A stretch of DNA of 64,000 nucleotides. It comes from Fistulifera solaris (lineage: Eukaryota). The position numbers and the translations under genes were made by a program. The notes beneath the pieces are model-generated. The model searched no databases, was not told the origin of the DNA, and saw only the letters and a list, made by a program, of their open reading frames with translations. The stretch is taken from the NCBI GenBank assembly GCA_030295235.1, contig AP026152.1:62001-126000 (forward strand). Reading direction: 5' to 3'. Below are positions 1 through 64,000 of this stretch, one piece after another (within the stretch, counting starts at the first letter, position 1; each line of letters opens with the position of its first letter).

Positions 1-415
1 TGGGTCCAACGTTGAAGACGGCAGAGCCAAGTAAGAGGACTCATCGGCTGTGACTCCAAATAAGTACGAAAATTAGCTGTTACAAACAGTTAAAAATAGC
101 TATAAATAGAAGTACAGGCAATTTATGATTGAGTAGTGGACTAAGTGCCGGATGCTGTATGTATTGATATAATTAGCCATGTCACACGTTCCTAGCGAGA
201 CACACAAAACAGAAACGAGACACAACACACGAACAAGCGCGTTGCAGTCACGAATTCTGCGACGACGCAAGAAGTTGACTTGCAAACGATAAAATCTAGA
301 GAGATCAGTAGCCTAGACTAGTCTCCAGTCTAGATTGAAATAAAATCAATGTCTCTAACTCTATCTATCTGCTAACGTCGAATGAATATCTTTGTGGATT
401 GTTCTTTTCTCATTT

Positions 416-889
416 TACTATAGCCCAAAGTGTTGGTTCTACGATATCACGATTGGATTTCTGCTTTGATTCAATCGAAGATTTCAAACAACATCGTAAG
501 TCCTTGTCCACCATGTTCCGTCCATTATTCCTCGTTGATTAGTTTTCGCATGTTTTAACTGTTGTAACAGCATTGCGCCTAGAGCCTTTATTTCGAACGA
601 CGAACGCCGTTGTGGACCGTTCTTTCCGCATTTACTATGACCCAAAGTGTAAGTTTACGACAATCAAAGAAACGAGCCTCTTTCGAGCCAGATTCCATTG
701 TTATCCATTTTGTTTTGCAAGGTCGGTAGCCCTTCTTCGTTTGAATGGTATAGTTATCGCCTTCATAAGCATATCGAATTCGCGCTTCTAATTGATATGT
801 CGAATATCTTGCCATTATCGTGCTTTTCAATATTTGACTATAGTCCAAAGTGTAGGTTCTACCAAATCACGACTGAATTTAGTCTTGAC
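416..889 (+). repeat. Cluster of 3 forward copies (416, 633, 837) of the dispersed ~55-nt element TACTATAG-n-CCAAAGTGT...CACGACTG-loop-CAGTCATGA
   Basis: TACTATAGCCCAAAGTGTTGGTT at 416, TACTATGACCCAAAGTGT at 633, ACTATAGTCCAAAGTGTAGGTT...CACGACTGAATTTAGTC at 837. Confidence 0.7.
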
Positions 890-1194
890 AATTTTAAGCC
901 AGATTCGGTTTTCAAGCTTGTAAACTTCATTATTTGCCTTTTTACAATGCAAATCCTTTCAGCTGCATTTGTCGTGCACACATTGATGTTATACGTCAAA
1001 TATCCTGCTCAAAAGTGTGGCATGTGGCATCAACTTTACCAGGACTGGGTTTCAGCCACGAATAGCTTCCTACGAACGAATGACGAAACGCACGCGAAAC
1101 GCGAAACATCCTTTCATTTCTTCTCTTTTTGTCATCCGTAAAAAATTAAAGAGGATATCTGGTAGTGCACGGTCATGGTTGCTGTTGCATTGAG

Positions 1195-1683
1195 CCATGA
1201 CTGATAATCCAGTCGTGACGAAAAGCTCTATACTACACGTTGAAAGATACTAATGTGCCGACAAAGATCTTTCGAAACCTTTTCGACGCGAGTTGTTTTA
1301 TGCATTTGAAAACAAAAATATACTCCGTATTTTATCAACAGCTATACCTTGAACGACGATTGTACCATTTATCATTTACCGGTTTATTTTCGGACCCAAT
1401 TGCTGCCGTCTCCATCCTTTTCCGTAGTTCGACCATGACTGAATATCTCAGTCGCGGATGGCTTGAACCAACACTTTGAGCCTATAGTGAACATGGCAGT
1501 CAACGAGCCGGATGCTTTTCTACGCAAAATCATTGCGATGTTACATTGAATGAAGGCCCATTTCATGAAAGAGAAATTTTGGGATTTCATTTTATGTTTG
1601 ATGCGGTCTCCATTTTTGCCGTAGTTCGACCTTAACTCCATTTCAGTCGTTGATGGCGTAAACCAACACTTTGCGACTATAGT
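1195..1683 (-). repeat. Cluster of 3 reverse copies (about 1195, 1433, 1633) of the same CTATAG/hairpin element
   Basis: CATGACTGATAATCCAGTCGTG (about 1195); CATGACTGAATATCTCAGTCGCG...AACCAACACTTTGAGCCTATAGT (1433-1488); CAGTCGTT...AACCAACACTTTGCGACTATAGT (to 1683). Confidence 0.7.
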
Positions 1684-2201
1684 GCTTTTTGAAGTACATT
1701 CGGCTCATCGCATTTTTTTCAACAAAAGCTTGTCAAACCAAAAAGGGGGTGCAAAATAAGCCATCAATGCATTGCTGCCACGAAAGTCTTTAGTTCCCTA
1801 TTCCCTATCGGCGTATCGCTCGTTCATTTCCAAGCCGTATCGTGTCGAACGAATCATTCTGCTGCGTCAAAACCAAAACGCGGCCAAGAATTGTCGTCCC
1901 CCATTCTCGCACACGATCTGTATTAAGAGTATCGTGAACTTCAATCCGAATATTAGAAGGAAGCTGTAGGAGGAGCAGCATTAGTCCGTTTTTGAGCGTC
2001 ATGTTTTTGCTGGTAGCGATGGGGCATAGGCATTTCCAAGGCCTCTTTTCTTGCATTCCACTTACCAACGCGGATAGCCCTGACCACAAAACAATAATCG
2101 CTATGAATACAAACTCGAAACGTAAATAGTTGAATGAAACTTCAAAGATGCAAGGCTTCAGACAATGCCGCCATCAGGTAAACTTCGTAGTGGATGTGCT
2201 G

Positions 2202-2430
2202 TTTTCACATCACCAGAAAATCTGGATTTGTGCTGTTTTCACATCTCCAGAAAATCTGGGATGTGCTGATTTCACATCTCCAGAAAATCTGGGGTGGGGT
2301 GTTTTCACCCTCTCCAGAAAATCTGGGGGAGTGAGGTTTCACCTGTCCAGAAAATCTGGAATGTGTACCAGTAGGTAGACGGTTTTCATGTTTCCAGAAA
2401 ATCTGAAATGTGGTGTTTTCACGTCTCCGG
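2202..2430 (+). repeat. Tandem array, ~33-34 bp period, 6-7 units, core TTTCAC-nnn-TCCAGAAAATCTGG
   Basis: CCAGAAAA at 2213, 2247, 2280, 2314, 2347, 2394; the core CCAGA-AAA-TCTGG is palindromic. Confidence 0.9.
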
Positions 2431-2556
2431 AATGGGGATGTACGGAGTAGTGTTTTTATATGCACACCTTGCTGCTTCATTTATTCTCTATTTCTTGTAT
2501 CTATTCTCTTTTCATTTTGTTATAAACGATGAAGTAGTGTTTTAGTTGCGTCAAAG

Positions 2557-5500
2557 ATGACACGAGATAAGGAAAAGAATCCATCGAAAAAGCGCAAACG
2601 CGCTGCGGTGCCTCCGCCGCCCTTGCCGTTAATACAATTGTTGCAATCGGATCCGGCGGTTCTGCAATACTTTCAAGCTTTGCAACAAAGTCTCGAAGAA
2701 GATGTCCGAATATGGAAGAATCGATATCTGGCGTTGCAAAATGAGCACAAAGCGAAAAAGAAAACCGAGCATCAGGCTTCGAAAAGTAACCAGGCAGTAA
2801 CCAATTCAAAGCAAACACGAAAACAAACACCCAACAAGACAGCAAAGAACCCAAAGAACAACAAACAAAAGGAATTACCGGTGAGAGAAACGATGGATAT
2901 TGAAGATTCTATGTTTGACGACGATTTGTCTTCGGATTCTAGCTCGAACGAAGATGACGGTTATCATCAGGATACTACTGCTGGTCTTTTAATACCAGAT
3001 GAAAGCGATACAGACGATAATCCGAGGCAACATCCAAACAATCAATCACGAGAAGAGTTAGAGGAGGACGCACATCCGAACGATTTGTTTTATCAATTGA
3101 AAGGCAAGGATGTAGAAATATTACGCTGGTTGAAACAAGCGTATAACGATCTAAAACGGCTGGGAGTATCTTTGATTGAACATACTGCGGATGCCAAAGA
3201 TGAAACGAGCAAAATAATTGGAGATGTGCAAGAAGAAACGGATCGGAATGTGACTGCTGACGAGGCAGGCGCAGCAAACAACAAAGACAAGGCAGATTCA
3301 GATACAGACAGCCTTGCTGCCGAAAAGGATGAAGTACAAACAATCGACGCGCCCGCATCAGCAAAAGATACGGTTGAATCCAACGAATTATCACAATCAC
3401 AAGTACCTGTACGGGCGGAGGACAAAAAGTCGTAGAAGAGATTAACCGCGCGTTACACGCCCTTACGCGATTGTATGCCGAGACATCGGAATGGGGTCCA
3501 TTTGGTCCAAGTAACCATGACGACGAGCGCGCAATGCTCGATCGACCGTGTTGGCAGTGTCCGGATCATCCCGCGCACGAAGCAAATGAACGACTGTTTC
3601 AGGCACTACTGGTCATGGATACATTTTGCGATCTCTCTTCTCCGCTTTGTAAATCGGACAGAATGAAAGAATCAGATTTTGTCGACGTTTACTTGGGGAT
3701 GCAGCAACGGAAAAGCACAATTGAAACCTTGATTTTGTATTGGAAAAGCCAAATTCTCGAGGATGACCCCCGCACGGATCGAGCCGCATTGCGTGAGTCG
3801 ACTATTCTCGTGTACGATCCCCTTCACCAGCAGGACTCTGCTTCTCCACCGAAGGGCATTATCGGCGGCTCCAAAAGCTTGGTACGGCTGGCACATTTAG
3901 CGGAGCGTACTTGGCAAAGCTCCTTGTTGGCACAATTGTATTTGTCAAGGGATCAGGTTCAAGCCGCAGCATCTTTGCTCATTGAGTACGTTCAAGTGAC
4001 ACTTCCATCGTTGCAAGACATGGAAGACTATCCGCAGCATCCTCCTATTTTGAGTTTGCTAGTACTGGAGAGTATGATGTTATTAAACACAAAGACGCAC
4101 AACGACTGGTTTCCTCAGTGGTGTCGGAATGAATTGATAAATGAATCCGAGCACCTATTTCGGTCTCTTTCATTGGTGATTGCTGTTTGCGGATGGATAT
4201 GGAAGCAGCGTATTCAAAGCACCGATGATCGGATTCATGACGTGGCTTTGGTAGAATTTCAGTGCTTTCAGCGACTCTCGTCTCTGCCATGGTTACACAT
4301 TCCATTTTCTATCGACGAAATCGACATGTGGGAAGAAGCCAAGAACGTCGGACAGCATTATCTGAACGAGCTCAATGCGATTGTTGATAGCAATTCTTCA
4401 CCTTTGCTTGGTACGAGCGAGATAATTTTGCGAATGTTGTTGGGTAAAATAGATGCAGACATCGACGGAGCCACGGAGCAACACAATCTGCTACCGAAAG
4501 TCGAGGCATTGCGCGAGCTCCGAAATCGTCGACAATGGCCTGCTTCGAAGGACAGCAATACTCCATGGAATCAAGCGACGAATTCACTCGAAGATAGAGT
4601 TTCATCTTATCTCCTGATACTACAAAATATCATGCGAGAAATACGAGAAGCTACGGATCAAGAGGAACGCGTGAAACTTTTGACAACTACATTGATGGCA
4701 AGTCACTCATTGGCTGACGGAAGGATAGCGCTTCAAGCCGCTGCAATACTCGTGACATGTCCGCGACCATTGTCTATGACGAATACATACCGACGAGCTT
4801 TGGATGCGTTTGCAAATATAGCTCAAGTTCCTGTCGTCCGTGTCATCAATCTACAGAAACGTACGGACCGGTGGCAGTGCTTTATGAATCAAGCAAGTTG
4901 TCAGAGACTGCTAGTGGTGAAAGCTGTAGCTTGTCTCTCTGATTCGAAAATTGAAAGTTTTGAGGAAGATTGGGAATTTGGTGGTTCTGGTATTGATGGA
5001 ACGGGCCCGATGGTCGAGGCACAATCACGACTGGAAGCGAAAGTGGGATCGTTTGCTCGATTGAACAAACTTGTCGCTCCCCAATGGCGTCCTCATGATC
5101 TGAAAGCATTTGATCGCGGTGCACCCAATCACGAATCCTTGGTGTCTGCATCCATGAGCGAAAAAGCGTGTGCCTTGTCGCACATTGCGAGCTGGAAAGG
5201 TGCTCGGCGTTCTTTTGATCTGCTCAACAAAAAAGACAACGAAACCTCAGAAGCCGCTTTGTTGTTTCGACATCCCTCCAACATGACACGTCTGTTTAAA
5301 ATCGCTGGCTTTGCCCAAGGGCCACCGTTAATACGACAACAGCAGCTATCACCCCCATCCCCTGTATGCGTGATTCTGGAAGACGATGCTATCTTGGTGG
5401 ACCATTTTGAGGAGCGCTTACAATCTCTGCTGATGGAACTCCCCCGTGATTTTCACATTTGTTGGTTGGGATACAGTCGTCCCAAATCGGCCCCGATCGT

Positions 5501-5894
5501 ACCGTACACCAAACGTGTCGGCATTCCCACCATGTTATGGTACTTGACGGGTTATATTTTGAGCGAAGCCGGTGCTCAGTATTTACTGAATGCACTCCCC
5601 GTCGTGGGACCGGTCGACAGTTGGCTGGGATTGAAGGCTACGACACTGAATTGGGACAACCGCTTTGGCGTTCAAGTGGGCGTCGGAACTCACGGTGGTA
5701 GTGGGACGGTGCAAACACCCAGTCGCAAGGAGCTGGGACAAATTTTGCAATTCCGTGCCTATTGTGCCATGAAACCGTTGGTCACCCAACGTGTATCCAC
5801 AACTTTGAATGATACCAGGGCGTCGAATCGTAATTGGCGACATTTTCGTGATTCGGATATTGAATATAGTGGAGATAAAGTGTCTTTGGCGTAA
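2557..5894 (+). CDS. Large (~1100 aa) protein with N-terminal coiled-coil/acidic region and C-terminal glycosyltransferase family 25 domain; one frameshift at an A-run near 3424-3428
   Basis: GT25 motifs VINLQKRTDRW, EKACALSHIASW, ILEDDA, YILSEAGAQYLL, PVDSWL; adding one A joins ORF 2557 to ORF 3471 (…DK-KVVEEINRALHALTRLYAET…). Confidence 0.75.
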
Positions 5895-5949
5895 TTGTTT
5901 TAATTGCGGACACCTTAGCGCAGCTGCCTGTCTGTAGACCCGTCGTAAC

Positions 5950-5957
5950 TGACGTCA
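5950..5957. promoter_or_regulatory. TGACGTCA (CRE/bZIP-type palindrome) upstream of FPGS
   Basis: Exact palindrome ~150 bp before the ATG at 6109; function not demonstrated. Confidence 0.3.
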
Positions 5958-6108
5958 CTTCGCGAAACACGTGCCGATTTTCCCACCGCGAAAAAAATGA
6001 TCGGCAAAAAGAAATAGAAAAACATTTTGTTTGTCAACCATTACAACTAATAATAGTCCAGACTATACAATCATCACAATCATCAAGAATCCTTTTTGTT
6101 GACGCACA

Positions 6109-7834
6109 ATGACAGAAACCTCCTTTGATTCCGCCGTAGCCGCATTATATTCTTCCGAGCATCAAGCTTCGACGGCCGAAGCGCTGGCGTTAACGGCACA
6201 ACGACGCACCCAAACCATTGCGGATATGCGTATCTATCTGCAACGCGTCGGTTTACTTGAAAACGGAAAATCAGTACTATTTCAAAACAAGCGACTAGTT
6301 CATATTACGGGCACCAAGGGCAAAGGATCGACGGCTTGTTTGTGCGAAACCATTCTCCGGCAAGCGTACGGTTTGCGGACCGGATTGTTTACCAGTCCGC
6401 ATTTGGTCGATATCCGGGAACGAATTCGTGTCAATGGACAGCCCGTTTCGCCAGAAGTGTTTGGGAAAGCGTATTGGACGTTGCGTCAAATGTTGGAGGC
6501 TCCTGCTGGAAACGAACCAAATGCTTTGCCCGTTTTGCCGGGATATTTTCGTATGTTGACTCTCATGGTACGTTCACCCACTGAACACGAAGGAGCAAGA
6601 ACAAGTAGTGACTCACTTCATCACCGCTCATCACCAGGCTTTATACATCTTTTCACATTACGAACCATCCATTGATGTAATTATCTTGGAAGTAGGCATG
6701 GGAGGTCGATTCGATGCGACCAACTCATTGGATTTGGATACTACTTGGAAGTCGTACGCGTGCGGTATTACGAAATTGGATTACGATCATGTGCGTGTAC
6801 TAGGACATCGTTTGGAACAAATTGCTTGGGAGAAAGCTGGCATATTTTTGAAAAACAAATTATCGCCAGGAACACCACGGCCACCGGATGATGTTGGCGA
6901 TGAGATTGACGAAGCTTCTGCTACCAAAGTGCCAAAGTCTACATCGGTAAAGAACGACTGCAAATATTTTGCACTCGATCCCAAGAAAGCGTCCGTACAA
7001 CAAGTACTCGAAGAATGCGCGCTAGGAGAAAAGCTCTGTTTCGTGGCCGGTTCGTACGAACGTGAATTACCGCCCGATGCTCCCATTGGATTGGCCGGAA
7101 ATCATCAGCGCGACAATGCGGAATTGGCCATGGCCTTGTGTCAGGCCGTGTGTGACGATAAGTCCGTGTCATCCACCGACATACATGCCGCGATCGCTCA
7201 GGCAAAATGGTTGGGTCGATGTCAAACCATTGTTTTGGAACCAAAGCTCAATATTCGTTTGGACGGCGCTCATACGGTCGAATCGGTCCACGTGGGGTTG
7301 GAATGGTTCGATCAAGTAGCCGTGCCGGGTGCGCAGCGTCATTTGATTTTCAATTGCAGTCACGAACGGAACCCAGTGGAACTGTTAGAACGATTTGTTC
7401 CGTTGGGATTTCATTCCGTTTCGTTTTGCAAAGCCGATTCGGAGCGTCCGAGTGCGATACAAAAACCGAGTGCGAAAGCATTATTACAAACTTGGCAATC
7501 TTCGATACCGAAATCAGAAGATAGCAACGGTGATGACAGTCCATACAGTCATCTTCCCGACCAACCCGAGGCCACATGGCAAGAGACATTGTGTAACATA
7601 TGGTGTGCTTTAGAAAGGGAACTCCTTCCAGACAGCAACAAAGCAGTCGCCAGTGGCACCATGACTTTGTCGGCTTCTTTGGATCAAATTCGACAATCGC
7701 TGAAAGAAGACGAAGGTGCATCTGGCGAAGTGTTAATCGCCGGATCTTTATATCTAGTCGGATCGGCCCTGTCGGCATTGTGTTGGAAAGAAACAGACGC
7801 AGAGGGAACATTGATAGCAGACGAGTCGTCGTGA
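6109..7834 (+). CDS. FPGS: Folylpolyglutamate synthase; intron 6568-6637
   Basis: HITGTKGKGST, GLFTSPHL..IRERIR, LEVGMGGRFDATN, LDYDH, WEKAGI, WLGRCQ, LDGAHT, GSLYLVG; GT..AG intron restores the frame. Confidence 0.93.
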
Positions 7835-8729
7835 ACAAAAACAAGAGTAGATTTGGGTGATAAACTAGACAACTACTGTCTGCAGGCTGACTAATCTCGC
7901 TCTCTAGACTTGTTCAAGACGTAGGGAATTCGATTCCTGCTCTCTAAGCGTAGAATACCCGATATAAGTCAATCAAGGGAGTGAGCAATTCACTATTCAC
8001 ATTCTTGGGTCGAATTACTTCTAACTTTTATTTTATGCAGGAAGATGAATGAATACCAATATCTAGAACCCGGGACTGAATATCATTTGAGTCGTTAAAA
8101 ATGTCGTCTACTTTTTGTATGATACACAAAATAAATCCGCCAAGCGCCGCGAAAGAAAACGCTGCGGATTGCCTCAACCATGGCCTCTTGTGAAATTCAC
8201 GATTACAAAGCAACGATGGCGGAATGTTTTATTAACCAAAATTATAGCAGAACTATTTTGTTCGACCTATATGCTAAAAAACCTTTGTGATCGAAAGCGA
8301 GTCGGTCTGTCCTTCTGTCTTGTCGATGACATTCGGGACGCTTCCACGAAGCGCACCACAAAATTGCCTTTCCGTTGATCCTCTATCAGCAAAAATTTAT
8401 GTACTCTCAATTTCATCACCCGGTACTCATCCGTTAAATACTGAAGCAAAGAGAACATCGAAACATCTAAACAGCCACAACGAAAGATCGAACGGCAATG
8501 AGTTGTTAGACAGTCACAGGAGATCACTTATAGAAGAATTCTCGGGAACGGTTATAGCCTTCCCGGCGTGCACGCCTTGAATGTTCGGAGCGGTCAAGAC
8601 TGCCGCTTCTCCTCGTTTCCTCTCTCTCATTGACGTTATTGCTCTCTCTCTTCATCCGTCGTTACTTCCGTCGACTTGCCTCTATTCTCTCATAACTTTC
8701 TCTACTACTTTACAAAGCAACCAATCATC

Positions 8730-10046
8730 ATGTCAATGGCAATGGGAGCAAAGCTCCAATTGGAGCCGGGAAGTTTGATGGAAACTCTGTACGACATTTA
8801 CATTGGGATTGTCGTCGGAGCCAACCATTCGTTCTACATTGTCTCGCGTTGGTGGTACCTTAACCTGTTTCGACCCATTCTGCTGGCGTTTGGAATTGAT
8901 TGGGGGTCTTTGAGGCCAAAACGGCCGCCGCAGGAACGAAAGAAACCTTGAAAGTGGTGGCCGTCGGCTACGGCCGTACGGGGACGGTACGTGGTGCGCG
9001 TCGTATCGTGTCCGTTGGAGTAACGGATGATAAGCCTAAAAACGCCTTTGGTGTTTTGTGGGTCTTCATCGTTAAACCAAAAACGTCCTACGATGTCCTT
9101 TGACAAAGGAAATGACCTTCTTGTTTCCTCTTCACGATGATAACGAATAGCGAAGGGCTCTTTGTGTCGAAATGAATGATGTAATACCTCACAATCCTTT
9201 CCCTTTCTCTACGAACAGTACTCGCTGATGCTCGCACTCGATGAACTCGGCTTTCCGTGCTTGCACACGCAACATTTGTACGAACACAATGAGATTATTT
9301 CCATGTGGACGAACGAAGTGTTTACACCTGCCGTTAAAGCGAATCACGCTTCCATGGGAAAGCCGGATTTTCAACTCATTGTGGATCATGGATTCACGGC
9401 TACCGCAGATTTGCCCATGGCGTTGTATTTTGATCAAATTGCGGAGCAATATCCGGATTGTAAATTCATTTTGACGACGCGGGATAATTCGGAAGTTTGG
9501 TTTCGCTCGTGGGATACTTTGACCAAGTCAATTACACAGCCAACGCACTTGGGTGCTTGGTTCTTTACCAATGTGAGGCAATATTCTTTGTATTTGCGAT
9601 GGTTGTTCTCGGTTGTCAATAAGGACGATAGTTACTTGACGGCCAAACTTCCTTTGCCCGATCAAAACCGAGAGGCAGCCATTGCTTCTTACGAGGAACA
9701 CAACAAACGGGTGCGCGAACTCATTCCGGCTGACAGATTGTTAGAATACAATGTCAAGCAAGGATGGGAGCCATTATGTCAATTCCTCAACATTGCGCAA
9801 TGTCCCGATACTCCCTTTCCCAAAACCAATTCCGCCCGCAGTGTACAGGTACAGGCGATTTCGGCGACCATCATTCCGTTGGTGATTGTTTTGTTCATTT
9901 TGTTTACAGCATTTGCCAAATTCTTTCAAAAGGCGACCAATCAAACGGTCTTACAATGGACCAATTGTCGGTCGAAACAATTGCTGCGAAAGGTCTTGCT
10001 CGGTGAAAAGGTTGTTTATGTGCCTTCCAAGAAGCAAAAGCTATAG
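8730..10046 (+). CDS. Sulfotransferase-like P-loop protein (Sulfotransfer_4 type); intron 8987-9218; frameshift near 8948
   Basis: LKVVAVGYGRTGT-YSLMLALDELGF, DLP, YPDCKFILTTR, WFRS, HNKRVRELIPADRLL, GWEPLCQFL, PFPKTN; C-terminal hydrophobic segment. Confidence 0.8.
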
Positions 10047-10154
10047 TGCGCAGGAACTAAATTTATATGTGTGTGTGACTGGTAATAATAAAGAACGATT
10101 TATAGCTCTCTTTTCGAAAGTCTATAGTTTTTCATAGCAGTCTAGTCGATGGAG

Positions 10155-10690
10155 TACCACAGACTTTCGGATTGACCAAAAACTTCGATTATCTGGAACG
10201 TCCACAGAATGAATCTTTTGAAGCACCGATTCCAGATTTTCTGGAACGTTCACAGAATCTCTGTATCATCCGAAACAAAAATTCCAGAATTTCTGGAATA
10301 GGCACAGACTTTCGGGTTGACCAAAACACTTTTGGGCTTTTGTGTTGACCCAAAACTCCGATTCCATATTATTTTCTGAAATGTCGTCAGAATCTCTTTT
10401 TGATCCATAACACCTTTTCCAGATTTTCTGGAACGGCCACAGAATCTCTGCTTGATCCAAAACAACAATTCCAGAATTTCTGGAATCGCCACAGAATCTC
10501 TGTTTTACCCAAATTACCAATTCCAGAATTTCTGGAATTGCCACAGAATCTCTGTTTTACTCAAATTACCAATTCCAGAGTTTCTGGAATTGCCACAGAA
10601 TCTTTGCTTGATCCAAAACAACAATTCCAGAATTTATGGAATGACCACAGAATCTCTGTTTGACCCAAACTACCGATTCCAGAATTGGTG
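10155..10690 (+). repeat. Tandem array, 52-bp period, ~10 units, palindromic core TTCCAGAATTTCTGGAA
   Basis: AGAATCT at 10441, 10493, 10545, 10597, 10649 (52-bp spacing); more degenerate units upstream. Confidence 0.92.
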
Positions 10691-10968
10691 TTTGCGCCAT
10701 CGCGTACGCGAAAAACGCAAAACGGGTCCATTCATCTTCCTTGCTCATGACTCGCAACAATGCAGTCGTGGCGAAAACGGACAACACTCTAGAGTCCATA
10801 GTAGCGTACGTCGGACGTCCGCATTCCGCACCAGCTGGTGTTGACGTCATCATCATCGTCTCTCTTTGCTTCCATTGATTTCCTCCCAACTCGCATGGAA
10901 GGCAAACATCCTATCATTTGCAATCATCTTGATACATTCCTCTTTTAACATCATATTCTAACTGCACA

Positions 10969-11652
10969 ATGAAACGATTTGCGGTGACTTGTATGACAAA
11001 GAGTGTCCTGACGCGACGTGCGGTTGTTGTGCCGCGTGTTTTCCCCGTTGCGGAACTGCGTCGCTGGAGTTCGACCGATGCTGCGGGAAATAACAATCAG
11101 AACACTACAAATCCGACTGAATCCGAAGCAGAAGAACCCAAAGTAGAAGAAAACGAAACACAGCAACCCGTTCAAGAAAAAGAAGACCCTGTTCCCGCGT
11201 TGCAAGCACAAATCAAAGAATTGAAAGATCAAATGCTCCGCAGTTTGGCCGAACAAGAGAATACTCGTCGGATTGCGCAACGCGATGTCAGTCAAGCGAA
11301 ACAATTTGCCATTCAATCCTTTGCGAAGAGTCTGTTGGAAACGTCCGACAATTTGGAACGCGCGTTGGCGTTTGCCACGGAACAAGAGCAAACGAGTGCA
11401 CTGTACGAAGGCGTCAAAATGACCGAACATTTGTTACTAAAAGCGTTCGAGAAAAATGGTTTAATGAAATTTGGTGCCGTTGGGGATGTCTTTGATCCCA
11501 ATCAACACGAAGCCTTGTTTGAATACGAAGATGCGAATGGTGTGACGGGTACCGTTGGGCAAGTCATGAAATCGGGATTTTTGTTGCACAGTCGAGTGTT
11601 GCGACCGGCAGAAGTGGGTGTCATCAAGAAGACCGAGGAATCGTCTTCGTAG
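10969..11652 (+). CDS. grpE: Mitochondrial GrpE nucleotide exchange factor (Mge1-like)
   Basis: LRSLAEQENTRR, FAKSLLETSDNLERAL, EGVKMT, FDPNQHEALF, GFLLHSRVLRPAEVGV; Arg-rich N-terminal presequence. Confidence 0.95.
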   Translation: MKRFAVTCMTKSVLTRRAVVVPRVFPVAELRRWSSTDAAGNNNQNTTNPTESEAEEPKVEENETQQPVQEKEDPVPALQAQIKELKDQMLRSLAEQENTRRIAQRDVSQAKQFAIQSFAKSLLETSDNLERALAFATEQEQTSALYEGVKMTEHLLLKAFEKNGLMKFGAVGDVFDPNQHEALFEYEDANGVTGTVGQVMKSGFLLHSRVLRPAEVGVIKKTEESSS

Positions 11653-11849
11653 AGATAAATTGAAATCTATCGTACTCTGTAGTTGAGCAGCAATAGACGT
11701 AACAGTAGCAGATCGAATAGGCGAGTGAAATAGTCAAACGTTTACACAAGGAAAAGAAACAACAATGTCTGCATTCGAAAAGAATTGCGCCTCTACTAGA
11801 CTTGTTCTCTATCCCTTTATTCTCCGTAATAAACTATTGTTACTCCCAA

Positions 11850-12427
11850 TTACTTGATCACCAACATTTTGAATTCTTCAAAACTAATCTCCCCATCTCC
11901 ATCCGTATCGACTTCATCCATGATAAGCGTAATTTCTTCTTCCGTCAAATCTTGGGCCAACTTTTTCATCAAAGTCCGCATCTCATTTCGATCAATGCAA
12001 CCACTGCCATCGGCATCAAACATATCAAAGACTTCTCGCAAATGCGTTTCGGCATCGTCGCCCGATTCTCCCATGCGCAAACGCATTAGGGCCAAGAATT
12101 CTTCAAAATCAATTTCGCCGTCGCCATTCGTATCGACGGCAATAATCATGTCATCAATTTCTTCATCTGTCGGATTGTCGCCGAGTTGTGTAATGACTTG
12201 CTTTAATTCGTGTGTTTCAATGGTGCCTGTAGGGAAGACGCGTGTGGGTGTGAGTAGTACCTTCTTTCCTACCTACCAACATCAAACAAACGTACCTCCC
12301 CCATCCAGATCAAACATACGAAAGGCGTCTCGAAAGGCTTTTAGTTCGGTATCAGTGAATTCACGGTCAATCATTTGCGGTTCCGCCGTGGGAAGATTGT
12401 ACTTTTGTACATTTTCGGTCGCGGCAT
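11850..12427 (-). CDS. Calmodulin-like protein with 4 EF-hands; intron ~12227-12295; start either 12374 or 12427 (the latter needs a 1-nt correction)
   Basis: FRMFDLDGGG/GTIETHELK, DTNGDGEIDFEEF, DADGSGCIDRNEM, DTDGDGEISFEEF. Confidence 0.88.
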
Positions 12428-12699
12428 GTTGCGTGTGAATTGTTTATTTAAGGAGAACAAAAAGAGATGATTGACAGGTGAATCGATTGGCTGGCTTGCT
12501 CAGGGCACGAATGTTGCTTACTACGTAATTGTTACGGGGTATTGTTATTGCTGTTTGCTTTTCAAGGATAATAGCAGAATCATCGCTTGTGATGAGAGGT
12601 GACGAAAAAAAGAGACATTTTTGACACCGCCGTTGGCGTACCAGGTATCCAGTGACTTTTCCGCCGGCCGGGAGCGCGCGCTGATGGCTGTGATGTTTT

Positions 12700-12872
12700 A
12701 TGTTTTCACTTGTCCAGAAAATGTGGGGACGATGTGACGTTTCCACGTTTCCAGGAAATGTGGGTGTGTGATGTTTTCACGTATCCAGAAAATGTGAACG
12801 AGTGATGTTTTCACCTCTCTAGAAAATGTGGGCGAGTGATGTTTTCACGTGTCCAGAAAATGTGGGGTTGTG
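12700..12872 (+). repeat. Tandem array, ~34-bp period, 5 units, same family as 2202-2430 (TTTTCAC-nnn-TCCAGAAAATGTGG)
   Basis: Cores at 12714, 12751, 12785, 12819, 12853. Confidence 0.88.
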
Positions 12873-24932: not shown

Positions 24933-27900
24933 ATGAAACCGTGGCAATGGGATTGGAAACAGCCGCAATGGCATCGTAGCACGAGAGAAGTTATCGCAGG
25001 AGAACTCATCGATCATGCGGCCGCTCACATTTCTCGAAAGGAAGTTCCTGTTTCTCTCTCAGCAGATGATAGCGACGCAGTTTTGACAGTTTCATTGCTG
25101 CGACAACCGCCATCGACGTTTGTTTTAGATATTACCATTTTGCAACACGATGCCACCGTTGTAACAACGCGATCCTTGACGTGGCCGTCTTTTTTGTTGC
25201 AAGACGATGACAGCAATTCTTTGTTCTGGCCCTTCGGATGGCGTCCGCAGAAAAAGAAACAGCATTCCATTCTGGCCGTCTGTTTGTGTCGATTAGCACC
25301 CGACAAGGATACGGAAGTCTGGCATATTTTGAATGAATTGTCTCTGGTATCATCCCCGCACGAACTTGTCACTACTACCGACCGTCATCATCGAGAGTTG
25401 CGCCTCTTGTGTCTCGCGAGCAATGGGACAGTCTATCTATATAATCCCTGGTTACTATTGAGTGCAACAACACACGATGACATCGACTTACAAGACGGAA
25501 TGGTGTCATTCTTATTGGGAGACGCCTTGTTGCAAACCTTGCAACAATCCATGCTTCCCCCTCAGTCAACCGCTGCGAACGTGGTCTCTGATGATGGAAA
25601 CCAACAATAAGGCTTCGACACAGCTACATAAGGCGGTCGCAGTTTGGGATTCGTTGTTGTGTGTTTGGGGAAGTGATGCTGATAGAGGTGACGTTGTGTT
25701 GATTTCCTTAGGGACGTTTTCTGTACTACGGACCCTGTCGCTCGCATTTGTGCCACTCCGTTTGACTCCGGTTTTGTGGAAGGATCAACAATGGGTTCTG
25801 GTCGTAGGAGATACACAAGCGGTGCTGATAAAGACGGATGCATCAGCGACGAAAAAAGAAGAAAATGAGGATACCGTCGAAGTGGATCGTTTTCAAGTGC
25901 TATGCATCGATTTAGGAATGTCGGTGGAACAATGTCAAATTGTCGGCTGGGGTATGCGACCCATGGAAGACCCGATCCTTGCCATTTGTAGTGTCGAGGG
26001 AACGGCGGTGCGGATCTGGACCCGAACGCTGAGTGCAATACGTTCAGCGGACGGTGGAACAGCGGTCGTGATGACTCGAGAAACGCGTGCGCCGTACACT
26101 CAATTTCAATTGCCAGATTCCGAGACTCCTACAACTACTATACCACGATTTCACATGGGACCGGGATGGATTCTCATGGTGGGATCTGCGGGCGTCTACA
26201 TGGTGTGTTTGGAGGGAGCCACAGTCAATGGTGGAGCTTATGTGCAACGGTTGTCAACCGAAGCGATGGATGGCAGTCAAGTAATAGATATTGCACCACT
26301 TCCATTTGACGATGAAGATATGAAACACTTTGATCTTGAATTGCCTTCGAAGCAACCTCTCTCAAGAACTGGAAAAGAGCTTAACTGGCTTGAAGGAGAC
26401 GTTGGCGGTTCATCGTTGCATGATGCTCTTTTAGAGGCCCTGAATGATCTTTCAAATGGGACGAGAACTGACGACAACGATTCCGAATTACCAGCAATCA
26501 CTGCATCATCCAAGGAACGAATACAGCGGCTTCTACGACATTGCTCTAGTTGGAAACAACTGGATGAAAACGACACGGCTCGACAGCGATATTATGAACG
26601 ACAAATGCCCTGCATATCTGTGGGTTCACAGCACATTATTTCGTTTCGCCAAAGCTCGACTAGCCTAAAGACGAGATTACCATTTCAAAGTGTGCTTTCA
26701 TGGCTATCCAGTAAGGAGGATTACTTCACCGCCGCGAGTTTGGCGTTGAGTCTCCTGAAAGATGTTCGTACTTTGCGTCACTTATGGCAACGCTTTGACA
26801 AGACGGAAAACGATGATGATTTGTCAACTTTGGAAGGCTTATTGGACGGCATTTTGCCGCTTACAGACAACGAAAAAGAGGCAGATAGTGCGAGCAAACG
26901 CAATACACATTCTCAGTTGGCGGACATGTCCATTGGATGTCTTATCAAAGGCGGAGTCGACATGTCATCGACACTAACTCTATTCCTGGCTACCAATCAC
27001 GATTATGATCCATCTCGTATTTGCCTAATGCTTGCTGCTGCAACCTCTTCGTCATGTTCGGCATGGAAAGACAGGGCGCAAGACGCATTGCAGCAAAATG
27101 ACTTGGAACAGGTTCTTTGGCCCGTGCGAGCCCTTCTGGAGGTGGGAAACTCTCGTGATTGCCTGTCATTAGCCATTTTATTACTAAATGCGATTATACC
27201 GGACGAACTGCGGTGTCGAACGTCTACGGAGAGCAACACCACACCTTCGATGGAACTGTGTCAGGCCCTCGTTCATTTGATTGTGACTCTTTCAGACGCA
27301 GCCACACAGATGTTATTCAATCTGACTGATGAACAATCGCAGAAAAACTTTTGGGAATCACTGGATGATTCGACGAGACAAGAATTGGCTTTGATCGAGG
27401 AGAAAGGCAAATTTCCTTTGTTGCGGCAAGTGCAAGTTCGATCGTGGGCGACGACTCATCTTTTCTCATTGATTGAACATCAGGCACCGACAGAGGTCAT
27501 TTCGATAGAATGGGTGAGACGACTTGCAATTTGCTCCTTATCAAATGCTGATTGTTCTTTGATACGACAAAGAGAGATCTGTTACTCTTAGGCCAGGACC
27601 AAAACGACGACATCTTGATACGATACAAGCAGCAAGTCTTGCAATTGCGTAAAGATCTAGTTGCAGCGCCAGGTAGTGGTGGCCTAGATGTTGATCTTTT
27701 AATCCCTTGTCTACTCATATTGACAATCAAGAACGAGCCTCTATTCCCGGCGTCATCGTGTCCAACGCAATCGATTTTGAATGCTGCTTGTCATGTGGCA
27801 GGACGTCGGAATACGGAAGCACCCTTGTTTCCAATGAACGCTGTAGTTCTGATGCGCGAGTGCTTTCTCGCTGATAATGTTTTGGCGGGTGCGCACCTTA

Positions 27901-28646
27901 TTGGTGGCAAAGACGGCCTGGTTTTGCAATGTTGTCATGTACTGATAAGCTGCCTAGATAATATCAGCATGACGGATGCCGAACAGTTCCTTTTGTCGAC
28001 GTCGACGTCGTCTCTCTCACATTTCGAAACGAGTCCATCGCATTCATCTGTGCCATCGTTTACAATTCTGAGCGAATCGCATTGCTTACTGCTGTTTCTA
28101 CTGGAAGAACACGTGCTGTCGATCCGAAAGTACGGCGATTTTGATACCGCGCACAATCGCGAAAAGATTGACCCTGAGTTCGCCGCTCGCACCATTTTGC
28201 GAACCTGGTGGCAAATCGCAATTTGTACGAACTCGGTTTCTTCAGAATGGCTCATGGAGTGGCTTGACGATACAATGCAATTAGGACTAAAAAATCGTGC
28301 GACAATAAGTCCGTACCGGCTGGCATGCGCCGCACTGATTCGAGTGTTGCTGTGGTCAGACGAGCAGGATACTCCATCCTTGGCAACAAGATTGGGGTTT
28401 TCAAATGACTTTTTAGTGCGTTTGTCCTTATCCTGCTGTGGTTTGGTAGAAGCTTTACCAGCTTCTGTCATGGAAAAAAGCTGGAAACAACAGCACTATT
28501 ATTCGACTGCTACTCCGAACGGCAAAGGGCAGCGCTCTGTAAGCCCACCATGCAGTCCCATTCCTACCCCTTCGAGGATGACCAGCGATGGCGGCATTGA
28601 TGATATAAGTTTTCAAAGTGCTGTTTCATCGTTGGATATGATGTGA
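24933..28646 (+). CDS. Large hypothetical protein (~1200 aa) in three overlapping ORFs joined by frameshifts (~25560, ~27555)
   Basis: Consecutive long + strand ORFs (225, 709, 364 aa) that overlap; no family recognised. Confidence 0.65.
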
Positions 28647-28771
28647 AGAGAATCAAGTTCCTCATGACTAAAAATACCTGAACAAATTGAATGTTTCGCG
28701 CATGAACCACCTAAATGTCATCACAATGCGGTTAATCACTAATGTTTGATTGTACCACATCGAATATTTCA

Positions 28772-28827
28772 TTGACCAATCAGAGTAAGAGCAGGCGACC
28801 AACAACTGAAGTGCACACTGTTCGCAA
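28772..28827 (+). promoter_or_regulatory. CCAAT-box-like motif (TTGACCAATCAGA) plus TGTTCGCAA upstream of BTB copy 1
   Basis: The same pair of motifs recurs at 35093-35156 before BTB copy 3. Confidence 0.4.
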
Positions 28828-28907
28828 ACCGTAAGTCACCCATTTTGCGGGGTCGATGATTGTCTTCAAAAGGTACAAAGTGTGTTTTGAACCATACAGT
28901 TCTAGCA

Positions 28908-29492
28908 ATGGCATCGGATAGTAAAAGAAACGTCATCCATTTGGATATTGGAGGAACGTTGTATAAGGTATCGCGCCAGACCCTTCAACAGCACAGAGCT
29001 TCTGTGCTCGCGCGCCTCATTTCGGATACCGGTCAAGGAGAGAATGCGGATGAACCCATTTTCATTGATCGCAACGGTCGTTTGTTTGAGTATGTTCTTG
29101 ATTACTTGAGAACGGAGCAGGTGTATTTACCTTTCTCTGTGAGCCGCGACGCAATAAAGGAAGAATTCGTGTTCTATGGGATCGGTGCGGATATGAGCAA
29201 AGTACATCGAACAGCTGATACTGCAGACTTCGAAATGTTCATTGAAAAAACTGACGCAATTCGAATTCAAAGATTCGTTCAACAAACAGCGACATTTGTT
29301 GAACGCGAGTTCTCAAAATATCCGACGATACGCAGCGTATCGATACCCCAGGCAGACTACGTGCAGCTTTCTGAACATGAAGACTTGCTTCGTGAGCAGC
29401 TACTCAAAAGAGGGCTGAGGCTTGTCGATCGTGATTGGAGGTTGGGCCATGCCTTACCTTATATCGTAGTCGAGAAAGTTTGCAGTTATTGA
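28908..29492 (+). CDS. BTB/POZ (KCTD/T1-type) protein, array copy 1
   Basis: IHLDIGGTLYKVSRQTL, PIFIDRNGRLFEYVLDYLR, EEFVFYGI; C-terminal LREQLLKRGL. Confidence 0.9.
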   Translation: MASDSKRNVIHLDIGGTLYKVSRQTLQQHRASVLARLISDTGQGENADEPIFIDRNGRLFEYVLDYLRTEQVYLPFSVSRDAIKEEFVFYGIGADMSKVHRTADTADFEMFIEKTDAIRIQRFVQQTATFVEREFSKYPTIRSVSIPQADYVQLSEHEDLLREQLLKRGLRLVDRDWRLGHALPYIVVEKVCSY

Positions 29493-30398
29493 TGTAATCA
29501 AGGGACAAACATTAGCGACGAAAGGCTAGGTGTGTCGATCCTGAGCATCATGCCGTTCACAGGTACACGCAATTCATATTAGTAGGTCTCGCATTCAAGT
29601 AGTTTTATGCAAATATCGCCCAGCAACTCATTTTCTCTTATTTGTTCGATGTAAACACTTGCTGTCTATGCCCAGACACCAGTCATCCGAGCTCAATATT
29701 TGACAATGATAGGCAAAGCAAGACTTGTTACGAAAAAATGAAACACGGACTGTCTCGTGCCTCATCGCATCGCCTCGCGCGAGCATATTATTTATTCATT
29801 CGTTTGCTTTTGTGCTTCGCCAGATATTCTTACATATAGGCCTTCCCTATATTTTTATACGAAGTATCTCATTCTTCTTTTACAGAAGTAACATGTAGAA
29901 CGCAAGCCAAATAAATTGTCGATGATTTACTATAGCAGCGATTCCGTCTTTTCTGCTACAGCCCGAACAAGTGCCGCGCTCGGACTACCAGACAAATGCT
30001 CCTACAAACAAACTACGGCTAAACCCCCCTCTCAAAGTGGCTCACCTTAAAATATACAAACGCGGCATGGCTATATCTGGCAAGAAAATCGTACCCTTTC
30101 GTATGTAATACCGCAACGTGCATGGGAACTACTATGTCTTAGAACACAAAACGATAGTTTTCGCACGTCGTCGTTTTGTTGCTAAGGGCGTAGAACACTA
30201 CGGCGCCTTGCACGGAGAGCCCCTTTTTCGCCATCGGTAATTCTCTCACCGGATATTGATATCGAGCATTGAAAAAGTGTGCTCCTTGGTGTTTGTCATG
30301 AAACAATAATCGCAGCGACGCAAGACGACGACCAACGATGCGAGATGCGAGAGCGAGCGAAACGCGAAACGCGAGAGACGCGCAATGAAAAGGATCGA

Positions 30399-30535
30399 GA
30401 TGACGTCAAGCGGCGCTTCGATCTTTGAAAAGTATGCAATAAAATGTAGTCAAATTCAGAAAGACTTCGCTTCTTCACGTCACTTTGTGCAACACTTTCT
30501 CAATTTTGACGTTTTGAGAAGAGACGCCACGTCAG
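30399..30535 (+). repeat. BTB-upstream palindromic element, copy A (divergent/partial)
   Basis: TGACGTCAAGCGG, CGTCACTTTGTG, CTTTCTCAATTTTGACGTTTT, ACGCCACGT. Confidence 0.7.
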
Positions 30536-30721
30536 ATAAAGACACCGACCACGTGAACAACGGAAACGTGCTCGGAAGCAAAACACGACACACACGAAGG
30601 AAACACGAATGAACAAGATACAAGATCTCGCAAGAAGCCAATGGATGCACTTGCCATCGACCTGCATCATAGTCCTTGTCGTTGTCAGTGACTTCTTCTT
30701 CTGATCATCTGGATCACGACA

Positions 30722-31420
30722 ATGGACAACAAAATCGTGCGTTTGAACGTCGGAGGCACGCGTTACGATGTCTCGCGCGATACACTGGCGCGCTGCGAAG
30801 GATCCATGCTGGCGAGCTTGATTTCGAAGCAATGGAAAGAAGGCAACTTGAATGAACCCATCTTCATTGATCGCAACGGACGTTTGTTTGAGTATATTCT
30901 GGACTATTTACGAACCAATGAGGTTCATTTGCCGCTTTCCGTCAACCGCACTGCGGTGGAAAAGGAGTTTGATTATTACGCCATTCCGGTCGATTGGACA
31001 CAAGTTCACTTACCGTCTTTGGATGAGTGGATGGAAGAAGTGGAATTGCGGCAAATGCAGCAATTTGTGACATTTGTGCGAGAAGAATTGTCGAAACTGC
31101 CCTACTGGGAAAAGAAAGTCAAAATACCCCCATCGGTGTATGTGCAGCTTTGTGGGCATGACCAATTATTGAGCCAGCTACTGAGCGATCGAGGAATGCA
31201 GTTGATTTCACGCGAATGGGAGGATGGTTCGCCCTGTATTCAGGTGAAAAAGACGGAGGACTGGAATGTCAAAAGGGGCGATAAGGTATTTCGCAGAGGA
31301 ACGAACGAAATCAAGCACAATTTTTTTAACATTATTCGTATGTGCATTGATCTGCAAGCTATTTTCGAGTGTACATCCGTGCCAGCATTTAGCTCACAAC
31401 TAGTTTCTTCGGTTTTGTAA
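30722..31420 (+). CDS. BTB/POZ protein, copy 2
   Basis: IVRLNVGGTRYDVSRDTL, EGSMLASLIS, IFIDRNGRLFEYILDYLR. Confidence 0.9.
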   Translation: MDNKIVRLNVGGTRYDVSRDTLARCEGSMLASLISKQWKEGNLNEPIFIDRNGRLFEYILDYLRTNEVHLPLSVNRTAVEKEFDYYAIPVDWTQVHLPSLDEWMEEVELRQMQQFVTFVREELSKLPYWEKKVKIPPSVYVQLCGHDQLLSQLLSDRGMQLISREWEDGSPCIQVKKTEDWNVKRGDKVFRRGTNEIKHNFFNIIRMCIDLQAIFECTSVPAFSSQLVSSVL

Positions 31421-31441
31421 GAAAGGAGTAGAGATTATGTT

Positions 31442-31494
31442 TCATAACTGAAATTCAGTCACGCCAAAAGGTCGCATACAGTATGGCCTATAGT
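31442..31494 (-). repeat. Copy of CTATAG/hairpin dispersed element
   Basis: TCATAACTGAAATTCAGTCACG...TATGGCCTATAGT. Confidence 0.55.
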
Positions 31495-31891
31495 CATGTT
31501 ACAAAGCGGGCCAGTCGAAAAGCATTTTTGATGCAGTTTCATCGAACATGCGTAAAGCGATCAAGCAATGAATATCATTTCGAGTCGATATAGTAATGAG
31601 TAAACTATATAAATCTTTGAGTTATTATTATTATCAATCATCATTGCGTTAGCGTTCCTGCGTTTCGTTTCTCGTGAAGGAAATCCGGTCTTGTCGAGAT
31701 TCCCCAATACTACATTTTGATTCTATAGTAACGTACATCTTCACGTACGACGGACAAGCGTTTCGCATCGCCATCAACAACGCAACAAAAAACAAAAAGA
31801 CGAAACGAAAAAATGCAACAACAGAAAAAAATCGTTGAGCGTCTCCATGAATCATCATCTTTTTCTTATTATCTATTCACACCGTTCGAAA

Positions 31892-34860
31892 ATGCCGATA
31901 GCAATAGAGATAAAGCGATTCTCCGTGCTATCTTGCGTAGCTTGGTTCCTAATACTCGTCCTTCCGCCACAATTCACTTCCTCCTTATCAACGCCCAAAG
32001 TAATAACAACTAATAAAAACGCGTCATTAAATCTTCCGCCATTCATCGGAATGAACGTCGCAAGAATCCCGCTTTGTGGCGTCTCGAACATGTCGACGAC
32101 AAAGAGACTACAACTGTTGTGCAACCACGCAACAACACACGCCCACCTCTAATCATGGCCCCGCCGGGGCTGGCCCCAATTGAAGGCGGCCGTCGCGAAT
32201 GGTGCCGATGCCGTGTACGTGGGATTGTCGGCCTTTTCGGCCCGCGCCCGGGCGACCAATTTTGATGCCCTTCAATTACAAGAAGCCGTGAAATATTGTC
32301 ATCAACACGACGTGCATTTGTATGTCGCCTTGAATACGTTGGTGTTTCAACACGAATTCATCGAATTGGTGGACTGGATCCAGGTGTGTGAACAAGTGCA
32401 AGTTGATGCTGTCATAGTACAAGACATTGGGTTAATGAAATTGATCCAAGCTGTAGCGCCCTCGTTGAAATTGCATGCTTCGACGCAACAAACCGTCTCG
32501 GATGCGAATGGAGTCGCCTTTGCGGCGCAACAGGGCGCGACCCGTGTTGTTTTGGGACGCGAACTCAGTCTTACGGAAATTCAACAAATTGCCCAACAAA
32601 CTACGACCACAACCGAACTCGAAGTCTTTGTGCACGGGGCACTGTGTGTCAGTTATTCGGGACAATGTTTCAGTAGTGAATTTCAAGGAGGGCGGAGTGC
32701 GAATCGGGGACAATGTGCCCAAGCCTGTCGTTTGCCGTACGGATTGGTCGTTGATGGGGAATGGCACGATCTGGTGGAATCGTATCTATTGAGTCCGCAA
32801 GATTTGTGTGGTCTCCAACATATTCCACAATTGTTGCATTCCGTGTCTTGTCTCAAAATTGAAGGACGATTGAAGGATGCGGAGTATGTTGCAGCAACGA
32901 CACGAGCGTATCGACAAGCCGTCGATCTGGCGTGGCACGAAAGTATGAAAAAAAGACGATTCGTATCGAGCACCACGACAATTGCAACATGCCGACACCA
33001 GTGTGGATCGGACAACATTGGTGCAATTGTTTTCACGAGGTCAGGATGGGCAACACGATGGATTGACATCCGGCTTTTTTCAAGGTTCTCGACATCAAGA
33101 ATTGGTGATTGGGAAATCACCACGACATCGGGGTGTGTATATTGGTCAAGTCGTACAGTGCAATCCGAAAACGGGGGTCATTCAAGTGAACGTCGACAAT
33201 GAGGCCGGCATACAATTGAAACGAGGAGATGGCATCGTTATTGATCGTGGATTGGCCGAATTGGAAGAACTGGGTGGTCCTATCTACGAAATCGGCAAGG
33301 ATTCTCACGATGATACGATGAGTTACATTCAATTCAGTCATAAGACCAAAGTGATGACCGAATTGGTGCCGCCGGGTGCCTTAATTTGGCGGACGCATGA
33401 TGCGGTACTGGAACAACAAATGCAAAAGTTGGTGCAGGCAGAGCCGCCGAAACGAACTGTATTGTTGCAAGTAGAAGCTCGCAAGGATCAACCGTTGCGT
33501 ATCACCGTTACTTTGCCTTCACTAGATGGAGATGAATTTATCACCGCGGTCGCCGAGTCTGACACGGTCTTGGTACCAGCGTCTCGAACAGCATTGTCGA
33601 AAGAAGCAATACAAAAAGCCGTTGGGACTTTGGGAAACACTCCATTTGCTTTGGCGGACCACGGCGGAATGAACATTGAATTAGAAGACGACCTATGGTG
33701 TCCTGTTTCGGCAATCAAAGAAACGAGACGCAAAGCAATCCAAAATTTACAAGATGAATTGGATGCGAAGAGTGGTGCGACCAAAGCAAAGTTAACTTCT
33801 AGGCAACAAGAAAAGTCCCCGTCGTCGTCCAAACAGATCATCTCGCAGCTCATGGATCAATTGAAGCCTTTGGCAACAACATCGATAGAACCACAGCAAA
33901 CCATGGCTTTATCCGTTTTGTGTCGCAGTCTGGAACAGGTGGACTGTCTGTGTGATATGATTGAGGATGACGACTCAGCGATTGTTGATGAAATCATTAT
34001 TGATTTTTTAGAAGTACAGGGGATGCAAGACGCGATGGAACGCATCCAACAAGTGACAAACAGACCAATCCGCATTGTGCTGGCTTCGCCCCGTATTCTA
34101 AAACCAGCCGAAGATGGCATCTGGAAGACTTTGTTATCGTTGCGGCCAGATGCATTGCTGGTCCGCTCGCCGGGTCTCCTTTTTCGGATGCAACAACTCC
34201 AAAAAGCTGGAACTGTCGAAATCAACGGCGAATTGATTCCGATTCCTCCCCCTGTTTGGTGATTTTTCATTGAATGTGGCGAATCCCTTGACAGCGTTCG
34301 AGTTTTTGCATCAAGGACTGGAACGTATTACTCCTACGTACGACTTAAATGCACGGGCCATCTCAGCTCTGGCGCGTACCATGGCTTCGCCTCAGCAATT
34401 GGAAGTGGTCGTACACGCCAAACTGCCAACGTTTCACACGGAGCACTGTGTATTTGCTCGATTCTTATCCAAGGGCAACTCGTATCAAGATTGCGGGCAC
34501 GTTTGCACTAGACACAGTGTTCATTTGAGGGATGGCAATACGGGGGCGGATCAGCTGGTGCTGGCGGACATGGGGTGTCGAAATACTGTCTTTTCAGCCG
34601 AAGCACAGTCGGGAGTCCATTCGCTGAGAGAGTGGCAGCAAGCTGGAGTCGGACGGGTCCGTATTGAGCTTGTCGATGAATGCCTCGAAGATATCCGAAA
34701 GATGGTTGCGGGTTACGAACAAGTACTAAATGGTACCACCAAGCCAAGCGTCACTTGGGAAATGCTACAGAATGTGCGTGATACCAACGGTCGCATTTCT
34801 GGTGTATCATTGGGCTCGTTGCGAAATCAAGTTGAACGACGGGCGGGTGAACTGAAATAA
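31892..34860 (+). CDS. Peptidase U32 family Fe-S hydroxylase, long RlhA-like form, with N-terminal signal-peptide-like segment; frameshifts near 32160, 32950, 34250
   Basis: MAPAGGWPQLKAAVANGADAVYVG (after homopolymer correction), HASTQ, RVVLGREL, EVFVHGALCVSYSGQC, NRGQCAQACR, LKIEGR, FHTEHCVF, CGHVC, ADMGCRNTVF. Confidence 0.85.
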
Positions 34861-35092
34861 TGGCATATGCTGCGTTGTACAAAATTATTTCCATCAGCAA
34901 AGATGGCTACAAATCGGCTTTGCAGAGCGAGAGTGATGGAAGCGGAGATTCATCATAGAATGCCTTGTTATGATGTAAACAATCAACAGCCAATATCTTT
35001 AAGAATTACAGCGTTCTGAACATCGTTTTAGAAGCGAATAACATCACGAGCACAAATTAAGGTGAGAATGAATCATTCGCCTCATTATTTCG

Positions 35093-35156
35093 TTGGCCAA
35101 TCAGATTATGAATTTTGAAGAAAACATGATCAGTTCAGAGTGAGAGGTGTTCGCAA
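35093..35156 (+). promoter_or_regulatory. CCAAT-box-like motif (TTGGCCAATCAGA) plus TGTTCGCAA upstream of BTB copy 3
   Basis: Matches the motif pair at 28772-28827. Confidence 0.4.
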
Positions 35157-35239
35157 TCAGAGAATCGATGCCATGTCTGTAATTCTTTACCCAGTTCAAA
35201 CACAATTCAGTTGTGCGACCCGCAGTGAAATAAATCACC

Positions 35240-35849
35240 ATGGTGACGGATGACTCCGTGTGCAGCAAGATCGTCCAGTTGGATGTCGGTGGTACGCTTT
35301 TCAAGGTCTCTCGGGACACGCTGGAACGCTACAAAGACTCTATGCTGGCGAGTTTGATATCGAAGCATTGGAAAGAAGGGAACTCCGAGTTTCCGATCTT
35401 CATTGATCGCAGTGGTCGTTTGTTTGAACATGTCCTCGAGTATTTGCGAACAGACAAAGTCTATCTGCCTTCTTCAGTACGACGGCCCGCCATCGAAGAA
35501 GAGTTTGAGTTTTACGGAATTGATGTGGATATGAGTAGAGTCATCGAGAAAGACAGCGTTCAGTACACTCAGGAGCTCCTAGCCAAGATCGAAGCGGCAG
35601 AAAGAGAATTGAATGTGATGAAAGGCGAGCTCGTTGCAATTCGACTATCCCATTCGGCCGAGTCTGAATTCTTGAAAACAAGCCTGAAAACGGCAACGGT
35701 CGAAGTTGAAATTCCTCTTCATACGAAAGATTTCTCATTTGTTTCTTTTTTTTGTCCAAAGATTACGCGACAAGGGCCTGAAAGCAGTCGGGAGAACAAG
35801 GACAAAAGACGCGCATGTGATCGAAATAGGAAAACTAAACTCGAAATAA
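35240..35849 (+). CDS. BTB/POZ protein, copy 3 (frameshift near 35758)
   Basis: IVQLDVGGTLFKVSRDTL, IFIDRSGRLFEHVLEYLR; adding one A gives the family C-terminus SKRLRDKGL. Confidence 0.87.
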
Positions 35850-36608
35850 GAGAGCAGTATAGAACTTGATCACTTCTGTGGCCATCGACCCTAAAACCGA
35901 AAGAAAGAGACTTATGCCTCGCACAACACGTACGTGATCCTTTGACATCGACTGCGCTTCTCCGTGTATTCCTCCGAGCTCCTGAAAGCGAGATAGTTGA
36001 AGAGCACAAGGATCTACCACGACTACAACTGTTTGACAGAGGGTTATAATTGACTCACTCCACTACAACATCGACAGAAACACCTGTGAATTCAATGGCA
36101 GCCGAATCAGTCCTTAATCACACATTTATAGCACATTCATTTTGTTGTGTTGCAGACCGCCAACGCATGCATTCGCCGTCGTCGATGAGATGATGCACAC
36201 GCTTTGCCACACTTCTTTCGCGCTTATTCTGCACGCACAGAGCAGAAATCTGCTTTTCGCCTTCCCAGAGAGAACTCACAACATCGAATGTAGGACTCGA
36301 TTCTCAAATTTATCCTCTGCCAGTTGCTAGAGCAATCCGTAGAATAATGCGCGATAGTCATGCCCTTCAGAACATGTCATGAGCTTCATTGCCTGTCAAT
36401 GTGAGCCCAAAACCGACGAGGAGCACAAGCATGCTCCTTCCATTTATAAGACCGGATCAAATGTTCTACGAAGTAATTTCCAAACCAATAAATGTTTAAA
36501 AAAACAGATGATGCGACCGGTTCGCAAGCAGAGAACCCGAACATTATGCCAGCATCGCATTTTGCGTTGCACAAAATTGACTTGTCGGACAATCTTACGA
36601 TATGTAAA

Positions 36609-37196
36609 ATGTCAGCTGAAGAGACCAAGCGCAAAATCATCCAATTGGACGTGGGCGGAACGCTGTACAAAGCATCGCGTCAGACGCTCGAGCGTTTCGA
36701 TGGGTCTATGCTGGCGAACTTAATTTCCAACCACTGGAAAGAAGGCAACACGAAAGAACCCATTTTCATTGACAGAAACGGTCGTCTGTTTGAATACGTC
36801 CTGGATTACTTACGCACAGGCGAAGTTTACTTACCGTTCTCGGTGAGCAAGGCCGCTCTTCAAAAAGAGTTTGAATTCTACGGAATTGATGTTGATGTGA
36901 GACGCTTGCATGAAACACACGGCATGCAGTTCTTCGAACAACTCATCGAGAATGCCGTCACGATGCACAACGAACATCTTGTGATTCAAACATCGGCTTT
37001 CGTAGAGAAGGAGGTCTTTAAAGACACATCTCGAACGATTTATTTTCGTGTCGAAGTCCCTCCAGAGCAATATGTACAGCTTTGTTCGAATGAGGATAGA
37101 TTGCGAGCCCGATTGTTTGAAAGAGGGCTGGAATATGATCGCAGCGAATGGAATTTTGGGTTGCCTGCCATCTTTGTCACAAAAGCGAACGCCTAG
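36609..37196 (+). CDS. BTB/POZ protein, copy 4
   Basis: IIQLDVGGTLYKASRQTL, IFIDRNGRLFEYVLDYLR, LRARLFERGL. Confidence 0.9.
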   Translation: MSAEETKRKIIQLDVGGTLYKASRQTLERFDGSMLANLISNHWKEGNTKEPIFIDRNGRLFEYVLDYLRTGEVYLPFSVSKAALQKEFEFYGIDVDVRRLHETHGMQFFEQLIENAVTMHNEHLVIQTSAFVEKEVFKDTSRTIYFRVEVPPEQYVQLCSNEDRLRARLFERGLEYDRSEWNFGLPAIFVTKANA

Positions 37197-37249
37197 TCTG
37201 CTGTACGGCACGCCAGTTTCTAACGAAATGAAAGAAACCAGATACAGAG

Positions 37250-37792
37250 CTAGCTGCCTTGTACAAGTACTAAGATATGCACATGATCAATCCCCGGAAG
37301 TGATTGAAGACGAGGAGGATTGACCCAATGCAACATGTCTTGAACAAGTAGCTGTGATTGTAACTCCTTCTTTGCTTTCTGTATATCTTCCACCGTACAA
37401 TCAGCGCCTAACTTCCACAATATCCAATGTTGAACGGACTCCTCGAAACAGTAAGGAAAATCGTTGCGCACAAGAGCCGTTCGCGGTAATGTTGTGTTGT
37501 CTCCGTCGTTTCGTACGACGCGCTTGAGACCTTCCTGTAATTCAGAGGGCAAATTGAACTTTGTACACAGCACATAATCCAGCATCGACGCCCATTCTCT
37601 CAGTATAGCCCGCTTACTCAGCTCGTATTGACGCTGTTGTGAAGCACTTCGCGTCAGACGATCGAAATCGTGTTCGACGAGCACAATTTGTTGAATCTCT
37701 TGCCATTGTAAGGGCGTTTCGCAATAGCCGTATTTCAGCGTTGGTAACACGATCTCATCCGGGTTCACGTCACGAGACGTCAAACTCATCAT
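37250..37792 (-). CDS. DUF3605 (GIG1-like) protein
   Basis: LTRS..QQRQY, NDFPYCFEESVQHWILW, WVNPPRLQSLPGIDHVHIL. Confidence 0.8.
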   Translation of the reverse strand: MMSLTSRDVNPDEIVLPTLKYGYCETPLQWQEIQQIVLVEHDFDRLTRSASQQRQYELSKRAILREWASMLDYVLCTKFNLPSELQEGLKRVVRNDGDNTTLPRTALVRNDFPYCFEESVQHWILWKLGADCTVEDIQKAKKELQSQLLVQDMLHWVNPPRLQSLPGIDHVHILVLVQGS

Positions 37793-37904
37793 CAGCCATT
37801 CTATTCGAAATAATAGTGATCATCTTGCCTTTGCATCGAAAACGAAAAATAATAATACTGGCGACGAGCGCGCAAAGGACGGACGCATTTGAAGGAAGCG
37901 ATGA

Positions 37905-38175
37905 GATGATGACGTCAACCTGTACTTGGTCAATACCGGTTCATTGTTCTGTATCGTGCACAATGTAGGTTTACAGAGGAAGCCTGCGTCTCATCGCGTC
38001 AGTTTGTGTGAGGCTTTCTCGCCATGACGTTTTCCAAAGAAACGCTACGTAAATTTGCAGGAAAGTCTCCCAAAATGACGCGACACAAACGCAACGACGG
38101 ACACCATGAAGCGAACCCACGCGAGCGTGTCCCAAACGTGACAGACAAGCTTGTCATTGTGAGACAAGCTATACG
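37905..38175 (+). repeat. BTB-upstream palindromic element, copy B (main hairpin ~37985-38093)
   Basis: TGACGTCA, TGCGTCTCATCGCGTCAGTTTGTGTGA...TCTCCCAAAATGACGCG, TGACAGACAAGCTTGTCA. Confidence 0.9.
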
Positions 38176-38570
38176 TTCAATGTTTGTGTTAGGCGTTATA
38201 GGCGAAAGTAGCCCTGCATTGCAATTAGCCGGTGAATCATTATTACTCTCAACAATCTATCCTCGTCTCTTCTTGTTATGGAGGAAATGGTTCGATCTTC
38301 ATTGCTGACACCGTTTAATATAATTTCATGCTGATAGGCTGACGATTACCGTGGAGCTGCTATTTGAATGATGCGCCTAGTGTTTTGGATTGACTTTTGA
38401 TTACCGGAAACCGCTTGTCGCAAGATTGAAATCCGTTTTCGTGAAGCCGGTTTTCATTGAAAACCACGAATCAGATATGTTTCAAAATAAAAAGAAAGCT
38501 CGCAAAATGATGTGATACTTTCTCTCACAAAAAACACATCGTCTCATTCGCACCAAACACCGGCAAAAGG

Positions 38571-39039
38571 ATGAACAGCGACCCCAACATCAAGATGATT
38601 CGCTTGAATGTCGGAGGAACCCGCTACGATCTGTCGTTGGATACGCTGAGCCGAAGCGGAAACTCCCTTTGAAAACTATGATTCTCAGCAATGTGAATGC
38701 AGGAAAACCCTATGACCCCGTTTTTATTGACCGCAGCGGCCGTTTGTTCGAGTACGTCCTCGAATACATGCGGACAGGAAAAATTTACTTGCGACCCACC
38801 GAAAATAGCGCCGCTGTCAAGAACGAACTCGAGTTTTATGGATTCTTCGCCCCCAGCTTTCTATTTGTCGAGAATAAAAGGATTATGCCGAAGCAATCAC
38901 AGTGACCCACATTCTTCTTCGCTGTTTGACAGCCGGCGTGATGGTCAACTCAGTCCTTGTCGTCCTGGCTGCATTGGACGTTTGCGTTGGACTTGGAAAG
39001 TTGCGCGTGAGTCTCGACCTCTTCTCCATTCGAGCTTAA
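38571..39039 (+). pseudogene. BTB/POZ copy 5, two frameshifts (38668, ~38878; possibly assembly errors); corrected C-terminus is hydrophobic
   Basis: MIRLNVGGTRYDLS, VFIDRSGRLFEYVLEYMR, NELEFYG; alternate frame LTAGVMVNSVLVVLAALDVCVGLG. Confidence 0.75.
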
Positions 39040-39362
39040 AGGCACGCGCTTGATCGGATCCAACAAGATGATTCACATCGAGCGTACTACAGATTACAAT
39101 GAGATCTTAATATCTAAAGGTATAGCTTTATAATCGTTTCAAAACCAATAATGAGCTTCGATTAAAGATTTCGGCGATGGTACTTTTTGCTGATACTGTG
39201 CAAGCCATGGTAGCCTTGAGGATGATCCCCCAAATTTGAACGACCAATCAGAACTAGAGGTGTCACAAAAGAGGATGGATCAAGAACACGTTGCATTGCT
39301 TCAATTGCGCATACATTTACCGAGCAAGTAATTTGTCTATTCGGATTCATTTAGCTCTTGAA

Positions 39363-39986
39363 ATGAGGGAAGACACCATGGATAGCAGCGTCCCGTTGGA
39401 TGTTGGAGGGACTTTTTATAGAGTAGCTCGAGATACCATCGAGCATCATGGAGACTCCATGTTGTCGAGGATAGTATCCACTCACTCAAACGAGAATGGC
39501 GCGGAGAACGCTCCAATCATCTTCATTGAAGGCAACGGTCGTTTGTTCGAATATGTTCTCGATTACATGCGCACTGGCAAAGTATATTTGCCGCCTTCTG
39601 TCACCAGAGCCGCCATGAAAAAGGAGTTTGACTCCTATGGAATCCCCTGCCGATATGAACAAAGTGGTTGAGAAACATGGCAATGAATACGCTCGTGATC
39701 TTGCGGCGAGGATTGAAGCGAAGCAAAAGAGCTGGACCTGTTGAGGGCAGAAGTATTTGCATTCCAGTTGTCGCATTTGCTCGAGTTCCAGGCCTTGGCA
39801 TCGCGCCACACAGGTCCACCGTTCTGCTTGTACGTAATGGATAATGATTACCCACCTTGTTGCAAAAATAACCAAGACTTGTTACGTCAGCAGCTGGCGA
39901 GCATCGGGTTGGACCTAGTGTCAAGCATGCAATCCGGCCAAAATCAGCATTGCATCACCGTCGAGTATGCAGATATGCAATCGTAA
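39363..39986 (+). pseudogene. BTB/POZ copy 6, frameshifts at ~39645 (C-run) and ~39727 (A-run)
   Basis: VPLDVGGTFYRVARDTI, IFIEGNGRLFEYVLDYMR; C-terminal LLRQQLASIGL in the downstream frame. Confidence 0.78.
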
Positions 39987-40617
39987 AAGATAATTGAATC
40001 AGTAATGGTACACCTTTAAGTCAGTCAGCTCTCTTTGCAGGATAGCGTGATCGCGTTAGTGTCTTGTCGACGTATCGGCTCCAGTATCACCATCCACGCT
40101 TTTTCCGAATCAGAAAAGTCGATGCTGCACGTACAATACGTCAAATTATTTCTATCAAACAGCCTCAAATCGTAAATTCATCGGCGCACAGCTTCAGCCG
40201 TATCCAGCTTTCAACTGACCCTCCCGATGAGGTCAAATCAAAAGAAAATTAAATGATGATTCATTTTGGTCTTCATTCTTGTCTCTTGAGTTCACTAAAA
40301 ACTTCTATTGCACTTCATGACGCATTAGCCACTTCATGACGAGATTCCTTTTGCGTTCTGCACTTCAGGTCAATAGCGATCAAAATCGTACTCCGTATTC
40401 GACAATTCGACCGGCCGATTGGATGGCCTTGTTTCAGCAATAGATTTACGATCTTGCCCGGTTACGCATCCGCAGTTTCAATGCGCATTCCTATTCCATC
40501 ATCAACTCGAAAGTAGAGTACGTGCTAATTTCTTCATCAACGAGCTTTGTCTATCATTATTATTTTTTCAGCAATAGCAACGCGATGCTAAAACGTTTTG
40601 TTTTGCGCGACGGCACG

Positions 40618-40886
40618 ATGATGACGTCAAGCGGTACTTGGTTAGTACCGCATCGCAATGCACTATAGGATGAAATGTTGGTTTACGAAGACAGCCTGCG
40701 TCTCATCGCGTCAGTTTGTGTGAAGCTTTCTCGCCATGACGTTTTGGGAAGAAACGCCACGTAAATTTGGCAGAAAAGTCTCCCAAAATGACGCGAAACA
40801 AACGCAACAACGGACACCATGAGCGACGCCACGCGAGCGTCTCCCAAACGTGACAGACATTTCTGTCATTGTGAGTCAAGCTACGT
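40618..40886 (+). repeat. BTB-upstream palindromic element, copy C (main hairpin 40697-40806)
   Basis: TGACGTCAA, GCGGTACT-TGGTT-AGTACCGC hairpin, long inverted repeat, TGACAGA-CATT-TCTGTCA hairpin. Confidence 0.92.
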
Positions 40887-41315
40887 GAATGTAATGGTAG
40901 TTGGAGCATGAATACTGATAGCTTGCGGTTACTCATGGTTAGAAAGATGAAGAAGCAGATTCATTCACTCGGCGACACAACAATCTATCATTTGTTTCTT
41001 CGTGCGATAGAGGAAACGGTTCGATCTGCACTGTTTGACATCGTTATATATAATTCATGCTGATGGGCTGACGACTACCGTCGAGCTGCTGGATGACAGA
41101 TGCACGGCAGTTTGCTTGGGTGCGCCTAATAGCTCATAATGCTTTTCGATTGTCGAAAACGGGTCGACGAAAGATTGAAATCCGTTTTCGTGAAGCCGAT
41201 TTCGTTGAAAACCACGAATCAGATCCGTTTCAAAGAGAAAAGGAAGCTCACAAAAGGGTCTGATCATCTCTCATAAAACAACAAGTCGTTTCATTCGCAC
41301 CAAACGTCGCTAAAG

Positions 41316-41831
41316 ATGATGAGAAGTGATCCCAACAACAAGATCATTCGCTTGAACGTCGGAGGAACCCGCTATGATTTGTCGAAGGCTACGCTAGAGA
41401 AGCTCGATAAACGTTGCCGAGGCTCGTTTTTGAAGGCTTTAATCATGTACGGAATGAGTGAAGAGAAACCGGACGAACCCATCTTCATCGACCGCAACGG
41501 CCGCTTGTTCAAGTCCGTTCTCGATTACATGCGGACGGGCATGATCTACTTGTCGCCTTCCGTCAACATAACCGCATTGAAAGACGAGTTCATCTATTAC
41601 GGGATCTCGGCGAGCTGGGATAAATCGGTTGTCAAGAATGTTGTGGAGCACTTGGATGAATCGGATCCAACAACCCAGCTTAAGTATTACAAGCCAATCA
41701 AGGAAATTAAGACGACAATACATTGGAATTACATCGGAATTCTCAAGGCAGTAGGTTGGTGTTACGTTGCCTGGGGACTTACTTTAGGGGTTGGAATCAT
41801 GCGTCAGAGCAGCAAGCCGCGTGCTTATTAA
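41316..41831 (+). CDS. BTB/POZ protein, copy 7, with C-terminal hydrophobic segment
   Basis: IIRLNVGGTRYDLS, IFIDRNGRLFKSVLDYMR; YIGILKAVGWCYVAWGLTLGVGIM. Confidence 0.87.
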   Translation: MMRSDPNNKIIRLNVGGTRYDLSKATLEKLDKRCRGSFLKALIMYGMSEEKPDEPIFIDRNGRLFKSVLDYMRTGMIYLSPSVNITALKDEFIYYGISASWDKSVVKNVVEHLDESDPTTQLKYYKPIKEIKTTIHWNYIGILKAVGWCYVAWGLTLGVGIMRQSSKPRAY

Positions 41832-42202
41832 CCCGAAAGTCATCGTGACGACCGTAACGTAGAATGTAAGCCGACTTGACACTAAAGTAAGGACAACATT
41901 GTTGATACCATGAATTGCTTTTATGGCTATCCCGTCGCCTTTTACTAGTCCTCCTTCTTTTTTGTCAAGTTCTGTATGTTAGAGTATTGTTTCATAGAAA
42001 AAGCGGGACTGATTGAGTCTCAGAAGGTTGCCTGCGAAGTCACGGTTTTAATGGCACGGATTCCGCAACATCTCGCTGAATCAAACAAAGCCGATTCGAA
42101 TGCGTAACCAGCTGCTCACATCTTCGACGCCGATTGACAACGTGGGGAACGACGACGTCCAAAGTTTATGAAGCTGGTGGTTGATTTAGTGAATAGGTCA
42201 AC

Positions 42203-42505
42203 GATGACGTCAAGCGGAGGTAAATGATGACGTCAAGCGGTACTCAGTGATTACGTCACCTATCTTTTTGTATAAGAGAAACAGTAGTCGGGAGGGAAAG
42301 CCCGCGTCTCATCGCGTCAGTTTGTGTGACACTTTCTCATTTTCGACGTTTTCGAGGAAACGCCACGTAAAATGGAACAAAAAACAGTCGTCTCCCAAAA
42401 TGCCAAATGACGCGAAACAAACGCAACGACGGACACCATGAGACAATGCCACGCATCCGCACGTCGTGATGAGCATCATATAGCACGTGACAGCTTGTCA
42501 CTGTT
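42203..42505 (+). repeat. BTB-upstream palindromic element, copy D (duplicated TGACGTCAAGCGG)
   Basis: TGACGTCA at 42205 and 42228; GCGTCTCATCGCGTCAGTTTGTG...AAATGACGCGAAACAAACGC; TGACAGCTTGTCA. Confidence 0.9.
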
Positions 42506-42872
42506 GTCGTTGCGAAATTCCTGGAGCTATAGGAAACTATGATGAGTTTTGCGCAAACGGAAAAAGGTTTTGTGAGATGCCATTCACAGGTGTTGTTGAC
42601 ATTTGAAAGAATAGAACAACGCAGGATGTCATAGAATGTTCGTTATAGGTTGCGTCGTTCCCGATTCGGCTCTTCGTCGGAGACTTTCATGTCTTGTAGA
42701 AGAAGGCGTCCGTTTCACCTTTCTTTTGTAGCGAAAACGGCTCTACGAAACCGATTTTGAACGACGAAAGATGGATTTGGACCGTGATGACATCTTCCGA
42801 CAGCCGCAAGGCTCATGGTTCTTTTGCATTATAACACCATTTTTCCATTTCTTTCCCGCGTTATAAACGGAA

Positions 42873-43387
42873 ATGGCGATCAATGATACCCGAAAAATAG
42901 TTCGATTGAATGTTGGAGGAACGCAATACGATGTATCACGCGATACACTCGCACGATGCGAAGGTTCCATGTTGGCCAGTTTGGTATCGAAACAGTGGAA
43001 CGAAGGCAATACGAACAAACCCATCTTTATTGACCGCAATGGATTGTTGTTTCAATATGTTTTGGATTATTTGCGCAACAATCAATTGCATTTGCCGTCC
43101 TTTGTGAGTCGCGCCGCGATGGTCGATGAATATTTGATTTTTACGGAATCGAAGGGGATGTCCGCGTGCGCTCCGCCATCAAAGAATACGATCCGCATGC
43201 ACACATTCACGAGCTCCGGAACCAGGTGCGCTGTTGGCGGATCGCTCTGGCGGTTCTATCACTCTATCTGATAGAATGCCATCTAGTCTGGTTGAACGTC
43301 GTGGAGCGTTCTACTACCAGCGTGCTTTTGAATTTCATGATGATGTGTTTCGTGATCTATGTCATTAAGAATGGGTGGTTGCGTTGA
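42873..43387 (+). CDS. BTB/POZ protein, copy 8 (frameshift ~43132), C-terminus with hydrophobic segments
   Basis: IVRLNVGGTQYDVSRDTL, IFIDRNGLLFQYVLDYLR; downstream frame WRIALAVLSLYLI…VLLNFMMMCFVIYVI. Confidence 0.8.
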
Positions 43388-43855
43388 GCAGCAGTCGCGG
43401 GTGGGTGCTATACATTTCGACAGGAGTTGCGACAGATAGTAAGCACGGCGGGTTTATCACAGTTCAATAGAAACGACTTAATGGAAGTAACGGAAGCAGT
43501 TTCGACGCATTCGACTCGATCGTCTTATGATGAGGAAGCTGATTTAGCGTACAGGCCAGCTGTAAAGGACAAGTCATTCCTTTACCATGATCCTCGCTTT
43601 CTTTTGCTTGCTGCTCGAGACGTATGCATTTTCCTGATCCATTGGATTGAAGGACAAGAACGGAGATGCGGAGGAGTGAACTGAATAAGTGTTTTTGGCA
43701 CTTTGCTTGTGACGAAACGACTTGATGGATTTTGTGTATGGATGGTTTTCGACTGATGGATTGGGACCGAGTACTGACATTAAAGTTAGCCGCTCCATCA
43801 AAAACGTCAATTCTCTCTCATATTCTGCCTCCTGCTTGAATGATCACGTCACAAA

Positions 43856-44386
43856 ATGATTTACACTGCTTCCGAAATGAAAATTGTTTACTTGGATGTC
43901 GGCGGCACGCTTTACAAAGTATCCCGTGATACGCTGGAACGTCACAAAGGCTCCATGCTGGCAACGTTGGTATCCAATCAATGGAAAGAAGGAACGACGA
44001 ACGAACCCATCTTTATCGATCGCAATGGTCGCTTGTTTGAGTATGTGCTCGATTACTTGCGTGCCAACAAATTGTATCTGCCCGCAACCGTCAACCTCAA
44101 CGCCATGATGGACGAGTTTGTTTATTATGGAGTCGATGTGGATATGAGCAATGTCATTGAATCGCATTACAGGGCTGAGCCCAGATTGATCAACCATCCG
44201 CATCTCGTGGAACGAGTGGATCTCGCTATTCGCTCGATCAACCGGATCGAAGCGAAGCTATTGCAAGTGGACTTGTCCCATCTAACCTCGAGAGTCTACT
44301 TTAACATTCTGTTTATGGAATTGGCCCGATCGGCTCTTTTGTCGGACTCAAAGCAATTGTTAAGGCTTGTAAAAATCAAGGTGTAA
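43856..44386 (+). CDS. BTB/POZ protein, copy 9
   Basis: IVYLDVGGTLYKVSRDTL, IFIDRNGRLFEYVLDYLR. Confidence 0.88.
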   Translation: MIYTASEMKIVYLDVGGTLYKVSRDTLERHKGSMLATLVSNQWKEGTTNEPIFIDRNGRLFEYVLDYLRANKLYLPATVNLNAMMDEFVYYGVDVDMSNVIESHYRAEPRLINHPHLVERVDLAIRSINRIEAKLLQVDLSHLTSRVYFNILFMELARSALLSDSKQLLRLVKIKV

Positions 44387-44892
44387 CAGTAAGCTAATCA
44401 AAGCGTGACGGATGCCCCTAGTTCCATCATGATCCCTAGTTTCTACAAAATGGTTAAAGTAAATTGCTAGGAGCTACTGGGTCCCGGTTTCTTTTGCTCC
44501 TTTAGTTATTTGTAGTTCTTTTCATTCCACCGACCAACGAATGATAACGAAAAAGCCGTTGAACCAAGAACAACATCCCCACTAATCTGGGAAAATGCTT
44601 TCAAATACCCTATCTAGGTCAATCCCCACGTGCCGGTACGATGGAGTACAAAAATCACATGTCAAGAGCGTGTGTCACGGACCAAGATCGGTTTGACTAT
44701 GACTCGAAGAATACGACCAACACACGATGTTGTGTCGTGCCAAAAATTCCGCCCCCGTGTCTTTTTGCCCATTGTCTCGCGATACTAGAGTGAGCGCACC
44801 TCTTTCATTTTGCTCACCCTGCCAAACATAAGGAACTTTCGCAAACATTCTCATCATCATTCGCATTTGAATTCATAATCATCAACAACAAG

Positions 44893-45555
44893 ATGATGAG
44901 TTATCATGACAAAGGCAAGATTGTGCGACTCAATGTCGGCGGAATGCGCTACGATGTTTCGCGCAGTACACTCGAACGTTGCGAAGGTTCGATGCTGATT
45001 AGCTTGATTTCAGAACACTGGAAAGAAGGGAATTCCGACGAACCGATCTTTATTGATCGCAATGGTCGCTTGTTTGAATATGTGCTGGATTATTTACGAA
45101 CCGCCAAAGTGTATTTACCCGCCACTGTCAGTCCTCTCGCTTTGGAAGAAGAATTTGAATTTTACGGCATCGAGGCGGATATGACGAAAGTGCAATGCAT
45201 GGACGCCAGCATGGGATCGTTGAATGCCTTGTACGAAAGTCATTACTTGTTGGGTTTGGCGGACCAAATATCGGCCGAAGCGTATACGACCGCGGCCCGG
45301 AGAGCCGTCGAAAAGAGTTTGCGGAAAAGTGACATTGCACCGAAACCGTCTCGTGAAATACCCTTCTTTATTCTGGTGGAATGTTACAAACGCAATCCGA
45401 CCCCGGGAGCGTCCTTTTGTGTCTACATTCCCGAAGAATATCAGCCGCATTTGGATACCGACCTCGTGAACAATATTTTGACCAATCGCGGCTTTGAAAT
45501 TGTGAATTCGGCGTTCAAGCACTTTTTGTACATTAAGAAGGTTTCGGAAGGATGA
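44893..45555 (+). CDS. BTB/POZ protein, copy 10
   Basis: IVRLNVGGMRYDVSRSTL, IFIDRNGRLFEYVLDYLR, ILTNRGF. Confidence 0.9.
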   Translation: MMSYHDKGKIVRLNVGGMRYDVSRSTLERCEGSMLISLISEHWKEGNSDEPIFIDRNGRLFEYVLDYLRTAKVYLPATVSPLALEEEFEFYGIEADMTKVQCMDASMGSLNALYESHYLLGLADQISAEAYTTAARRAVEKSLRKSDIAPKPSREIPFFILVECYKRNPTPGASFCVYIPEEYQPHLDTDLVNNILTNRGFEIVNSAFKHFLYIKKVSEG

Positions 45556-45913
45556 GAAGACTGCTATAGGTCAAGCGCTGGTACAAGAGTTATCAAGATG
45601 AAGAGGGCGACGCCGAAGCTAGGATAGCACGGTCTTCGTCATCGAATCATCGCAACGCATAGATCGTGAATTTATTCTCGATCCGTGATGGAGGGGATGT
45701 TTGCATGTATTCCATGGGGGACGAATATCATTATTTTCCGTATCTATATAGAGGGGAAGAAGTTACATCGCGCCTTTTACCTGATATTTACTAGATGAAG
45801 AAGTTCACCCTAGCTATAGAAGAACGCATTTGCTCTGGCATTGGTACTTTGGGTCGTGCTTCCTGCGTCATAATTTACGATCAATGAAACTTGGGAGCGA
45901 GGGAGAGCAATGA

Positions 45914-46318
45914 GTGATTGATCGATTGACGAAAGAGATTAAAGAACACAAGGGTGCTATCGAAGAAAAGGAGAGACAAGTAGCTGCGATCGTCGAGTCC
46001 TATCGTCTGACGCATCAATATGCAGAAACCGTCGCAAAGAAGAGCGGTAAAGGTTTTTCGACACACTCGTTCCCTGTGGAAGGAACTATTGACAAGAAAT
46101 TGCTGCACGAAATCTTGCTTTCCCGCGGACTCGATGCCTACTTCTATCAGAATGCGAAAGAGGGAGCACGGGTTATACTAGGTCCCATTGCAGAAGAGGA
46201 TAAAAGGATCTATGGCGAGAAACGCACCGGCTTTCGGTTTTCATTTGATGAAAGCAAAACGACACCTCTTGCTTCCACGGCCAGCAAACGTAGGTTCATG
46301 AGAGTTAAGAAGCGCTAA
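45914..46318 (+). pseudogene. 5'-truncated BTB-family remnant (coiled coil plus C-terminal domain only)
   Basis: IDRLTKEIKEHK…VAAIVESYRL…LLHEILLSRGL, close to 50070-50340; no BTB coding sequence upstream. Confidence 0.8.
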
Positions 46319-46371
46319 GCTGCTTTAAGCCTTAAGTTCAGTTTAAATGTGTCAGATAACTGTTGCCAATA

Positions 46372-47160
46372 TCCCAGATAATTTTTTATGTCCCACTTCT
46401 GGGACATATCGCCTCGCCAACCCTCGCCAAAAATTTCATGTCCCAGTTAGTGGGACATAATCTTTGAGCCCTCCAATGAAACGCTTCCACTTGTAAGAAT
46501 TAAAATAAAAAATGAATCATAAATACTTTTCCTCGTTGGGGTTCGGGTGAAAGTGTTTTGAAGTTCGTAGCACGCCGCTTCGTTGAGTTTTGGTCTTCCA
46601 AAAATATAGAGCGTCTTTATTTTCCGTCAAAATCGGCCGACGCCACCAAAACACAATAAAAGCAGCTCAAAAGCCCATCAATCACATAGAAGAGGAACAA
46701 CTTGTGCTTGCCCGTTCATATCTCGCACAAGGCATGTCGGAACCTGTAAAATATGTTTTATCTGGGCGAAACTGCCTTTTTATGGCCATTTGAACGACGA
46801 TGAATTGTGCGACGACCATCAAACATCGTCACAAAAAACACACAAAACGAAAGATATTCATCTTGTAAACAATCAAACAACACACAAAATAAACTAAAGA
46901 TACGTTAGAATAAAGATAGAGCGTTATTTATTGTGTTTAACAAAGGTTTTTATTAGGAATTTATTCATTTAGTTAATTGCTCTGTTGTGTTTCTTTTCAT
47001 CCGACAAGTCAAGCTTGCTCGTGATTGCCCTTTTGTACTACATCCTACGTGAAATTTGTGTAGGAATATGTCCCACTTCTGGGACATATCGGGCCTGTGT
47101 AGACGTGGTACAAGCCCTACGTATGTGTCCCAGAAGTGGGACATAAAAAAATATCTGGGA
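46372..47160. mobile_element. Non-autonomous TIR element (MITE), ~790 bp, flanked by TA
   Basis: TA|TCCCAGATAATTTTTTATGTCCCACTTCTGGGACA ... TGTCCCAGAAGTGGGACATAAAAAAATATCTGGGA|TA; four (A)TGTCCCA-n4/5-TGGGACAT palindromes; AT-rich non-coding interior. Confidence 0.88.
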
Positions 47161-47473
47161 TATAGTTCTTAGATGAAACATGGGAAATCACGGCTGGAAA
47201 CTTTCTACTAGTATGTCGTACGGGTAACTATTCTCGTCATCGAAGCGCATCGATCTTCGATCTGGGAAGGATGCGTGGAATACATGTCGTTTCTCTTTTA
47301 TGAGCAAACGGTCCTTTCATTACTTGTGAACGTCGAGCCCCCGCCTGCGGGAAGCACGATAGTACGAACACAACTCCCGGCGGCTAGTGTAAAGAGAAAG
47401 AAGATGTAGTCGTTTACTGCGAAAAATACAGCAGTGAAGACTATCCGTCTGCCCAAAAATAAAAACACCATGT

Positions 47474-47760
47474 TTACTATAGTCCAAAGTGTTTGATATA
47501 TTTCCACGACTGCACTTCAGTCATGAATCAATATTCTGTATTGAGCGACAATGCTGCCTATGCAATGCGTTCAATCGCCAAATTAATTGTACTGAGCTTC
47601 ACTTGTCGTTGTCGCAATGAAAAAGTCTTTATCAGCGTTTGCGTTACACGCCATTCTATTTTTACGTCGCAAAGCCTGCGAAAAACGTTGTCTGCCCGTA
47701 ATTTACTATAGACCCAAAGTGTTGGTTTAAGGAGACCGCGACTGCATTTTTCAGTCATGA
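47474..47760 (+). repeat. Two tandem copies (47474, 47704) of CTATAG/hairpin dispersed element
   Basis: TACTATAGTCCAAAGTGTT...CACGACTGCACTTCAGTCATGA and TACTATAGACCCAAAGTGTTGGTT...CGCGACTGCATTTTTCAGTCATGA. Confidence 0.8.
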
Positions 47761-48070
47761 TTCATACTTCCGTTTGCAAAACCAAAATACTTCGGTGCAT
47801 TATAAAAGGACGATAACAAAGTGATCTGATGCAATAAACAAATGGAGCATAGAGAGTATGATGCGACAATGAAGGCAAACGTTTCTTCAAGAGGGTGGAA
47901 ACGGGGATTATTCTATGTCTGGTATCGACGAAACAAAAACCGGTCCATTTTCGTCCAAGAAAACGGTTTGAAGTGCAAGGTTTTCAACATGATTCAATAT
48001 TCATTTGTAAACATCCTGTCTCCCTTTCATAAAATCGGCGTGGCTAGAAAGAGCTACAAAAGACGACTCC

Positions 48071-48754
48071 ATGAACACGCTCCAGCTACCGCCCATTTCG
48101 ACGAACACTCCGAAAGCATTCCGCAGCGATCTGATTCGCCTCAATGTCGGAGGAATTCGCTACGAAGTTTCTCGAAGCACAATGACACGCTACGAAGGGT
48201 TAGCCAGTCTGGCGGAGAGTTGGAACGATCAAAAATACAACAACGAGTTGTTTCTGTTCCGCAACGGGCAGTTGTTTGCGTACATCTTGGATTATGTGCG
48301 GTCGGGTAACGTTCATTTGCCTTCTTTCATCTCGATCAAGGTATTTAAGGAGGAATTGGAGTACTATAAAATTCCGGTGGACATGAGTAAGATTGTGGAG
48401 GAGAAAGATTACTTTACCGTGGACCGCCTGAACCGAGAAATCGAAGAACACCAGGCTGCAATGGAAGCTTTAGAGAAGCAACGAGTTGCTATTGTGGAGT
48501 CGTACCGTCTGGCATATCAGTTTGCGGAATTATGTGCAACAAACAGCAACAAACAGCCCAGTATTGTGGCTCCTTCCTTTCCGGTGAGAGGCAACATCAA
48601 TAAGAAAATGCTTCATGAATGCTTGCTTTCCCGAGGACTCGAGGCCTACGGATATTTGCAAGGACCAAAGGGTGCCACTATTTCGTTAGGAACTACTCCA
48701 GAAATTGTCAACGGAGCTCATGATCAACACAAATTGCCTTTTCTGATTTTTTGA
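48071..48754 (+). CDS. BTB/POZ protein, copy 11 (ESYR subfamily)
   Basis: LIRLNVGGIRYEVSRSTM, LFLFRNGQLFAYILDYVR, AIVESYRL, MLHECLLSRGL. Confidence 0.88.
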   Translation: MNTLQLPPISTNTPKAFRSDLIRLNVGGIRYEVSRSTMTRYEGLASLAESWNDQKYNNELFLFRNGQLFAYILDYVRSGNVHLPSFISIKVFKEELEYYKIPVDMSKIVEEKDYFTVDRLNREIEEHQAAMEALEKQRVAIVESYRLAYQFAELCATNSNKQPSIVAPSFPVRGNINKKMLHECLLSRGLEAYGYLQGPKGATISLGTTPEIVNGAHDQHKLPFLIF

Positions 48755-48874
48755 GAACGAGACGACGCCCCTTGTGGATCCAGCGACCATTAGTGCAGCG
48801 ACGCCCAAAATGACTAGGAAGGTAGTGAGAGTCCGCCGCTTTGAAACGCCTGGGGAATGAATTCGGCGAATCCG

Positions 48875-49006
48875 ATGCAGCTTTTTGTGCAGCAAGCTGT
48901 CGACACGGAGTTGCTCCGCATGTGCTTGTACTCTCGAAAGCTACAAGTTGTCTACTATAACGTGAAACCAGATGGAATGGTTGTTGCGCATGTGATTCCT
49001 GTTTGA
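48875..49006 (+). pseudogene. Isolated C-terminal remnant of a BTB paralog
   Basis: Translates MQLFVQQAVDTELLRMCLYSRKLQVVYYNVKPDGMVVAHV, which aligns to MQISVQQNVDREMLRECLMSRGLKVDNYKVKEDGTVIAHL of the 51065 gene. Confidence 0.75.
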
Positions 49007-49231
49007 GAAATTAGTCCTTTAGATTCATACGAACTAATATGCAGTTGTTTAGCGGTAATCAGCTTCATCTCACTCAAATGTTAAGAAGCTTTTTTTCTTT
49101 AAAGTCTAGCTACTTTATAATGAAACTATAGAATTGCTAGACTAGTTAGCCTATAAACCTCAGGTTTTTACTTTATACTCCTCGTGACTCACGAGCGACC
49201 GTCAATCACGCAAAAAATGAAGGAGAAACCT

Positions 49232-49411
49232 GTGACGTCAAGCGGTACTAAAATGAAGGCAGTATACCACAAATAGTAGCTCAACCAAGAAGGCTTGCGT
49301 CGTTTCAAGTCATTTTGTGTGACGCTTTCTCGGTTTCGACGTTTTCGAGGAAACGCCACGTAAAATGGAAGAATTCTCCCAAAATGACACGCGAAAAACG
49401 AAAGACGTGAC
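49232..49411 (+). repeat. BTB-upstream palindromic element, copy E
   Basis: TGACGTCAAGCGGTACT; GTCATTTTG...CAAAATGAC perfect arm pair; CGACGTTTTCGAGGAAACGCCACGT. Confidence 0.88.
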
Positions 49412-49598
49412 AAAATGGAGGACAAGAGTGACGAAAATTGCGTCATGCACGCGATAACGACTCAATAAAACCGCAAGGGCCTCCTTCTCCTTTGCTTCAA
49501 TGATTGATTGCGTTGCTTTTGCTTGAATAATCATTTGATCCGTTGCTCAATCAAAATATGTATACGTTCGTTTATGGACCTTTTCGCCCGAATTGACT

Positions 49599-50431
49599 AT
49601 GGGGGATACTCGCATCAAGAAAACACGATTCTCGTTAGACGATAACCTCAATGAAGGCTTCGAAAACCTCACCGTCGAAGACGCTAAGGAAGAAACAAAT
49701 GTATATTCTTTCACATTCGGAAAGAAAACAGAAGAAAACAACGTCCCGCCTCCCACCAAGACTTTTCATCGCGACTTAGTTTGCTTGAATGTTGGGGGAC
49801 TCCGCTATGAAGTCTCTCGGACGACGATGACGCAATACGAAGGTTCCGTGCTAGACAGCTTGGCGAAGACGTGGAACGAAGAAAAGTTCAACAGCGAAAT
49901 CTTCGTGTTCCGCGACGGGAGTTTGTTTGCGTATGTTTTGGATTATCTGCGATCGGGTAAGGTATATTTGCCGTATTCGATTGCGCGGGCCGCTCTGCAA
50001 GAAGAATTCGATCACTTTCAGATTCCTGCGGACATGGAAAAGGTTTATGTGGAAAAGACTACTTCACCATTGATCGACTGACGAAAGAGATCAAAGAGCA
50101 CAAGGACGCGATTGAAGAGAAAGAGAGGACCGTCGCCGCCATCATTGAATCCTATCGTCTAGCACACAACCTTACGGCCTCTGTCATGAAGCATGGGTTT
50201 GATTGGTCCAAGGTGGTGACACCTAGCTTTACTGTTACGCCGGGCATCGACAAGAAACTGCTGCGCGATTGTTTGCTAGCGCAAGGAGTCGAAGTGTATG
50301 GTTACCGGATGGAAAATTTTGAGGCGCGCATTTCATTAGGACCCATTCAAGACGAAACTGGAGGAACTCCCTGCAATGGCGCTTACCGCAAGACGGCTAC
50401 TGGATCGCCATTTCGCTTCTTTGATCCATGA
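49599..50431 (+). CDS. BTB/POZ protein, copy 12 (ESYR subfamily; frameshift in an A-run ~50053)
   Basis: LVCLNVGGLRYEVSRTTM, IFVFRDGSLFAYVLDYLR; downstream frame AAIIESYRL…LLRDCLLAQGV. Confidence 0.83.
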
Positions 50432-51064
50432 TGAATGTGAGAAATTGCGCCCATCCAGGAAAACGCCGGGCATATAGCTCTCCAAATTCCATGATTCATG
50501 ATTGAGAAACCATCACGACTGTTTTCACTCTCCCTTGCTCTACATCGTAGCAGCAGCATTCTTCGATTAAGATAAGAAAATATTTATTTACGCACGTAAT
50601 TCTAGTCAAAGCCTACTTTGTTTGCGCGGCTATGATTATAGGCAATGACGTCGCCGTCTAGTCGTGATTCACACACGTTCCGCGTGACTCCAACAAGGAT
50701 TTTGACGTGAAACGCAAAAATTTGTTGCATTATGCTGCGAACGTCAAAAGCAACGATACAAAGTGCTTCTCCATTATCGTAACAATAAGTTATTTCTTGA
50801 GAGCGCGACTACGACTGTTTTCTCTGTTTCGATACTGGAAGACGAATAAAGTAGAAGCGAGTCCGGTTTTCACGCAAAGGGGCGGCGAGAAGACGTTTCC
50901 TTTGATCATTATTGCAGCTCTCCGTTTCTCTTCAATAACTCGTGTGAGAACGGATCAACAACTTTACTACTCGGCACGACTCAAGAACACACTTGCAAAG
51001 AAACGCATTGTCTCATAAACTCTTGTCGATAAGTTTCGTAAAGCAACAAAGGATCACCAGCAAG

Positions 51065-51787
51065 ATGACATTGACCGCAAATGAAACGTTTCCTACGGAA
51101 CAAGCTCCTGAGATTCCTTCGACTACAGCAAGTGAGAGCCAGTCGAATGATACGCCTGATGTCACGCCGACAACTCCCCGCAGTCCGCGAGAAATCGTCC
51201 GCTTGAACGTGGGAGGCACGCGATACGAAGCATCCCGCAACACTCTGTTGCGGTTTGAGGATTCGATGCTGGCCAGTCTCATTTCCGGCAAATGGAAAGA
51301 AGGAGAAGGCGATGAAGAAATCTTTATCGATCGCGATGGACGTCGTTTCGGGTATATTTTGGAGTATTTGCGCTCCGACCGTGTGCATTTACCGCATTTG
51401 TCGGCCCGGTCTGCTTTGATGGAAGAGTTTGAGTACTTTGGGATTGATGCCGATGAGAGCAAGATTCTGGTCCAGCACGACTTTATGTGTCTCGATCAAC
51501 TCAAGAAAGAAATCATGCTTCATCAAGCCGCTATTGCTGAGAAGGAACGGGAAGTGGCGGCCATTCTGGAATCCTATCGTATGGCCAAGGAATTTTCCGA
51601 GTACGTCAAATCATGGGGATTGAATGTTATGATGCAGATATCGGTGCAGCAGAATGTCGACCGAGAGATGCTTCGTGAATGCTTAATGTCGCGGGGACTT
51701 AAGGTGGACAACTACAAAGTGAAAGAAGATGGAACCGTCATTGCCCATCTTGTTTCGCTGGGGATGTCTGGTCACGCCCGAAAATAA
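51065..51787 (+). CDS. BTB/POZ protein, copy 13 (ESYR subfamily)
   Basis: IVRLNVGGTRYEASRNTL, IFIDRDGRRFGYILEYLR, AILESYRM, MLRECLMSRGL. Confidence 0.9.
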   Translation: MTLTANETFPTEQAPEIPSTTASESQSNDTPDVTPTTPRSPREIVRLNVGGTRYEASRNTLLRFEDSMLASLISGKWKEGEGDEEIFIDRDGRRFGYILEYLRSDRVHLPHLSARSALMEEFEYFGIDADESKILVQHDFMCLDQLKKEIMLHQAAIAEKEREVAAILESYRMAKEFSEYVKSWGLNVMMQISVQQNVDREMLRECLMSRGLKVDNYKVKEDGTVIAHLVSLGMSGHARK

Positions 51788-52095
51788 TAGCAGCTAAAAA
51801 TGCATATTGAAGAAAACTACTCCGTAGCATTTTATCTAGACGGGACTTGTACATGACTAGCCATTCAAGCGTGATACAAAGTTCCGTTCGCAACGAAGAA
51901 GCTTCCACACAAGTTATTAACAGTGGAGCCGCTAAATCGTGGAGATCGAAAAGACCATTCTGCAAGCAGTGACTCAACGGTCGCATCGTGTCAATCTTTT
52001 CATCCATTCTTACATCGAACCGTGGATTTTGCGTATCCATCCTTCATAAAACTGGCTTGTTGTTGCGATCAATAGCAATATACACCCCCACAAGA

Positions 52096-52743
52096 ATGAC
52101 GAAAAGCGCTAGTACAGGTACAAGCAAAATCGTTCGATTGAACGTCGGTGGCACACGACATGATGTTTCTCGCAGTACACTCGAACGATGTGAGGGCTCC
52201 ATGCTGGCAACTTTGATTTCGGATCGTTGGAAAGAAAGCGCCTCCGACAAGAATGAAACTGTTCTCATCGATAGCAGGGGTCATTCCGTTGTAAGTGACA
52301 CGGAGCCTATTTTCATCGATCGCAACGGATTGTTGTTTCAGTACGTGCTCGATTATCTACGTGAGGGTGAAGTTTACTTGCCATCGACTGTAAGCCGTGC
52401 TGCTGTGTTGAAGGAGTTCGATTTCTATGGAATCGATGCGGATACAAGCAAATTGGTTGAGAAGTACGGTGTCGACTACTATCATTCGATAAGAGAGAAA
52501 GCCGAAGCACTCGACAACGAACTGCGCGCCATTCGAATCGCTTCCGAGGCCGAGAGCAAGTTTTGGAAGTCGGCCTCCAGGCATTCTTCTGTCTCTGTAA
52601 CATTGTCTGATGATGACAGGTCCCATATGAACGAAGATTTGGAAACATTGTTACGCGCAAGACTATTTGAAAGGGGGCTAAAACTTGATTCGCAAGTCAC
52701 TTATTTCGTCAATGTCAGCAGAGCAATTTCAAGAGGAAAGTGA
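52096..52743 (+). CDS. BTB/POZ protein, copy 14 (loop insertion in BTB)
   Basis: IVRLNVGGTRHDVSRSTL, IFIDRNGLLFQYVLDYLR, LRARLFERGL. Confidence 0.9.
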   Translation: MTKSASTGTSKIVRLNVGGTRHDVSRSTLERCEGSMLATLISDRWKESASDKNETVLIDSRGHSVVSDTEPIFIDRNGLLFQYVLDYLREGEVYLPSTVSRAAVLKEFDFYGIDADTSKLVEKYGVDYYHSIREKAEALDNELRAIRIASEAESKFWKSASRHSSVSVTLSDDDRSHMNEDLETLLRARLFERGLKLDSQVTYFVNVSRAISRGK

Positions 52744-53274
52744 CAACGCTTGAACAAGACATCGTCCAGTCAGCGGATTTGTGGACGTTGTCGGACCGAG
52801 CGATTCTTGTAGTACTATCCTATAATGTTTGCGCAGTGAGGTAAAGGTAACTTTTGTCGGTGGTGGCCGTCGTCACCATCATTCGATCTTCGTTACTTTA
52901 GAAAAAATCAGCATTTTGGAGCACGTAGATTTATCTGCAGCATCTGAAACTCTCGAAGATCGATAACAGCCTCCATAGTCCACCTGACAATTGGCCATAG
53001 TCGTTCATCGATCATAGTCGTCCTTCGATCGCCTTTATGCCGCGATCTGCGAGCCAACAACCCAGCGTTGAAGCTGTACGTAGCAGGAATGTTTATGCTG
53101 TTGAATAACCCTTAGTTGCGCGGAAAGAAAATTTCAATTCAACGCCCAATCAAATTTGAAGGCTCGACGGATTCGCCACTCGATAACTCTTTCCACGGTC
53201 TTGCGCTCCTGAAAAGCATCTTTTCTCATAAAATCCAGTCCGTTGATTCCATTCTGCTGGCATACAAACGAAAA

Positions 53275-53880
53275 ATAACGAGTAGCAATAACGAAGGCAA
53301 GATCGTTCGACTGAATGTCGGAGGTACACGATACGACGTCTCGCGCGATACGATGGAGCGCTGCGAAGGGTCCATGCTGGCAAGCTTGATATCGAAAGAT
53401 TGGAAAGAACGTAACAGCCCGGAACCTATCTTGATTGACTGCAGCGGGAGATTGTTTGAGTATGTTCTCGAGTATCTGAGAACAAATGAGGTCTACTTGC
53501 CCACTCTTGTGGACCGAACGGCTTTGGAAAAAGAGTTTTCGTTTTATGGCATCGAAGTGGATATGAAGAACGTCCATGAAAGAAACGGTCGAAAATATAT
53601 TGAAGAAATAGCCCCGAGAATCGCATCCGCTCAAAAAGACCTGGACTTGTTAACCGTTGAACGCCTCGCCATTGAAACAGCTGCTTTCGTCGAACTCAAA
53701 TACGTGCAATCAAGACCATACCAAATCAGTTTGCCTGATGAAGTTGATGATTCTGCGCTGCTTCAGAAGTACCCCGAATTTTTCCGTGAACGCTTACTTG
53801 ACAGAGGATTGTTGTTTCAGTCAATCGGAGTGGACAGGAATAAGTCTTGGTATATTAAAGTTCAAAGCGTAGATACTTGA
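53275..53880 (+). CDS. BTB/POZ protein, copy 15; ATA at the expected start position
   Basis: IVRLNVGGTRYDVSRDTM, ILIDCSGRLFEYVLEYLR, FRERLLDRGL; no in-frame ATG before the BTB. Confidence 0.82.
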   Translation: MTSSNNEGKIVRLNVGGTRYDVSRDTMERCEGSMLASLISKDWKERNSPEPILIDCSGRLFEYVLEYLRTNEVYLPTLVDRTALEKEFSFYGIEVDMKNVHERNGRKYIEEIAPRIASAQKDLDLLTVERLAIETAAFVELKYVQSRPYQISLPDEVDDSALLQKYPEFFRERLLDRGLLFQSIGVDRNKSWYIKVQSVDT

Positions 53881-54236
53881 TACACGAAATCACAGAAGGC
53901 AATGTAAAGTACTCTACAAAACACCGAACTGCAAAGAGAGAATAAGCCGCTTCTGTTGAATCATCAATCATCATTAATTCAGCACGCGTTGTAGATTGCT
54001 CGCGGTGTATTTTTATGCTCGTAGCTATCGTTACTTAGAATGAGCGCTCTCGTTTCTCTTCTGTGACGCACATGTATAGAAGATCGATAACATCAAATGG
54101 GATTGCGTTATGGTGTTATTGTGTCGTTGAGCGGCCGTAAAATAGTAAGATCGCCATGGTCATCGTCGTCGAACACGATCCTTGCGGTCGTCGATCTTCG
54201 TCTGCGCTGCCGCCCGTTTCCGAAAATTCGAAGGAA

Positions 54237-54497
54237 AAGCGGCACTCAGTGATTACGTCACTCACGCTTTGTATCCAAGGAAAAGTAGTCTGGAGGGAAA
54301 GTCTGCGTCTCATCGCGTCAGTTTGTGGGACACTTTCTCATTTTCGACGTTTTCGAGGAAACGCCACGTGAAAAATGAAGCAAAACTCTCTCAAAATGAC
54401 GCAAAACAAACGAATAAACTCGGACACCATGAGAATTGCCACGCGACACGCCAGCTCTATCCGCATGTGACAAGTGACAAATACCTTGTCATTGTGA
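54237..54497 (+). repeat. BTB-upstream palindromic element, copy F
   Basis: AAGCGG, TGCGTCTCATCGCGTCAGTTTGTG...CAAAATGACGC, TGACAA-ATACC-TTGTCA; closest to copy D. Confidence 0.9.
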
Positions 54498-55171
54498 GGA
54501 TATTAATGAGACGTAAGACATGCATCCATTATGACGCAAGCTTCCAAATAGATACGCGAGGCCCCGATCTCCATTTTTTACCCTACAAAGTATCGAGACC
54601 TTTGTGAGGCTGGCCGATGCTTCCGTTTGCATCCATTGTGAACACAAACCGTCTCGAAAGCTTCCGCCGAGTCCACAAAAGACTCTTATCATCATCAGAG
54701 CAAATCGAATAAGATCGTGCGCGGCATCAAAACGACGGCGTGAACGACCCGCCAACCGCCACAATCCGACGTCTGTTCTGTAGCAGTATCTTCGAATCAA
54801 TCAAAATTGGCTACAAGTGGAGTTATCAACAACCGACTGTCGGCGCTCCTTATGTCAGCATATTTTTAGAACTGAAACCGATTTGCGGCAATAAAGCAAG
54901 TGACATTGGGAAAGGAACGCGTTCTTGTACGAGTCGTCACACGATTCGCATCCGATGGAAAAACTTCCGATTCCCCGTGATGTTCCGAAGCGCGACTATC
55001 GCGATTTCTTCGATGTAACGGCAAGTACCGTGGTAGCAACTTCGAGGGGAAGGTGACTTGGAATGGTTCGCAAAAGAGAACTCGGATTAATGTTTTACTC
55101 GACGAGACGAATAAGAGTGATTGCATAAAGTTCATAGCAACTCGCTCTCGCCATACGAATCTTTCAAAACA

Positions 55172-55795
55172 ATGACGACGGAAGAAACGAAACCCAAAGT
55201 TGTTCAGCTGGACGTTGGAGGCACGCTTTATAAAGTATCACGGGACACGCTCGAGCGTTGCGAGGGATCGATGCTGGCCAGTTTGATCTCGGATCAATGG
55301 AAGGAAGGAAATACTGACGAACCGATCTTCATTGATCGCAACGGTCGTTTGTTTGAGCATGTACTGGACTATTTGCGCGCCAGCAAAGTGTATTTGCCTT
55401 CGACAGTCAACATCGAGGCGGTGAAAGAGGAGTTTGAGTTTTATGGGATTGACGCCGATATGAGTGAAGTGCACGAAAAGTACGGTCACAAGTATCTACA
55501 CGAGCTTAATGAAAGGATTCGTGTCCAAGAAGAGAGCTTGTACGCATTAAAGGCGGAAGCCCATGCCATTCAAGCGTCCATGATGGTCGAGCATGAATTC
55601 TTCAAAGAGCATGAGACTCCCTACATTCCGGTCCCCGAGGAGTATCGACCAAAGCGTCACACGCGGTGCATTGATTTGCCGGAAGAGTATAGACCCTTTG
55701 ATAAAGAAACGCTGCGCACCTGCTTGCAACAGAGAGGTTTCAAAATGAATCGAGCCGATCGAGACTACGTTTCCGTCGAGGACATGGAAAGCTAG
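55172..55795 (+). CDS. BTB/POZ protein, copy 16
   Basis: VVQLDVGGTLYKVSRDTL, IFIDRNGRLFEHVLDYLR, LRTCLQQRGF. Confidence 0.9.
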   Translation: MTTEETKPKVVQLDVGGTLYKVSRDTLERCEGSMLASLISDQWKEGNTDEPIFIDRNGRLFEHVLDYLRASKVYLPSTVNIEAVKEEFEFYGIDADMSEVHEKYGHKYLHELNERIRVQEESLYALKAEAHAIQASMMVEHEFFKEHETPYIPVPEEYRPKRHTRCIDLPEEYRPFDKETLRTCLQQRGFKMNRADRDYVSVEDMES

Positions 55796-56228
55796 CATGC
55801 GAGAAAAGTAATACCAATTCGCTCGTTCACTTTCTATTTTTTCTCTTGTAGAAATACAGGAGTCCCATTCTCGTGACTGCGCTAATATTGAGAGATGATT
55901 GGTAGACAATAACCATCAACCATCTGCAATCCTACTACGAATTCTTGGCTACGTTAAGCGTCAGGACGCACTTCGAAATTATAAAAAGATCCCGACGAAT
56001 GTCCGCATGTCGCACCGGGCGCCTCCTCTAGAAATCGTATCTTCGCGATGACGAGATCTTTTCGACGAAAATGTTTCGGGCAATTTTTAGGTTTTGGGGA
56101 ATAACAATGTCTGTAAGAGTAAACGCAGCATTTCTCCGTCGTTTTGTAGCGAATACAAAAGATCAAGAACGATTCGAACTGTAGAGAGATACCAGCATTG
56201 AAAGCATAAGGCATTTGCAAGGGACAAG

Positions 56229-56945
56229 ATGGCGCGACGAAAAAACAAATCTATTGCGAAAAGGGCGGCGAAGAAGAACGGTAATAGCCCTCCTCAGACT
56301 TCTCAGAGGGAAGGCGGTAGTCCTCAAGGTGATGAACAAAAACCAACCGTTCGATTGAATGTAGGAGGTATGCGCTATGAAGTAGCTCGAGATACCTTGA
56401 TGTTTTACGAAGATTCGATGCTCGCGAGTCTGGTATCCGGCAGATGGAAGGAAGGCAATGGTGAAGATGAAATCTTCATCGATCGCGACGGACGTCGATT
56501 TGGATTTCTTCTGAATTATCTACGTTCGGATCGAGTTTATCTGTCAGAGTCTTCAGATCAAGCGGCTCTCGAGGATGAATTCGAGTACTTCGGAATCGAT
56601 GCAGATATGAGCAAAGGTTTCATTGAAGAACGACTTTGTGTCTGTGAAAGAGCTCACTCAAGAGATTGAAGAGCACGAAGAATTCATCAAGGAGAAAAAG
56701 AAGAAAATTGCTGCAATAAAGGAATCTTATCGCTTGGCTAGTGACTTTACAAGTCGCACCGACAGCCAAGGTTTATATGTGCGACATAATGTCGGCGTTG
56801 CTATTGACAAAGAAATGCTCCGAGAATGCTTCTTTCTCGAGGATTGTTCGTAGTTTCGTACAATGATGAACAGGCTAAGCAGACAGTCGACATCTGTTTT
56901 ATTTCTTTGAAACACAAATACGCCAAGAAAGCTGGATCTAACTGA
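56229..56945 (+). CDS. BTB/POZ protein, copy 17 (ESYR subfamily; frameshifts ~56615 and ~56833)
   Basis: VRLNVGGMRYEVARDTL, IFIDRDGRRFGFLLNYLR, AAIKESYRL, MLREC..SRGL. Confidence 0.82.
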
Positions 56946-57304
56946 CACTACTTTACCAATACTAGGGAACTAGAATGGATCCTTTTATCTGTGTCGCTAG
57001 CAGGGGGAACAGTGAAATTGTTAGCGCAATCTTTGTTGATCATATTATACCTCTTCGTCCTCTGTGTTTTATCATGACGGAACAATAGAATTCTAGGACA
57101 TCATTCAATGATTAAATCATTGAGTCCAGGATCTTTAGCCAGGCAATCGCTCATAGTTCTAGAAAGGATGGTGCCAAAGAAATTCTAATGGTCATCACAC
57201 ATCTTTCTTTGACGAACATCTCGAAGAAAACTTCATAGAACGAGCCCTTTTGTCAATGCTAGTCGCCACGACTGGACTCCTGTCACGGGCACTGGCCTGT
57301 TAAA

Positions 57305-57400
57305 CCCGTACCAGGTACCGGTACCGGTACCGCACCGGTACTACGTAGTAGCTAGTACCAGGTAGCCCCTGCTGAATGTTGAATGCTGAATGCTGAGAAG
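57305..57400. repeat. Low-complexity GTACCG/GTAC and GAATGCT slippage repeats
   Basis: CCGTACCAGGTACCGGTACCGGTACCGCACCGGTACTACGTAGTAG...CTGAATGTTGAATGCTGAATGCTGA. Confidence 0.75.
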
Positions 57401-57404
57401 CTGC

Positions 57405-57590
57405 TGACGTCATTCACAATCACGCGGTACTCAAAGTGCGGATGCGTTTCTCACTTTTGACGTATTTCGAAGAAAAGCCACGTGAAATGGGGCGGAAAGT
57501 CTCCCAAAATGACACGAAAGTAAAGAAACCATGCGAGCTCTTGTCCGTCTGTGACGACACTTCTTGTCATTGCAATAAGACAAGCTACGT
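57405..57590 (+). repeat. BTB-upstream palindromic element, copy G (internally deleted)
   Basis: TGACGTCA, GCGGTACT, TTTCTCACTTTTGACGT...GCCACGTG...AAAGTCTCCCAAAATGAC, TGACGA..TTGTCATTG, GACAAGCTACG. Confidence 0.82.
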
Positions 57591-58055
57591 GGGACATGGT
57601 GTGCTTGTTGTTGCTACTAGCACCATGGGATTCATCGCTGTTAAAAACTAGTTATTGTCGTGATGGCCTTTGCGATCCACGCTATCCTTGAAAACAGAGA
57701 AACGGCTTTGTTAGACTAAAGAGAGAGTGTGAGAAAGACTCTCGTGCCGCCTTGCCTCTTTCAAAGGAACCCTCTTCGTGCACCTCTTTCACAGCGATAT
57801 ACGATTGCAGCGGAAGTTTCTCATTTTTATGTTCAGACGAGTTTCTTGTTTGAGAAAAAAGTGCATGCGCGCACACGGACGAAAGGGGACGCAACATGTG
57901 TTTGCCCTCTTATTAGTATCGTGTCAGCCTGTCCCAGATTTAGCAGACGTCGACAAATGCTTATGACAGAACCAACGGCCCGACAAGCAATTTTCAGAAA
58001 TTGCGAGGCTCTCTTCGTTCGCTGGTTTCGTTGACCTCACATTGGAAACGCAAGG

Positions 58056-58703
58056 ATGCCACGACGAAAGAAACAAGCGTCTTTGGACGGAAAGACTGAT
58101 AACATAAACACTGGTATCGTCCGTTTGAACGTGGGTGGCACTCGTTATGAGGCAGCACGCTTAATGCGATTTGAGGGATCCATGCTCTCTAATCTCATTT
58201 CGGGCAAATGGAAAGAAGGAAATGGACAAAACGAGATCTTTCTGGATCGCGATGGCAAGTTGTTTGCTTACATCTTGGCGTATTTGCGTTGCAATCGAGT
58301 CTATGTGCCCGACCTCTCCGTTCAATCAGCGCTCCGAGATGAGTTTCAGTACTTTGGTATTGATGCCGACATGAGTAAAGTGTCTGTCACGGACGACTTT
58401 GTGACGATCAACGAGCTCAGCAAAGAGATTAAAAAGTCGGAAAAGGCCAACCTTCAGAAAAAGAAGAAGATTGCTGCCATCAAAGAATCGTATCGTTTGG
58501 TCGGTGAGTTTTCGGTCCTGGCGGAGACGTTAGGTCTGTACTTGCGACATGATATTGACGATAATGTGGACAAGAAGCTACTCCGCGCGTGTCTGCTGTC
58601 GCGGGGACTTCACGTCGTTAGCTACAACACTGATTCGATGCCACATACCGTCGATCTCTGTGTCATTGGATTGAAGGACAAGTTCGATAAAAGTGGCGAG
58701 TAG
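58056..58703 (+). CDS. BTB/POZ protein, copy 18 (ESYR subfamily)
   Basis: IVRLNVGGTRYEAA, IFLDRDGKLFAYILAYLR, AAIKESYRL, LLRACLLSRGL. Confidence 0.89.
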   Translation: MPRRKKQASLDGKTDNINTGIVRLNVGGTRYEAARLMRFEGSMLSNLISGKWKEGNGQNEIFLDRDGKLFAYILAYLRCNRVYVPDLSVQSALRDEFQYFGIDADMSKVSVTDDFVTINELSKEIKKSEKANLQKKKKIAAIKESYRLVGEFSVLAETLGLYLRHDIDDNVDKKLLRACLLSRGLHVVSYNTDSMPHTVDLCVIGLKDKFDKSGE

Positions 58704-58938
58704 GATAATCTATCGAGTAGACAACAAAGCTTTAAGCTGCTCTATTCAGCTTCTTTTATTAACAGTGTCCTTCATAAACTTCCTTCCATTTTAGATGTTT
58801 TGGGACTTCTATGCTATCGAGCAAAGAAAAATCATTTTGCAAATTCTCGGTTATTTTCGAGCAACCTAATCCGGAGTAGGTCTCTCTAGCTCCCTCGCTA
58901 GCTAAACTACACTAAGATTAGGCGTAACTGCGAGTCCC

Positions 58939-59160
58939 AAGCGGTACTGCACTGTCTTGTCAGATGTACTAAATTTCGGAAAGCCTGCGCTGTTTCTCGT
59001 CACTTTGTGTGAGGCTTTCTCGCCATGACGTTTTGGGAAGAAACGCCACGTAAATTTGGCAGAAAAGTCTCCCAAAATGACGCGAAACAAACGCAACAAC
59101 GGACACCATGAGCAAAACCACATACCAGGTAATACAAGTTAATGCCACGCGAGCGTCTCT
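58939..59160 (+). repeat. BTB-upstream palindromic element, copy H
   Basis: AAGCGGTACT; 59014-59113 identical to 40725-40824. Confidence 0.92.
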
Positions 59161-59577
59161 CCAACCTCCCTGACAATAAGAGCTTCAAATGTAAATGTGT
59201 GTGAAGATGAGAGATTCGTCTGTCAAAACGAACGAACCGAGCAGAAAAGGAGAAACGCTGCAATGAAACAATTCACTCAGTCGCTCATGCTGTGCGTGTG
59301 GCTATAGACTAGAGAGGGCAGCTGGATAAAGAGATTTCTACCTGTAACGGCCAAGAAATTAGATGCTGAGACCGGTACTCGCAAGGACCGACTCGGCGGT
59401 TTCGGCGACTGCACCTCTGGGGAGCGCACGATGGAAACGGTTGTGATACATTTTGTCACGTGGACGGATTTCGACTGGAATCACAAAACGAATAAATATC
59501 GAAGAATTGAATTAAGGAACGAAAGGCGTTTGTTGGATGATTCACAAAAGACGCTTGCTTGTCACGGAGCTGGAAGA

Positions 59578-60195
59578 ATGACAATGACGGAAACTGAAAA
59601 CTATCGTATTTCGGTGGATGTCGGAGGAACCATGTATGAAATATCTCGGGACACGCTGGCAAGTTGTGAAGGTTCTAAACTGACGAGCATGATCATGGAG
59701 CAATGGAAAGACACAAACCTCGACGGTTATATTTTGATTGACCGCGACGGTAAGATGTTTGAGTATGTGCTTGATTACTTGCAAACGCATACGGTCTTTC
59801 TTCCGCGTGAGGTGAGCCGGCTTGCTTTAGAGAGAGAGTTCGAGTACTATGGAATTGAAGCGGACATGACCAATGTGCATGACTTGTATGGATTTGAGCA
59901 TCTTCGTATGATCAAAGAGGAGATTGGGGTACAAGAAGCTCACCTTGACGTGTTGAAGAGCGAAGCCATGGCCATTCAGCTATCCATGTTCACCGAACTC
60001 GAGTATCTGAGAAATATACCGAGCAAAACCGAATGTGTGAACTTTGACATCCCCAAAGAGTACAGCAGCTACAACAAGGCGCTTTTCAAAGAGTGCTTGG
60101 CTGCCAGAGGATTGGTGTATGTTCGAGGAACCGTCAACGGCAAGTCTCTAAACGTCACCAAACAACTCGATGACGATACTGATACAAAAGAGTAG
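59578..60195 (+). CDS. BTB/POZ protein, copy 19
   Basis: ISVDVGGTMYEISRDTL, ILIDRDGKMFEYVLDYL, FKECLAARGL. Confidence 0.89.
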   Translation: MTMTETENYRISVDVGGTMYEISRDTLASCEGSKLTSMIMEQWKDTNLDGYILIDRDGKMFEYVLDYLQTHTVFLPREVSRLALEREFEYYGIEADMTNVHDLYGFEHLRMIKEEIGVQEAHLDVLKSEAMAIQLSMFTELEYLRNIPSKTECVNFDIPKEYSSYNKALFKECLAARGLVYVRGTVNGKSLNVTKQLDDDTDTKE

Positions 60196-60501
60196 AGCGA
60201 TGCATAAGTAGCGTTAGACGAGAATGAACTGTAATCGTTCTAACGAAGAATTCTTTTTATCTTTCAACCTCTGTCATTTTTAGTTCACTTTGAAGCTGCA
60301 CAAAGATGAAGAACCATCATTCATTGAGCGTACGCTATGTTGAATCTGTAAAGAAACCAAAGTGATTTGTTGATGATCCCACGTATGGATGTCTAGATTT
60401 TATCTTTAGTCATTCACTTGAAGCTAGAATACTATAAGAAGATGCATTTAGCGCTGACGAACCTTTCAACACTACTTGACTATTCATTCTCCCACAAACA
60501 T

Positions 60502-60902
60502 TACTATAGCACCCGAGTGTAGATTACTTTTTCACGACTGCATTTCAGTCACGAATAATAGTTCTGGGTTTTGGGAGCCTGACTTCACCTAGACTAACCT
60601 CTGTTTGTTCTGCTATTTTGAAACACTGAATCCGTCATTATTACACTTCAATGCTTTCAGAAGTATGAGCGGTGAGCCTTCTGAAGTTTTATGCGTCCTT
60701 TGACCTCTCGGCAATCCTTCCAGATCGAGTATAGCCCCTCGCCGTTACCTGGTAAAAATAAAATGTAAGGATAAAGCGTATAGTTTCAATTTAATCATTC
60801 AGATTAGTTATAGTTATAAAGCCTGACAAGTTTCCGAATCTTATAAATGTTTTGATTTTACTACGGAGCATAGATTTTACCATGACTGGATTCAGTCATG
60901 AA
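60502..60902 (+). repeat. Two copies (60502 full, ~60860 partial) of CTATAG/hairpin dispersed element
   Basis: TACTATAGCACCCGAGTGT...CACGACTGCATTTCAGTCACGA; CATGACTGGATTCAGTCATG. Confidence 0.7.
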
Positions 60903-61280
60903 TGAGCATCAATAAAATAACATAATAAAACATAAAAACACCATATCATCTCCGAACCATTTTGACCATTCATTCTTTCTTATTATGCATTCAAATTTTG
61001 CATGGTTTACAGCTTTTTTAAGTGTAGATGATAGTGCGATTTCTGGGGGAAACGTTTTTGGGCGTTGGAATGCACCTTTCCTCCATGATGCAAAACACCA
61101 CGCTATACTATGTACGCATGTTTGGTTGATGACAATCCACGGATGGTTTTCGACACGAGGAGGAGTGAGTCAGTCGTCCACACAATTGCTGATGAATGAA
61201 TATTCAGTCTGAAAGAAGGGTTTCACATTGTCTCGCACAATTTATTTTTTCTAAGACTGCCGGAAGGGATTTACGGCAGA

Positions 61281-61875
61281 ATGACGACTGAAGCAAAAAT
61301 CGATGGCAAGATCGTGCGTTTGAACGTCGGAGGAACACGATACGACGTATCTCGCGATACTCTTGAGCGCTTTCAAGACTCCATGCTGGCAAGCTTGGTG
61401 TCAAAGCATTGGAAGGAAGGCAACTCGAATGAACCCATCCATCGATCGCAATGGTCGCTTGTTCGAGTATGTTCTGGATTACTTGCGCACTAGCGAAATC
61501 CATTTGCCCTCTTTTGTGAGCCCGGCTGCTTTGGAAAAGGAATTGGAGTTCTACGGCCTTTATGATGTTGATATGAGTAAAGTGATCGGAAAGAACAGGG
61601 TCGAGTACGGCATTTCGGTTCGAGAGAAAGCGGAGACGTTGGCCCTGGAAGTACGGGCGATTCGATTGGCAGCTCTGGCGGAATCTGAGTTCTGGCAACA
61701 CCGATTTCCGCCAGAATCGCTTTCGGTATCGATATGCTCTGAAGATTATAAAGAGCTTGTTCGGCGTGAGGACTTACTACACGAACGCTTACTTGACAAG
61801 GGATTGCAACTTGTTTCGATGAACAAAGAGAAAAATTGTTTGTATAATTTTGTATTCAAGGTGGCAAATGCTTAA
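61281..61875 (+). CDS. BTB/POZ protein, copy 20 (frameshift ~61440)
   Basis: IVRLNVGGTRYDVSRDTL, then IDRNGRLFEYVLDYLR…LHERLLDKGL in the next frame. Confidence 0.85.
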
Positions 61876-62053
61876 GCTTTCTTGGAAAGTCATTCTTGGT
61901 GCTGACAAATTCACCGTCCCGAGTCCTTCGAAAAATCTTTCTCTTGCATGGAGCTTGATGAGTTCATACATTGTGAAACTAACGATGATTCATCTCGATG
62001 ATAGATTAGTAGCCTATACTTAGCTCATCAAACATATCTATGATTACAAATCT

Positions 62054-63953
62054 CTATGGCCCCCAATAGCTTCGATACTTCCATTCAAAACCTTCATTGA
62101 GACTCATGTCGTTGTTGGCACACTCCGCGTCCGCACAAAGCACACAACACGAACATTCCTCGGCATTGCTCACCAGTACGGAGGAAGCCGCATTCTGGCA
62201 CATGAACTGCCAATTCCCAGCAATCCCCGTCTCTATGAAAAAGGCTTGCTTGAGATTCGACAATGATTGAAACGATTCCGGAAGTGGCCCCGTGATTTGT
62301 GCGTTGTGACTCAAGAAGAGATATTCGAGTTGGGGCAGTTCACCCCATGACTCGGGTATTCCGCCCGTGAAATTGTTGCGACTCATGTCTAACAGCTCCA
62401 TTCGAGTCCAATTTTGTCCCAACCAGGCCGGCAAGTCCCCCGTTCGGTCACTACCACCGATATGAAACGCGACCATGTTACTCATGGCAGCCCAGTCGTC
62501 GGGAATGGGTCCAGCCGTAAAAGGATTATCATTGAGAAACAGCGATTGCAGATTCGTGGACAACGTCAGTGGCAACGGCCCCGTCAAATGATTGTGATGC
62601 CCAATGAGATGTGTCAAGGCCGTCAAATTCGCCAAAGAGGGAGGAAGAATTCCTTCAATATCATTGTTATGAATCGACAAGAACCGCAATTTGTCGTTGT
62701 ACGGAATAGTCCACGTCAATTTTCCCGCAATCGCATTGTCCCCCAACGACAGCACCTCCAAGTTGGGAGCGTTGTACAACAACTTGTGCGGAAACGCTCC
62801 ACGGAGTTGTTGATTCCCCATGACATCCAACAAGACCAACTGTTCCGCGAGATGATCAAACGCCAATTCAATATCTCCGTAGAATTGATTTTCTCGGGCC
62901 GACAGAATTTTCAAATACGGCATTGCCGCCACGAACGACGGTAAATCTTGCGCAAAATCATTCATATTGAGATACAATTCCGTGAGATTCGCTAGCACAG
63001 GTAATGCTCCCGTCATTTGATTGAAATTGAGATTGAGAATTTGGAGTTCGGACAAGGAAGAAAAACACGACGGCACCGTTCCGTTGATTTGATTTGAATG
63101 CACGTTAAAAAATTGAAGTTTGGTCAGTTGACACAACTCGGTGGGCAAGGAACCCTGTAAGGCATTTTGACCCAACGAGACATGTTGCAGCGTTGTCAGT
63201 CGACCCAGTGCGGTCGGCAGTTGTCCCGCTAATCCCAAGTTGTCTGTAGATGCAATAAATGAGTACTTGTGTCTTGACAGAAAACTTGTTTGTCATTCTT
63301 GTACGTACCGAAGTGCAGAGCGATCGGAATGTTTTGGGCATCGCATTCGACGCCGGGTTGGCCGTCTTTCGAAAACCAGTCACACACGGACGAATCAAAC
63401 GCAAAGAGAGGTCCTCCGAGGGTGAAAAAGGTCAACACGAGAACATAACGGACCAAAAGGGATAGGCACCGACTTTTGTTCCTCCCGGATGCACCGCCAT
63501 CCAGTGTACTGCCTCGTACTGCGGAGAACCGGCTTGTTGTAAAGCAGTCGATGACGATATTTGATTCTCAATCAAGTATTGATAGATCGCTTGTACTTCC
63601 GCCTCGTAGGCATTCATTGTCGGCTCATCCGCTTTCTCTTCCGGTGGAGGCATCACGACGAGACTCACGACAAGAACTGTCATGAGAATCATTCCGATCC
63701 ACAGCCCACAAAACGGGTTCGGACACGCGGTCCGCTTTCGTCGTAAAGCATCGAGTCGCACAATTCCATCGAGTCCTTGATTGAGATGCAATTCCCCGAA
63801 TTCGTCGGGAATCGCTTCTTCGTCTTCGTGCAATCGCCGTTTCACGGTCCAGACATTGCCGTGCGCGTGCTCCAATTCGCACGTATCTTCCGCAAAGGCC
63901 GTGGAAGAGAAATTAATGTCTTCGAATGCAGGAGGTGGGGATTCCGGAATCAT
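62054..63953 (-). CDS. Single-pass membrane leucine-rich-repeat protein (N-terminal region, TM, plant-type LRRs); intron ~63247-63307; frameshift ~63460
   Basis: TM LWIGMILMTVLVVSLVV; SPQYEAVHWM; repeated LxxLxLxxNxLxGxxP motifs. Confidence 0.85.
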
Positions 63954-64000
63954 ATTGCTGTTGTAAAGAAAGAGTGCTGCGGCTCATTTTGCCAATGTAG

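Follow-up and report, generated by a model that had tools for sequence, protein, structure and literature searches.

In animal KCTD proteins (e.g., KCTD5, KCTD7, SHKBP1, and KCTD16), a BTB domain of the T1 type (PF02214) at the N-terminus precedes a short C-terminal part that is not a channel, and about two thirds of these proteins pass substrates to a Cullin-3 ligase. Expanded and fast-evolving families of Cul3 or SCF adaptors include the MATH-BTB proteins of nematodes and grasses and the F-box proteins of plants. KCTD1, 8, 12, 15, and 16 are animal KCTDs that do not bind Cul3, and according to PMC10856315 overall BTB sequence similarity does not separate Cul3 binders from non-binders. The proteins described here resemble animal KCTDs in domain order, in size (about 200–300 aa), and in their BTB domain, both by sequence (1e-16 to 1e-12) and by fold (TM about 0.75). 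They resemble the MATH-BTB and F-box families in combining a conserved domain for ligase docking or oligomerisation with a partner-binding part that diverges, in their tandem layout, and in the presence of decayed copies. Unlike animal KCTDs, they are encoded in a tandem array of 20 loci.

Within 33 kb, a diatom chromosome harbors 20 head-to-tail loci of a small KCTD-like BTB gene, all on the + strand (28908–61875 of the window, the 64,000 nucleotides that were analysed). Named database matches place it on chromosome 14 of the H subgenome of Fistulifera solaris; for example, P0033 (FisN_14Hu037) is 99.5% identical to g30722 over 186 aa. F. solaris is described as an allopolyploid in which the homoeologous chromosomes form 42 pairs (PMC5935921). 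A tblastn search of the whole window with one member as query yielded 22 HSPs; these represent 20 loci, every one of them on the + strand, and none falls in positions 1–28000. The same 20 loci were recovered by a BTB profile from all stop-to-stop pieces of both strands. The Pfam BTB_2 gathering score (cut-off 21.4 bits) was passed by all 19 ORFs scanned, with 31–70 bits; locus 20 (38574–38845) is frameshifted and was detected by the profile only. Two unrelated genes, encoding a U32 peptidase and a DUF3605 protein, interrupt the array. Canonical members are single uninterrupted ORFs, whereas neighboring genes have mixed orientation and some of them, such as the U32 peptidase and cation-efflux genes, lie in pieces, as introns would split them, in agreement with a sequence-only reading of this DNA that had described intronless BTB genes among intron-bearing neighbors. 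Its count of 20 loci on one strand with two remnants was also reproduced, but only half of the loci (10 of 20) contain intact BTB-plus-tail ORFs as the window reads, and in the other 10 the frame is shifted, the start codon has been lost, or a canonical tail is missing.

Features of the array and its surroundings (positions in the window)
Feature	Position	Strand	State	Remarks
Cation-efflux gene	13650..15043	-	2 pieces	
g28908	28908..29492	+	intact BTB + helix + C-terminal module, 194 aa	Pfam BTB_2 7e-17, tail profile 7e-27; nearest relative P0036, 97% identical
Upstream element copy 1	30430..30611	+		111 nt before g30722; nhmmer 6.7e-31
g30722	30722..31420	+	intact, 232-aa ORF	public model FisN_14Hu037 (P0033, 187 aa) has an intron at its 3' end
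U32 peptidase gene	32435..34860	+	3 pieces	
g35240	35240..35869	+	tail frame shift at T8 run near 35745	tail motif resumes in other frame to ~35846
g36609	36492..37196	+	intact, 195 aa	likely start 36609
DUF3605 gene	37250..37792	-		
Upstream element copy 2	37943..38128	+		
Decayed BTB copy	38574..38905	+	frameshift within BTB, no tail	younger duplicate of g41316 unit
g39363	39363..39986	+	frames 0 -> +1 -> 0	shifts at C run (~39648) and A run (~39725)
Upstream element copy 3	40656..40840	+		
g41316	41316..41831	+	171 aa, non-canonical C-terminus with hydrophobic segment	no tail-profile match; P0078 98% identical
Upstream element copy 4	42262..42460	+		
g42873	42873..43271	+	BTB-only ORF, 132 aa	BTB end degenerate; no tail
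g43856	43856..44386	+	176 aa, helix retained, terminal module degenerate	public model P0026 splices 3' end
g44893	44893..45555	+	intact, 220 aa	= P0021; relative P0023: BTB 86%, tail 94%
Tail-only remnant	45887..46315	+	BTB part deleted	76% identical to P0067 residues 89-231; intact relatives P0064, P0067
g48071	48071..48754	+	intact, 227 aa	
Short tail-like remnant	48884..48985	+	tail only	tail profile E 4.5e-5, profile positions 63-95
Upstream element copy 5	49257..49423	+		
g49599	49599..50431	+	split by 1-nt shift in A run ~50054	homeolog-like P0060 intact
g51065	51065..51787	+	intact, 240 aa	
g52096	52096..52743	+	intact, 215 aa	18-aa insert in alpha2-beta3 loop
g53275	53275..53880	+	open frame	ATA at paralogs' ATG position; first ATG 53353 would drop first 26 BTB residues
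Upstream element copy 6	54265..54448	+		
g55172	55172..55795	+	intact, 207 aa	member used for structure model
g56229	56229..56942	+	frame shifted twice, by +1 near 56617 and by -1 near 56826 (no net change)	P0106 = middle piece
Upstream element copy 7	57400..57542	+		
g58056	58056..58703	+	intact, 215 aa	= P0042; relative P0044, FisN_14Lh051
Upstream element copy 8	58944..59129	+		
g59578	59431..60195	+	intact, 205 aa	likely start 59578
g61281	61281..61875	+	2-nt deletion within IFIDRNG motif; tail intact	P0093 97% identical, same truncated start

An AF2 model of g55172, obtained with 70 sequences, reached a pLDDT of 89.2, and its BTB domain superposes on the BTB domains of KCTD16 and KCTD17 and on the T1 domain of Kv3.1 with a target-normalised TM of about 0.75. 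The family sequence profile matches KCTD16, SHKBP1, KCTD15, KCTD7, KCTD1, KCTD5, and Kv3/Kv4 T1 domains at 1e-16 to 1e-9, and all these matches run through the BTB part only. Together with the Pfam result, fold and profile bear out the earlier assignment to the T1/KCTD type. The array proteins share the BTB_2 fold with Kv channels of the Shaw/Shal type, matching the T1 domains of Kv3.1 and Kv4.x at 1e-12 to 1e-9, and some family members are named 'potassium voltage-gated channel Shal/Shaw-related' in databases on the basis of this domain. Unlike Kv channels, however, they end after about 200 aa without a transmembrane or pore domain, and no Pfam domains other than BTB_2 and BTB_3 were found in the array proteins scanned; the channel annotation is therefore a misnomer.

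In a canonical member of about 190–280 aa, the BTB_2 domain at the N-terminus is followed by a helix of some 40 residues and then, at the C-terminus, by a beta-alpha-beta-beta module of some 45 residues; the tail was confidently modelled as a long helix plus this small module also when modelled by itself (pLDDT 90.5). The motif L..L..RG(L/F/M), which had been described as usually the only one that the tails keep, was found, and all 14 aligned tails share its G; in the model, LxxRG(L/F/M) forms the helix-turn-strand core of the module. It is not all that is kept, as the 14 window tails can be aligned end to end and the modelled tail folds at a pLDDT of about 90. According to these models the tail forms a true folding unit, neither unstructured nor hypervariable. 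Relatives of the tail were found neither among solved structures (PDB) nor among Pfam families, so that the array proteins differ from animal KCTDs, whose C-terminal domains show no detectable relationship to the helix and module. Of 1.84 billion cluster representatives, 37 matched the tail profile at E<=1e-3, two of them low-complexity false positives, leaving about 35 clusters. Except for short fragments, these carry about 100 aa or more N-terminal to the tail; BTB_2 was present in 12 of the 20 new matches scanned, and wherever the N-terminal sequence suffices the tail comes after a BTB domain. Judged from these searches, the combination of BTB and tail defines a lineage-restricted subfamily.

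From these and the following comparisons we consider it probable that the array represents an ancient, slowly turning-over, lineage-restricted family of differentiated oligomeric adaptors and not a currently diversifying repertoire. Over 55 paralog pairs the mean identity is 23% for the tail and 52% for the BTB domain, and this strong C-terminal differentiation, which the sequence-only reading had recognised correctly, fits a repertoire of partner-specific adaptors. It had been taken further, as a rapidly diversifying substrate-recognition repertoire in an arms race, for example in intracellular defence against viruses or bacteria, like the expanded MATH-BTB and F-box families. The divergence of paralog tails would agree with such an arms race, as would the decayed copies with loss differing between subgenomes, the confinement of the family to a narrow lineage, and the varying copy number among diatoms, which follows from T1-type BTB families of Seminavis robusta that, among those listed in supplementary file 3 of PMC7335047, are small and unexpanded (4, 3, and 1 genes) and from a reported contraction of KCTD-type families in a species of Nitzschia (PMC13149256). 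However, 54 of the 55 paralog pairs are saturated at synonymous positions (pS >=0.6; mean of all pairs 0.77), and there are therefore no young duplicates. In a tree of 82 rows, eight window genes, including the non-canonical g41316, pair with a homeolog or ortholog from outside the window (SH-aLRT 96–100) and not with a neighbor, and the label 'window' needs 11 changes versus a shuffled mean of 11.9. In seven nearest-relative (homeolog or ortholog) pairs, identity amounts to 683/748 (91.3%) in the tail versus 618/702 (88.0%) in the BTB domain, a difference of marginal significance (Fisher p 0.046) that is reversed in three of the seven pairs by up to 4 points. More distant relatives of g55172 (80–89% identical overall) have tails 81–90% identical, and one-to-one relatives with conserved tails occur in further sources. 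It is evident that the duplications are ancient and that within ortholog/homeolog pairs conservation of the tail equals or exceeds that of the BTB domain, protein identity (not dN/dS) suggesting purifying selection on the tails. The tails are thus hypervariable between old paralogs but not between homeologs or orthologs, and pairing and tail conservation come close to the stable one-to-one orthologues that the sequence-only reading had itself named as speaking against it. Unlike the MATH-BTB and F-box families, the array shows neither recent duplicates nor a sign of ongoing tail divergence, and no link of the family to infection emerged. With saturated pS, nearest relatives outside the window, and conserved tails, the arms-race or defence interpretation is not supported, and we regard it as highly improbable.

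Copy loss in the array is slow and has taken a different course on each of the two subgenomes: P0060, P0064, and P0067 are intact relatives of split or 5'-deleted copies of the window, and the intact g36609 has a truncated relative, P0024. The decayed copy and the g41316 unit lie in a duplicated segment (37949–38650 versus 40661–41395) with 76–83% nucleotide identity. As 10 of the 20 loci do not read as intact canonical genes, much of the array could be dispensable. Under genomic drift, which has been proposed for plant F-box adaptor families (PMC3030570), the array would be a largely neutral product of unequal crossing-over, with most members redundant or decaying and without individual function, and the 10 non-intact loci, the two tail-only remnants, and the different losses on the subgenomes would be in line with this. 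However, several apparent frameshifts fall in homopolymer runs, and two such genes have intact public counterparts, namely P0101 (202 aa), which is identical to g39363 in all three segments, and P0090 (277 aa), which is identical to g49599 on both sides of the shift. With at least two 'broken' genes thus having letter-identical intact counterparts and a third, g35240, breaking at a T8 run, probably a homopolymer error, decay is overstated. In addition, open frames and a foldable tail persist in paralogs with saturated synonymous sites, and tails are 91% conserved in nearest-relative pairs, which makes drift an unlikely explanation of the array as a whole.

In the ancient family of adaptors that we favor, the BTB domain would drive the assembly of homo-oligomers, as it does in KCTDs and in the T1 domains of Kv channels, and the helix would project the paralog-specific C-terminal modules as a ring or bundle; by analogy with the family, each module may bind its own partner. 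With oligomeric BTB domains and paralog-specific modules, the array would therefore encode a fixed set of oligomeric adaptors that have become differentiated. These would most plausibly hand substrates to a Cullin-3 ligase, as the majority of animal KCTDs do, and by this analogy a Cul3 role is plausible for the array proteins. The same proteins might instead serve, independently of Cullin-3, as oligomeric scaffolds or auxiliary subunits. Possible models are KCTD8/12/16, which act on receptors, KCTD1/15, which act on transcription factors, and modulators of a T1-like type that co-assemble with channel T1 domains. Consistent with this, the best sequence match of the family is the Cul3 non-binder KCTD16, and the non-binders KCTD15 and KCTD1 as well as Kv3/Kv4 T1 domains are also among the best matches. 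Within the g55172 BTB model, confidence is lowest in the alpha2-beta3 loop that contacts Cul3 (block pLDDT 74); one paralog (g52096) carries an 18-aa insert in this loop, and the hydrophobic C-terminus of g41316 (Kyte-Doolittle 1.35 over 19 aa) might anchor this protein to a membrane. However, matches to the Cul3 binders SHKBP1, KCTD7, KCTD5, KCTD17, and BACURD are equally strong, the array sequences give no pointer to a channel or receptor partner, and none of the KCTD C-terminal domains is related to the tail, so that a function without Cullin-3 appears possible, if rather unlikely.

Eight copies of an ACGT-rich element, all on the + strand, precede BTB starts by 111–724 nt, and no further copies were found elsewhere in the window. 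The pentamer TGACG occurs 14 times per kb in these copies versus 2.6 times per kb elsewhere, and the common element may co-regulate part of the BTB panel.

The BTB loci of this stretch form an unusually long, old tandem array of KCTD-like proteins with an undescribed C-terminal module; tandem BTB families in general are common. With the ORF 55172-55795 as query, tblastn over the whole window placed 22 HSPs at 20 loci; these span 28908 to 61875, every one on the plus strand, and positions 1-28000 gave no BTB HSP. The identical 20 loci were recovered with a BTB profile built from the window copies and run against all stop-to-stop pieces of both strands, and in 19/19 scanned ORFs the Pfam domain BTB_2 (PF02214) scored above the gathering cut-off (31-70 bits versus 21.4). 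The 20th locus (38574-38845) is frameshifted and was detected by the profile and tblastn only, and a tail profile located two remnants that consist of a tail only. The 20 BTB loci plus 2 remnants counted in the earlier, sequence-only reading are therefore correct. The array is interrupted by unrelated genes, encoding a U32 peptidase and a DUF3605 protein on opposite strands. The ORF pieces of the peptidase gene are separated by gaps of about 115 nt, a pattern as from two introns; the peptidase U32 family is mainly bacterial, and the origin of a diatom member might merit a look. Ordinary genes of either orientation flank the array on its left, among them those for GrpE, ribosomal protein S5, a sulfotransferase, and cation efflux (the last in two pieces). 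The GC content of the window is 0.41-0.49; F. solaris, an allopolyploid pennate diatom, has 42 homoeologous chromosome pairs divided into H and L subgenomes, and its genome is near 45% GC (PMC5935921).

Features of the BTB array and of its surroundings (window coordinates unless residues are stated; BTB genes are named by their start)
Feature	Position	Strand	Remark
Intact BTB-plus-tail ORFs with ATG, as the window reads (n = 10)	28908, 30722, 36492 (contains g36609), 44893, 48071, 51065, 52096, 55172, 58056, 59431 (contains g59578)	+	starts
g35240	~35745	+	frame shift at T8 run; tail motif goes on in new frame
g38592	38574-38905	+	frameshift; no tail
g39363	~39648, ~39725	+	+1 at C run, -1 at A run 75 nt further on
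g41316	41316-41831	+	canonical tail replaced
g49599	~50054	+	A run short of one base
g53275	53275	+	ATA at the position of the paralogs' start ATG
g56229	~56617, ~56826	+	+1 then -1, net zero
g61281	61281-61875	+	2-nt deletion in IFIDRNG, the most conserved motif
Tail-only remnants	45887-46315, 48884-48985	+
Younger duplication, ~0.7 kb	37949-38650 vs 40661-41395		contains g38592/g41316
Upstream element, g30722	30430-30611	+
Upstream element, g38592	37943-38128	+
Upstream element, g41316	40656-40840	+
Upstream element, g42873	42262-42460	+
Upstream element, g49599	49257-49423	+
Upstream element, g55172	54265-54448	+
Upstream element, g58056	57400-57542	+
Upstream element, g59578	58944-59129	+
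U32 peptidase, collagenase-type, DUF3656 middle part	32435-34860	+	inside array, three ORF pieces
DUF3605 gene	37250-37792	-	inside array
LRR (leucine-rich-repeat) protein gene	62054-63016	-	directly after array
g55172, BTB	10-102		residues, AF2 model
g55172, single long helix	106-144		residues, AF2 model
g55172, strand	164-168		residues, AF2 model
g55172, helix	178-187		residues, AF2 model
g55172, strands	190-195, 199-204		residues, AF2 model

An AF2 model of g55172, obtained with a 70-sequence alignment, reached a mean pLDDT of 89.2. Its BTB superposes on the BTB domains of KCTD16 and KCTD17 and on the T1 domain of Kv3.1 with target-normalised TM scores of 0.71-0.77 and rmsd values of 2.3-3.1 Å, and when the full-length model was compared with PDB folds, matches were found through the BTB only. 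The assignment to the T1/KCTD type thus holds, both by BTB_2 in every scanned ORF and by the BTB/T1 fold of the model. As in KCTD adaptors, the proteins are soluble, lack a channel domain, and carry their T1-type BTB at the N-terminus, whereas their tail has no homology to any known KCTD C-terminal domain in PDB sequence and fold searches or in Pfam. In a voltage-gated K+ channel a six-transmembrane pore domain follows T1; the array proteins, in contrast, comprise 171-280 aa without a Pfam ion-transport domain, and a search for longer or fused forms (421-2000 aa) at E ≤ 1e-10 found none, which is weak evidence. Family members in public databases are called 'hypothetical' or, wrongly, Shal/Shaw-related channel; the records of P0041, P0048, and P0067 (P numbers denote related proteins from database searches) read 'potassium voltage-gated channel Shal/Shaw-related subfamily'. 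Since these proteins have a T1-like BTB only and no channel domain, such names are misleading and were rejected for members of the array family, and the present finding corrects the database naming as 'voltage-gated potassium channels'. Two further records, P0005 and P0018, show two BTB_2 units per protein, P0018 starting inside a BTB, and look like gene models fusing array neighbors rather than true double-BTB proteins.

The part behind the BTB had been described from the sequence as a coiled coil and a strongly divergent tail of which usually no more than a short motif is kept. The tail does diverge between paralogs; however, 14 window tails align along their whole length, and a tail-only model built from these 14 sequences alone gave the same elements as the full-length model with a pLDDT of 90.5. 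In the AF2 model the motif LxxRG(L/F/M) closes the short helix, makes the turn, and leads into the following strand, suggesting that it belongs to the structural core and is not obviously a binding site. Pfam analysis of the scanned ORFs detected no domain in the tails beyond the BTB, a search of all PDB sequences with the tail profile yielded only noise (best E 0.33), and the tail model had 0 matches among PDB folds at E ≤ 1e-3, KCTD5 appearing at an E of 1.8 with a probability of 0.06. A look-alike search of the ESM Atlas with the tail gave 0.75, which is below noise level, and the Atlas is without a structure of the tail. When 1.84 billion cluster representatives were searched exhaustively with the tail profile, 37 matches were obtained at E ≤ 1e-3, 2 of which, a Tudor protein and a repeat protein, were false positives owing to low complexity; in the remaining matches the tail was preceded by at least about 100 N-terminal residues, unless the match was a short fragment, and BTB_2 was found in 12 of the 20 new matches that were scanned. 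Because matches are this few in 1.84 billion and the tail is placed behind N-terminal sequence or BTB_2, it is a lineage-restricted companion of this BTB. The helix followed by a beta-alpha-beta-beta unit is, as confidently modeled, a new and undescribed C-terminal module. A complex prediction for 4 tail copies, in a run that did not use the supplied alignment, returned no answer (score 0.05, mark 0.32) and so speaks neither for nor against self-association of the tail.

Pairwise comparison of the 11 full-length paralogs (55 pairs) gave a mean identity of 52% for the BTB (range 32-74) and of 23% for the tail (range 14-37), so that the tails are indeed far more diverged than the BTBs between paralogs, as had been noticed from the sequence. 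Synonymous sites are saturated in these genes (pS ≥ 0.6 in 54/55 pairs, mean 0.77), and for this reason the duplications are old and dN/dS ratios between the paralogs (Nei-Gojobori) are meaningless.

Relatives of the window genes were found elsewhere in the databases. P0033, 'hypothetical protein FisN_14Hu037', is 99.5% identical to g30722 over 186 residues, and further family members bear the locus tags FisN_14Hu062, FisN_14Lh051, and FisN_UnNu008; judged by locus-tag numbering, the family probably continues just past the window. Second copies of several window genes lie on other contigs with 75-97% identity (P0036, P0023, P0001, P0044, P0039/P0041, P0060, P0091) and are taken, from these identities, as likely homeologs or close orthologs. 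For seven members (P0052, P0061, P0047, P0012, P0017, P0058, P0074), identity to the window genes does not exceed 61%, and as they have no close window copy the family is larger than the array. A maximum-likelihood tree was calculated from 82 rows, 18 window genes and 64 relatives with a minimum length of 150 aa; rows that duplicate window genes, the two double-BTB models, the distant P0079-P0089, P0038, and P0090-P0109 (proteins first returned by the tail-profile search of cluster representatives) were omitted. As the tree stems from a 'quick' search, only pairs with SH-aLRT support of 96-100 are relied on: g28908/P0036, g44893/P0023, g55172/P0001, g58056/P0044, g51065/P0039/P0041, g49599/P0060, g59578/P0019, and g41316/P0078. 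Non-window relatives fall between the window genes, the label 'window' requiring 11 changes on the tree compared to 11.9 when shuffled, and of the window genes only g53275 and g35240 come out as sisters (support 91, long branches).

When each window gene was compared with its nearest relative (n = 7 pairs, one per window gene), 618/702 BTB positions (88.0%) and 683/748 tail positions (91.3%) were identical, the tail being the more conserved (Fisher p 0.046), which argues against faster evolution of the tail. The tail was favored in 4/7 of these pairs and the BTB in 3/7, there by at most 4 points, and the fastest part was the N-terminal extension (50-86% identical where longer than 2 aa). Three further relatives of g55172, 80-89% identical overall, were 81-90% identical in the tail. 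Because tails are kept in the nearest-relative pairs and in these further relatives, they seem to be paralog-specific yet individually conserved, pointing to old differentiation followed by constraint and not to ongoing diversification. Families of the MATH-BTB or F-box-like arms-race type are expected to contain recent duplicates, whereas the array, with 54/55 pairs saturated, is without them; recent lineage-specific duplicates were looked for in the window and the only younger duplication is that of g38592/g41316 (about 80% nucleotide identity). The proposal of a diversifying repertoire, possibly for intracellular defense, was therefore not borne out, given saturated pS values, nearest relatives outside the window, and tails at least as conserved as the BTBs, and divergence between old paralogs is not to be read as hypervariability.

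An ACGT-rich element of 150-200 nt precedes 8 of the 20 BTB loci at distances of 111-724 nt, always on the plus strand. Within it, TGACG occurs 14 times per kb versus 2.6 and CACGT 9.8 times per kb versus 1.5, the cores being TGACGT, TGACGC, and CACGTA/G. No significant copy exists elsewhere in the window, and a general repeat or transposon was rejected as explanation since the copies are confined to the array and each one precedes a BTB gene in the same orientation. Rfam models, applied with their gathering scores, matched nothing in the whole window, and the RNA fold of one element copy (z = -0.95) showed no sign of a structured RNA. The simplest reading is that the element constitutes a candidate shared cis-regulatory module. 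Two copies are 92% identical whereas the proteins encoded downstream of them share only about 50% identity, and either gene conversion or a mobile origin would account for this. In diatoms, TGACGT is described as the site that aureochrome bZIP modules target, and it figures in studies of low-CO2-inducible genes (PMC4937327, PMC11142338). The regulatory reading of the element is to be taken as a lead and not as a result.

In KCTD adaptors, the contact to the N-terminal domain of Cullin-3 (Cul3) is made by the alpha2-beta3 loop together with the alpha4-alpha5 hairpin. The solved BTBs nearest by sequence are a mixture of binders (SHKBP1, KCTD7, KCTD5, KCTD17) and non-binders (KCTD16, KCTD15, KCTD1), and binders and non-binders are described as inseparable by overall BTB sequence similarity (PMC10856315). 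Judged by family membership only, and by analogy with KCTD proteins and Kv T1 domains (PMC5664961, PMC11047111, PMC10856315), the BTB would homo-oligomerise to a tetramer or pentamer in which the long helices and terminal modules of all subunits would be presented together; the module of each paralog might then recognize its own partner, and the most likely output would be delivery of this partner to a Cul3 ligase. The description of the family, its fold, architecture, age, and conservation pattern is held with high confidence, the Cul3 step itself can be proposed only tentatively, and the explanation that joins both is considered reasonably probable. A more far-reaching reading, in which the tail would be a new partner-recognition domain of a few raphid diatoms and the array a set of co-regulated Cul3 adaptors with fixed substrates, part of them switched by bZIP factors (such as the known light- or CO2/cAMP-responsive ones of diatoms) via the ACGT-rich (TGACGT/CACGT) module, appears improbable.

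A full-text literature search on diatom BTB/KCTD proteins, family expansion, and cullin returned no study of this family; for diatom BTB/KCTD proteins it yielded only copy-number remarks and one expression remark, function being essentially unstudied. KCTD-type families are reported as contracted in an Antarctic Nitzschia (PMC13149256), and in Seminavis robusta a BTB/POZ family, of T1 or other type, is biased to sexual stages; the T1-type BTB families among those listed for this species comprise 4, 3, and 1 genes, with neither expansion nor tandem enrichment (PMC7335047). At this locus a small, clearly delimited set of paralogs carries a new, confidently modeled C-terminal module, a candidate shared promoter element is at hand, and because the genome is allopolyploid, homeologous controls are built in. 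If the members are Cul3 adaptors, they would make substrate-specific protein turnover accessible to study in an oil-producing diatom, for which a CRISPR RNP protocol is reported (PMC13276009).

The state of individual copies differs along the array. Single-base frameshifts were observed at six sites in BTB genes, 4/6 of them clearly within homopolymer runs. Introns were considered as the source of the split ORFs (g39363, g49599, g56229, g61281) and rejected because homology continues gapless, in a shifted frame, across each break and leaves no space for an intron. Reading g49599 and g39363 across their breaks gives exactly the sequences of P0090 (277 aa) and P0101 (202 aa), respectively; these breaks are therefore probably errors of this assembly and not pseudogenisation, and the break of g35240 is likely to be an assembly error as well. 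Most of the six frameshifts are expected to be of this kind, whereas the ATA at 53275 is expected to be real. The intact relatives P0060, P0064, and P0067 correspond to window copies that are split or 5'-deleted, whereas P0024 is truncated and its window counterpart g36609 intact; copy loss is thus unequal between subgenomes. Some copies deviate in the tail: g42873 is BTB-only without a canonical tail, g43856 retains the helix with a degenerate terminal module, and g41316, 98% conserved in P0078, ends instead in a C-terminus with a possible membrane anchor, the hydrophobic stretch IGILKAVGWCYVAWGLTLG (Kyte-Doolittle 1.35 over 19 aa). The sole younger duplication in the window, in which g38592 is the decaying copy, shows 76-83% nucleotide identity with non-coding sequence included. 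For g61281, the deletion (at about 61440) seems to be real and common to two diverged copies, because P0093, 97% identical to the ORF g61429 within this locus, has the same odd truncated start. An ORF of half a BTB plus tail thus persists in both of these copies.

Follow-up and report, generated by a model that had tools for sequence, protein, structure and literature searches.

What keeps a palindromic block of ~210 bases alike upstream of eight genes in a tandem BTB array? The question concerns a 64-kb window, the whole stretch of Fistulifera solaris DNA analysed here, in which eight of the 20 tandem BTB genes have such a block in common. An initial annotation had left three options, a recombination or mobilisation site, a structured or small-RNA precursor, and a palindromic promoter, and had proposed that structure, not just sequence, is being maintained. 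Of these, the evidence agrees best with the palindromic promoter; the maintained structure is unsupported. With somewhat better than even confidence, we suggest that the module is a shared promoter and start of the 5' leader for these eight BTB_2 genes, homogenised by ectopic gene conversion.

Eight co-oriented copies in a BTB array

A search of the whole window with an nhmmer profile built from the eight copies recovered all eight on the + strand and no more (E 1e-26 to 1e-60; Table 1). The co-oriented copies upstream of BTB reading frames that were initially described are therefore all confirmed, the left and right arm sequences quoted for them are present as stated, and the housekeeping half, said to be free of copies, has no match in positions 1-30392. 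Five further matches had E <0.05; in all of them a copy matched itself on the reverse strand, which reflects the palindromic symmetry of the module.

All eight copies lie on the same strand as the genes (binomial p=0.008), and the distance from the module 3' end to the next BTB ATG ranges from 97 to 738 nt. That each copy precedes a BTB gene is true of all eight but partly trivial, because, with all genes of the array in one orientation, a gene follows any intergenic gap. Copy B sits between divergent genes and is thus not the 3' end of an upstream + strand gene. The module-carrying BTB domains are those at 30731, 38592, 41340, 42894, 49774, 55196, 58116 and 59606. The other 12 of the 20 genes have no module; on the BTB gene tree, the carriers occupy scattered positions (7 changes versus 6.5 for shuffled labels).

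Table 1. Module copies and associated features, in positions of the 64-kb window
Feature	Position	Strand	Basis	Details
Array of 20 BTB_2 (PF02214) domains	28929..61584	all +	Pfam on ORFs	
Copy A	30393..30625	+	nhmmer E 3e-41; fold z -0.55; alignment	TGACGTCA at 30401; right arm diverged, with ~20-nt insert; hairpin does not form; 97 nt from copy end to BTB ATG at 30722
Copy B	37905..38118	+	nhmmer; fold z -5.5	long hairpin ~37994-38083; 113 nt to ATG of divergent DUF3605 gene (37792, - strand)
Copy C	40617..40830	+	nhmmer; fold z -3.4	TGACGTCA at 40622; long hairpin ~40706-40796; conserved ATG at 40819
Copy D	42196..42450 (profile match 42218-42450)	+	nhmmer; alignment; fold z -1.6	5' box twice (TGACGTCA at 42205 and 42228); 13-nt insert in right arm
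Copy E	49225..49422	+	nhmmer; fold z -1.0 on +, -3.3 on -	GTCATTTTG/CAAAATGAC pair perfectly; rest of pairing weak
Copy F	54221..54434	+	nhmmer; alignment; fold z -1.8	without TGACGTCA; TTACGTCA at 54253 instead
Copy G	57405..57539 (partial profile match 57411-57539, profile positions 95-202)	+	fold z +0.6	left arm deleted; right half still conserved; TGACGTCA at 57405
Copy H	58922..59119	+	nhmmer; fold z -3.6	
Inferred gene-conversion tract common to C and H	40715..40823	+	108/109 identity	
Small stem-loop GTGACA..TGTCAT, copy C	40850..40869	+	pattern matches, slide control	
Small stem-loop, other copies	38138-38157 (B), 42487-42501 (D), 54474-54492 (F)	+		
Small stem-loop, copy E	49428-49446	+		as TGACG/CGTCA
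Small stem-loop, copy G	57551-57570	+		one G.T pair

ACGT boxes and a candidate promoter

The module is packed with TGACGTCA, GCGTCA, TGACGT, CACGT and TGACGC boxes arranged as inverted repeats. Each copy has three to six ACGT-core boxes together with GCGTCA/TGACGC, and the gene is preceded by TGACGT/C boxes of both orientations. Box density in the elements relative to the rest of the window is 22-fold for TGACGT, 11-fold for TGACGC, 48-fold for TGACGTCA and 4.9-fold for ACGT, counts that are not independent because the copies are homologous; seven of the nine TGACGTCA sites in the 64 kb lie at the elements. By sequence, these boxes are diatom CCRE/aureo-box (bZIP) motifs. Excerpts of the published work give CCRE-1 as TGACGT, CCRE-2 as ACGTCA and CCRE-3 as TGACGC (PMC4915529), and describe the bZIP11 target as 'TGACGT/C' and the PtCA1/PtBST1 promoters as having a 'typical tandem invert repeat' on both strands (PMC11142338). 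Like the bZIP11-bound CCRE promoters of Phaeodactylum PtCA1, PtCA2 and PtBST1 (PMC4915529, PMC11142338), the module has these hexamers as inverted repeats within ~100 nt, on both strands and in front of genes. By contrast, the candidate boxes described here lie inside a 145-nt block that is conserved nearly base for base across paralogs and has 30-nt arms able to pair. Aureochrome 'aureo box' promoters, again as excerpted, have more than one TGACGT box at 100-150 bp (PMC4937327); the likeness here, likewise one of sequence, is that TGACGTCA and the core (C/T)GACGT are 104-116 nt apart in five of the eight copies, whereas copies F and H are without the upstream TGACGTCA box.

The module begins with a CRE-type palindrome, TGACGTCA, followed by AAGCGGTACT and a variable spacer. 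The core of ~145 nt then has inverted boxes (GCGTCA, TGACGT/CGACGT, CCACGT and TGACGC), and the 3' part consists of an A/C-rich block with a conserved ATG at its end and, in six of the eight copies, a short GTGACA..TGTCAT stem-loop. We suggest that dimeric bZIP-type factors would occupy the ACGT-core boxes of either strand, in the manner reported for diatom CCRE/'aureo-box' promoters, and that the module would in this way drive its subset of BTB_2 genes. Transcription probably begins close to the core's 3' end, which would place the small stem-loop and the upstream ATG inside the leader. The long hairpin would be a by-product of the inverted box arrangement, sharpened in one lineage (B/C/H), and the likeness of the copies would be kept by purifying selection on the boxes together with ectopic gene conversion between homology islands.

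Several observations weigh against a promoter. The spread of distances to the BTB ATG fits a core promoter only loosely, long or intron-bearing leaders aside, and near-continuous conservation over ~145 nt exceeds the usual need of separate 6-8-nt binding sites. A core better conserved than coding DNA would also be explained by a functional RNA or by recent copying. The features of the stem-loop, the 12 genes without a module and the scattered carriers likewise speak against it. If the promoter reading holds, the module is a compact, unusually well-conserved diatom regulatory module that combines bZIP boxes at defined spacing with a leader and a small stem-loop, and it offers a handle for finding co-regulated members of the large, poorly understood BTB/T1 family. 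In another diatom, BTB/POZ families are reported, in an excerpt of that study, to be biased towards expression in sexual reproduction (PMC7335047).

Pairing in the long hairpin and the small stem-loop

It is possible, though unlikely, that the module instead acts as RNA. Transcription would then begin upstream of the long hairpin, e.g., ~30 nt past a semi-conserved GTAT, and the hairpin, the upstream ATGs and the small stem-loop would make up a structured leader throttling BTB translation, or else the product would be a small-RNA hairpin precursor acting on the family. Conservation of the full 145 nt would agree with this, as would the folding of B, C and H at -32 to -36 kcal/mol with the lowest z-scores of the set (-3.4 to -5.5). 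However, only these three copies form a good long hairpin; D, E and F form a weak one and A and G none. Nor are the three good folds independent, because C and H share a nearly identical tract and B and C are duplicates. Moreover, the two strands fold equally well, and no copy matched Rfam 15 at E<=1; a tRNA search also found none.

The comparison between copies gives a similar picture. When the hairpin of copy C is applied to all copies, 76% of cells pair versus 36-56% with the partner slid, a difference that an RNA would explain. RNAalifold on the eight copies, however, returned no consensus structure (-0.58 kcal/mol, 9 pairs, 0 compensatory pairs). Both sides changed in only 2 of 34 pairs, a count reached by 413 of 500 shuffles, and the covariation score of the copy-C hairpin equals that of the -3 slide. 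The co-variation of the arms that had been read from the sequence therefore shows no excess over controls. The two pairings thought to occupy the same place, GCCA:TGGC in C/H (column sum 103) and CATTTT:AAAATG in D/F (column sum 99), are offset from each other by four columns, while the perfect GTCATTTTG/CAAAATGAC pairing reported for copy E is present. Mean column identity is 0.85 in the apical part (13 of 25 columns invariant) versus 0.81 and 0.79 in the arms, the opposite of what is seen in miRNA-like precursors; this pattern and the failure of A and G to fold speak against such a precursor. The halves that remain in A, where the right arm has diverged, and in G, where the left arm is lost, stay conserved.

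Thus, pairing decays or is lost in five of the eight copies, and the changes break pairs with none compensating in excess. Together with the one-lineage folds and an apex more conserved than the arms, this leaves the maintained-structure claim unsupported: the long hairpin is not supported as a conserved structure. Sequence is kept rather than pairing, as seen in the conserved remaining halves, the best-conserved apex and the lack of strand asymmetry in folding, and this supports the promoter reading.

The small downstream stem-loop behaves differently from the long hairpin. Two small hairpins had been described as flanking the latter; the 8-bp GCGGTACT/AGTACCGC stem occurs in copy C alone (1/8), whereas TGACA..TGTCA stands, being absent only from A and H. 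Its pattern has 7 matches versus 0.62 expected, and 91% of cells pair versus 24-63% slid. Both sides changed in 2 of 8 pairs, which 89 of 500 shuffles reach, among six sequences only. Loops vary from 3 to 10 nt, pairs run through A-T / G.T / G-C series (A-U / G.U / G-C as RNA), and stems are extended differently between copies, all of which one would sooner expect of an RNA structure than of protein sites; the G.T pairs are workable on the + strand only. The small stem-loop may be a real RNA structure. Seven of the eight copies keep an ATG within CAAAATGAC and, in sequences read by eye, all eight keep the ATG of CCATGAG, in line with a role as RNA, but the reading frames past the conserved ATG differ, with a 1-nt indel between B and C.

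Exchange between copies

Identity between copies is 67-93% in the module core versus 47-72% in BTB coding DNA, and the two are uncorrelated (Spearman -0.14 to -0.15). The initial annotation had named divergence that simply tracks the duplicated BTB units as refuting its proposal; the core is instead more conserved than the coding DNA and varies independently of it, and is thus constrained or homogenised, not neutral. A conserved sequence element also precedes each protocadherin variable exon in a clustered paralog array. The likeness, an analogy only, is that of a short putative promoter block more conserved than the following coding sequence and repeated along a tandem array; organism and motif differ, and the promoter-choice mechanism is not part of it.

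Between units, the alignable parts are the module and the BTB domain only, so that each copy is an island of homology in unalignable intergenic DNA. Positions 59004-59112 of copy H are identical to the tabulated tract of C at 108 of 109 positions, whereas the 22 nt to the left of the H tract match C at 15/22 and have copy A as nearest relative (17/22; Fisher p 1e-5 for the tract-versus-flank contrast). We infer that this mosaic tract arose by gene conversion. The B-C duplicate spans ~950 nt, with its left edge exactly at the 5' box and its right edge inside the BTB coding region, at the limit of domain-level homology. As a promoter, the module would be a clear example of concerted evolution independent of its genes.

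Discrete islands with a palindromic core, a 5' end that begins with TG and scattered carriers are also what one might expect of mobile-element relics (solo LTR, foldback or MITE-like) that brought a promoter with them and were then kept, or put to use, in front of BTB genes. The copies that fold best also resemble each other most, which a decay of pairing with age would produce, and MITE or foldback elements share the ~90-nt imperfect palindrome in several copies. We nevertheless regard this origin as quite unlikely. Conservation continues past the arms, by at least 15 nt on the left and at least 35 nt on the right, and the palindrome is therefore not a unit by itself. The edges of homology fade gradually, and flanks read by eye gave no consistent target-site duplication; the TGAGA on either side of copy B is part of a TGTCATTGTGAG motif common to B, C and F. 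Uniform orientation, no copy in the other 30 kb, and no transposase, reverse transcriptase or recombinase among the 71 ORFs of the window by Pfam also speak against it. In one DNA run, depth over the copies was 11-29, similar to the surroundings, versus 169 at a true repeat at 47.1-47.7 kb, and high copy number is not indicated.

It is very unlikely that the module is both promoter and recombination hotspot, with hairpin or cruciform extrusion leading to breaks that are repaired from other copies. An exchangeable 'promoter + leader + BTB' unit of ~0.95 kb would then be bounded by module and BTB domain, regulation and coding parts would be reshuffled in a cassette-like manner without a dedicated recombinase, and the C/H tract beside its diverged flank and the B-C unit would be the footprints.

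Hardly credible is an attC-like single-strand or cruciform recombination site that moves or shuffles BTB units as cassettes: imperfect palindromes do lie between some of the co-oriented ORFs, as in integrons, and exchange did occur, but it is explained by ordinary homologous gene conversion with the two islands of shared sequence as anchors. attC sites stand one per cassette 3' end and keep structure while sequence is free, whereas the module lies 5' of only eight of 20 genes, keeps sequence, is more conserved at its centre than at its base and has lost the stem in A and G. As initially noted, attC boxes and an integrase are missing: RYYYAAC ... GTTRRRY (R/L core boxes) occurs at the stem base in 0/8 copies, and none of the 71 ORFs of the 64-kb window encodes a tyrosine or other recombinase. 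The integron analogy fails at each testable feature (boxes, integrase, site per cassette), and the claim of a eukaryotic integron-like cassette system is removed. Copy E contains a lone RYYYAAC, and GrpE, S5, HGH1 and a split cation-efflux gene give the window a eukaryotic context.

A shared module upstream of eight BTB genes

An array of 20 BTB_2 domains (PF02214, T1/KCTD-type), 20/20 on the plus strand, takes up the last 36 kb of the window; it is interrupted by a gene for a peptidase U32 and by a DUF3605 gene on the minus strand. Eight of these BTB genes are preceded by copies (A to H) of a repeated element of ~210 bases. We suggest, with modest confidence, that this element is a promoter-plus-leader module shared by a subset of BTB paralogs. 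In this model, bZIP-type factors would bind boxes in the module, selection together with ectopic gene conversion would hold the copies alike, and a small, possibly functional stem-loop would sit in the leader.

The initial annotation described eight co-oriented copies, each upstream of a BTB gene, and these are real. A profile built from them and scanned over the window DNA using nhmmer with --max matches exactly these eight on the plus strand (E 1e-26 to 1e-60 in the 64-kb window; co-orientation 8/8, p=0.008) and, as the annotation had reported for the housekeeping half, has no match in 1-30392. The remaining profile matches with E <0.05 are five copies against themselves on the reverse strand, and no others, so that palindromic symmetry is directly evident for the family. 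The position upstream of a BTB gene holds for the copies but is to some degree a trivial consequence of co-orientation in the array; 97-738 nt separate the end of the profile match from the next BTB ATG. Upstream of the BTB gene at 44893, which has no element and is apparently expressed, the sequence has no similarity to the module.

Positions of the element copies, anatomy of the module, and a further coding block of the array
Feature	Position in window	Sequence or extent	Occurrence
Copy A	30393-30625		
Copy B	37905-38118		
Copy C	40617-40830		
Copy D	42196-42450		
Copy E	49225-49422		
Copy F	54221-54434		
Copy G	57405-57539		partial
Copy H	58922-59119		
5' box		(TGA)TGACGTCAAGCGGTACT	complete in A-E; displaced in G; F and H retain just AAGCGG[CT]ACT
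Spacer between 5' box and core		20-50 nt	variable
Core		~145 nt, from AGCCTGCG to GGACACCATGAG	
3' of core		variable stretch, then short GTGACA..TGTCAT stem-loop	stem-loop in 6/8 copies
D14 block (coiled-coil-like, coding)	45917-46008, 48419-48510, 50069-50160, 51491-51582		

Beyond the window, the exact core pattern (TTTCTC..GACGT..GARAMGCYACGT) has 0 matches in metagenome contigs and 0 in viral contigs. A BTB-alignment scan of metagenomes returned 18 distant loci (28-62% identity), at none of which nhmmer detected the element (best E 2.9). In the main texts of the literature, we found neither the element nor palindromic sequences upstream of arrayed diatom BTB genes described.

Divergence and pairing of the copies

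Alignment between units is possible for the element and the BTB domain alone, and not for the 100-700 nt that separate them. The exception is B-C, with ~950 nt of homology at 74%, which has a sharp left edge at the 5' box and extends into the BTB coding region until homology at the domain level stops. Copies are 67-93% identical in the core, and their units 47-72% identical in BTB-domain DNA, the two measures being uncorrelated (Spearman -0.14 to -0.15, p 0.44-0.49), and the eight carriers are scattered on the tree of 20 BTB domains (7 changes vs 6.5 with shuffled labels). Thus, the element does not simply co-diverge neutrally with the BTB units, a possibility that the initial annotation had itself raised, and is constrained or homogenised. 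In the stretch that runs from TTTGTG to CCATGAG, 108/109 positions are identical between C and H, compared to 98/108 between B and C, a pair more closely related by descent. In the 22 nt to the left of this stretch, H equals C at 15/22 and is nearest to A, at 17/22 (Fisher p 1e-5); the BTB domains of the C and H units are 55% identical. We infer from these sequence comparisons that the C/H stretch is a gene-conversion tract, in which case B, C and H represent one lineage and not three witnesses.

The initial annotation proposed a co-varying long hairpin, formed by two arms of the core, whose structure is maintained. In a structure derived from copy C, 76% of cells pair vs 36-56% when the arms are slid; the inverted repeat is, therefore, real. 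Covariation was not recovered: RNAalifold on the eight copies gives no consensus hairpin (-0.58 kcal/mol) and 0 compensatory pairs, and in the C-derived structure two-sided changes occur in 2/34 pairs, a count reached in 413/500 shuffles, with a covariation score equal to that of the -3 slide. The pairs GCCA:TGGC (C/H) and CATTTT:AAAATG (D/F), previously placed at one position, are offset from each other by four alignment columns and are alternative local pairings of two lineages rather than covariation at one pair. 

Several lines of evidence also speak against maintenance of the structure. First, the fold is strong only in the single lineage of B, C and H (-32 to -36 kcal/mol, z -3.4 to -5.5), weak on the plus strand in D, E and F (z -1.0 to -1.8) and absent in A (z -0.6) and G (z +0.6); G is without the whole left arm and the right arm of A has diverged, while the remaining halves of both are conserved. 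Second, 11/13 pairs of the outer helix depart through broken pairs only. Third, the apical segment is best conserved (0.85, 13/25 columns invariant; arms 0.81 and 0.79), which is the reverse of a hairpin with an important stem. Plus and minus strands of the copies fold about equally, and the flanking 5' hairpin GCGGTACT/AGTACCGC forms a stem in C only.

Candidate functions of the element

In each copy there are 2-6 octamers with an ACGT core, together with GCGTCA/TGACGC. Relative to the rest of the window, the elements are enriched 22-fold in TGACGT, 11-fold in TGACGC and 48-fold in TGACGTCA, of which 7/9 window sites lie at elements; the upstream regions of most element-less BTB genes are without these boxes. 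In this, the module resembles diatom promoters with the bZIP targets CCRE-1/2/3, given as TGACGT, ACGTCA and TGACGC in an excerpt of PMC4915529. Excerpts of PMC11142338 describe TGACGT/C motifs as a bZIP11 target that, in promoters responding to CO2, forms a 'typical tandem invert repeat' on both strands. Similarly, the aureochrome 'aureo box' TGACGT occurs as several boxes 100-150 bp apart (PMC4937327, in part), and in 5/8 copies the upstream TGACGTCA lies 104-116 nt from the core (T/C)GACGT. The element looks palindromic because such boxes sit in inverted arrangement; the arms of B/C/H extend beyond this inversion, which we treat as lineage-specific sharpening. Counting against a promoter-plus-leader module are the very variable distance to the ATG, conservation that is more continuous than discrete sites require, and the scatter of carriers on the BTB gene tree. 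In the interval 37792-37910, the TGACGTCA box of copy B lies only ~118 nt from the ATG of the divergent DUF3605 gene, and could, therefore, serve both genes.

The reported flanking TGACA..TGTCA hairpin with differing loops is present in 6/8 copies. This small stem-loop has stems of 5-7 bp and loops of 3-10 nt, and the pairs that lengthen the stem differ among copies. The pattern GTGACR-N3-14-YGTCAT has 7 matches vs 0.62 expected, 6/7 of which, each on the plus strand, follow copies B, C, E, F (twice) and G; in D the variant is GTGACA-GCT-TGTCAC. At position 5, the pair is A-T in four copies (B, C, D and F), G.T in G and G-C in E. In total, 91% of cells pair vs 24-63% when slid, and the six sequences have double changes in 2 pairs, which 89/500 shuffles reach. 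These data are suggestive, but not proof, of a real plus-strand RNA stem. That the element as a whole is a structured RNA leader or a small-RNA precursor seems unlikely to us. Rfam and tRNA scans gave no Rfam family or tRNA at the copies. Judged from sequence, the GTGAG that follows this stem-loop in B, C and F might act as the donor site of an intron in the leader. We rejected the reading in which the conserved ATG opens a coding first exon, given a 1-nt B/C indel immediately 3' of the ATG and a stop after 11 codons in B.

We consider a co-opted mobile-element relic improbable: the 71 ORFs of the window include no transposase or reverse transcriptase, conservation runs past both arms and fades gradually, the flanks contain no convincing target-site duplications, and DNA-run depth over the copies resembles that of the surroundings (run X1, one of four sequencing runs compared with the window, behaves as DNA). 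Least plausible is a recombination site of the kind suggested by the proposed likeness to integron attC cassettes, since paired core boxes occur in 0/8 copies and none of the 71 ORFs encodes an integrase. Among the contig pieces listed, none covers any of copies C-H and there are no joints near these copies.

Gene setting of the array

The left-hand part of the window encodes ordinary eukaryotic proteins (GrpE, ribosomal protein S5, an HGH1 homologue, an EF-hand protein and a split cation-efflux gene). For two proteins, the closest Atlas clusters are most frequent in Bacillariophyta, which is no more than a lead towards a diatom origin. Just 5' of the GrpE gene (10933-11649), a 52-nt unit is repeated in seven to eight tandem copies (10186-10736), overlapping an ORF without Pfam match. 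Tandem repeats of 33-34 nt from one family (TTTTCAC..TCCAGAAAATCTGG-like; D13 and D16) lie at 2192-2432 and 12730-12864. The peptidase U32/DUF3656 (collagenase-type) gene (32153-34857), of a mostly prokaryotic family, is split across three reading frames and separates the first two BTB genes from the remainder.

A second conserved coding block (repeat family D14), 63-79% identical, follows some BTB domains, and at 45914-46315 it forms an ORF without BTB domain. Within the array, 47070-47745 has a summed DNA-run depth of 169 vs about 20 (about 8-fold), with many joints and loose ends, and is probably a dispersed multi-copy repeat. Among the run contigs listed, single-base indels relative to the window occur at 42265, 43601, 44336, 44762, 46428, 48747, 50052 (three runs concordant), 50715, 51795, 52901, 59168 and 60253; some apparent frameshifts in BTB ORFs (38571, 49599, 53272, 61281) may, therefore, reflect errors of assembly rather than pseudogenes. 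Contigs of runs X2-X4, whose kind is guessed, cover some BTB ORFs (44809-45652, 49605-50582, 54955-55128 and 59474-59679).
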